From contig CM074821.1 in NCBI GenBank assembly GCA_037447605.1, positions 1,240,001-1,304,000 on the forward strand: 64,000 nt of DNA, read 5' to 3'. Positions 1-64,000 of this stretch are shown in pieces; within the stretch, counting starts at the first letter, position 1; the number at the start of each line of letters is the position of its first letter. A program made the translations under genes and the position numbers. Source of the stretch: Zygnema circumcarinatum SAG 698-1b. Lineage: Eukaryota > Plantae > Zygnematophyceae. The notes under the pieces are model-generated. The model had not been told where the DNA came from and searched no databases. It saw only the letters and a list, made by a program, of their open reading frames with translations.

Positions 1-356
1 AAGAAAATTTTGGATGGGCTCCGCTCCATAAGTCCATGGCCCTGCAGGGCCGTGGAATCGGCGTTACACAATGGGGGTTCTCTTTAGTTTTTTGGGGTCG
101 TGATGTATCGCTAAGGAAGCTGATAATTTTTGCTTAAGGCTGCAAGTCTTGACGCGCTGGAGCTACAGGTTGTCACGAGGCTGATATACTGATTTCTAAT
201 TTCAGATATATGGCGCGTAACTATGTCTGACACCACGTGTTTGAAGCTCGACATCAGTGAACATTCTCCCGCAGAATCAATAACAACAAGCAAAAATAAA
301 TACTGCTCTTGAACCAGATCCCATCCCAATTTCGGCGAGCTGTAAAGCACAAACTA

Positions 357-547
357 GAGTAGACCCCCCCAATATTTTCGCCATGGTTTCGGCAAATATT
401 GGGCGAAAATATTGGGTAGCGAAAATGTAAGGGTGCGTGTTAACAATAGGCGGGCGGTATTATATTAAAAAGTGGTTTTGGCAAATTCAGGGCGAAAATA
501 TTGGGGAGCGAAAATAAGAGGGGCGAAAATATTGGGGGGGTCTACTG
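357..547. mobile_element. Tc1/mariner-type MITE (family A), 191 bp
   Basis: Perfect 25-bp terminal inverted repeat AGTAGACCCCCCCAATATTTTCGCC (358-382 / 522-546). Flanked by TA at 355-356 and 548-549. Internal AATATTTTCGCC subrepeats, no ORF. A diverged copy lies at ~42334-42511. Confidence 0.7.
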
Positions 548-549
548 TA

Positions 550-1110
550 CAGTGGGGGGTCCTCGTATTTACCACCCCAAGGAGTGCGCCCTCAATATTT
601 TCGCCCCAATTTTGCCGAAACCACTTTTTGTACGGTAACTTGTGTTAGCCGTACTTTCCGTACTATTCGTACTCTCCGTACTGTCCGTACTATCTGTACT
701 AGCCGTTACGGGCTTACGCAAAACTCACCTAATCTCCCCGCTCGTGCCGCCGTAAGAGGCGCTCGCTCTTCTCCCCGTCTTCTTGACTTCGATACGATAC
801 GATACGATATGTTCGATACGATACGAAACTCCCCGATACGTTACTATCCGTAATACGGCATCATCGATGAGACGAACAACATAGTCCTAAAAACTCCGCT
901 TACGCGTCACGATATGTCACGGTACGATACGATACTAAATGGTACAATACGATACGGTACGATATGGTGCAGTACGATACGTACGGTTCAACATGAACTC
1001 TAACATAATACCGCCCGTCTATTCGTAACACGAACCTTATATATGCAAATTTAATATTTTCGCCTCATATTGGCCGGAACCAGGGTGAAAAATATGAGGA
1101 CCCCCTACTG
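550..1110. mobile_element. Tc1/mariner-type MITE (family B), ~560 bp, abutting family A
   Basis: Left end CAGTGGGGGGTCCTCGTATTT; right end reverse-complements to CAGTAGGGGGTCCTCATATTT. TA on both sides (548-549, 1111-1112). Interior has CCGTACT and GATAC short tandem repeats. Confidence 0.6.
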
Positions 1111-2390
1111 TATGTGATGTTCCTGGCAAGTTTGTACGGCCTTGAGGCGCCGGGCACGAGGCCACCGCCCTATGTAATGTCGTTTCTTTGTTCTTGCAGC
1201 GTTCACATGCGCATGCAGGCCCATATCCTCGTGTGCTTCACGCATGCACGTTTATATGTAACAGGAGACTGGATAAGCCTATATGCCCACAAGCAGTGCT
1301 ATAGCTCGTCGTTTAAGGATAGGGGTAAAATTAGGCGGCGAAAGATCCACAATTGCATGTCGGCAGTCCCCGATCTGACCCTCTATGCAATCCCAACCCT
1401 AACCCTTGCTGGGAGGAGCTCATATCGTTCCAGACGCTACGAGCCTCCACTAAGGCACTGGCTGCACCTAAAGTGATAGCATGGAACTTCCCGGAGGTCG
1501 AGAAACTGCAAACGGGACCAAGAGAACAACGAGCCGCTCACCCGTCAGCTGTAACAGAAGTCACTACTCGTTTAGCCCCACATCCCTTCTCTCATAGAAC
1601 TGCTGCAAATTTTTTAGGCGCAGGTCACGTCATGGCGGAGGCGAGAAAAGTTTCCTGCGAAAACTGCCGCACCATCACTGTCTTCACATTTCCAGAGGCT
1701 ACAAAGATCCCCTGCAATGGAAAAACATGTGCAGACAAGTTATAATCTTTCAAAAAAAATCATAGGCTAGTAAATCCTTTGCTGCAATCCACTTCTTGTA
1801 CTTCAAAGGCAAGGATGGTTACGCCCAGAAAAATGGCTGTGAATTCTAATCACATATTCCTCTAGAGTTCAATTCCGGCAGTGAAGACATTGTCCACAAA
1901 GGATGAATTCGCAGCATCATAATTCGAAAAAACCAAACAATGCCTGTGAATATGGAGTACCTGCCCAGCTCTCAGAGCTGCTGCTTGCGTGCATGCTGAA
2001 AAATGGTACAAACGCGCAAAATGACAATATTGGGAGCTGCTGACTGACCACTGCATCAACAGACAACAGCAAGAAAGACGAATAATCCGCTTCAATTGTG
2101 GGCAAAGGCCGAACTGAACATTGTCAGAAGGAAAAAAACAATTGGGTATGAAAAGTATGGGCAGTCCTTTTGTTAACCCTCCTCCAAATGTTTGCCAAAG
2201 AGCTATTGTCAAACAAGCGTGATGAAGATTCCGCATTCAAATCAAGCATGTCGGAATCTGAGTAAAGGCAAACGACTGCAAGGCAGCGTTGTTCTATTAG
2301 GAAGAATGGTGAGAGGACCTTAGGGAAAACTGACTGACCATAAGCACATGCGTGTTTTGCTGAGCAGAGGCGAAGACAAGACAGCCGCCG

Positions 2391-5300
2391 TCATTCCGAA
2401 ATATTTGATACCACAATTGTCACTTTGCCGATTGCGACAGTCTTGCCTGAAATCACACACAGCCGTTCCATGCATGAACTGACCAGCAATTAGTTGAAAA
2501 GACTGGGGTCAGCTTCACATGGGCAAATGACTCGGTTAATTGCTTAAACAAAGACTAATGAACACGAGCGTGTGTCAGAATTTTTATGAAAAAAATGCCA
2601 CATCGCACACAGATATACGATGTATGCGACAGAGGGATATTTCAGAAAACTATATGACCAATCAGAGGACTAAATCATTAACATGTTGTTTGCTTCCACA
2701 TAAAGGACAACAAAAATCAACCATCGTCTAGCTCCTAAACTTCCCTCCTCAATAAAGCTAAAAAACAATCTTCAGATGAACCCTCCCGCCACCCTTGATG
2801 AAAAAAACTTACCTTCATCTCGAAGCGTGAACCTGCCCAACTGTGGGAAGGACGAAAATGTTTCGACACATATCAGCTGATTGACCTGAACATAGAAACA
2901 TGCAAGCCATTGAAACCAATCAGACCTGATTTGGAGCCTGGGGTGGATCTGACAATTAACATGGAGAAAAGACAATTTGATGCACGCTCGTCATACTTCC
3001 AAGGCGTAAAGGAATTTCAGGAAAATAAGGCTCACAAGAAAAAATATTGAGACACACCTGAATGCGTGCTGTCAGAATGGCGTTGCTTTTCACAAAGAGC
3101 GGCTTCTTCTTCATCCATTTTTTTGTCTTCGGGTCCATCTGCTGCAAAAGCTCGATGATTTCGCACTCCTCCACAACGGAATGGATGTGCAAAACTGCCT
3201 TATAGCCAGCAGTGAAAATGGCCTACAGCATTTCAACCCACAAGGGATGCTGACAGTCAAATTAAGTGAGCATGAGAAACGACTCGAATGATCAGTCCCG
3301 AGAGCAGATCTGTCACCGAAACTCCAGGATTTGCCTTGTTTAAGCCTCCATGAACATGAGTGAAATTCGCATGTTCAGGATATTTAATGTCGAAACATCT
3401 CCTTTTCTTCCGTGACTGAGATGTGAGACCGAACCCTGCTCAGAAGACAAAACCTCCAAGCTAACATGCTTTTTCAAGACTCTCAGCATAGAACAACCCG
3501 GCAGAAGATAAGTAGACAAAGTGGAAGAGGACAAAGTGTTGTAGTTGTACCTTGTGATCAAGAAGTTCCAAAATCTGAAGCTGTGCATCAAACTCCAGCG
3601 TAGCCAGAATAGGGGATTCTGCCAGGTACAACGCGGTTGAAAATGATAATAATAAGTACGGATTTTCTTCAAAAGAAAGGTCGTTTTTTAATAGCTATGA
3701 TGCAAGAGGGGTAGGCAACAGCTCACGGAAGCAGGTCATTATCATGTGTCTACAATCGTAAAAAGCCTCCAGAATGCAAAACAGTGAAAATAAGGAATTA
3801 CGCCGTCAATACTGATCCTACTTAGATTCGGTCCCAACCACAGGCTCGAAAAGCAAGAGCATTTAGACTTCAAATGACCGGGAAATGTTGGACCATCACT
3901 TACTGACAGATGAAAGGACAAAGCCTGGCAGGATATCTTCTTCTTCGATACCGGATATTCGAATACGCAAGTTCTCTCCAGGCTTCGCGTACTTGACTTC
4001 ATCATTATCGCGAAATATGGTTATCACTTTCACCTGCACCTTGTTAGGCATCACAAGAAGACTATCCCCTCGTCGAACACTACCAGACTCGATCTTTCCC
4101 ATCACAACCGTTCCCATATCACGGTATTTGTCGATCAATGGCATCCTGATACAAAAAAAAGACGAATTTTGCAATGATAAGGCGCCTTACAATGCTCAAC
4201 ATGAATACCCATTGAAGTAATACTTGCAGAACAGGGCTGGCAGAAGCTTCTCCTAAAGTTCAATATGATCTAAACAAGATTGATACTCGGCACAACAACC
4301 ATACACTGGAACAACTGTTCAGAAGACAACACAAAATGCATTTTCAAGTCTTTCAGTTCACAAACTCACCTGAAAAGCCCTTTTGGATCTCTCTCAGGCA
4401 TAACGAGGTCATCCAATATCTCAAAAAGTGCAGGTCCATCCCACCAGGCGCATGCATCCTTGCCCATCCTTTCCTTCATGTTAATCCCCATCAAACCTGA
4501 GATGGGAAGAAACTGCACATCTGCCCAAGGCCCAATCACATGCATTCTCTTAATAAAGGCACCACAGCAATATGGGCAATGTACTAAGAAATCCTCTTCA
4601 TGTACTGCACCCACACCGTTCCGCTGAGTCATTTCAATGTCATCAAGTGACAAACAAGCTTCCCATTAAGTTAAAGATTGCATCTTTTTAAGTGAACTGG
4701 AGGAGAGGACCACATTGAGCCTCAAGCCAGATAAAGGTCGAGATTATTCCACTAAAAAGATCTCCGCAGTCTCCTTCTCATCCTCTCATTTAATAAAGGT
4801 TCGAAGCAAACGTAGGAAATCGACAGTTGGGTAAGAAACGCATATGCACATATGGCTCGACCATCAGCTAGAAGTTTGAAGTGGGCAATGTCAACACATG
4901 AACTCCAATTCCTGTGAATTGAAAGGCAGGCAGGTTCGTCTCACAAATTGTGAAACAGGTTCCTAATTTGCAAAAGTGAGCTTATGAAGAGGGAACAATG
5001 AAATGCACCTACCTTTCTTTGTGTTGTACCCACACGACTTCAAGAAGGGAGTCATTTTTGTCACAATTTCATCGAATCTGGAAAATTACATCAGAAATCC
5101 AACTTCAGTTTTACAATCTAAGCTTTAACATTCTGCCCTAAAGGTCCACAAGGTAGTCCAAAAGAGCAAGTTGTCAAACTAGTTGAGAGATATAGCTTGA
5201 AATGACAATAGAAATGACAGCATTTACCAAACTCCCCTAGATAAGGCACTGACTGCGACATGCAGCCAAGCATGATCCTAATACTGTGTAGAAAACGAGG

Positions 5301-8300
5301 CAGTAGGTCCTGAAGTTATTTTCTCATCACTAGAACCAATAATCATTTTCATAATCATGAGAATCAGGAAATGCATTGCATACCTCTCTTTCGACCACTC
5401 CACAGAAGGATCGTCCATTTTATTCACTACTACCACTAGCTTTGAAACGCCCAATGTCTTTGCCAGCTGGGCATGCTCACGTGTCTGGCCTCCTCTCTCA
5501 AACCCAGTTTCAAATTCACCTTTGCGAGCAGCAATGACCTGAACTCATCCAGTGCCAATAGACGATCGTCACTGAAATTGCATCAATAATTATTCGTACT
5601 GGTCCCTGAAACTCCGATGAGCGGCTCGTCTATCGCAAAAGGAAAATTTCGCCTCACACTACCTCCCAATGCTTAACCACTTTGACAATGCGGTTCACTT
5701 TTCATAAAGAAACGACTCACAAAAAAACATACTACAATAGATCACTTCACATGTTACTGGAGTGACAGTAACCTAAGAACACGCACCACACAAGTTGGTA
5801 AGGCAAAGTAAGGTTATAGGTATAGGTATAGGTATAGGTTTGCCTACCAAAACCCCAACATCGGCTTGCGAGGCACCACTTATCATGTTGGGCACGTAAT
5901 TCTTATGGCCCTGCACAAAACAAAAGGGAGGTAAGTAAGTTCAACTATAAAACGATTCAAAACATGCTCATACTTGAAGCAGAAGAACTGCTAAATGCCT
6001 GGTGAAATCTAAAACAACAAGAGCTGTAAGGAGACAGATTGTTCATACAGGTGCGTCCAGAATAGTGTAACGCCGCTTAGTCGTCTCGAAGTGAGCTCGA
6101 CCGACTTCCACAGTCTTGCCCTGAAAAGTAAGCAACAAGCTCCTTTCAGCAAAGAAAGAGAAACACACCATAGCTGACCTAGGGTCAACAAGGCATTCAG
6201 ACCTGCACACCAGCAGCATTCAAAAGCACACCTTTAATATTCAGAAGTTGAGAGCTTTTCAGGAAGCTTACCTTCGCTCGTTCTTCCTCATTGGTGTCCA
6301 TAATATAAGCCATATACCTTCAGAAAGCAGCACCAAAAAGAAAGGCAAATTAGTTGCCAAAAATGAGGAAAAAGCATCACCTTCGAATAAAAAATGACAG
6401 CTCAAAATTGCAGAAACAAGAGCTTAGCAAGCGTTCTCAAGTTTACTGCAGTCCAGTCAAAAAAATAAGGGCATAATCGATGAGGGAGTTACCAACTCTC
6501 TCGATTCTTATCCTTCGCTTCTCTTTCAAACTTTTCGATTGTCCGTTTGTCCACCATTCCACTCAGGTACAGAATTTGACCACCGATTGTAGACTTTCCA
6601 GCATCTGCAGTTTCCACACAAACCAGACGCTCTTAAAAACGTACAAAAGAGGAAAGCGGATCACCATAAATAAAGCAAAAGAGCCCTGACACAAAGCCCA
6701 CATTCTGTTGTGTGGAAACCTTAGGCAAGCAGAATGCTCTGACTTCCACATGACGACAGGAGAGTCTCATTATCACTATTCTCTGTAAGAATAGACCGTA
6801 TAGCATCTATCTGCCATGTAAACTTACCAACGTGCCCGATAAAAACCAAATTCAGATGGTCGCGATGATCGTCATCCTCATCAACCATGTCATCCTCTTC
6901 TACTTCCATCTCCTCCACCTTACTTGCATGCTCCTGTGCCGGCAAAGTAACGGACTCGCCTGCGCCATTCCCAATGAAATAAAAAAAAAAAGGAATGAAT
7001 GGGGGTCCAAGCAACCTGAAATGATTTGCTACTGAAAAGACTGATGAAGAAACCTTCCAGAATTCTCACATTCTAAAACAGAGGGTAGTAAAGGAAAAGG
7101 ATGCTCAGCTCACCATCCTGCTCAATTGCTGGACCCTTAGTTATCTCCTCCTTGGTCTCCTTTAACTTGAGATCATTCATTTGATCGGCTAGGTCATGAC
7201 CACCTGTACAAGGAAAGGACTCATAACAACCCTTCCAACTGTCAAAAATGCAGCCGTGAACCGCTCTTCGCATAATTCTTTGGACATGAACTACCAGATT
7301 ATAGTAAGATATAGGGAGGCAAACACGGCAGGACAAGGAAAGACCAACGAGAGGCAATTGAAATGACTAAAAATAATCAGCGACCAATCTCGGGCAAGTA
7401 GTACATACTTGATTTACCGCTCAAATCAACAGGCTTGGTCTCTGGGGCCTGCACCATCGTTAAGAAGAAACCAAAAAACACGAGAAATCGCCGTTACATA
7501 TGCAGATACTTATACAAAAGAGGGCCTCCAACGAGTCCTTGTCTAGCTGCGGGCAAACGTAAAAGGTTTGCGATTAGCAGTTAAAAAAACAAGTGGTCTA
7601 CAGTCTGCAGGACGCAGGAGCACTTACAGCTTCTGCCTGCGCGTGTGCATCCACATCCATCGCTGCCTCCACTTTCGTTTCTTTCACAGCAATTGAAGCC
7701 GAAACAGGTGCAGGAGCAGGAGCAGAGGCAGGAGCAGGGGCAGGAGCAGGAGCGGAAGCAGGAGCAGGAGCAGGAGCAGGAGCAAGAGCGGGAGCAGGAG
7801 CGGGAGTGTTCGCAGGAGCGAGAGGAGTAGAGCCAGCAGGAATACTAATAGGCGGCTGAACCACACGTTCAGTCAGCACTTTTTTGACCGCCGGAGCAGG
7901 AGCTGCGTGAGTAGCCTCTCTCTCTCTCTGCATCGGAGCTGCTGCACGCTGCTGCTGCTGTGGCTGCAAACGAGGCCCTTCATTCCGAGGAGGAGCAGAC
8001 CTATGCCCGTCATACTGCGGCCCAGGAGGGTGAGCCATGACTCGCTGAGGGTATCCATGGGGAGGTGCCCCGTATCCTGACTGATATCCGCCATATGCTT
8101 GCTGCGGATAGCCGCCATACGGCTGAGCCGAGCCATAGGGTCCCTGCTGCCCATAGTCGTATTGCATGGGAGGAGCAGCGTAATACCCCGGAGGAGCGGC
8201 GTAGGGGTTGAAGGCAGCGGCTCCAGGGTTGAAGGCGAAAGTCGGCGCGTTGGCGTTGAGCCGGAAGCCGGGAGGAACGTTATTGCCGGGGGGCGGGTGT

Positions 8301-8353
8301 CGCGGAGGAGGAGGCGTGTCGTCCATGTCCTCCCAGGAGTCGGGCGCCGCCAT
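2391..8353 (-). CDS. eRF3: Eukaryotic peptide chain release factor GTP-binding subunit eRF3 (Sup35/GSPT), 16 exons, 748 aa
   Basis: Exons 8353-7628, 7448-7418, 7203-7114, 6959-6828, 6604-6493, 6317-6272, 6120-6049, 5910-5848, 5538-5384, 5077-5013, 4520-4370, 4145-3904, 3618-3551, 3222-3058, 2885-2813, 2446-2391. All introns are GT-AG and phase-consistent (2247 nt). Motifs: [15 protein letters not shown] (G1), [56 protein letters not shown]. Confidence 0.97.
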
Positions 8354-8749
8354 GGCTGCAGCGAGGGTAGGGTTGCAAGGCCGCCCGGCGGTGCAGCAGC
8401 GCCTCCAGCCAGAGAGAGAGCGAGAGAGAGGGAGTGCCAAAAGAAGCGGCCCCTTTTCCTCCCCTTCCCTCCCCCTTCAGGCCGTACCGCTGTAATTTAT
8501 TTCGTACATGTACGGCAAATGTTACATGTGACATGTAAACATGGTCATTTCCGTACGTGATATGTGCGTAGCCTTACATAGATATGGTACGGGTAACTAT
8601 TTCATGGACAGTATGACGGGAGATGAAACTACAGGCTCGAAATTCAAGACACGGATCATGCTGAGTTGGCGAAGTGAATGTCGCGTGGCGTGTTGTAATT
8701 GGAGGATGGTTTGGCACTGTCGACTAGTGGGACCTTCTGCAGTTTCGCA

Positions 8750-8870
8750 TGGCGTCATAATTGAAAACACAATGACGTCATTATTGAAACCTAATGACGC
8801 CATTATTGAAAACCTATGACGTCATACTTGAAACCCAATGAAGTCATACTTGAAAGCCCAATGACGTCAT
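8750..8870. repeat. ~22-bp tandem repeat, six units, each carrying a TGACGTCA (CRE/as-1-like) core or a one-mismatch variant
   Basis: Cores at 8750 (TGGCGTCA), 8773, 8795 (TGACGCCA), 8817, 8839 (TGAAGTCA) and 8862, separated by (T)TATTGAAAC/TACTTGAAAC spacers. Confidence 0.85.
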
Positions 8871-9098
8871 GGACTCGCTGCGCCCGACAGGACCCAAAAG
8901 GACCAAAGTCAACACGTGGCTGATTCCACGTCTCCATCCTTGATTTTCAGTAGACCATAACCAATCGTAGGTAGCCACGTGCAACAAGTTCCACGTGACC
9001 TATTCTCATTGGTGCAGCGCAAGTGCCAGCGTGGCAGGGCCGCAACGGGTCCCGGCAGGTTTGCGCGCGAACGGTTTCAAAAGGACGGGCGCCTCCAC

Positions 9099-9200
9099 AA
9101 ACCCTAACCCTAATCCGGCCCTCGCCATATAGGGGTAGCCCGGCAACCGCTTACCCTAACCCTAATCTAACCCTAATTCCAACCCTAATTCTAACCCTAA
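9099..9200 (+). promoter_or_regulatory. Telo-box / CCCTAA cluster
   Basis: AAACCCTAACCCTAA at 9099 and several further CCCTAA units at 9150-9200, just upstream of the ATG at 9315. Confidence 0.55.
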
Positions 9201-9314
9201 CAAGCCTGAGCGTCACCATAGATCTGCAGCCGTAATTCGCAAGCCATAGATAGGGCTACATGAAGGTCGGGCCATGGCGGAGTGGTGATAAGGGACGCTA
9301 GCGAGTAAGCAGGC

Positions 9315-24778
<15,464 letters not shown>

Positions 24779-24878
24779 NNNNNNNNNNNNNNNNNNNNNN
24801 NNNNNNNNNNNNNNNNNNNNNNNNNNNNNNNNNNNNNNNNNNNNNNNNNNNNNNNNNNNNNNNNNNNNNNNNNNNNNN
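24779..24878. other. 100-N scaffold gap hiding the 3' ends of both the PTM-like gene and the left FucT copy
   Basis: Run of 100 N. Open exons end at both sides. A second 100-N gap lies at 41663-41762; 10-N gaps lie at 29917, 32012, 50119, 54605 and 62875. Confidence 0.95.
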
Positions 24879-24906
24879 GTAACAAAAGTTATACGAAGAA
24901 GCGTAC

Positions 24907-26428
24907 CTTATTCTCTTCACAAACTTGAAGTAAGTCTGGTCCCTCGCTCTCGTGTAAATGGACCCTGCGAATAATTGTTGCATCACTCCTCCGCATCTCA
25001 TCAAGCCGAAGCCTTCTTTTAATCGGAGCATCGAAAACTGTGATGGGGAGGCCGGGATTCGAGCGGTTCCATGCCGCCCACCCAGTCATGAAAGTAGACA
25101 TGTCAATGGTCGGAAATTCCCTGCAAATCGCCACGAATAGCGCACCGAATGTGAGTGGTAGTTCTCTCTCTCTATCTCTCTCCTCTAACTCCATATCACT
25201 GTCTCTCTCTCTCTCTCACTCACTGACTATACTTAAATATCTCTCCCCCCCTTGCTCTCCCCCTCTCTCCTATCTCACGCCTCTCCCCGCTTCCACACTC
25301 CACCCCCCAAGTTCTCTCTCTCTTTTCTTTATCTCCTTACCTCTCTCTCTCTATCTCTCACCCACACTCTCTTAATCTCTCTCACCCCCTTGCGCTTCCC
25401 CCCTCCAGTCTCTCTCCCTTCCTATCTCTCCCTCACAGAGGTCACCCCCACCTCCGTAGACGCCAATAATCGAGATATTGCCCGATATTGTTCACAACAC
25501 TCTTCCCGTTTTTGCTCTCTTCCGGAGGAACATAAACTTCAGTGTCGACGACGAGGATGCGATGCAGAGCCATGGCCTCCCCCGCCATGCAGGCCAAGCT
25601 CCGCCGCCGCTGCCCAAAGCCCACTTCAAATTCCTTCCGAGCTCTCGGATAGAGGAGATATTTCTGCTCCGAATCAAACTCATACTCTCCTTTCCAGCTC
25701 CTCCACCACATTGCATATGGAGAAGGGGGAGGTCGTTGTATAAGAGAATCCATGGCTGCCACCTCTCTCTGCTCGATATCTCCCTCACTTCCTTGTTCAG
25801 TGCCCTCTCCCTCTTCCAACATATTCATCTCCTTCTCGAGGTTTTGGCTCTTCCACTTCTTCTCAGAAGAAGCCATGGATTCATTTAGAAATATTCGTTC
25901 TCCATCTCCCTCTCTTTCGATGACTCCCACTACTGCGTCCCTCTCCCTTTCTCTGCTTGTCTCCCTTCCCCCCTCCCCTCTGCTTCCCACCTCCCCTTCC
26001 CCCTCCTCCTCGCCCCCATACTCCCCCATTTCAAACTCCCCCACCTCCTTCACCGTTCCTTCCTCCCTCCCTTCCTCACCTCCATTCTCCTCTTTGCTGA
26101 GCAACCATACTCCTCCTCCCCACCGCTTTCCACTCCTTCCCCAATATCTCACTTTCCTCCCTTCTTCACCCTCCCTCCTCCTTCTCCCCTGGCCATCCCC
26201 CTCCTCTCCCCCCTCCCTCGCCCTCCTCCAGCTCTCCTGCAGAAGCTTCAGGTGCCCCCCCAATCCCTCCCCCATCCCCCCACCCCCCTTCCCCGCCCCC
26301 CAAAGAGCGGGCAGGCTCCCCGGCAGCAGCAAGAGGTGCGCCCCCGCCAGCAACACTATTGCCGCCATCGCCGCCATGGCCGCTACCCAGCCCTGCCCCT
26401 GCCCCCGGCCCTGCCCGTCCCCGGCCAT
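24907..26428 (-). CDS. SUB1/At4g12700-like O-fucosyltransferase-family (GT-B) type II membrane protein, copy L; 3'-partial
   Basis: Exons 26428-25452 and 25120-24907 (phase-consistent). N-terminal TM segment AAMAAMAAIVLLAGAHLLLL and G/E-rich stem. FDSEQKYLLY..SLACMAGEAMALHRILVVD..YLDY matches the SUB1-family KYL.Y..CALGEA.YLNRTLVMD..FYFDF pattern (from memory). Remainder is in the gap. Confidence 0.72.
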
Positions 26429-26930
26429 GGCGGCACCTTCGCCCGCCGGGCACCGTCCTCCTCGGACTCACCCAGACGTGCCGTAAAACGATAGATAAAA
26501 CTTAATTCGTCTATACTACAAGATAATTTCTTCTTTGAGGGAGCGTGAGCGAGAGCGGGAGCAGGAGTGGCAGTGAGTGTATCCAGAACGGGACTGAGTG
26601 AGTCCCAACCCTCCCTCCCTCCCTCCCTCCCTCTTATTCCTGCCTCCTGCCTCCCCTATCTCCCTCCCTCCCTCCATTTTCAGCAGCTCTTGCCCGCCCC
26701 CTTGTCAGTACCCGCCCGCCCTCCGCTCACTTTGCCCCCCCGCCGGCCCGTGCAGCTGTGCCGTACGGTACTCGCCCTCCCTGCCTGCCTGACTGCGAGA
26801 GGTGCCGCCGCCCGCTTACCGCCTGCCCGGTTCGTTCCGACGGGGAAGGGGACCCGCTGGCGGCGGGGGGGAGGGAGGGAGGGAGGGAGGGAGAGAGGGA
26901 GGGACAGAGGGAGGGAGAGTGAAGGGGACG

Positions 26931-28650
26931 GGCCGGCGGGACAGAACCAAAGGTCGCCGCAAAACGGGACGCGGGGCGACCGTACTGTTTTGGAGCTTTA
27001 ATATGTACGGACGCTTTGTAAGACCATAAGGATCCGATTCGGGTGCTCGGAGTGGCCGGTCGGGATGGGACCACCGACGGCTGCGCAGGCGTGATTGGCC
27101 CGTGAAGGCGACTAGGGACAAAATGTCGGCATTGACATTTGTCATTTTGTGGAGCTTTAGGAGACCGGAACGTACAGAAGATGTGAAAGGATACGGAAAA
27201 TCGGTCGCTGTCACACGTGTCGTCCGAACAGTGGCTGGCTGTCACGTCACATTTGGGGAGATTTTTTTGACGTCCAAAATTTCAGTCGTAATTGGGCCAA
27301 GGGCGGCGGTCCGTTAGGACGCGCTCCGTCAATGAGGCCTTGCCAAGCGTCAAAGTATGGGCCGCCGCCAGTTACGCCCGTACGTAAAATGCGCCCTCAC
27401 GGAATTCTTGACGCACAGCGGCTCCGTGGAACCCTTCCTTGAAAACCGAGCTCGTAAAAAATCCGTCCATATGACGTAATAATAATGTACGCCACTCCAT
27501 CTGGCGATTCATGATTTGACAAACACTACCACACAAAATGAATTATTACAAAGAAATCACTGTATTGTACCGAATCTTTGTCACGTGGACATATTTTAAA
27601 CGACAAGTCGCAAATTGCCGGACAACTGACAACTTCGAGACTATGCATGGCCTTCCAGGCTGGACAAACGTGTCGGTTCGGTTTTACTTTGTCGTGAAAT
27701 CCAGCTCGCACCGACATATTGCTGTACCACTGACAGAAAATAATCATTACATAAAATGAATATAATGACTTACACAGCTGGCACAAGAGAGTTGGCCGAA
27801 CCCACGGAATTTTCGGGCAAAAAAAAAAAAAGAAATCCCCCCAGGTGTGATGTGACAGGCATGCTTTTTTGAACCTGCGGCCGCGGGCCACTGTTCGGAC
27901 GACACGGGTGACAGCGACTATTTCAGCGTATCCATTTCACCTTCCGGCAAACGCCACGTCGTCGCAGCTCGCCCGATTGGCTCTTTCAGATCGTGGTTTC
28001 GTACATTTTCTGTTAGTTCGTACTATAGGTCCGTATGTATCGAACGCGAAAATATAATACGCCGTATAATACGTGCGTATTATACGATTTTTCAAAAAAA
28101 GTGTATTTTATAATGTATTTAACGTATTTTCTTTTGATTTCTCGCTAATTGAACGGAGATTGATTATAGGCCAACTAGCAACTCAACATGTGCGACAGGC
28201 CACGGGTGTGACACTTGTGGACCGTACAGTTTCGTACCCAGTTCCCGTACAGAAATTTCGTACGACTCTATGTCCGGATGTACGGGTGTTAACAGTTGCG
28301 TTTGGGTTTTATACAGTGTATAATACTGTATTATACATTATACATATTGTATCGAACCTCAAAGCCGTGACGATGTTTGATTTTGTATAGAACGGACCTA
28401 TAGTTCGTACGTTTCGGCCTCTACAAAGCTCCACAAATGACAAAAAAACGATGCCGACATTTTGTCGCAATCGTCCCCAAGAGCCAATCACGCCTGCGCA
28501 CGCGGTCGGTGGTCCCATCTCGACCGGCCAATCTGGCACCCGAATCGGATCTTTATGGTCCCGGAAGGTTTTCGTACATTTAGAAGCTCCAAAACAGTAC
28601 GGTCTCCCCGCGTCCCGTTTTGCGGCGACCCTCGTCCTGTCCCGCCGGGC
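26931..28650. repeat. ~250-bp imperfect inverted repeat pair in the left FucT-GALT intergenic region
   Basis: 26931-27177 vs reverse complement of 28402-28650: shared GCCGGCGGGACAG..GTCGCCGCAAAACGGGACGCGGG..CCGTACTGTTTTGGAGCTT..GATCCGATTCGGGTG..GCGCAGGCGTGATTGGC..GACAAAATGTCGGCAT. Confidence 0.8.
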
Positions 28651-29450
28651 CCGGCCCCGCCGGCGGGGAGCGGCCCATCGTCACCCCGGGGGAGGCAAAA
28701 TCAGCGGCGGGCGGGCAGGCGTGGCTGGAAAGGAAGGGAGGGAGAGAGGGAGGGAGAAAGGGAAGGGAGAGAGGGAGAGAAAGAGGGAGGCGAAGAGGGA
28801 GGGAAGGAAAGAGGGAGGGAGGGAAAAAGGGAGAGAGAAAGAGAGAGGGAGGGAGGGAAAGAGGGAGGGAGGGAGGGAAAGAGGAAGGAAGGAAGGAAAA
28901 GAGGGAGGGAGGGGAAGAGGGAGGGACGGGAAGAGGGAGGGACGGGAAGAGGGAGGGAGGGGTTAGAGGGAGGGAGGGGAAGAGAGAGGGGGGAAAGAGG
29001 GCGAGAGGGAAAGAGGGAGGGAGGGAAAGAGGGAGGGAGGGAAGAAAGGGAGGGAGGGAAGGAAGGGAGGGAGGGAGGGAGGGAGCGAGGGAGGGAAAGA
29101 GGGAGGGAGCGAGGGAGGAAGGTAGGGAGAGAGAGAGGGAGGGAGGAGGATCTATCAATCTTTATGAACCTTGAAAGAATAAGCATCGAAGCATTGATAA
29201 TCGTTATTCACCTTCTACTTGAGCCTGTTATCTGTGAAAAATATTCCGAAATTGTCTCATATATCCAGAATTTCCACGATCTTGTGCACATAGGCGGTCT
29301 TCCATGCAAACGCTTAGCCATTCCCTTACATCCTTCATTTAAAAAATCAGTACTCCGCTAGCTGAAATCCTCCACAAGCTAAGCTTGCTCTGCTTCTTTA
29401 GCTTCCAACAAATTTCAGAATCAGACCTATCAGCCGAATTCTCGGTGAGG

Positions 29451-31977
29451 ATGGTGCTAAAAAGTAAATTCCCACAGATTTGCGGTTTTACTGTCAACCT
29501 TTTCTCTTCTATCCTTCTCATTGTCTCGGCCGCCTCCGGGGCCTTCGCTTTACAAATAAGGTTAGTGAACTCAGAAAGAAACTTTCCCCGATGTTGTTGC
29601 TTGTTAACGCTCGTTGATGATGGAGGAGCCCAAAGAGATTTTTAAAGAGCTTCAAGAGCGTGACTGGCGTCACTTGACGCGTTTGAGGTCAGATAGCACT
29701 GCACAGGGAGAAAACGTACACTTCTGAATGTTCTTAAAAAAAACCGACTACATCAATCTACCATACATATGAGTCACACGGCAGTCAATTCCTCTCTCTT
29801 ACTCTCTCTCTCTCACTCTCCCTCCCTCTCCCTCTTCCTTTTCCTCTCCCTCTCCCTCTCCCTCTCCCTCTCCCTTTTCCTCTCCCTCTCCCTCTCCCTC
29901 TCCCACTCCCTCTCCCNNNNNNNNNNCCTCTCCCTCTCCCTCTCCCTCTCCTTCCCCCTCTCCCACTTCTTCTTCTTCTCTATCTCCCTCTCCCTCACTC
30001 TCTCCCTCGCCCCCTCTCCCTCGCTCTCTCCCACTCCCTCTCCCTCTCCCTCTCCCTCTCCTTCCCCTCTTCCCTCGCCCTCGCCCTCGCCCTCGCCCTC
30101 GCCCTCGCCCTCGCCCTCGCTCTCGTCCTCTCCCTCGCTCGCTCTCCTCCCCTCCCTCCCTTATTCTCTCTCTCTCCCTCTCTCTCTCCCCCTCCTCTTC
30201 TCTTTTCTCTGTCACTTTCTTTCTCTCACTCTCTTGCTCTCTCCCCCCCCAACTCCCTCCCTGTCTCCCCCCTCCCCTTTCTCTGACAAGTCACCGCTGC
30301 TTTTCCGACCTGTGCAGTGCGAGTGACCCCAGCCCATTACGAGCTTCCAATCTGCCCAATGCCGTGCCCGTGCCTGTGCCTGTGCTCGCCGCGAGTGAGA
30401 AGGCCCCAAAGAGAGCGGAGGGCGGCGAGGCGGCCAAAGGGGCGCAGGAGGGCGGCGCTCCCCCGCTGGCCATCGACGCCCTTGCGGCGCAGGCGGGGGC
30501 GTTGGGGGCCGCCGCCATCAAGGAGGCGGAGGAGGAGCGGGCGATGCTGGCGGCGCGAGGGGAGGTCTGGGACCGACACGCGCTCGCGGCGGACGAGAAG
30601 CTCGACCTCTGCCAGCAGGCCATGGTGCTCTCCAGGGCGGACCTTCAGGCGGCGGAGGGAGGGGTGCCGCTGCCTTGCGGACTGGCTAAGGGCTCGTCTT
30701 TCACTTTCACGGGGCTCATCTCAAGAAAACGAAAAGACGAGGGGGGAGAAGTGGGCTTCACTTTGGACCTGAAGGTGAGGACACTGCGGAGTTTTATGTG
30801 CCTCGTTCTTCAGATTTGCTGTAATGCATGCACAGTCTTTAAATGCTCAATCATGTAAAGAAATCAAGATTTGTGATGCATGCACAGTCGTAGGATGCTC
30901 AGCATGCGGCTCGACATGCTTTTCCAATGCATGCATGTATGCATGCATGCACTGAGGCTGTGCCTGACATGCTTCCATGGGGGGCTGCCTGCCTGCCTGC
31001 CTGCCTCAGGGTCTGCCTCTTGTGGAGGGCGAGTCCCCCCCCGTGATCCTGCGCCTTCGCGCGGTGCTGCGTGGCGGGGGGGCCGCCATAGAAGGCAACG
31101 CCATGGCTTCTTCTTCTTCTTCTTCTTCTCCTTCTTCTTCTTCTGCGGCCGGCGGCGATGATGGGCGGTGGGGCGCTGCGCAGCGCTGCGAGGGAACCGC
31201 CTCGGACGACGAAACGGCCAAGGGTGGGTCTCATGCCGCCCAACATGGTTCATGGTTGTGGCAGTGTCTTGTGGGGTGCTAGCGTGCGCTTCTAGAGCAT
31301 GAGCATGAGAACAATATTGGGGATAAGGTTAGATGTGACAACAACAAGGGTGTGGTAAAGTGCCGTCAGGCCTTGTTCTGATGTCTTATACGAAATGAAG
31401 GGAGAAGGGATATGGGAGAACATGACGCTGGGTCGGACAATTCGACGAGCTTCCCTGGACAAGGCCACTTCATATTAGGCGGCGCAGGGGCTTCTCTATG
31501 GCAGCACCGTCTGAAATTAGGGTTTGAGTTGCACGGGTGGAGGCGCGTGTTGTGTTCTCCTTCACAGCTGGTAGTAGTGAGCGAAGTTGAAAGACAGGCG
31601 AATGGTGCCTTACTTTCGCGTCCTTAGTGCGACATGTTTCCCATAGTGCGACATGCTGCCCATAGTGCGCCGTTTGTGCGTACATGCGATGTGGGGCAAA
31701 AACGATGATCCCCGTAGTGCGACGTCCATGCGACGAATGACTTGTGATCACGTTGCACTCTGGAGACCGCGTCCTCGTGGTTCCCCTTGATGATGGTTGT
31801 TTCCATGTACATTTGATGGCATCATCGCCATCGTGAGATCAATGCCACTTCCTAAACAAACATCCTGAACAGCATGTTCTTATCCTTTTATCTTGCCCTT
31901 AAGAGTATGTTCTTGTTTTTAATCTCCTAGAAACCCTAACCCTAATATCTGAATTTGTGCCCTCCCACCCCCCCTCC

Positions 31978-32011
<34 letters not shown>

Positions 32012-33434
32012 NNNNNNNNNNGTCTGGGACCGACACGCGCTCGCGGCGGACGAGAAGCTCGACCTCTGCCAGCAGGCCATGGTGCTCTCCAGGGCGGACC
32101 TTCAGGCGGCGGAGGGAGGGGTGCCGCTGCCTTGCGGACTGGCTAAGGGCTCGTCTTTCACTTTCACGGGGCTCATCTCAAGAAAACGAAAAGACGAGGG
32201 GGGAGAAGTGGGCTTCACTTTGGACCTGAAGGTGAGGACACTGCGGAGTTTTATGTGCCTCGTTCTTCAGATTTGCTGTAATGCATGCACAGTCTTTAAA
32301 TGCTCAATCATGTAAAGAAATCAAGATTTGTGATGCATGCACAGTCGTAGGATGCTCAGCATGCGGCTCGACATGCTTTTCCAATGCATGCATGTATGCA
32401 TGCATGCACTGAGGCTGTGCCTGACATGCTTCCATGGGGGGCTGCCTGCCTGCCTGCCTGCCTCAGGGTCTGCCTCTTGTGGAGGGCGAGTCCCCCCCCG
32501 TGATCCTGCGCCTTCGCGCGGTGCTGCGTGGCGGGGGGGCCGCCATAGAAGGCAACGCCATGGCTTCTTCTTCTTCTTCTTCTTCTCCTTCTTCTTCTTC
32601 TGCGGCCGGCGGCGATGATGGGCGGTGGGGCGCTGCGCAGCGCTGCGAGGGAACCGCCTCGGACGACGAAACGGCCAAGGGTGGGTCTCATGCCGCCCAA
32701 CATGGTTCATGGTTGTGGCAGTGTCTTGTGGGGTGCTAGCGTGCGCTTCTAGAGCATGAGCATGAGAACAATATTGGGGATAAGGTTAGATGTGACAACA
32801 ACAAGGGTGTGGTAAAGTGCCGTCAGGCCTTGTTCTGATGTCTTATACGAAATGAAGGGAGAAGGGATATGGGAGAACATGACGCTGGGTCGGACAATTC
32901 GACGAGCTTCCCTGGACAAGGCCACTTCATATTAGGCGGCGCAGGGGCTTCTCTATGGCAGCACCGTCTGAAATTAGGGTTTGAGTTGCACGGGTGGAGG
33001 CGCGTGTTGTGTTCTCCTTCACAGCTGGTAGTAGTGAGCGAAGTTGAAAGACAGGCGAATGGTGCCTTACTTTCGCGTCCTTAGTGCGACATGTTTCCCA
33101 TAGTGCGACATGCTGCCCATAGTGCGCCGTTTGTGCGTACATGCGATGTGGGGCAAAAACGATGATCCCCGTAGTGCGACGTCCATGCGACGAATGACTT
33201 GTGATCACGTTGCACTCTGGAGACCGCGTCCTCGTGGTTCCCCTTGATGATGGTTGTTTCCATGTACATTTGATGGCATCATCGCCATCGTGAGATCAAT
33301 GCCACTTCCTAAACAAACATCCTGAACAGCATGTTCTTATCCTTTTATCTTGCCCTTAAGAGTATGTTCTTGTTTTTAATCTCCTAGAAACCCTAACCCT
33401 AATATCTGAATTTGTGCCCCCCCCCCCCCCCCTC

Positions 33435-33486
<52 letters not shown>

Positions 33487-35687
33487 GCATGCATCCCTTG
33501 CAGTGGACGGTCTGCCGCAGTGCGAGGGCTGGGCGCGAGCCGACGCCTTCAAGGGGAAGCCCTCCGCGTGGGTGCAGCGCTCGGCCCGCAGCAGCGCGCC
33601 TCTGGGCCTGTTCCCGCTGCGCGCCGACCGCGCCTTCGTGCTCACTCTGCGCGCGGGCTTCCAAGGCTTCCATGTCTCCGTCGACGGCCTGCACGTCCTC
33701 TCCTTCCCGTACCGCGCAGTCAGTCTTTCACACAAACCTGCATCAAATGTTGATTGAGCTCTTCCAATTCAGATAACAGACATGGATATCTAGCGTTACT
33801 TCAGAAGCGGGCGTTCATGCTCAATTGACCTTCACAAAGCAATCGCTTGCAGGGCTATGTTACGGAGGAGGCTGCAAGCCTTCACTACGACGGCGACATC
33901 GTTTTTTCCTCTCTGATTGGAGTGTCCCTTCCGCTGCATCCTCCTGTGAAACGGGCAACGCCTTTACAGTCAGATCACCTCAAGGCCCCTCCCCTCAAGG
34001 AGGGCCCCTCGGAGCTTTTCATTGGCATTCTCTCGGCGAGCACCTACTTTGACGCGCGCAGGGCGGTGCGGGAAACATGGATGCAATATCCTTTGATTCG
34101 CTCGGGAGATGTTACTGCACGCTTCTTTATCGGCTTGGTAAGATCCAGTCTGCAATAGACTTCAGGATTTCTTCCGTGAGTGGTGTGAGTGATTCTGATG
34201 TTCCTGAATTAAGCAGAGCAGCTTGACACGTGGGCGATATCATTGTATGTCGAATGTATTGTATTTTGAATGCATAGTCATATTTTTTAGTAGAACTAGA
34301 TAGTAATAGACCCCCTTAGCAACTGTGATTGCGCTTATATTGCATATTTAGTGCTTGATTTTGGTGGAATATCGCGATGTCTGGAGGGCAACAGCATTCC
34401 AGCAAACAGGTCAATGTGGAGACCCTAAAGGAGAGGGAGTACTTCCAAGACATGGTGGTGCTGCCCTTCATCGATAACTACGACTTGGTGGTTTTAAAGA
34501 GCTATGCACTCTGCGAATGGGCTGTAAGTTCTTTCTCAAAAGCAGCATTCCTTTTTGCTTGACTTCATCAGGGAGGCGATGATGGGATCACTGATGCTGC
34601 AGGAAAGTGTTACAGATGATGTTTCGTTACATTTCAGTTAGATCATTGACCTGCAGCTTGCCGCAGGAAGTTCTGCACCTGCACGTGCAAGTTATAAGAG
34701 AACTCATGCATGGTTCTGCATGTAAAGGATTTCAGCTTTCCCTCTGTGCAGAGCTTTCATACTTCAAATTCCTGAACTTGGAGATGTAACCCTCCCATAT
34801 TTTAGCTCCTTATGTTTACCCCCCCCCCAATTGTTCAAACGATGCCTGCAGTTGGAGCACACGCAAGCGAAGTACGTCATCAAGGTCGATGATGACAATT
34901 TCGTGCACTTAGATCGCGTTCTTGAGAACATAAAATATGTGAATTTCAAGAACAGTCTTTACATGGGCAACATGAACAGGGGGCACTACCCGCAGCGTGA
35001 AGGGAAATGGGCAGTCACATTGGAGGTGAGGGGCAACTTTTAGGGTTTCCTGGGTCATCTTTTTGCTCCTTTGTATATTTTAGGGGTCTCGGTTGTGATT
35101 TTGAAGTGTCGCGCTTTTGAAGTAGCCTTCATTTCTTCTGATTTCGTTTCTTCAAATATTGAGATTGTTGGAGCTTTGGGATGCAGGAGTGGCCGAACAA
35201 GCCCTACCCTCCCTATGCGAACGGGCCGGGATACATTCTCAGTCGAGACATAGTCGAATTCATAGTTCGCTTGAAAAAGAGGGACCAATTACGGGTACTT
35301 TTCGCTTGCCTCCTCCTCTTGACTCCTTCAGAAAACACTCATTGGTTTTCCACCCTTGTCTGTTCTCCAGTTTATGAGCCGCTTATTCTTGTTACATGCG
35401 TGAAGATATGACTGCAACAGCTTTGATAGAAGCCTGAAAAGGGTTTGTATGGTTTTTAATGGGTCCCTTTTTTATGGTCTTTGCAGATCCACAAAATGGA
35501 AGATGTGACAGTCGGCATGTGGGTGGTGCAATACAGCATCAACCAAACTGTAAATTACGTTCACAACTGGCGGTTCTGCCAGTTCGGCTGCATGGAAAAC
35601 TTCATCACAGCTCACTACCAGAACCCGCGCCGGATGCTCTGCTTATGGGAGAAGGTGCAGCAAGGAGACGAGAGCTGCTGCGACTAA
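29451..35687 (+). CDS. GALT: Galectin-domain GT31 galactosyltransferase (Hyp-O-galactosyltransferase GALT2-6-like), copy L, 9 exons, 630 aa
   Basis: Exons 29451-29560, 30318-30774, 31010-31223, 33504-33718, 33853-34137, 34395-34523, 34852-35025, 35187-35294, 35487-35687 (1893 nt, phase-consistent once the 1457-bp gap-flanking duplicate is ignored). Signal anchor, [86 protein letters not shown]...TAHYQ.PR.M.CLW. Confidence 0.93.
30565..33480. other. Apparent 1457-bp direct duplication across a 10-N gap (probable unmerged contig overlap)
   Basis: 30565-32011 is repeated at 32022-~33468. ORF translations are identical in the track, and both units end in a (CT)n tract beside the gap. Confidence 0.75.
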
Positions 35688-35775
35688 GAACCCTAAAACC
35701 CTAAAAACCTTAATACCCTAAAAACCCTTAAAACCTAAAACCCTAAATTTCTAAAAACCCTAAAATCCCTAAATA
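35688..35775. repeat. Interstitial telomere-like repeat (CCCTAAA/CCCTAAAA variants) directly after the GALT stop codon
   Basis: AACCCTAAAACCCTAAAAACCTTAATACCCTAAAAACCCTTAAAACCTAAAACCCTAAA... Absent at the equivalent site of copy R (52361-52350). Confidence 0.85.
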
Positions 35776-38462
35776 CCCTTCACTAAAACTATTAAAGTAA
35801 ACTTTTTTAAATAAGGAGGTATAAACTAATCGATGAACGGTCTTTTGAATCTTCAGTAGTTGAGTCCCTCTAGTTGTACCAATATCAATAGTCAGTCTTC
35901 GCCGAATGCTGCCTCATGTGAGGGAGGAGGCGGCAACATTCTCGCAGCGAAAATAAAGGCACGCGAAACAGCCCTTAGGGTTTTAGGGTTTGAAACCCTA
36001 AAAACCCTTAAACTCCGAGGCACATATTGTCCCTTTCCGCGATTTCCTTTTGCCCTGGTTTTCGGCTTCTTCTTGTCACTCTCTCTCTCTCTTTTTAAGG
36101 GGCATTTGTCCTGCCTGTAAGCCTCTGCCTCCTCCTGACAGACAGCCTCTCTGCCTGTTCACCTGCTTCATGCCATCTGCTTTTTTTGTGTTTTGGTTTC
36201 ACTTCTTCATGTCAACCGGTTCTTTCATATTTTCATGTCATCACATTCGTCCCATTGGCAATTTCCAAAAACTGAAGCAGCGGGAACGGCAAACCGCTAT
36301 CCTAGTTTTTCTCTCCGTCGTGCCCACACCTCGTGGTTTCGGACCTTCTAGAAAGTTTTCGACCTCACATAAACTGTCTTCGCCAAAGGGAAGCTGCCAC
36401 GTAAGCATTTTGTCCGTCGAGGGGAGCCTTCATTGGAGGGGCTGTTCCTGGTCACTTGCATAAATTTCCGCCCCCCTAGTCCTAGGCCATAGGAAAACGG
36501 GGGGCTCGTTCTGTACGGTCCCTCCTAGTTACTTCGAGGGCGGTTGCAAGTTGGTTCTCATGTTCCACTTGTTGGTACTTTTGAAGCTATGTGCGTGGCG
36601 GCGCCATAGTGACGATCGGCATGCGCATCATTCAGAGCAAGCACAACATCTACTTGAACTGTACTACAACCCCCTAACAACAACAAACTCGTGCAACAAG
36701 GCATTTGCATTAGAACATGAGAAGCAAACATGAGTTCAGAATAACAACAATGCTAGCAACAACACATTGGGCTAGACCGCAACTGCAAACCAACATGGTT
36801 CCATATGTCCAATTTGTGGTCCATCCCATCCCATCGTTGGATGACTCACAAAAGGTCAACGAGAGACAGACTCCAAAATGAGATTATTTCTCTGCGAGCG
36901 AGCACCAATCAGGGGCCACCTACAGATCCTTCCGCCTGAGCGGTCCCTGTCTCGCCCAATAAGCGAACGCCGCGTACGCCAGATGCTACTGTATGGTGGC
37001 CCTTGCGGGGTGGGCGCTGACCGGCCGGGCGCAACCGGCGCGGTGGTCAGCCAGGTGCCACCTGCGCCAGAAGCCGTCAAACGTTACCGGCTTGGCCGGA
37101 CCCCTCGCGACAGTGGGCGGACACGTACGGCAGGCGATGGCCAATCAGATGCCACGGATATCCTGTCAATTTTTGTCGTTTATGAGGAGGGCATAGATAT
37201 TCGCATCTTGCTGACATGCCGTATCGGCCATTACCGATATATCGTGGTGGCGGCACCGGCGCCGTTACCGTACGAATGCCGGCCAATACAGTACAGTACA
37301 GTACACCTTTTATACCGTACATTGTACTTTTTGGGCAGTCGTCACGAGGATAGGTGTGTACGAACCCTAGTGAGCATGTGTACGGTCAGGTTGATGTGTA
37401 CCGTCAAGTCGATATCTGACGGCATTTGTCGATTACGTATACGGTTGTAATATATTTTTAACATATATTCCGATACGTGGGTGGATAATACCGAGATTTT
37501 GAATATATAGTAACAATTAGGGCTTTTCAAATGTCATTATATCCGCGATGGCGTCACTACTGGCGCAGGATCTGTAGTAGTGCAATTCCGTTCCTGGAAA
37601 AAACGTCAGTATATCCATGCTATTATTATAAACAATGTCACTATAACGTGAGTAGCCTGTATCGGCGGCTGCTGAAGCTGCGATGTGCCGTTAGCGCTTG
37701 GCCCCAAAACTTATATCCCGACGGACACGATTAAACGCACACCGACATTGCTATCTTAAAAATCTTGCCACGCCCCCTTGTGCATACGTGGCACCTCAAC
37801 CACGTCAGCACGATCCCAAGACGACCCCTGATTGGCCAATATTTCTGGCTCTAAATCTCTTTTTATTGTCCATAGACCATAAATGTCTCGGCGCAACCTG
37901 ATTGACTCCACATAGATTCTGTCCGAATCTATACCAGATTTGGTACGTGCCTCTATAATGACACCCCCGCACCTCCGGTCCTTCCTAATGGCACACAGAT
38001 CACGAACGCCCTAAAGGCACCGCCGAGGACTCCGGGTAGTAACACCACAGTCAAGTCGCCTCCGTTTCCTACACACACCTCAAAATAATAAAACAAAAAT
38101 AGTCATCCGTACGGAATCATTTCCGAATATTCCCCCGCTAAGCGATCGCAGCGTATCAACTAATGGCCATTCCGTACATCTTGGTGTACGGCCATACTGT
38201 CGTACTACCATACGGCAAGACGTACGAAGCGGTCCCACTTTCGCTGCCCGATCATTCGCGCCCGCCTCCTCTCCCCCTCCCTCTCCACCTCCCACCCTCT
38301 CTCTGCCTCTCCCTCTCCCTCTTTCTCCCTCTCTCTCTTTCTCGCGCCCGCTCTCGCGCTCCCCCCTTTTATCCCTTCTACATTCTCTTTCGCTCTCCCT
38401 CAATCCCTCCCTCCCTCCCTTCCCTCTCTTCCTCTCTCAAATCGCCCTGTGAAGGTGCTGCC

Positions 38463-40730
38463 ATGCTCATTGTCTCCCGCATGTCCTCCTTCACCGGCGT
38501 CTCCTTCTCCCTCGCCAACGCGGTCCTGCTGCTCGCGCTCTATTGGTTGCTGCTGCGGCCGCAGCCCGACACGGGGCAGCTGCGGGAGGCCCGCGACCCG
38601 CCGCTGCTTCAGCAGCAGAAGATGATATTGGAGCTCTCCCTGGGTCCTGCATCGCTGCTCTTTCCCCTTCCCTCTCCCCCTCTCTCTCCCTCAGCCCTTC
38701 GCATCCCCCTTCCCCCTTCCCCTTCCCCTTCCCCTCCCCTTCTTCTACCTTCTCCCCCTCCCACTTCCCCTGCACCCCCCCCTCCCCTTCTCCCTCACGA
38801 TCCCTCTCCCTCCCCCGCTCCCTCTTCCCCTCCCTCCCCCGTTCCCTCTCCCTCTCCCTTTCCCGCTTCCTCTCCCTCTCCCTCGTCCTCTCCCTCTTCC
38901 TCTCCCTCTCCCTCTCCCACTTCCGCGGCGCTCTCTCCTCCTGCACCCCCCCCTCCCCCTCTTCCTTGTCCGCCATGGCGCACCGGCCGCGGGGAGCAGA
39001 GCTTCGACCCCTCCTCGAAGTACCTCTACTACAAGCGCCACCCGAACGACTTCTTCGTCGGCGCGAGCCACCGCAAGTGGAGCGTCGCGTGCATGGCGGG
39101 GGAGGCCCTGCTGCTCCGCCGCGTGCTCGTGGTCGACATGGAGGTCGGCGTCCCGGCCTCGCACAACAACGGGACCGCCACGAGAAGGAAGGCGGAGCAG
39201 TACTACGACATTCAGTACATGCGCAGGTAGAGAGAGGAGGAGGGAGGGGGGGAGGGAGGAGGAGGGAGGGAGGGGTGCTGGAGGGAGGAAGGGAGGGGTG
39301 CTGGAGGGAGGGAGGGAGGGAGGGGCGCTGGAGAGAGGGAGGGGGGTTCTCGGGTGCGAGGGAGAGAGGGGGGGTCTCGGGAGAGCTTGATGCTTTGTTT
39401 CGTCTTTAAATCCTTTTGACGACAGAAGGATTTTATCAGTATAGCCGGTAGTTGTGAAGAATGATTAAGCAATTAACTTAAGGTCAAGTTTTTGAATACT
39501 AAAATGACAAAGTGAACTACAGTAATGAAGTCGCGAAGAAGACGGTTATTCGTTTCAGGTTCAACATAGTCCTGCTTTCACTTTCGCTTACTAAAATAAT
39601 GACCGGATTGCCGTCTTTTTCGTTTGCTGTTCTCGCTAAACTAATGAAATCACAGCATTTAAGAAGCAAATATTGGCACACGCAGACAGAACAGCCTGTC
39701 TATACTGCGACTGTTTAGATTAATCGATATTTGAACTAACACAACCTTTTCTTCATCAGTTAGGGCAAAATCTCCGAATCAAAAGCAGCGTGTCTCCCAA
39801 TCTGCATAGACCTCGCGGTAGACAGATTTTGCAAGTATCCCTCCCTCTCCCTCTCCCACTCACTCTCTTGCAGTGCCAACAGACGTAATGAGATGGTATT
39901 GAACATGGAAAGGGAAAATAATAAAAACCCCATTTCCCGGCGTTATCTGTTTGCGCATGTTCTACCGCGTATAAAACCGAAAGCAGTTATAAGTAAATTA
40001 TTGTCACTTCTATGTTACTAAGATTACTTTTTTTTCTCTGCGGAATTAAGACAATTACAGCTAACACACTAAACTTCAATATGCGATTCTATACATAAAC
40101 TAGAGAAGCATCATTCATTGATCTCATATTGTCACCTATACTCCACTGCAGCAGTGGGTTGAAGATTTCAGTGTTATTTTAAGAAGGAAGAGAGTCTCAG
40201 CACAGCTTTCCAGTAAATAAAGTTCTGAGAAGGTTGGCTTGGCTTCAAAAAGCGACTGACTAATGAAAAAATTGTCTCATACTCAACCATTTCATCGTGG
40301 ACTCTTCACTTAACGCCCCCTTAAACGTTTGGAACTTCAAACGAGTTCCCTTTAAAATGACCCACAGACTCACATTCTGACACATACATAACTATTATAA
40401 CTATTATTATTATCAGAACTATTATTATTATACTTTTACTCATTATGGCACGTATTGTACAAGTATATTATCTCAGTCCATTCAATTTGTTAGTGTCGCT
40501 AAGACCTATCCAAAGCATGCAGATTCTTCCCTATCATCGAGATGCCCACATTCTTGGAAGGCTGGAAAGCATGGGATGAAGCTCACCCTGACCAGAAGGT
40601 CACAGCTTTGAGAGCATCAATCACGAAAGGTCCCCTCCTTGGTCGCCTCCAATCCAGCAACGCCACGATCATCGTGCACACGTACAAGGAAAAAAACGAC
40701 TTTGCATACGTGTGCTGCAGGCGGAACAAG
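38463..40730 (+). CDS. SUB1/At4g12700-like O-fucosyltransferase-family protein, divergent third paralog (copy M); 3'-partial
   Basis: Exons 38463-39226 and 40523-40730, with the same intron positions and phases as copies L/R. TM segment AVLLLALYWLLL, Pro/Ser-rich stem, FDPSSKYLYY..SVACMAGEALLLRRVLVVD..YYDI, then FPIIEMPTFLEGWKAWD..S.ATII..VC..NK. Later exons not found before the gap at 41663. Confidence 0.72.
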
Positions 40731-40799
40731 GTGAGCCTTGACCAGCTCGCCGTCTGTTCTTCTTACGCTTCTAGCTTGCAAGATCTGCGGGTGTTGCGG

Positions 40800-41662
40800 A
40801 GAAAGAGGGGGAGAGAGAGGGGGGACAGAGAGGGGTGAGGGGGAGAGAGGGGGGAGAGAGGGGGGACAGAGGGGGGAGAGAGAGGGGTAGAGAGAGGGGG
40901 GACAGAGAGGGGGAGAGAGAGGGGTACAGAGAGGGGGGACAGAAGGGGGGAGAGAGGGGGAGAGAGAGGGGGAAGAGAGGGGGAGAGAGAGGGGGAGAGA
41001 GAGGGGGCCTCAGAGGGGGGGAGGGAGAGGGGGAGAGAGAGGGGGGACAGAGAGGGGGGAGAGAGAGGGGTAGAGAGAGGGGGGACAGAGAGGGGGGAGA
41101 GAGAGGGGGAGAGAGAGGGGGGACAGAAAGGGGGGAGAGAGGGGGGACAGAGAGGGGGGAGAGAGAGGGGTAGAGAGAGGGGGGACAGAGAGGGGGGACA
41201 GAGAGGGGTAGAGAGAGGGGGGACAGAAAGGGGGGAGAGAGAGGGGGAGAGAGAGGGGGAGAGAGAGGGGGAGAGAGGGGGAGAGAGAGGAGGGACAGAG
41301 AGGGGGAGAGAGAGGGGGAGAGAGAGGGGGCGAGAGAGGGGAAGAGAGAGGGGGGACAGAAAGGGGGGAGAGAGGGGGGAGAGGACAGAGGGGGAGAGAG
41401 AGGGGGATTAGAGAGGGGGAGAGAGGGGGGAGAAGAGAGGACAGAGAGAGGGGGAGAGAGAGAGGGGTAGAGAGAGGGGGGACAGAAAGGGGGGAGAGAG
41501 GGGGAGAGAGAGGGGGAAAAGAGAGGGGGGAGAGAGAGGGGGAGAGAGAGTGGGGTCAGAAAGGGGGGAGAGAGGGGGAGAGAGAGAGGGGGGACAGAGG
41601 GGGAGAGAGGGAGAGAGGGGGGACAGAGGGGGAGAGGGGGAGAGGGGGGACAGAGGGGGAGA
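40800..41662. repeat. GA-rich (GAGAGGGGG/GACAGAGGGGG) minisatellite tract running into a scaffold gap
   Basis: ~860 bp of near purine-only repeat units. Confidence 0.9.
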
Positions 41663-42333
41663 NNNNNNNNNNNNNNNNNNNNNNNNNNNNNNNNNNNNNN
41701 NNNNNNNNNNNNNNNNNNNNNNNNNNNNNNNNNNNNNNNNNNNNNNNNNNNNNNNNNNNNNNCAGCCAGCGTCTGCGACCGCCGGAAGCGTCGTATCTTT
41801 ACGCCGTGATCGGCCGGCCGCGGGATTTTGTTCTATGTTGGCGTGAGATTTTGGTGCCTCGGCGCCCGTTTGGATCACCTTTCACCGCCGGTCGCCCATC
41901 GGCTGCTTTCGAGATCTGCGGCCGGAAGCCTCACCGGCGATCTTGGTACGCTTTTGCTCCGGCCAGCGTATTTCGAGTAAGCGCAGCGTTGCACAACCTA
42001 CGGCTAACTGGCGTGCTGCCGGTTGTTAGTGAGAAGCGCGTGTTGGTGGGCTTCCGCCCGGCTCCCTCACTACGGCGTGCACCAGCATCGGTGACCTTGG
42101 CGAGCACAACTTACAGGGGCTGCGTTGTTGTACTGGCGTGAATTTTCGCTCACAAACGTTTTATTGTGTTTAGGTCTTTGTGACGATCTTAAAATAGTTC
42201 AGCATTTTGCACTTTATCGTATATAGAATTTGATAGAGGCGTATTGGCGAGTTAAATAGTTTGCGTTTTGATTATATTATATAGTCGTAATTAATCCGTC
42301 CTGCATGCAGCGTCTTTCCATTTAGGGTTGTCA

Positions 42334-42511
42334 CAGTGGAGCCCCCGATATTTTCGCCCTGCTTATTTTCGCTCCCCGATATTTTTCGCCACAATTTGCA
42401 AAACAGCTTTTTTAATATAATCTTGCCCTTTATTGTTACTTAGCCATATATTTCGCTGCGATATTTTCGCCCAATATTTGCGAAACCGTGGCGAAAATAT
42501 TGGGGATACTA
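42334..42511. mobile_element. Diverged copy of MITE family A
   Basis: Starts CAGTGGAGCCCCCGATATTTTCGCC and ends GGCGAAAATATTGGGGATACT. Interior matches the reverse complement of 357-547 (CTTATTTTCGCTCCCC, GTTTTTTAATATAAT, ATATTTTCGCCCAATATTTGC). Confidence 0.65.
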
Positions 42512-43477
42512 TACCCCGCCCCCACTGCGTGACATTTGCCAAAAGTACAATGTACGGTATCAAGTCGTACGGGTATACCGCAAAACATAATGTATGCATT
42601 GTTACTATAAATGTGGAATGACAAACGGGTCATTACCGATATAGTGACACAAATGCGTGGGGACCGACACAGTCACTATAACGTGATTAGACTGTACCGT
42701 ACAGAGGATCTGTTGAACGGTAGTGCTGCACCTGCACAAAGGTGGATCCGCCAGTTGGTAAGCGCCACCTGGCGCCCAGGACTTTTCGGCCCCGGGCAAG
42801 AGTCCAAACCGCCGCCCTTCGGGCGCACGGGACGGCCGTTTGGTCCGTACGGCCCCATTCATGGCTTGATCCGGCGGGGCCAAGGGACCGTACACCCCTG
42901 GCACTGTGCAACGACCGTACATTTTTGTACAGTAGCGGTACGGACCAGGCCCCTTCTGCTGTCCTGGGGCTGAGATAGGGCGACAGAACACGACAAAAGT
43001 CTTCTGTGAAGTCTCTAGTTTTATTTTCACCTTTCTTTCCATCGTTGAACAACCGCGCTGGGGCCTCTGACAGCCGTTCGATCGCGATCGGACGGCTATT
43101 AGAGGGGCATGACGCGACGGACGTCGACAGGGAGGGCGGCGCCTTGGCGCTGGAGGGAGGAGCAGTCAGGGCCTCGGCCATGGCGTGCGGGCCCTTGGCA
43201 GCTGCGGGGGATCAGGAGCAGCAGCAGCAGGAGGAGGAGGAGCAAGGAGCCATGGCAGCGGTTCTAAATGCTGCGAAGTAAGGAGGACGCGTGAGCATAA
43301 GTGACGCGTCCTCAAGGCGAGGAAGGCGGGGGGGCAGAAGCGGGAAAAGGGAGAGGCTATGCACAGGTTTTTGAGCTTTCAGAAGCATTTCTGTTGGAGG
43401 AAGAGGAGAGGGAGAGAGGAGGAAGGGAGGCTCGCGGTTTAGGTCAGCGTGCTTCCAGTAATTAGGAAAGGATAGCC

Positions 43478-46400
43478 ATGGCTGCTGCGGAGGGAGCTGC
43501 GCGAGGACTTGCAGGGCGACGGGGACGACGGCATGGTCGCAAGCTGGAGGAGAGAGGGGAGGGCGGGCAGGGACTCTCCCTCCGAGTGGGAGGCGCGCTG
43601 GTTGCAGGAATAGCGCTGGCACTCCTTCTGGCAGGGCATGCGGGAGCGGGATGGAGGGTGGAGGCAGAGAGGCTGTGGGAGGAAGGGAGGGACCAGCGAG
43701 AGGGAGGCCTGCAGGAGAGTGGCGGAGAAGGAGGGGGGACTTTTTCTTCTGAAGAGTCTCTCGGCGGAAGGCATCTGCTTTACAAGCGGGGGAGGGGGAG
43801 GGGGAAGTCTTACCCTAAGCTGGGGCCATGGCCGGTAAGAATTCGCTTCTGAGAGTCCTGAGGCAGGAATTTTAATTAGGATCGAAGGCACATCCTTACA
43901 GTTATGAAATCGAACGAATGCGTGCACTTGAGCTGAGTTATGATGGAGTGGAACTCCTTCAGTAGGGTCATAGTAAACAGCAGCATCAGCTACAGTGAAA
44001 TTTGAAAGGGGTTGAAGCTATCAGCTTTCGGTGCTTTCTGTTGCCTTTGTGGATACGTGGAGTTGGCCTTGCTGCGCTCCTGCTATTGTTCGCCTTGTTA
44101 GGGCTAAGTCTATGGTGGACTTAAATACCTTTGGAGGAAATCGCGCAAGAAAGAAGAAAGTGATTGAAAGTGCGCATGAAGTGCGCAATCGTTGGGGAAC
44201 AATAGTCTACGTCCTAATGTCCATTCTATCTGCTGCAGGGCGTTGATTTGTCTTATGTAGGCAGTCATATGCGACGGCACTATCGATTTTTAGACCTCAA
44301 AGCGAAGAGATGCGGATTAATTCGAGATTTGAGGGGGCTGTTGTGGAACGACCACGCCAACTATGATAACTTAACCAGATGGAAAAGTCCGGCTATCCCG
44401 GGATCTATGTTCGACCATACAATAAGCTTTCGCTATCCGGAGGACAAAGAAGTGGAACGAACTCCTCCGTCATACACACTTCAAAGTATCCAGGTGAGAA
44501 AAGAGTGCAGGAGGTGTTGTTGCAAGAACAACAGGTGAAAATAACCGAGCATCTGCAGTGGGGTTAATGAGACACTAAGTTTGATATCCTGATTAGCCTC
44601 TGAGGGGACAGCAGTGACTGCCCTGTTCAAGGGCTACATTCCATGCAAACATCATTCTGCAGTGTGGCGCTGAAAAAATGGGAGCGATTATTAAATTATT
44701 CTCTTGGCTATATGAGTTTCTCTTGAATGCAGTGCACTGTCCTTCTTCGGGGTGTTGACTACGAGAAGCTGAGAGATTGTCCTCTTGTGAAACAAAGGCC
44801 ATTTGACGGAGAAGTAGTTGCACCGCGCGTCGAGCCGGACGAGCAGCTCACTCTCATAGCCGTGGTCTTTCCGCAGGTGACCCGCCACGACCTCCGGCTG
44901 AGAACCATCAGACTCCGTTTGGATGGCAAATTTGCATGAAGCTGACCAGACTCAGAGCTGCGACTTCGTTCCATTGCCATTTTTCACCGCGTTCTCGATT
45001 GCTCTCTCACTGCTTCTCCTGTAGACGGTGCCCCCTAGCTTGATCTGTGGCCTTTGACAGCTGCAGTGCCGCTACTTTCTTGGCAGTATCACGCCTTCGA
45101 GAAGAACAACCAGTTTTGGGGCACCAACTTCACGGAGTGGTCGAACCTGAAGTTGGCCTTCTTCAACCCCTGGACGCTGCAGACCATCAAGCACCCCATC
45201 AGCAGCCATGGCGGCTACTACAACTTTCTGGATCACGACCAGCGCCAACTCACAGGGCGCTTGGCGAAGCATTACGGAATTGGGGTGAGCACAGGCTCAA
45301 CAAAATGCCCAACATGGAGTTTGCTTTATGAGGCAACTGAATCTGCAACGTAGAGTGCAATGAAACGAAGCTGTTTCAGAGAAATCATGTTTCCGTTTGC
45401 TGGGAAGTTGGGTTTCAGGGTTTGGCTTACCACCACTATTGGTATAATTGCGACACGCGATTCATGGAAGAGCCTCTCCTGCGCATTTTGGAAGATGGAG
45501 AACCAGACCTTCCCTTCTCTTTCATTTGGGCCAATCACGCTTGGACGCGTGTCTGGGATGGCTTCAATGGAGAGGTCCTCCAAGATCAGGTGAGATGCAC
45601 TGGCGAGCCGTCGAGAGCCACCGCAACCAGTAGCATGCACACACACACACACACACAACTCCGCACACTGGAATGGGTACATCGAATCTACCGAAATAGA
45701 TTACTCCCTCACACGTGAAGCTCCTCTTGCCTTTTTGCTCACGCTGCAGAAGTACGGAGAAGAGCATTGCTGGCGTCGGCATTTTGAGTGGCTCCTGCCC
45801 TTTTTTTTGAAAGCCCAAAGTACATCAAAGTCAACGGAAAACCTCTATTCGTGTTCTATGTCCTACACGAAATCCCTCCAGGAGTGTTTGAAGCCATGGT
45901 GGCTCTCTGGCGGGAGCTCGCAGTAGAGAAGGGACTTCCGGGATTGCACATAGTGCAGTCCCTCAATTTGTGGGACACCGAGGTTTCCCCTGTTGTAGAC
46001 GCTGTGATGGAGTACCAACCCAACATGCGGCGCGCCTATGTGAAGCATCAGACAGAAGCTCGGGCTGAGAAAAGGATGCACCCCACGCACTACAGAGGCG
46101 AGTATTTGGGATGGGATAACTTTCCAAGGCATAATTCAGAGCTTGGATATGTGAACGGGGGCTTTGACGACGACCCCATCCATGTGGAGGCGAGGCTGAG
46201 GCATCGGATGAGGGTGGCAAGGAGGGACCCCAACAAGGAGACTCCCAACCTCTTCTTTCTCACCGCTTGGAACGAGTGGGGGGAGGGGAACAATCTCGAG
46301 CCTGACAACGTGTTCGGGTAAGCGACGGTCCACTTGACCTAAAGTCAAGGAAGGGGGGGGCAGAGAGTGGGAGAGGGAGGAAGGCTAGGGAGGATCAGAA

Positions 46401-47873
46401 TGGGACTGGTTTCAACTCTACAACGAGTCGTATGGATAATAGGAATTTTAGTTCATCTACTGCGGCAGTTCGGCCGATTCAGCTGTTTTGAGTAGAACTC
46501 ATCACTGGGAAGGAGGCTGGGTCCACACTGCAGACCGATTGAGATCTTGAGAAATTCAGAATTCAATGTTATTTTTAAAACACGTTCACATGCTCAAAAG
46601 TTAAGCTTTACTCGGTGGGTAAGGGGTAAGCTGCACCACCAAGAAGTCCCGTAAAGTCACCTGAAGTAGACCTCGTGATGATCTAGTTTTTTCCAGACTG
46701 ACTGTTCCCTCTACCTTCCTCCTTTCTTTCTCTCCCCTCTTCCTGCCTTCCTCAGATCGCTTCCTCCACCTCTCACTCTTGCCTTTCTGAGGAAGCGACA
46801 ACTGAACCAAAACCTTTTGTCTAGACAGGTCCATCGGAATGGACACTTCTGTTTGAAGGCCTGACACGAGAAGATTGTCAAACTCAGTTTTTCAGTTCAG
46901 GCTTTTATTATGTGTCGTAAGTGGCCCATGGCATATTTAAGCTAGTCATTAGGCAAAAATCTGATCGCGTTTTTCTGAAAGAGTATTGGTTCTTCAATGG
47001 AAGTTTGATTAGCCGCTTTGTCGTTTGTCCAACCTAAATTAAGTGACATATGGCAACTACAATAATGACGGGCTCTTAGACGAACAGAAGGAATACAGCA
47101 GAAGAGTGATTTTTTCATTTATTTCACTTTTACTTCCCGCCTACAAGACTGAAACATCTGAACTGGCGGTACTCCTGGCTTACCCTTGGAGTCCATTTCT
47201 TGAGCATTCTCCTCCTTGAGCACGCAGAACCATATCTTGCAACTGCCGATGGATAAATGAGTTGGCTCCACTTCTACTCCTCGAGTAATTGAACCCTGAT
47301 TCGTAGTGTATTAGGAACTAGATGCTCTCGTCAGCCTGCACTTTAGGGAGGTTTTAGAGACTCCAGCCTCTTTTGCAGTTACCCATTCTTACTGACTGTT
47401 TATGGTTTGCCGTTCTTGTGAATGGTTCTCCCTGTTTAAACTTCAGATATGGCAACTTGAATGCTGTGGCATCTGCATACACCCGCAGCAAGGCTCCCTA
47501 CGAAACATTAAGCGACAAGCAAGTGTTGGAGCGCCTTATTGGAAGCATGGAAAGCTGCAAATTAGTGCTTGACATCATTTTGTATACACAGACGTATGAC
47601 ATCGACTTCCGGCAGTATGGATCCTACAGTGAGTGGGAGGGGCCCAAAAACTCAACGGAAATGCGTTATTCCATGATGTCCAAGCGACGGCAAAAATATG
47701 CCGAGCATTGGCAGGAGGTAGGCTTCTTCTTAGGCCGAGAATTTCGCCTCATTTCGAATTCGGAAGCGTTGGAAAACGGGGCCCCTCGTTTGAAATTGTG
47801 TAAATTGTTGATGAATGCCATTCTAGACAAAGTAGTTGTCCGATATTACTTTGAACTAGTTGACGAATCTTAG
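43478..47873 (+). CDS. WbsX-family (Glyco_tran_WbsX / GH99-like fold) glycosyltransferase with N-terminal membrane anchor, 7 exons, ~705 aa if the T8 frameshift at 45801-45808 is corrected
   Basis: Exons 43478-43834, 44239-44493, 44733-44876, 45087-45284, 45419-45589, 45750-46317, 47447-47873, all GT-AG. Motifs in family order: LIAVVFPQYH..NNQFWG..FTEW.N; GYYN..LAKHYGI.G..Y.HYW; EPDLPFSFIWANHAWTRVWDG; Q.YG..HFEWLLPFF.SPKYIKVNGKP; WDNFPR; FLTAWNEWGEGNNLEPD..FGYG.L.AV. Confidence 0.88.
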
Positions 47874-49930
47874 GATGGTTGACCTAGGCCATTATGTGGA
47901 TATATATCTCGTAGGGCGTATTGGGCACGCCCATGGTCAGACATAGGTACATCAAAAGAGCCCTTACCTCAGTGTAGTTTCTCTTTTTTGTCCACAAAAG
48001 AAAAAAAGGTACTCTGTAGCTCGTTGCGATATTGATCCAAATGATTCTTTTGATGTGTGGAATTCTGACGGCTGTCTATCAGTCGTTGGCCTCCTACATA
48101 AGAGGTGAAGTCAGATTTCATAATTCAGTCCATGAATGAACCTGCTCCCGACTTTCTGCTGCTGCATTCACTTTAGTTCCAAGTATGCATAATCGAATAT
48201 GCCAATGTAGTGACAGGAGGACGCTTGGCTCGACGAGCTGAAGTACATGGCCTTACAGCCGCTGCCTCGCTCTTCTCAGTCTCGTAAACATGCGCAGGGT
48301 GGGCCCTCCTTCCTCTGCCACTCCCAAGGTGCCTCCGGGAGAACCGGTCCCTCCAGTTCCCCAACTAAAGAAAATGGTAGTGCACAAGGGACAGGAAAAG
48401 GCCAAGGGTTTGCATGAGAGTTGCTGCCAGCAGACTCCAATATAGGCTTCAGTACCTTCGAGCCCTACTTGGCAACAATGAGGGGAATTTGGGTCCAATG
48501 AGAAGGACGGCCCCGAAAAGTCTTCGATGAGATTCGCCTCTCCTGCTCTCTTTCCTGGCGCTTTAACTCTATCGCTGCGTCCTCTGCCTGCTTTCTATCT
48601 CTCGCTGCTTTCATCTGCTTCCTGATGGATTGCCCGACTGTCCTACTCGCCATCTGTGCCGACACTCGGCAGTAGGAGTGAGAAGCGCGAGGGAGGCGTC
48701 ACTAACAAATCGATAACAGGAACAAGTGAACAGGTGCAGAAGCAAAATCTATTGCTGCAGGTGCAAGTTGCTGTGCGTCTAGGCGAAGAAGGCGAAAATG
48801 AGGACGAGGGAGAGAGAGGGAGCGGGCAGGGAGGAAGGGGAGGAGGGAGAGAGCGGGGGTGAGGGCGGGGGCGAACCGGGTAGGGGTTGTCCGACTTAGC
48901 AAAAAGTTACTAAAAGTTTGCGATCAGTATTGCGAAAAGCAAAGTTACTGACGTCTGATAATGTTTGCTTTGCCGAACCTGAACCGAACCTGCTGCATGT
49001 CAACCGTGCATAAAGTGCAAGTCCACTTGTTGGACGGCGCGGCCCAAACGTTCTGTCCGTACAGCTCGTCCCAAAAAGTATTGTTCGTACAACTCGTCCC
49101 AAAACGTACTGACCGTACAGTCTATCCGTACGAATTCGTCCGTTCCCGAAAGGGCGGAGTGACGAAACGGGCGTCATCGTGACGTCATGGCGGTACTGGC
49201 GTCCCCCTTCCTGCCCGCCGCCTGCCGCCTCCTCCCCCTCCGCCTGCCATGGCCCGCCCCTCCTGCCGGCGCCCCTGCTGGCGGAAGCATAGTGTTCAAG
49301 CTTGCAGGGAGGTGCTTCGTTTCATTGTAGGTGAGGGGTTGAAGACGGTGCTTGCAATCCTTGGAGGAGCATGTCCAAGTATAACTATGTTGTTCGAGTC
49401 TCATTAATGTATAAAGACTTCTTCCTATACTTTTTTTCTTTTTTGCACTTCTCGTGTGTGATTCCCTCATCGTTTGCTTTGAATTAAAATGGGCATATGC
49501 ATGAAAGAAATTGAATAAAGTAGAGAAAATGTGGGGGCAAGGGGGGAGAGTGCAGGAGGGTGCCTATAGGATCGTGGTTTGTTTGGGTGTTTTGCAACAC
49601 ATTCCTTGGAATCCCTTAAACTACTATCAAATGAATACGCATACATGCGCATTTCAGGGAATTCCCTTGAGTAGAGGCCTGGGTTTGGGGGTTAGGGTTA
49701 AGGTTTTTTCTCTACTTCCTAGCCAATCAACACCTCTTGAAAGTCTCATAGTTGTCGATTGTTGACTGACTCCCTTTTCAGTTGTGAACGCAATCAATCC
49801 ATCCCTCCCTTGAGGCTATTTTTTATCATATGACGAGCTGTATGTATTGAAAATGCAAAGTATGTGGCATTGATCTCCCCATGGCTATGCCATCACATGC
49901 TTATGGACAACATCAAGAACATGGGGAACC

Positions 49931-50268
49931 TGTAGCGAAACGCTACAGTCACCCACGGGAGGTGTACTTAGGGCGCGCTCCGTCCTAGTACTCTCACCCC
50001 AGGCGCGGGCCGAGTGGCCAAGGCGTCGGGGACCACCTAGGACCGGGAAGGGTCCTGGGATCGAACCTTGCGAAGGTTGCAAGGGTTCGATGCGGCGCGG
50101 TATACTGAGACATATATGNNNNNNNNNNGTACGCCTGAGCCGTACGGTTGTACGGAGGCCTTGTACGGCCGAACCGCACAATTAATCTCCAGAATGCCGG
50201 CGGCATTATGGTAACGGTCTCCATGACGCGCTGGGCATCATGGTGTCTGTAGCGTTCAGTTCGCTACA
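49931..50268. mobile_element. Possible TG...CA bounded LTR-like or TIR element, interrupted by a 10-N gap
   Basis: Left end TGTAGCGAAACGCTACAGTC; right end reverse-complements to TGTAGCGAACTGAACGCTACAGAC. No matching target-site duplication is seen. Confidence 0.35.
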
Positions 50269-50476
50269 CCCACCCTCCTCTCTCCTCATAATGTTTGGAT
50301 GCATGCCAGAGCACAGTGGAACGATAGTGGCTCCCCAATTGTCAGTTTTAAGAACATCATAGGCTTGGGACAATATATGTGCATTTTTTTTGCGCAGTAC
50401 ATGTTACAGCAACCCTGTCGACTCCTAAATTTAGAAACTCTAGATTCAAGACCGGAAAAGCTTGAGCCTTTTGCAG

Positions 50477-51191
50477 GCACGATCCCTTGGTGCTGTTTGG
50501 CTCTGAACGGGCCCTCAAAGAGCATCAAATTGAATTGGTGGAGTTCGAGTACCACTCCATTGTGCATTGGCATGAGTTTCGGCTCCAAGACGTGGTGGAA
50601 TGGTTTGATTCGCTCGGCTATGATTGCTTCCTTGAGCTCTGGCAAGGTTAGACTCTGCCTCAAGAAGGCTCGTTTCTTCCTCTGTCTCCCTACATTCCTC
50701 CACCACTTCTTTTCCTTCCTCTTCCCCCCCTTTCCTCTTTCATGTGCACGCTCTTTTGCTTCGCCATTGACATTCTTCTTTTTCCCTCTCCATTTCAGCG
50801 TGTCCCCTCTCTCTGTACCCTCTTTCTTTTTTCTACCATCCTTCTCTTCACGCTTGCTTTCTGCTGCCAGATCCTTTTCTGGATTTCTACCTACCGTTAT
50901 TCTTTCCTTCCTTCCCTGCCCTTCCGTATCCGTTCTGCTTCTTGTGGAACCTGCATATTCTTTAAAGCCCGTGGTCGCTCTCCATCCTGACCTTTGTAAA
51001 GTAGTTGGCTGTTAATGCGTTGGATGTGTTTCTTTGCAGATAATGAAACGATAAACACTATCATATGCCTCACCGGTTGTTGGGACAACGCTTTTGAAAT
51101 CCGCTCATGGTCCAATGTGGTGTGTTCGAGCCGAAGAAACGCCAAACTTACGAAATTTATTCGCAGTAAATGCACATGGCGCGGAGTGTAA
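50477..51191 (+). CDS. FkbM-family (Methyltransf_21) SAM-dependent methyltransferase, last two exons only
   Basis: Exons 50477-50646 and 51040-51191 splice in phase to (G)HDPLVLFGSERALKEHQIELVEFEYHSIVHWHEFRLQDVVEWFDSLGYDCF..ICLTGCWDNAFEIRSWSNVVC..stop. This resembles the FkbM C-terminal half following IDTEG (from memory). A candidate first exon is 49249-49330; the middle exons are not found. Confidence 0.7.
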
Positions 51192-52358
51192 TGAGAAAGG
51201 AGCGGCGCCGGCGGCTTTGCAAGCACATGCACGTGTTCCGTACATTGCCTACGTGATGCTCGTCACGCGGAATGAGTGCATGCAAGCACCATAATACCAA
51301 CCAGAATAAGTTCGAAGTCATGTGGATAACATCTTAAAAAAAAAAAAACTGATTTGGCGATGGTCAAGGTCTGCCTCCATGTGCTTGCTCTGAATGATGC
51401 GCATGCCGATCGTCACTATGGCGCCGCCACGCACATAGCTTCAAAAGTACCAACAAGTGGAACATGAGAACCAACTTGCAACCGCCCTCGAACTGCCTAG
51501 GAAGGACCGTACGGAACGAGCCCCCCGTTCTCCTATGGCCTAGGGCCTAGAGGCCCGCCGGAAATCCATGAGAGTGAACCAGGAACACCCTTCCAATCAC
51601 GGCTCGCCACGCAGGACAATGGCAGCTTTCGATTGGCGGAGGCACTCAACGGAAGCCTAGAACCTTCTAGGTCCGAAACCACGAGGGGTGGGCCCGTCGG
51701 AGAAAAAAACTGGGATGGCATTTTGCCGTTCCCGCTGCTTCAGTTTTTTGAAATTGCCAAAGCGACGAATGTGATGACTTGAAAACATGAACAACCGGTT
51801 GACATGAAAAAGTGAACCGGAAACACAAAAAAAAAACAGATGACATGAAGCAGGTGAACAGGTAGAGAGGCTGTCTGTTACGGACGAAAGGCGGAGGCTT
51901 ACAGGCAGGGGAAAAGCCCCTTAAGAAGAGAGAAAGAGTGACAAGAAGAAGCCGAAAACCAGGTCAAAAGGAAATCACGGAAAGGGACATTATGTGCCTC
52001 GAAGTTTTAGGGATTTCAGGGTTTCAAACCCTAAAACCCTAAGGCTGTTTCGCGTGCCTTTATTTCGCTGCGAGAATGTTGCCGCCTCTCCTCCCTCACA
52101 TGAGGCAGCATTCGGCGAAGGCTGACTATTGATATTGGTACAACTAAAGGGAATACTGCTATTTTATACACTTGCAAACTCGAGCCTAGCATAGAAGGCA
52201 TTAATAAGAGTTTGGAATATAGTCTAATCCGCTTGTCTGTCTCTGTCACTTGCTCAATAAACGCACAAGACAAAGCGCTTGAAGATTCAAAAGTCAGTGC
52301 ATCGATTAGTTTATACCTCCTTATTTAAAAAAGTCTACTTTAATAGTTTAAGTGAAGG

Positions 52359-54539
52359 TTAGTCGCAGCAGCTCTCGTCTCCTTGCTGCACCTTCTCCCA
52401 TAAGCAGAGCATCCGGCGCGGGTTCTGGTAGTGAGCTGTAATGAAGTTTTCCATGCAGCCGAACTGGCAGAACCGCCAGTTGTGAACGTAATTTACAGTT
52501 TGGTTGATGCTGTATTGCACCACCCATATGCCAACTGTCACATCTTCCATTTTGTAGATCTGCAAAGACCATAAAAAAAGGACCCATTTCAGGCTTCTAT
52601 CAAAGCTGTTGCAGTCATATCTTTACACATGTAACAAGAATAAGCGGCTGATAAACTGGAGAACTGAAAAGGGTGGAAAACCAACGAGTGTTTTCAGAAG
52701 GAGTCAAGAGGAGGAGGCAAGCGAAAAGTACCCGTAATTGGTCCATCTTTTTCAAGCGAACTATGAATTCCACTATGTCTCGACTGAGAATGTATCCCGG
52801 CCCGTTCGCATAGGGAGGGTAGGGCTTGTTCGGCCACTCCTGCATCCCAAAGCTCCAACAATCTCAACATTTGACGAAAAGAAATCCGAAGAAATAAACG
52901 CTACAAAAATCACAACCGAGACCCCTAAAATATACAGAGCAGCAAAAAGTTGACCCAGGAAACCCTAAAAGAATATGTCTGCAAGCCCCCCCTCACCTCC
53001 AGTGTGACTGCCCATTTCCCTTCACGCTGCGGATAGTGCCCCCTGTTGATGTTGCCCATGTAAAGACTGTTCTTGAAATTCACATATTTTATGTTCTCAA
53101 GAACGCGATCTAAGTGCACGAAATTGTCATCATCGACCTTGATGACGTACTTCGCTTGCGTGTGCTCCAACTGCAGGCATCGTTTGAACAAGAGGGGGGG
53201 GGGGGGGGGTAAAACATAAAGAGGAGCTAAAATATGGGAGGGTTACATCTCCAAGTTCAGGAATTTGAAGTATGAAAGCTCCGCACTGAGGGAAAGCTGA
53301 AATCCTTTACATGCAGAACCATGCATGAGTTCTCTTATAACTTGCACCTGCAGGTGCAGAACTTCCTGCGTCAAGCTGCAGGCCAATGACCTAGCTGAAA
53401 TGTAACGAAACATCATCTGTAACACTTTACTGCAGCATCAGTGATCCCATCATCGCGTCCTTGATGAAGTCACGCAAAAAGGAATGCTGCTTCAGAGAAA
53501 GAACTTACAGCCCATTCGCAGAGCGCATAGCTCTTTAAAACCACCAAGGCGTAGTCATCGATGAACGGCAGCACCACCATGTCTTGGAAGTACTCCCTCT
53601 CCTTTAGGGTCTCCACATTGACCTGTTTGCTGGAATGCTATTGCCCTCCAAACATCGCGATATTCCACCAAAATCAAGCACTAAATATACAATATAAGCG
53701 CAATCACAGTTGCAAGGGGGTCTTTTATTATCTAGTTATACTCAAGAATATGACTATGCATTCAAAATACAATACATTCGACGTACAATGATATCGCCAA
53801 CGTGTCAAGCTGCTCTGCTTCAGGAACATCAGGATCACTCACACGACTCACGGAAGGAATCCTAAAGTCTATTGCAGACTGAATCTTACCAAACCGATAA
53901 AGAAGCGTGCAGTAACATCTCCCGAGCGAATCAAAGGATATTGCATCCATGTTTCCCGCACCGCCATGCGCGCGTCAAAGTAAGTGCTCGCCGAGAGAAT
54001 GCCAATGAAAAGCTCCGAGGGGCCCTCCTTGATGGGAGGGGCCTTGAGGTGATCTGACTGTAAAGGAGTTGCCCTTTCCGCAGGAGGGTGCAGCGGAAGG
54101 GACACTCCAACCAAAGAGGAAAAAACGATGTCCCCGTCGTAGTGAAAGCTCGCAGCCTCCTCCGTAACATAGCCCTGCAAGCGATTGCTTTGTGAAGGTC
54201 AATTGAGCATGAACGCCCGCTTCTGAAGTAACGCTAGATATCCATGTCTGTTATCTGAATTGGAAGAGCTCAATCAACATTTGATGCAGGTTTGTGTGAA
54301 AGACTGACTGCGCGGTACGGGAAGGAGAGGACGTGCAGGCCGTCGACGGAGACATGGAAGCCTTGGAAGCCCGCGCGCAGAGTGAGCACGAAGGCGCGGT
54401 CGGCGCGCAGCGGGAACAGGCCCAGAGGCGCGCTGCTGCGGGCCGAGCGCTGCACCCACGCGGAGGGCTTCCCCTTGAAGGCGTCGGCTCGCGCCCAGCC
54501 CTCGCACTGCGGCAGACCGTCCACTGCAATGGATGCATG

Positions 54540-54586
<47 letters not shown>

Positions 54587-55832
54587 GGGGGAGGGGGGGG
54601 GGGGNNNNNNNNNNTGCATGAGTTCTCTTATAACTTGCACCTGCAGGTGCAGAACTTCCTGCGTCAAGCTGCAGGCCAATGACCTAGCTGAAATGTAACG
54701 AAACATCATCTGTAACACTTTACTGCAGCATCAGTGATCCCATCATCGCGTCCTTGATGAAGTCACGCAAAAAGGAATGCTGCTTCAGAGAAAGAACTTA
54801 CAGCCCATTCGCAGAGCGCATAGCTCTTTAAAACCACCAAGGCGTAGTCATCGATGAACGGCAGCACCACCATGTCTTGGAAGTACTCCCTCTCCTTTAG
54901 GGTCTCCACATTGACCTGTTTGCTGGAATGCTATTGCCCTCCAAACATCGCGATATTCCACCAAAATCAAGCACTAAATATACAATATAAGCGCAATCAC
55001 AGTTGCAAGGGGGTCTTTTATTATCTAGTTATACTCAAGAATATGACTATGCATTCAAAATACAATACATTCGACGTACAATGATATCGCCAACGTGTCA
55101 AGCTGCTCTGCTTCAGGAACATCAGGATCACTCACACGACTCACGGAAGGAATCCTAAAGTCTATTGCAGACTGAATCTTACCAAACCGATAAAGAAGCG
55201 TGCAGTAACATCTCCCGAGCGAATCAAAGGATATTGCATCCATGTTTCCCGCACCGCCATGCGCGCGTCAAAGTAAGTGCTCGCCGAGAGAATGCCAATG
55301 AAAAGCTCCGAGGGGCCCTCCTTGATGGGAGGGGCCTTGAGGTGATCTGACTGTAAAGGAGTTGCCCTTTCCGCAGGAGGGTGCAGCGGAAGGGACACTC
55401 CAACCAAAGAGGAAAAAACGATGTCCCCGTCGTAGTGAAAGCTCGCAGCCTCCTCCGTAACATAGCCCTGCAAGCGATTGCTTTGTGAAGGTCAATTGAG
55501 CATGAACGCCCGCTTCTGAAGTAACGCTAGATATCCATGTCTGTTATCTGAATTGGAAGAGCTCAATCAACATTTGATGCAGGTTTGTGTGAAAGACTGA
55601 CTGCGCGGTACGGGAAGGAGAGGACGTGCAGGCCGTCGACGGAGACATGGAAGCCTTGGAAGCCCGCGCGCAGAGTGAGCACGAAGGCGCGGTCGGCGCG
55701 CAGCGGGAACAGGCCCAGAGGCGCGCTGCTGCGGGCCGAGCGCTGCACCCACGCGGAGGGCTTCCCCTTGAAGGCGTCGGCTCGCGCCCAGCCCTCGCAC
55801 TGCGGCAGACCGTCCACTGCAATGGATGCATG

Positions 55833-55879
<47 letters not shown>

Positions 55880-58800
55880 GGGGGAGGGGGGGGGGGGAGG
55901 GCACAAATTCAGATATTAGAATAGGGGTTTTTGGAGGTTAAAAACAAGAACATACTCTGAAGGGCAAGTAGAAAGGATAAGAACATGCTGTTCAGGATGT
56001 TTGTTTAGGATGCGGCATTGATCTCACGATGGCGATGATGCCATCAAATGTACATGGAAAAAACCATCATCAAGGGGAACCACGAGCACGCGGTCTCCAG
56101 AGTGCAACGTGATCGCAAGTCATTCGTCGCATGGACGTCGCACTATGGGGATCATAGTTTTTGTCCCACATCGCATGTACGCACAAACGTCGCACTATGG
56201 GCAGCATGTCGCACCATGGACGCGAAAGTAAGGCACCAGTCGCATGTCTTTCAACTTCGCTCACTACTACCAGCTGTGAAGGAGAACAGAACACGCGCCT
56301 CCAGCCGTGCATATCAAACCCTAGTTTCAGACGGTGCTGCCATAGAGAAGCCGAGCGGCATGAGACCCACCCTTGGCCGTTTCGTCGTCCGAGGCGGTTC
56401 CCTCGCAGCGCTGCGCAGCGCCCCACCGCCCATCATCGCCGCCGGCCGCAGAAGAAGAAGAAGGAGAAGAATAAGAAGAAGAAGAAGAAGAAAAAGTGGA
56501 AGACATGGCGTTACATTCTATGGCGCCCCCCTCACTGCGCAGCACCGCGCGAAGGCGCAGGATCACGGGGGGGGACTCGCCCTCCCCAATTGGCAGACCC
56601 TGAGGCAGGCAGGCAGGCAGGCAGCCCCCCATGGAAGCGTGTCAGGCACAGCCTCAGTGCATGCAAGCATGCATGCATTGGAAAAGCATGTCGAGCCACA
56701 TGCTGAGCATCCTACGACTGTGCATGCATCACAATTTTTTATTTCTTACCATACTTGAGCTTCTAAATTCTGTGCGTGCATTACAGAAAATCTGAAGAAG
56801 AAGGCACATAAAACTCCGCAGTGTCCTCACCTTCAGGTCCAAAGTAAAGCCCACTTCATCATTTCCATTTCTTGAGATGAGCCCCGTGAAAGTGAAAGAC
56901 GAGCCCTTAGCCAGTCCGCAAGGCAGCGGCACCCCTCCCTCCGCCGCCTGAAGGTCCGCCCTGGAGAGCACCATGGCCTGCTGGCAGAGGTCGAGCTTCT
57001 CGTCCGCCGCGAGCGCGTGTCGGTCCCAGACCTCCCCTCGCGCCGCCAGCATCGCCCGCTCCTCCTCCGCCTCCTTGATGGCGGCGGCCCCCAACGCCCC
57101 CGCCTGCGCCGCAAGGGCGTCGATAGCCAGCGGGGGAGCGCCGCCCTCCTGCGCCCCTTTGGCCGCCTCGCCGCCCTCCGCTCTCTTTGGGGCCTTCTCA
57201 CTCGCGGCGAGCACAGGCACAGGCACGGGCACGGCATTGGGCAGATTGGAAGCTCGTAATGGGCTGGGGTCACTCGCACTGCACAGTTCGGAAAAGCAGC
57301 GGTGACTTGTCAGAGAAAGGGGAGGGGGGAGACAGGGAGGGAGTTGGGGGGGGAGAGAGCAAGAGAGTGAGAGAAAGAAAGTGACAGAGAAAAGAGAAGA
57401 GGAGGGGGAGAGAGAGAGGGAGAGAGAGAGAATAAGGGAGGGAGGGGAGGAGAGCGAGCGAGGGAGAGGACGAGAGCGAGGGCGAGGGCGAGGGCGAGGG
57501 GGATGGGGAGGGGGAGGGGGAGCGGGAGGGGGAGGGCGAGGGAGGAGGGGAAGGAGAGGGAGAGGGAGAGGGAGAGAGAGCGAGGGCGAGGGGGCGAGGG
57601 AGAGAGAGAGTGAGAGGGAGATAACGAAAAAGAGGGAGAGGGAGAGAGAGAGGGAGAGGGAGAGGGAGAGGGAGAGAGAGCGAGGGCGAGGGAGAGAGAG
57701 AGGGAGAGGGAGATAAAGAAGAAGAGGGAGAGGGAGATAAAGAAGAAGAGGGAGAGGGAGATAAAGAAGAAGAGGGAGAGGGAGAGAGAGATGGAGAGGG
57801 CGAGGGAGAGGGAGATGGAGAGGGAGAGGGAGAGAAAGAGGGAGAGGGAGAAAGAGAAGAAGAGGGAGATGGAGAGGGAGAGGGAGAGGAGAGGGAGAGG
57901 AGAGGAGAGGGAGAGGAGAGGAGGGGGAGAGGAGAGGGAGAGGAGAGGAGAGGGAGAGGGAGAGGAGAGGGAGAGGGAGAGGGAGAGGGAGAGGGAGAGG
58001 GAGAGGAGAGGGAGAGGGAGAGGGAGAGGGAGGGAGGGGGGAGGGGAGGGGAGGGAGAGGGAGAGGAGAGGAGAGGGAGAGGAGAGGGAACGGGAGAGGG
58101 AGAGGGAGGAGAGGGAGAGGGAGAGGGAGAGGAGAGGAGGAGGGAGAGGGAGAGGGAGAGGAGAGTGGCAGTGGAGAGGGAGAGGGAGAGTATAGTGAAG
58201 GAGGGAGAGGGAGAGGAGAGGAGAGGAGAGGGAGAGGGAGTGGAGCGGAGGGGAGGGGAGAGGGAGAGGGAGAGGGAGAGGGAGAGGAGAGGAACGGGAG
58301 AGGGAGAGGGAGAGGGAGAGAGGAGAGGAGAGGGAGAGGGAGAGGGAGAGGGGTGGGAGGAGGAGAGGAGAGGAGAGGGAGAGGGAGGTAAGCGAGGGGA
58401 GAGGGAGAGGGAGAGGAGGGAGAGGGAGAGGAGAGGGAGAGAGAGGGAGAGGGAGAGGAGAGGGAGAGGAGAGGAGAGGGAGGGAGGGGAGGAGAAAGAG
58501 GGAGAGGAGAGGGAGAGGAGAGGGAGAGGGAGAGGGAGAGGAGAGGGAGAGGGAGGGGAGGGAGGGAGTGGGAGGGGAGAGAGGGAGAGGAGAGGGAGAG
58601 GGAGAGGAGAGGAAACCGGGAGAGGGAGAGGGAGAGGGGAGGAGGAGAGGAGAGGGAGAGGGAGAGGGAGAGGGAGAGGAGAGGGAGAGGGAGAGGGAGG
58701 GGGAGCGGAGGGGGAGAGGGAGAGGGAGAGGAGAGGGAGAGGGAGAGGGAGAGGGAGAGGGAGGAGAGGAGAGGAGGGAGAGGGAGAGGGAGAGGGAGGA

Positions 58801-59668
58801 GGGAGAGGAGAGGGAGAGGGAGGAAAGAGGGAGGGAGGGAGAGGAGAGGAGAGGGAGAGGGAGAGGGAGAGGAGAGGGAGGGAGGAGAGGGAGTGGGAGT
58901 GGGAGGGGAGGGGAGTGGAGAGGGAGAGGAGAGGGAGAGGGAGAGGAGAGGAACGGAGAGGGAGAGGGAGAGGAGAGGGAGAGGGAGAGGAGAGGGAGAG
59001 GGAGAGGGAGAGGGAGGAGGGAGAGGAGAGGGAGGGGGGAGCGGAGGGGGAGAGGGAGAGGAGAGGGAGAGGGAGAGGAGAGGGAGAGGGAGAGGAGAGG
59101 GAGAGGGAGAGTGGAGAGTGGAGAGGGAGAGGGAGAGGGGGAGAGGAGAGGGAGAGGAGGAGAGGGAGAGGGAGAGGGAGAGGGAGGGAGAGGAGAGGGA
59201 GAGGGAGAGGGAGAGGGAGAGTGAGGAGGAGTGGAGAGGGAGAGGGAGAGGGAGAGGAGAGGGAGGTGTAGAGGAGAGGGAGAGGGAGAGAGAGTGAGAT
59301 TGAGGGAGAGTGAGAGAGAGGAAGGGACTGCCATGTGACTCATATGAATGGTAGACGAATGTAGTCGGTTTTCTTTAGAACATTCAGAAGTGGAACGTTT
59401 TTTCCCTCTCCATGGAAAAAACCGTCTGACCTCAAACGCGTCAATTGACGCCAGTAACGCTCTTGAAGCTCTTTACAATGTCTCTTTGAGCGCCTCCATC
59501 ATCAACGAGCGTTAACAAGCAACAACATCGGGGAAAGTTTCTTTCTGAGTTCACTGACCTTATTTGTGAAGCGGAGGCCCCGGAGGCGGCCGAGACAATG
59601 AGAAGGATAGAAGTGAAAAGGTTGACAGTAAAACCGCAAATCTGTGGGAATTTACTTTTTAGCACCAT
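52359..59668 (-). CDS. GALT: Galectin-domain GT31 galactosyltransferase, copy R
   Basis: Same 9-exon layout as copy L (exon 1 59668-59559, exon 2 57278-56831, last exon ends TAA at 52359). DDD motif is intact and no stops were seen in exons. Differences from L include [12 protein letters not shown] vs [12 protein letters not shown] and GNINRG vs GNMNRG. Confidence 0.92.
53322..55897. other. Apparent 1293-bp direct duplication across a 10-N gap (probable unmerged contig overlap)
   Basis: 53322-54604 is repeated at 54615-~55897. Translations are identical, and the units end in a GA/poly-G tract next to the gap. Confidence 0.75.
57320..59335. repeat. ~2-kb (GAGAGG)n-type homopurine tract in intron 1 of GALT copy R
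   Basis: Near purine-only on the plus strand. The equivalent tract in copy L (29790-30270) is only ~0.5 kb as assembled. Confidence 0.92.
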
Positions 59669-59955
59669 CCTCACCGAGAATTCGGCTGACAGGTCTGATT
59701 CTGAAATTTGATGGAAGCTAAAGAAGCAGAGCAGGCTTGGCTTGTGGAGGATTTCGGCTAGCGGAGTACTGATTTAATTACTGATAGATGTAAGGGAATG
59801 GCTAAGCTTCTGGATGAAGGAGCGTCTTTGTGTACAAAATCGTGGAAATTCCGAAAATATGAGACAATTTCTGAATTTTTTTTCACAGATAACTTGCTCA
59901 AGTAGAGGGTGAATCAGGATAATCAATGCTTCTTTGACCTTTCAAGGTTTGTAAA

Positions 59956-59982
59956 GATAGACAGATAGATAGATAGATAGAC

Positions 59983-60058
<76 letters not shown>

Positions 60059-60074
60059 GGATAGATAGATAGAT
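59956..60074. repeat. (GATA)n microsatellite upstream of GALT copy R
   Basis: ~120 bp of GATA/GACA units. Copy L has only ATCTATCAATCT at the matching site (~29150). Confidence 0.95.
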
Positions 60075-61037
60075 ATAATTTACTTCGTCTATACAAAAAG
60101 GTAATTTCTTCTTTGAGGGAGCGAGAGCGGGAGCGGCAGTGCCTGCCTGCCCGCCTCCTTCTCCACGCAAGTCCTCCCTTCGCTAATTTCGCCCCCCCGG
60201 CGACACGAGGGGCCGCCGTCCGCCGCCCGGGGGAGGGCGGGGCGGGCTCTGACACGTGGCCGCGGCATGGCCGTGGTATTTCCGTACGAAGGGCGTACGG
60301 AAATGATGTCGCCAAAAAGTCGGTGGCCGCGCCGGCGGCTGCCGCGGCCGACTTTTAAGGACGCTGGCGCCTGCCGGCCGGCATCCCAAGCTTCCAGCTG
60401 GCATCTTATGTCTTTGAGACCGACATTTTGACCCACCGACCTCCTTTAGCCAATCACGACCCTTCTTTTTTGCCACGACTCTTCTTTTCTTTTCTTTCTG
60501 ACAAAGTCCGTTGACCATTCAAATACCAGAATCGGATCTTTAGAGTCCGTACATACCAAATGTCCCAAAACAGTACCGCTTCCCCCCGGCCCGTTTTGCG
60601 GTAACGCGTGTCCGGTCCTGCCGGTGGGCGGCAGGACCTCGCGCAGGCTGGCAGCCAGAGCGAGGACCGTACGGTGCCGTACAGCTGCAGGTGGAGGCTT
60701 GGAGCAAGGAGGCCCGCGAAGTACAGTAAACGAAGTCAACGAGGGCGTGCGTTGACCAGGGGGCGGGCAGGCGCTGCTGGAAAGGGAGGGAGGGAGGGAG
60801 GGAGGGAGAGAGAGAGAGAGACCAGGAGCCGCCGCCCGACAGCCGGGCCGGGCCGGGTTGGGAATCATCCAGTCCCGGTCTGGCTAGACTCACTGCCGCT
60901 CCCGCTCCCGCTCTCGCACTCGCTCCCTCAAAGAAGGAATTATCTTTTAGTATAGACGAAGTAAGTTTTATCTATCGTTGTACGGCACGTCGGGGTGAGT
61001 CCGAGGAGGACGGAGCCCGGCGGGCGAAGCTGTTCCC

Positions 61038-63938
61038 ATGGCCGGGGACGGGCAGGGCCGGGGGCAGGGGCTGTGCTGGGTGGCGGCCATGGCGGCCATG
61101 GCGGCAATCACGGCCATGGTGGCGATAGTGGTGCTGACGGGGGCACACCTCCTGCTGATGCCGGGGAGCCTGCCCGCACTCTGGGGGGCGAGAAAAGGGG
61201 GGGGGGGGGTGGGGGAGGGATTGGCGGGGCAGCTGAAGCTGCTGCAGGAGAGCTGGATGAGGGCGAGGGAGGGGGAAGAGGGGGGGGGAGGCCAGGGGGG
61301 AAGGGGGAAAGAGGATGAAGGAGGGAGAAAAGTGAGAAATTGGGGAGGAAGGAGGGGAAAGCGGTGGGGAAGAGGAGGAGTATGGTTGGTCAGCAAAGAG
61401 AAAAAAGGAGGTGAGGGAGAGGGGGAGGAAGGAACGGTGAAGGAGGTGAGGGGATTTGATATGGGGGAGTATGGGGGAGAGGAGGAGGGGGAGGGGGAGG
61501 GGGAGGTGGAGGTGGGGAGCAGAGGGGAGGGGGAAAGGGAGGCAAGGGAAAGTGAGAGGGACGCAGTAGTGGGAGGCAGCGAAAGAGAGGGAGATGGAGA
61601 ACGAATATCTCTCAATGAATCCATGGCTGCTTCTGAGAAGAAGTGGAAGAGCCAAAATCTCGAGAAGGAGATGAATATGTTGGAAGAGGGAGAGGGCACT
61701 GAACAAGGAAGTGAGGGAGATATCGAGCAGAGAGAGGTGGCAGCCATGGATTCTATTATACAACGGCCTCCCCCTTCTCCATATGCAATGTGGTGGAGGA
61801 GCTGGAAAGGAGAGTATGAGTTTGATTCGGAGCAGAAATATCTCCTCTATCCGAGAACTCGGAAGGAATTTGAAGTGGGCGTTGGGCAGCGGCGGCGGAG
61901 CTTGGCCTGCATGGCGGGGGAGGCCATGGCTCTGCATCGCATCCTCGTCGTCGACACCGAAGTTTATGTTCCTCCGGAAGAGAGCAAAAACGGGACGAGT
62001 GTGGTGAACGATATCGGGCAATATCTCGATTATTGGCGTCTACGGAGGTGGGGTTGATCTCTGTGAGGGAGAAATAGGAAGGGAGAGAGACTGGAGGGGG
62101 GAAGCGCAAGGGGGGGGGAGAGATTCAGAGAGAGCGGATGAGAGAGAAAGAGAGAGAGGTAAGGAGTTAAAGAACTTGGGGGGTGGAGTATGGAAAAGGG
62201 AAAAGGCGTGAGATAGGAGAGAGGGGGAGAGCAAGGGGGGGAGATATATTTAAGGATAGTCAGTGAGTGAGAGAGAGAGTGAGACGGAGATATGGAGTTA
62301 GAGGAGAGAGAAGAGAGAGAGAGAACTTCCACTCACATTCTGTGCGTTATTCGTGGCGATTTGCAGGGAATTTCCCACCATTGACATGTCTACTTTCATG
62401 ACTGGGTGGGCGGCATGGAACCGCTCGAATCCCGACCACCCCATCACATTTTTCGATGCTCCGATTGAAAGAAGACTGCCGCTTGATGAGATGCGAAGGA
62501 GTGATGCAACAATTATTCGCAGGGTCCACTTAAACGAGAGCGAGGGACCGGACTTACTTCAAGTTTGTGAAGAGAACAAGGTTCGCTTTCTCGTAATACT
62601 TTTGTTATGACTTAGTATCTGTCTCATGAAGTCTACTTGTTATTATTACCGTTCAAAGTATTCGGCTCGTTTCATCCTTTCAGGACTGGTACTTACTTCG
62701 TCCTCTCTAGTAGTGCAAAATTATTTGAATAATGTTTTTGCATTGTTTTTGATGATACGGATCAGGAAATTGAAAGGCCGGTAGATGCTGTCAGATATGC
62801 CCCTCTCCTGGTGAAGGTGGCGGAAAAAATCCGCGGCTTGTTGCCGCAACACTTTGTGTCGGTGAGGGTGGAGANNNNNNNNNNGGGAGAGGGAGAGGGA
62901 GAGGGAGAGGGAGAGGGAGAGGGAGATCTCCTCTCACTTGTCTGCATTTCCCCCCTCCATCTCATTTTCCTTATTTCCTAACACTCTGCTGATGGTTTTC
63001 ATTCTTGTTGGCTTTTCTTTTGGGTTTTATTTGTTTTCCATTTTAACCTCCTGAGCAAGGATTCGACATATTCAAGTGAATCCATTGCTTGCTGCTTTAT
63101 CCTCCCACAGTTACTTGTGCTCTCGTGATTGTCTCCTCACACTCTCTACTCCTCCCATTTGTGCACGTTCCTTTCCACACTCTCCACTTTCACGGATTGG
63201 AAATTGGAAGGATAAAAAATAAGGTAAAGCAAGAGAGAGAGAGAGAGGTAGAGGGTGAGGGAGAGAGGGTGAGGGAGAGAAGAGTGGAAGTGAGAAAGAG
63301 AGAAAAGAGAGAGAGTGAGAGAGAGTAGTAGTTCATGCATATAGACGATCTCCAGCGGAGAAGCCGTACACCCCACTGCCTTCTATTCCTCGTCAGCTCC
63401 TTCCAATTCTCTCCCCTCCTCTCCCTCTTTCTCTCTCGCTCTCCATGCGTCTCTCCCTTCTCTCCTTCCATATAACATCTTTGCCTGCAGCAAGTAGCAA
63501 TTAGAAGCACGCTTTGACATGTTTCAGTTTGCTGGCAGCCCTTTGACGAAAAAAAAATAGGAATAGTGGGGTAAATCACAACGCTGGAGAGAGAGAGAGA
63601 GAGAGAGTAGGAGAGAGAAAGGGAAGCGGGAATTACTTATGAGTTAAGCTTAGCATCTCTAACAATATCGTGGTTATTCTGTCCTGTCATTGATTTTTGT
63701 TGTGCTATCTTGCAGCATATCGCATGTACTGGCCCAAAAAGGAGTTGCTCCTAAAGCGACAGTGTGGATAATTACAGACGAGAACGACCCCGACTTCTTT
63801 TTTAAGCTGAAGGGACTCTATGCATGCAAGTTTCTGGACGACTTTTCGAAGCTGTGGGAGTCGCACAGTCAGTGGTGGATCGACATGAGGGAGATATGCG
63901 GAGAGGGCTGCAGGCCCGCCATGGATGGCTTCATGCGG
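61038..63938 (+). CDS. SUB1/At4g12700-like O-fucosyltransferase-family protein, copy R; runs off the window end
   Basis: Exons 61038-62047, 62367-62580, 62766-62861 and 63716-63938. The last encodes VWIITDENDPDFFFKLKGLY..KFLDDFSKLWESHSQWW..DGFMR, matching the SUB1-family YIATNEP..FF..LK..Y..FLD.FK.LW..S.W..FDGYMR motif (from memory). A short exon with the H..RGD catalytic motif is missing, probably in the 62875 gap. Confidence 0.8.
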
Positions 63939-64000
63939 GTCAGCTTGCTTGACTTCATTGCTCTATTCTCTCTATCGGTTAAGCTTTTAAAACACCCTTT

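Follow-up and report, generated by a model that had tools for sequence, protein, structure and literature searches.

From position 24,879 to its end, the window (the whole 64,000-nucleotide stretch analysed) carries glycan-enzyme genes of three solid families: two GALT genes (galectin plus GT31), three FucT-like genes (DUF7075, SUB1-like) and one WbsX gene. An unrelated DDT/PHD chromatin gene lies at the left flank. The features of the region are as follows.

24880..36645, unstranded: arm A of an inverted segmental duplication (self-blastn; matches 62607-51380, reversed, at 88-94%)
24892..26428, minus: FucT-like (DUF7075) copy A (local family HMM; anchor Kyte-Doolittle mean 2.33)
26428-25445, minus: FucT-like A exon 1, with the membrane anchor and a low-complexity stem
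~25158-24958, minus: FucT-like A exon 2, after which the gene is cut by the 100-N gap 24779-24878
26924..28658, unstranded: foldback or transposon-like insertion (inverted arms 26924-27179 and 28404-28658 at 83-86%)
29451..35684, plus: GALT A, galectin plus GT31 galactosyltransferase (Pfam Gal-bind_lectin, collinear Galactosyl_T)
29451-29564, plus: candidate first exon of GALT A, with an anchor and an AAG/GTTAGT donor
30400-30789, 33560-33730, 33829-34143, 34386-34520, plus: GALT A coding blocks within exons (splice sites approximate)
34858-35022, 35181-35285, 35493-35684, plus: further GALT A coding blocks (splice sites approximate)
32022..33469, unstranded: artefact, second copy of 30565-32011 (99.7% over 1448 nt), abutting the 10-N gap 32012-32021
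38463..40730, plus: FucT-like (DUF7075) copy C (HMM; tblastn with family proteins; anchor Kyte-Doolittle mean 2.09)
exon 1 to ~39224 and exon 2 40506-40727, plus: FucT-like C exons, followed by the GA array and a 100-N gap
40798..41762, unstranded: (GGAGAGAGAGGG)n array of 865 nt, then a 100-N scaffold gap (TRF; flanks)
43478..47873, plus: WbsX-family (PF14307) type II membrane protein gene (Pfam; spliced RNA; anchor Kyte-Doolittle mean 2.12)
50466..50648, plus: FkbM-like (Methyltransf_21) C-terminal fragment (language-model similarity)
51380..62607, unstranded: arm B of the inverted segmental duplication (self-blastn)
52359..59668, minus: GALT B, galectin plus GT31 paralog of GALT A (same exons, 96-100% identical to A)
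54615..55897, unstranded: artefact, second copy of 53322-54604 (100% over 1283 nt), across the 10-N gap 54605-54614
61038..64000, plus: FucT-like (DUF7075) copy B (PF23272 match; HMM 200-276, 279-331, 344-382, 411-483)
61038-62054, ~62362-62600, ~62750-62862, ~63325-63420, ~63700-63960, plus: FucT-like B exons; the gene extends past the window end

Gene content, duplication and assembly of the locus

An earlier, sequence-only reading of this DNA had proposed a cluster of seven glycan-biosynthesis genes, each complete 5′ end encoding a type II membrane anchor, with no unrelated gene recognised between them, and this was partly confirmed. A Pfam search over the 115 ORFs of at least 60 residues in the region matched only Galactosyl_T, Fringe, WbsX and DUF7075, and revealed no recognisable unrelated gene between the glycan-enzyme genes, with some sequence hidden at the gaps. 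The anchors were also supported by hydrophobic N-termini in FucT-like A, B and C, WbsX and the candidate GALT first exon (19-residue Kyte-Doolittle means of 2.0-2.6). The count of seven, in turn, was inflated: the multiplicity of genes is largely the product of one 11.7-kb inverted segmental duplication together with two assembly artefacts at gaps.

The duplication holds a head-to-head GALT/DUF7075 pair, which in arm A consists of FucT-like A (minus) and GALT A (plus), and both members were kept in both arms. In arm B, the start of FucT-like B was located 1369 nt from that of GALT B, in divergent orientation. The foldback-like insertion was present only in arm A, within the GALT/FucT-like intergenic region, where arm B was ~1.7 kb shorter, and the first intron of GALT B contained a CT/GA microsatellite of ~2 kb. 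Exons were 96-100% identical between the arms compared with 88-94% overall. The GALT A and GALT B comparison gave a dN/dS of 0.24 (dS 0.053) and that of DUF7075 copies A and B a dN/dS of 0.39-0.53 (core 0.39), values suggesting that both copies of the pair stayed under purifying selection.

At 32012 and 54605, the 10-N gaps mark contig overlaps that were left unmerged and so double GALT exons. GALT A as assembled includes the artefactual repeat 32022-33469 and GALT B the repeat 54615-55897, which doubles three GALT B exons and yields duplicate exon ORFs. The gaps at 29917 and 62875 were intronic, within CT/GA repeats, the latter immediately preceded by a GTGAGG donor of FucT-like B, while at gap 50119-50128 RNA contigs continued into sequence absent from the window. 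The 100-N gaps 24779-24878 and 41663-41762 enclose contig 24879-41662 (16.8 kb), and two of the three DUF7075 copies (A and C) stop at them. The placement of this contig is putative. The second gap has the GA array on its left and unique DNA on its right, so that continuity across it is putative as well. Independent adjacency therefore reduces to three families on one contig: WbsX, GT31 and DUF7075 genes adjoin on 41763-64000, a stretch with only three 10-N gaps (one overlap, one intronic, one with sequence missing).

Enzyme families encoded at the locus

The family assignments of the sequence-only reading were mostly right: the galectin-GT31 GALT, fucosyltransferase-fold and WbsX calls stood, and the FkbM call, a fragment with no Pfam match, was not confirmed. 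In GALT A, a Gal-bind_lectin domain (PF00337; 28.1 bits against a cut-off of 22.1) was encoded by exon 33500-33754, which has an identical counterpart in arm B, and lay N-terminal to the catalytic domain. The latter matched Galactosyl_T (PF01762) in four exons covering, in order, profile positions 2-30, 29-84, 79-126 and 135-170 of 195, two of which passed the cut-off alone. Both genes had been described as Hyp-galactosyltransferases. Their galectin-GT31 nature was upheld; priming of Hyp-galactan is not implied, since Arabidopsis GALT1 has this architecture too, yet forms the N-glycan Lewis-a structure and lacks Hyp-GALT activity, while GALT2-6 are Hyp-O-galactosyltransferases (PMC4687291).

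The three genes originally called FucT-like belong to DUF7075, and share a conserved block. Copies A (local family HMM positions 199-276 and 279-330) and C (201-277 and 273-343) reach only about positions 200-343 of the family profile before running into 100-N gaps, and copy B is the sole one with a C-terminal half; its late exon scores 23.0 bits against PF23272, exactly the cut-off. Copy C, a divergent paralog, shares 47% identity with B over the conserved block. A search of 1.84 billion proteins with a three-copy profile retrieved only 14 relatives. The source was checked for seven, and every one of these was zygnematophyte (Mesotaenium, Closterium, Spirogloea or a transcriptome); all ten scanned by Pfam carried DUF7075, some with an additional sub-threshold O-FucT match. 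The AF2 model of a Mesotaenium homolog (P0002; pLDDT 68.7) had only fucosyltransferases as top PDB matches (POFUT1, POFUT2, FUT8, NodZ and AtFUT1; E down to 4e-7), and its AFDB Swiss-Prot matches included Arabidopsis RRT1/RRT4, OFUTs and MSR. The family is predicted to adopt a fucosyltransferase-type GT-B fold, as modelled for this homolog. The homologs keep VHVRRGDK, IATDE and TFNDLT-type motifs, and a fucosyltransferase superfamily with three motifs has been described (PMC3522684). The window's copies have diverged, with several family-invariant residues altered: read by eye, copy B has VVHAYRRSP where the family has VHVRRGD, and IITDE for IATDE. Its last donor-binding motif falls past the window, and the exons with these motifs are missing from copies A and C. 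The literature searched contained no mention of DUF7075 and no characterised member.

The WbsX gene matched PF14307 in three exons that together span positions 8-343 of the 350-position profile (E 1.6e-9, 2.5e-19 and 4.4e-25). RNA contigs from four runs confirmed its introns at 45587-45746 and 46317-47445 (GT..AG), and RNA coverage reached ~48300 at the 3′ side. Besides its introns and N-terminal anchor, the gene encodes a further conserved stretch at the N-terminus, and an ortholog on environmental algal metagenome contigs (L007-L009) has the same make-up. The family was named from its bacterial O-antigen gene context. Glycosyltransferase activity is putative and taken from the name, and one exon weakly matched GH99 endo-mannosidases (E 0.03-0.2); of the proposed WbsX-type glycosyltransferase, the family was confirmed and the transferase role stays hypothetical.

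The predicted FkbM methyltransferase came down to an ORF of roughly 60 residues (50466-50648) resembling a C-terminal end. Its sole support was that 93 of 100 named language-model (Atlas) matches carried Methyltransf_21 (PF05050); no match at E up to 10 came from searches of Pfam, NCBIfam and PDB sequences (PF05050 / TIGR01444). Reading every frame of 36-52 kb, with low-complexity sequence set aside, revealed no SAM-binding motif I (D-x-G-A-x-x-G type), and the 5′ part of such a gene was not found in the window, although it may lie in the sequence missing at gap 50119-50128. RNA depth over the ORF was 0-1.5 in four runs. The piece would be either a remnant or a gap-truncated methyltransferase, and the methylation step assigned to it had depended on a fragment untranscribed in those runs.

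Expression and gene order in relatives

RNA-type runs of three studies contained 0.69-0.83 of the words of FucT-like B, and both this gene and WbsX were present in RNA-type runs of studies P4-P6. In contrast, run X20 was rich in WbsX (0.48 of words, depth ~300) and nearly devoid of FucT-like B (0.10), which makes tight co-expression of the two genes unlikely.

The arrangement was not common to the relatives checked. Six Closterium DUF7075 loci had unrelated neighbours (At4g15545-like, EF-hand, Ctr and CutC), and neither GT31 nor WbsX genes lay beside them; these proteins are only ~30-40% identical in the matched block and may be paralogs rather than orthologs. On metagenome contig L007, a KH-domain gene lay 3′ of the WbsX ortholog, with 2.7 kb visible on one side only. 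Homologs were thus scattered in these relatives, to the extent that they are true orthologs. The sequence-only reading had named scattered orthologs without co-expression, and a scaffolding artefact across the 41663 gap, as grounds against its cluster; both apply in part, adjacency across that gap being putative.

A probable neighbourhood of glycan-enzyme genes

The reading that we favour, and regard as probably correct, takes the region to be a local grouping of genes for Golgi-type glycan enzymes in a streptophyte alga, probably near the Zygnematophyceae, that grew chiefly by segmental duplication; a biosynthetic cluster would go beyond what the locus shows. Its core unit would be the head-to-head pair of a galectin-GT31 enzyme of the plant GALT1-6 type and a type II DUF7075 enzyme of fucosyltransferase fold, their starts 1.4 kb apart in arm B. 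Duplication carried this pair along in a segment that measures at least 11.7 kb (dS ~0.05-0.1), and between the copies the scaffold holds an older DUF7075 paralog, an expressed WbsX gene and the FkbM-like remnant or truncated piece. All encoded proteins presumably act on glycans in the secretory pathway. One bidirectional promoter may serve both paired genes, and their products may work on a common glycoprotein glycan, to which the GT31 enzyme would add galactose and the GT-B enzyme a deoxyhexose (fucose or rhamnose), while WbsX and the FkbM-like piece would be neighbours by history, not by pathway. By a rough estimate rather than a computation, if glycan enzymes make up 2-3% of genes, several such triplets per genome are expected.

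Several observations run against this reading. Three unrelated glycan-enzyme families within ~20 kb of one contig are more than would casually be expected, both duplicates keep the GALT/DUF7075 pair intact, the same studies yielded both FucT-like B and WbsX in their RNA-type runs, and the synteny comparisons are weak, given the possible paralogy in Closterium and the short one-sided view on L007. A reduced form of the sequence-only idea is a true co-functional cluster kept by selection for co-regulation, in which GALT would start or extend a galactan on a glycoprotein, DUF7075 and perhaps WbsX would add fucose or rhamnose, and an FkbM enzyme, whole in the genome and broken only by the assembly gap, would methylate the sugar. 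The adjoining of three families with type II anchors, the divergent pair with its 1.4-kb shared upstream region intact in both duplicates, and the inclusion of plant rhamnosyltransferases in the fold family all agree with it, as does the sequence that RNA contigs show to be missing at gap 50119, a short way upstream of that piece of FkbM type. Moreover, AGP rhamnosyltransferases and Rha O-methyltransferases are still unassigned to genes, so such enzymes must exist somewhere (PMC12209756). We nevertheless consider this cluster unlikely: conserved synteny was absent in the relatives checked, X20 was rich in WbsX and almost without FucT-like B, the FkbM-like piece had an RNA depth of ~0 and no SAM motif, the donor-binding motif of FucT-like B has diverged, and WbsX transferase activity is putative, one exon weakly resembling GH99 endo-mannosidases. 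The methylated deoxyhexose-capped galactan pathway originally proposed was left without support, its FkbM being a fragment untranscribed in the four runs and the relatives' homologs scattered. The genes may act in a joint pathway, for which the GALT/DUF7075 pair with its shared 1.4-kb promoter region is the likeliest candidate. A more specific version, to which we attach a still smaller chance, sees this pair as a jointly regulated module of two enzymes, which would galactosylate Hyp-rich glycoproteins and then place rhamnose or fucose on the galactan as a cap. In that case, DUF7075 would be the long-sought deoxyhexosyltransferase for algal and bryophyte-type rhamnogalactan or arabinogalactan proteins, and the adjacent WbsX-family protein would provide a third processing step.

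The mirror layout itself could be partly a scaffolding product, contig 24879-41662 being a paralogous segment from elsewhere or flipped, and the true locus comprising only WbsX, GALT B, FucT-like B and the FkbM-like piece. Both ends of that contig cut DUF7075 genes, the flanks of gap 41663 are unlike (GA array against unique DNA), the 3′ exons of copies A and C were not found past either gap in either orientation, and the other unmerged overlaps indicate a rough assembly here. However, the 88-94% identity implies that the contig is a real paralogous copy and not arm B assembled twice, and since long-range links are what scaffolders normally go by, it probably lies nearby; we hold such misplacement to be rather improbable.

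Among known systems, the GALT genes resemble Arabidopsis GALT1-GALT6 (CAZy GT31) in the order of a candidate type II anchor, Gal-bind_lectin and Galactosyl_T (PMC4687291); here they form two recent paralogs in mirror orientation, and the architecture does not tell the acceptor. The DUF7075 homologs share motifs and a modelled fold with the fucosyltransferase superfamily (GT65 POFUT1, GT68 POFUT2 and plant GT68, GT23 FUT8, GT37 FUT1, GT106 RRT), whereas the window's copies have diverged, as in the VVHAYRRSP of copy B, and their donor sugar is putative. With the bacterial WbsX family (PF14307), the match is strong over nearly the whole profile, but the gene here is eukaryotic, spliced and anchored, and members of the family may either transfer or cleave sugars. 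Known plant gene clusters, of which more than 40 have been reported, yield specialised small molecules and owe their definition to co-expression and genetics (PMC11962460). The locus described here differs in being known from gene adjacency, its arrangement absent in the relatives checked, yet it is like plant operon-like clusters and tandem glycosyltransferase arrays in that non-homologous enzymes of one broad process adjoin, together with local duplicates.

Inverted duplication and assembly gaps

The DNA of the window is eukaryotic: its genes are spliced, and it contains long CT/GA microsatellites that give rise to many spurious long ORFs. Self-comparison of the 39 kb in which the sequence-only reading had placed seven independent glycan-biosynthesis genes in a row revealed an inverted repeat of 11.7 kb. 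Arm A (24880-36645) matched arm B (62607-51380) with 88-94% identity, and both enclosed a unique core (36646-51379). This inverted duplication, together with overlapping contig ends that had been left unmerged, contradicted such an arrangement. The features that shape the locus are the following:

24779-24878 and 41663-41762: 100-N gaps, delimiting a 16.8-kb contig that carries arm A together with a portion of the core
26924-28658: foldback or MITE-like element of 1.7 kb; its inverted arms are 255 nt long and a second inverted repeat is nested within it
29917 and 62875: gaps within CT/GA repeats in introns, that at 62875 directly 3′ of a GTGAGG donor
32012: 10-N gap with an unmerged contig overlap, 30565-32011 equal to 32022-33469 (99.7% identity)
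54605: 10-N gap with an unmerged contig overlap, 53322-54604 equal to 54615-55897 (100% identity)
57300-59400 and 40798-41662: kb-scale CT/GA arrays in introns, in which spurious ORFs reach 881 aa; such arrays are the sites of most assembly gaps

The unmerged overlaps at gaps 32012 and 54605 explain why exons of the galectin plus GT31 galactosyltransferase (GALT) genes are present twice. The foldback or MITE-like element is present in arm A and absent from arm B, indicating that it was inserted after the duplication. We considered it unlikely that the arms represent two haplotypes of one locus, since a divergence of 6-12% with a dS of 0.05-0.1 looks large for alleles and, if this is a streptophyte alga, its vegetative stage is haploid. 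A foldback sequencing artefact was also rejected because near-identical arms would be expected.

At gap 41663, the left flank is an 865-nt (GGAGAGAGAGGG)n array while the right flank is unique DNA, and continuity is not demonstrable from the sequence. That the 16.8-kb contig was misplaced or misoriented is a separate and rather improbable doubt. At gap 50119, RNA contigs from two runs departed from the window at 50116 and extended for up to 127 nt found nowhere in it, indicating that sequence is missing at this gap or that the transcript is joined to absent sequence. As a warning for this assembly, mirror-symmetric 'clusters' combine real segmental duplications, unmerged overlaps and unverified scaffold joins.

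Glycan-enzyme genes of the arms and the core

GALT A (29451-35684, + strand) presented a Gal-bind_lectin match above threshold and Galactosyl_T pieces in the correct order over four exons, and its candidate first exon ended in a good donor. GALT B (52359-59668, − strand) mirrored GALT A, with exons 96-100% identical, a dN/dS of 0.24 and a dS of 0.053.

The 5′ exons of the three FucT-like genes were not recognised by Pfam, and a late exon of copy B matched DUF7075. A profile of the block common to the three copies retrieved only 14 matches among 1.84 billion proteins; the seven whose sources were looked up came from Mesotaenium, Closterium, Spirogloea or a transcriptome. DUF7075 was found in all ten relatives scanned, three of which also gave sub-threshold O-FucT matches. 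The family alignment contained the classic fucosyltransferase motifs. When the AlphaFold model of a Mesotaenium DUF7075 protein was compared with the PDB, the top matches were all fucosyltransferases, while the Swiss-Prot models matched were Arabidopsis rhamnogalacturonan rhamnosyltransferases, OFUTs and MSR proteins. The family motifs and these model matches make the original label 'fucosyltransferase-like' correct for the predicted fold of the DUF7075 family, a fold that does not specify the donor sugar. Using a local family HMM, nearly the whole domain was covered in copy B, whose first motif, read by eye, had diverged, and copies A and C broke off past the second conserved exon, each precisely at one of the two 100-N gaps. 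In the conserved block, copy A was 95% identical to copy B and copy C only 47%, indicating that copy C is an older paralog. ORF 42611-42970 was considered as a possible missing 3′ portion of copy C but had no match to the family HMM. In five Closterium contigs (L002-L006), DUF7075 genes repeatedly adjoined a gene with an At4g15545_C domain, and in three of them (L003, L004 and L006) two EF-hand genes and a gene for a Ctr copper transporter were also located downstream of DUF7075. This compact neighbourhood was kept among Closterium strains and is unlike that of the window.

In the WbsX gene, three exons covered the PF14307 profile. RNA contigs from four runs supported the GT..AG joints 45586/45747 and 46316/47446, with high exon depth. 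At position 45801, the assembly has 2 nt that were missing from the RNA in every one of the four runs, in contigs making up between half and the full depth. These extra nucleotides account for the apparent frame change of WbsX in the assembly; they probably reflect an assembly indel, or else a variant, by which the WbsX frame is shifted in the window. A WbsX ortholog with introns of 55-65 nt was found on three environmental metagenome contigs (L007-L009). That of L007 (1-5078, an ENA metagenome scaffold), from an environmental alga, had the same exon order as the window gene and about 50-80% identity by segment, roughly 60% overall. The candidate assignment of WbsX as a GH99-like hydrolase gave weak matches only (E 0.03-0.2) and remains a lead. 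One usable outcome is an expressed eukaryotic WbsX-family gene.

The proposed FkbM methyltransferase was reduced to a single ORF (50466-50648) that, on visual inspection and in language-model features, resembled the C-terminus of the family. Searches of Pfam, NCBIfam and PDB sequences gave no significant match for it, no SAM-binding motif was found upstream, and RNA was essentially absent from it. This piece is either what remains of a gene or part of one that the 50119 gap interrupts.

Sequence between and around the genes

A Pfam search of 115 non-repetitive ORFs of at least 60 aa recognised Galactosyl_T, Fringe, WbsX and DUF7075 only, and an Rfam search of 24-64 kb gave no matches. Thus, the claim that no unrelated gene is recognisable between the members was upheld. 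The other features are:

3899-4665, − strand: EF-Tu-type translational GTPase exons with a GTP_EFTU_D2 domain
9309-24219, + strand: long gene with multiple exons that encodes a PTM-like chromatin protein (Tudor PTM/DIR17, DDT, WHIM1, PHD, Chromo_PTM and zf-HC5HC2H_2)
48261-48666 and 49954-50116: transcribed fragments in RNA contigs, one of 2672 nt, that extend into sequence absent from the window
51061-51268: transcribed piece matched with ~5% mismatches by a 220-nt RNA contig (very high depth: 454, 146 and 58 in three runs) that then runs into other sequence

The chromatin-protein gene, which runs at its 3′ end into the 100-N gap at 24779, constitutes the left limit of the neighbourhood, and the GTPase is probably eRF3/HBS1-like. 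The short transcribed pieces at 48.2-51.3 kb were rejected as a hidden unrelated gene, because their RNA contigs run into sequence absent from the window and canonical splice sites were absent at both inspected junctions (48261 and 48666). The RNA at 51061-51268 probably derives from an abundant transcript of a paralogous or repeated element. Altogether, these pieces look like repeats, paralog or gene fragments, or markers of missing assembly sequence; alternatively, they may belong to unknown genes in the missing sequence.

Neighbourhood or pathway cluster

The locus is probably a duplication-driven neighbourhood of glycan-enzyme genes, while a true pathway cluster seems unlikely. The latter is favoured by the presence of three unrelated glycan-enzyme families within ~20 kb of one contig, all with the type II anchors originally described, by the divergent GALT and DUF7075 genes, 1.4 kb apart in arm B, and by purifying selection on GALT and DUF7075 in both copies. 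However, several observations speak against it. The six Closterium loci of the nearest available DUF7075 proteins had unrelated neighbours, with no GT31 or WbsX found within 10 kb, and on L007 the WbsX ortholog was followed, within 2.7 kb of 3′ flank, by a convergent gene for a KH-domain, poly-Q protein. In addition, one RNA run (X20) was strong for WbsX and contained almost nothing of FucT-like B, and the methyltransferase step was left without an intact gene. Because of these neighbours, this expression difference and the lack of an intact methyltransferase, we favour the duplication-driven neighbourhood.

No enzyme is yet known that adds rhamnose to AGP glycans or that methylates this rhamnose (PMC12209756), and zygnematophyte algae contain rhamnose-rich galactan-proteins (PMC7612518). 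If true, a physical cluster would have supplied candidates for both rhamnose addition and rhamnose methylation. The surviving outcome is narrower: the divergent GALT and DUF7075 pair is a testable candidate for consecutive steps. As for the two genes read as Hyp-GALTs, Hyp-O-galactosylation does not follow from a galectin plus GT31 architecture by itself, since Arabidopsis GALT1 is an N-glycan enzyme (PMC4687291), but the GALT-type architecture stands, and GALT A and GALT B share it with Arabidopsis GALT1-6.

Follow-up and report, generated by a model that had tools for sequence, protein, structure and literature searches.

The window, a 64,000-nucleotide stretch of contig CM074821.1 of the streptophyte alga Zygnema circumcarinatum SAG 698-1b, carries on its plus strand a gene at 43478-47873 that is a further member of a known, uncharacterised protein family, WbsX (PF14307). 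The gene consists of seven exons and six introns, all of which run from GT to AG, with phases 0, 0, 0, 0, 0 and 2. The exons, with the basis for each in brackets, are as follows.

Exon 1, 43478..43834, + strand: start codon, Arg-rich N-terminal tail of 32 aa, membrane segment and first part of the stem, rich in Gly and Glu (open reading frame with a GT donor at 43835; hydropathy 2.12 and positive-inside charge; spliced to 44239 in an X7 contig, with the 5' part covered in X20)
Exon 2, 44239..44493, + strand: conserved stem module with the motif W.D...SP.IPGSMFDH.ISFRY, its 3' end (44437-44491) mis-assembled (64% identity to residues 2-56 of Closterium P0158; motif also in the paralogs P0002 and L150)
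Exon 3, 44733..44876, + strand: last part of the stem, followed by the domain's first strand, LIAVVFPQ (44876 joined to 45087 in X20 and X7; P and Q kept from the invariant motif FPQ)
Exon 4, 45087..45284, + strand: WbsX profile positions 9-71, YH..N..WG.NFTEW (Pfam E = 1.7e-8; local HMM 8-70)
Exon 5, 45419..45589, + strand: WbsX profile positions 73-128, HHYW and WANHAW (Pfam E = 2.9e-17; Glu of WANE replaced by His)
Exon 6, 45750..46317, + strand: remainder of the barrel, including the catalytic-type motif NEWGEG..EP, with a frameshift at the T run 45801-45808 (Pfam E = 1.5e-23 over 45809-46315, the part called exon 6b below)
Exon 7, 47447..47873, + strand: final barrel helix (YGNLNAVA.AY), then about 125 aa of C-terminal extension and the stop codon at 47871-47873 (46317 joined to 47447 in X20 and X7; 40% identity to the Closterium orthologs)

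Splicing of this gene was traced in reads of four runs from four studies, two of DNA and two RNA-like. Contigs of the two RNA-like runs together contain all six junctions, five of them exactly (43834 to 44239, 44876 to 45087, 45284 to 45419, 45589 to 45750 and 46317 to 47447) and that of intron 2 with variant letters, and no splice joint was seen in the two DNA runs. The original prediction of six spliceosomal introns is thereby borne out. The junction between exons 1 and 2 is found in one run only, in a contig that extends 28 nt on one side of it, at a depth of 26 versus more than 100 for later exons, and in one RNA-like contig 43570 is followed directly by 44238, so that the part that codes for the membrane segment is omitted. 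Being nuclear, interrupted by introns and expressed, the gene is not a contaminant; bacterial contamination, dismissed earlier on account of the introns, is rejected here on the evidence of the reads.

As assembled, the gene could be mistaken for a pseudogene, since exon 6 measures 568 nt and loses its frame at a run of eight T (45801-45808), between ...LLPFF and ESPKYIKV, and exon 2, at its 3' end, does not line up with the Closterium ortholog. Against this, all four runs, DNA and RNA-like, read six T in place of eight, which restores the frame, and all differ from the window at 44437-44491 by three compensating 1-nt deletions (net -3), yielding an exon end (...SKYQ before C) that fits the ortholog (...KNYQ before C) better than the window does. 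The agreement of the four runs on both corrected versions means that the gene is intact. Conserved residues are retained on both sides of the break in exon 6, and the gene is spliced with high contig depth; a pseudogene is thus extremely improbable.

The WbsX domain is complete and in order. Scored alone against the Pfam cut-off of 25.1 bits, exon 4 reaches 34.7 bits, exon 5 63.6 and exon 6b 84.3 (to position 341 of 350), so that exons 4 to 6 cover profile positions 9-341 of 350, with the FPQ start of the domain in exon 3. The same order is recovered with a local family HMM, whose matches along the exons cover 8-70, 72-127, 128-146 and 148-327. The full ordered motif set, described earlier as split over introns, is accordingly present, and the PF14307-type match that had been named as a check was obtained for each core exon. 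When a column is taken as conserved if at least 12 of 13 sequences agree, the window keeps 51 of the 54 family-conserved residues; the exceptions are one E to K, one F to Y and the E to H of WANE, a site where 6 of 80 family members likewise have His. Both Glu of the NEWGEG-type motif are invariant in 80 of 80 family sequences, and the window reads NEWGEG. Exon 7 has no Pfam match; the extension that it encodes is confined to the algal clade, and the AlphaFold model of the Closterium ortholog shows this tail as helical with falling confidence. The long open reading frames near the gene mostly lack a Pfam match because they lie in GA-rich, low-complexity sequence. GT31 and other glycan genes surround the WbsX gene in a 37-kb palindrome.

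The N-terminal part of the protein matches a type II layout, with a single membrane segment, a basic flank, a stem and the catalytic domain following one another. The hydrophobic segment LSLRVGGALVAGIALALLL (approximately aa 33-53, DNA 43574-43636) averages 2.12 on the Kyte-Doolittle scale across 19 aa, a call that comes from a simple hydropathy scale rather than a dedicated predictor, and the 32 aa before it hold eight K/R versus four D/E. These values agree with the earlier description of an exon with a transmembrane segment ahead of the WbsX domain; the stem, put at about 170 aa, measures about 190 aa in the gene model. The original prediction had further proposed that the protein was retargeted to the secretory pathway. 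N-terminal anchors are also present in fungal, chlorophyte and Closterium homologs, and the anchor is therefore not an innovation of the Zygnema gene; secretory retargeting, if it occurred at all, was not an event of this lineage.

The catalytic domain is predicted to form a GH99-like barrel that keeps both catalytic glutamates of GH99. The family profile matches the GH99 endo-alpha-mannosidase 4acz (E = 9e-7), with NEWgEg aligned to NEWHEG, and the Glu pair of 4acz, counted from the printed end of the alignment, is E329 and E332, which are presumably the GH99 catalytic residues. The structural model, made by AlphaFold for the Closterium ortholog rather than for the Zygnema protein, has a core pLDDT above 90. 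VIA-align superposes this model on human MANEA and bacterial GH99 with Z of 19-20 and an rmsd of 3.0 Å over about 247 residues, and scores clearly lower for GH71 (Z 15) and other barrels (12). The top 33 Foldseek matches of the model are all GH99 proteins except for one unnamed "glycoside hydrolase-like protein". At the sequence level, GH99 was reached only by the family profile: the ortholog sequence gave no match to solved structures, and the Pfam GH99 model matched no exon at E <= 1, which is why the domain is termed GH99-like and not a member of GH99. The term "glycosyltransferase" thus appears to be a family name only, given that both the modelled fold and the catalytic motif resemble GH99. 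Literature searches found no biochemical assay or study of any WbsX domain and nothing published on WbsX proteins of eukaryotes or viruses.

Taken together, these features suggest a secretory-pathway membrane protein of type II orientation (N-in, C-out), in which a short basic cytosolic tail and one membrane segment would precede a luminal stem bearing the conserved module, the putative catalytic (beta/alpha)8 barrel and the helical tail confined to members of the algal clade. Such an enzyme may reside in the Golgi lumen and build or remodel a cell-wall or glycoprotein glycan by GH99-type acid/base chemistry. Its activity could be that of a transferase or transglycosylase, to which the family name and the gene context in bacteria point, or that of an endo-glycosidase, like the GH99 enzymes.

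The closest kin of the Zygnema gene are proteins of Closterium, comprising an ortholog and an older paralog. Identity is 60% to P0001 over exon 6b and 68% to the ortholog P0158 over exon 4. Five intron positions are common to the Zygnema gene and the Closterium ortholog. Beyond this genus, WbsX relatives occur in at least 581 GTDB species genomes, in keeping with the earlier statement that the family is well represented in bacteria, and an ESM Atlas feature search returned bacterial WbsX clusters only. Giant-virus contigs also carry homologs. Exons were searched one at a time. The word searches each scored the 8000 candidates sharing most words and gave the best 150 of 1943 representatives, in databases that may lack several algal genomes; among the named matches, Closterium and Raphidocelis are the only green organisms, with none from Klebsormidium, Chara, bryophytes or angiosperms. 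This absence of land-plant proteins among the named matches of large database searches accords with the earlier remark that WbsX is not a standard angiosperm family.

Trees were built from exon 6b alone (169 aa), except that one overview also contained exons 4 and 5, each in a row of its own. One set numbered 127 rows; many tree rows have no taxon label, and contigs of unlabelled rows were judged by their neighbouring genes. The algal clade (100/100) lies outside the clade (100/99) that unites every labelled bacterium sampled. On the algal side of a 96/86 split, fungi and a chlorophyte are the only other labelled groups, accompanied by giant-virus-like sequences. The backbone is weak, with support for algae plus fungi ranging from 0 to 83 depending on sampling. 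Introns add a further line of comparison: a phase-0 intron between FPQ and YH is common to the Zygnema gene, both Closterium paralogs, an environmental algal contig and the chlorophyte Raphidocelis, and an intron between YIK and V is common to a Closterium paralog and a chytrid. The two positions shared across lineages are more easily explained by a eukaryotic ancestor or intermediate than by separate captures from bacteria. The phylogeny upholds only part of the original prediction, which had described a bacterial-type gene acquired by an old horizontal transfer: no land-plant relative was found among the named matches, but the nearest relatives are those of Closterium and the algal clade is not nested among labelled bacteria, although a clade of algae plus bacteria is not rejected (AU p = 0.109).

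Overall, the findings are probably best explained by an anchored, GH99-like secretory WbsX enzyme that arrived in algae long ago. A small streptophyte-algal clade, with two paralogs, introns and the anchor, would already have existed before Zygnema and Closterium diverged, and would belong with the anchored fungal and chlorophyte homologs and with those giant-virus sequences that cluster beside them. The gene may have reached algae by lateral transfer from a eukaryote or giant virus, or it may represent patchy retention of an old eukaryotic gene.

Strictly vertical descent of an old eukaryotic or green-lineage gene, with many losses including that of land plants and no transfer into algae, is rather unlikely. 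It would account for the FPQ/YH intron, for N-terminal anchors across fungi, the chlorophyte and algae, and for the placement of chytrids beside ascomycetes within fungi, which resembles vertical descent; it is difficult to reconcile with the very patchy distribution, in which Closterium and Raphidocelis are the only green organisms among the named matches, and with the grouping of Raphidocelis with giant-virus sequences (97) rather than with the streptophyte clade, and the shared introns lie at sites (after CAG, and between AAG and GT) at which parallel gain is easier. Direct transfer of a bacterial WbsX gene to an algal ancestor, with the six introns and the membrane-anchor exon gained later, is possible but unlikely. 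The overwhelmingly bacterial membership of the family and the lack of land-plant proteins among the named matches speak for it, as do the maximum-likelihood tree, in which the algal clade is a weak (73/28) sister of a bacteria-holding group, and the AU test on 78 rows, in which forcing algae and bacteria together costs 3.6 lnL. However, the algae are nested in no bacterial subclade, the anchor-plus-domain layout is common to fungal and chlorophyte homologs, intron positions are common to the chlorophyte and a chytrid, and even the best bacterial matches (30-44% identity) come no closer than fungal or giant-virus ones.

Several points are of wider interest. A family annotated throughout as a bacterial O-antigen "glycosyltransferase" is also anchored, intron-bearing and expressed in close algal relatives of land plants, and is likewise found in fungi and giant viruses. 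WbsX appears to carry GH99-type catalytic residues, and the family name may mislead annotation. The case also calls for caution in claims of transfer into streptophyte algae, as a patchy distribution together with a "bacterial" Pfam name does not amount to a bacterial donor. It is even conceivable, though quite unlikely, that the anchored WbsX/GH99-like proteins of desmids, fungi and the chlorophyte, along with the giant-virus homologs grouping with them, form one undescribed class of secretory glycan enzymes that has hopped between hosts via giant viruses or parasitic chytrids, and that the Zygnema gene works with the surrounding GT31 and glycan genes on a lineage-specific wall glycan or one of arabinogalactan type. 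Closterium is culturable and genetically manipulable, and the function is therefore testable.

Among known systems, the Closterium orthologs CAI5978491.1 (NIES-64) and P0158 (Yama58-4), each deposited as an "unnamed protein product", are the most similar, with 60-68% core identity, five intron positions and phases, the stem module and the C-terminal tail in common with the Zygnema gene. A comparable, unannotated exon with a membrane segment lies upstream in the Closterium genome. The public Closterium models are faulty in that they lack exon 1 and are fused to a downstream Myb_DNA-bind_7 gene, for which no match was found in the window as a marker of synteny; the P0158 model also contains one spurious intron, and one Closterium intron is GC-AG.

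Fungal "glycosyltransferase WbsX-domain-containing proteins" of chytrids and Pezizomycotina, themselves uncharacterised, combine an N-terminal anchor, the WbsX domain and a long C-terminal region. They fall on the same side of the main tree split as the algal proteins, at 30-35% identity and with inconsistent support for a sister relation, and the YIK/V intron links a chytrid with a Closterium paralog. Bacterial WbsX proteins (PF14307), encoded in O-antigen and rhamnan loci, share the domain with all hallmark motifs; unlike the Zygnema protein, those sampled have no N-terminal anchor and are intronless, and fusions to RgpF, GT2, GT4 or methyltransferase modules are frequent among them. In bacteria, its role is deduced from gene context and mutants only.

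GH99 endo-alpha-1,2-mannosidases, represented by Bacteroides GH99 and human Golgi MANEA, share the barrel fold at Z 19-20 in the ortholog model and the N-E-W-x-E-G motif with both catalytic Glu, but differ in having about 15% identity to the Zygnema protein, which has no match to Pfam GH99. MANEA is itself a type II Golgi protein.

The gene at 43478-47873 on the forward strand encodes a membrane-anchored member of the WbsX family (Pfam PF14307, Glyco_tran_WbsX), a known and uncharacterised family, and is composed of seven exons:

43478-43834, +, exon 1
44239-44493, +, exon 2
44733-44876, +, exon 3
45087-45284, +, exon 4
45419-45589, +, exon 5
45750-46317, +, exon 6
47447-47873, +, exon 7

All six introns are of the GT..AG type, with phases 0,0,0,0,0,2. 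When PF14307 scoring is done separately for each exon, matches above the cut-off come from exon 4 (E = 1.7e-8), exon 5 (E = 2.9e-17) and most of exon 6 (E = 1.5e-23), and together the exons cover profile positions 9-341 of 350 in order. Exons likewise entered the searches and trees singly. Matches to a local family HMM follow one another along the exons with zero gaps and zero overlaps, and 51 of the 54 strongly conserved family residues are kept in the window. The exon 1 product begins with a 32-aa Arg-rich tail. The hydrophobic stretch behind it averages 2.12 on the Kyte-Doolittle scale across 19 aa and lies about 190 aa from the WbsX domain.

Exon 6 spans 568 nt in the assembly, with a frame change at the T8 run 45801-45808. 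Four public runs, two of DNA and two RNA-like, each from a different study, supplied contigs that were aligned to the region; in all four runs the crossing contig has two T fewer, giving a T6 version of exon 6 that reads ...LLPFFESPKYIKV... in a single frame. The base at 44437 is likewise missing from 4/4 runs, and two further bases within 44472-44491 are missing in every run covering that part (net loss of 3 nt); the exon 2 end according to the reads (...SKYQ, then the intron) is closer to that of the Closterium ortholog (...KNYQ) than the window version is. Both 45801-45808 and 44437-44491 are taken to be assembly errors in the window. The joints of introns 1, 3, 4, 5 and 6 are found at the exact predicted places in the RNA-like runs, and that of intron 2 is present there with variant letters. 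Contigs of the two DNA runs contain no WbsX splice joints, and the gene is therefore spliced and expressed. Support is weakest at the 5' end: a single run shows the exon 1-2 joint, and its depth there is low. In the RNA-like run X20, a contig of depth 23.5 connects 43570 directly to 44238 via non-canonical ends GG..CA; it omits the stretch of exon 1 that encodes the membrane segment, and its product would be out of frame. The original prediction of a WbsX domain split over GT-AG introns, preceded by an exon for a transmembrane segment, is borne out, with corrections, by the ordered match to PF14307 (the proposed profile check, with three exons above the cut-off), the joints in the RNA-like runs and the hydrophobic stretch of exon 1.

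Public Closterium genomes already contain orthologs of this gene, without a name. A complete HMMER search of 1.84 billion representative proteins, run with the largest part of exon 6 (45809-46315), returned 1943 matches, led by unnamed proteins from Closterium sp. NIES-64 (60% identity) and Yama58-4 (48%); among the matches listed, these are followed, at 36-47% identity, by bacterial MAG proteins and by chytrid fungi. The Yama58-4 ortholog (P0158) can be aligned to exons 2-7, at 64% identity in exon 2 and 68% in exon 4. Mapped on its own genome, it has five introns at the same positions and phases as the gene in the window (the exon 2|3 boundary, FPQ|YH, YGI.|G, LQ.Q| and the split Gly codon before YGNLN), and a strong membrane segment lies in an unannotated exon just upstream. 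An older paralog is represented by a second Closterium group (P0002, P0156) and by the environmental contig L150; it has an N-terminal anchor of its own and shares the stem motif and the FPQ| intron. It follows that this alga split from Closterium after the gene had acquired its anchor, stem and most introns.

The public ortholog model of Closterium sp. Yama58-4 (CANIUD010000008.1) lacks the membrane-segment exon at about 2514-2950, is fused with a downstream Myb_DNA-bind_7 gene, includes a spurious non-GT-AG intron (4311-4418) and has a GC-AG intron at 3211-3281. L150, an ENA metagenome scaffold from sample GROS21-1, is an environmental eukaryotic contig whose paralog-type gene has the same membrane-segment exon and stem motif, with FPQ| and YIK|V introns; it probably derives from a further streptophyte-like alga.

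Introns and anchors also recur beyond these algae. Raphidocelis has a phase-0 intron exactly at FPQ|YH, and a phase-0 intron at YIK|V is common to the Closterium paralog, L150 and the chytrid Fimicolochytrium. Since each gene has a few introns and about a thousand slots are possible, the chance of each coincidence is about one to a few per cent; parallel gain may nonetheless account for them, because both sites are good proto-splice sites. An N-terminal hydrophobic anchor 5' of the domain occurs in most fungal homologs examined, Raphidocelis, the Closterium paralog and several unlabelled relatives, and in none of the single-domain proteins sampled. Given these homologs, the anchor is no innovation of the gene in this alga, and any retargeting to the secretory pathway would not have taken place in this lineage.

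Word-index searches with Closterium and Raphidocelis queries each scored the 8000 candidates with most words in common. Named matches comprise several Closterium strains, many Pezizomycotina and chytrids, the chlorophyte Raphidocelis (two copies), Ectocarpus and bacteria, with no match from land plants or other named streptophytes among these best word-sharing candidates. Relatives are found in at least 581 GTDB species genomes from many phyla and at 58 loci in IMG/VR, 21 of them on giant-virus MAGs. Several unlabelled close relatives lie on dense, intron-free contigs with eukaryote-type glycan genes (GT29, GT10, GT90). Four of these environmental contigs (L082-L085) have up to three WbsX genes each, with GT29, GT10, GT90, GH125, DUF5672 and GINT1_N neighbours, and L083 additionally has mitochondrial-carrier, ribonucleotide reductase and SNF2 helicase genes; they look like giant viruses with glycan islands. 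On these searches the family has a patchy distribution, and land plants apparently lack it.

The overview tree (FastTree, 367 rows) unites the window exons and Closterium in one clade (support 99), inside a 61-row clade (97) in which every labelled row belongs to fungi, Raphidocelis or Closterium. A second, more careful tree, built from 78 rows with IQ-TREE under LG+C20, gives the algal clade 100/100; in it, the window exon groups with P0158 and the NIES-64 ortholog at 99/91, and the 22 sampled labelled bacteria form a single clade (100/99). A 96/86 split separates algae, fungi and Raphidocelis from bacteria, Ectocarpus and unlabelled rows; the algal clade is sister to the bacteria-containing group with weak support (73/28). 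With 49 viral rows added, Raphidocelis groups with giant-virus sequences (97) and Ectocarpus with viral ones (98), and none of the 49 falls in the algal clade. The backbone is weak, algae plus fungi receiving 83 or 0 depending on the sample, and in an AU test a joint clade of algae and bacteria is not rejected (lnL difference 3.6, p = 0.109). A recent transfer from any sampled bacterium is ruled out by the trees. They do not settle the ultimate source of the algal gene, for which a bacterial origin would be compatible with the AU test. The phylogeny and land-plant search proposed as checks give a partial answer, the algae lying outside the labelled bacterial clade and no land-plant match being listed. 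What stands of the original interpretation is a real, nuclear, anchored gene of a patchy family; the term "bacterial-type" is not borne out, given the separate bacterial clade and the Closterium nearest relatives.

The gene occupies the unique 16.6-kb centre of a large inverted duplication, whose arms (about 25300-35700 and 52300-62200) are 92-97% alike over eight matched blocks. The following features accompany it:

34726-35684, +, GT31-type (Galactosyl_T) galactosyltransferase gene, first arm
52362-53242, -, GT31-type (Galactosyl_T) galactosyltransferase gene, second arm
24892-25215, -, recurrent exon, unnamed family
40503-40835, +, recurrent exon, unnamed family
62302-62607, +, recurrent exon, unnamed family
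63663-63998, +, exon listed with the recurrent exons; DUF7075 exon at 63.7 kb

A glycan-gene cluster, predicted separately, is partly upheld by these surroundings. The recurrent exons, initially labelled FucT-like, have the motif FP.I.M.TF..GW.AW in common and no Pfam match. Exact tandem duplications occur in the palindrome arms at 30565-32321 and 53322-54914 (periods of 1457 and 1293 nt). Long ORFs at 9315-23844 (+) with Tudor (PTM/DIR17), DDT, PTM-chromo and PHD domains probably constitute a PTM-like chromatin or transcription-factor gene.

The name "glycosyltransferase" is based on gene context, the literature found consisting of mutants of one multidomain O-antigen protein and annotation tables. 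A search with the family profile finds 4acz, the Bacteroides thetaiotaomicron GH99 endo-alpha-mannosidase, at E = 9e-7, and the alignment places the family NEWgEg on the GH99 NEWHEG, whose Glu residues, counted from the alignment, are E329 and E332, the GH99 catalytic pair. Both Glu are invariant in 80/80 family members (NEWGEG in the window); in the WANE motif, the usual Glu is replaced by His in this alga, as in 6/80 members. AlphaFold models the Closterium ortholog as a disordered stem and a confident barrel (pLDDT mostly > 90 across residues 100-410). The top 33 Foldseek matches of this model are GH99 entries, bar one unnamed "glycoside hydrolase-like protein", and in VIA-align comparisons it reaches Z 19-20 (3.0 A, about 247 residues) against human MANEA and bacterial GH99, compared with about 15 for GH71 and about 12 for other barrels. 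The product is best read as a Golgi-lumen enzyme that would act on a wall or glycoprotein glycan by GH99-type chemistry, through either transfer or cleavage. The label "glycosyltransferase" is putative; the modelled fold and the NEWxEG Glu pair suggest a likeness of the WbsX family to the GH99 enzymes of humans (MANEA) and bacteria.
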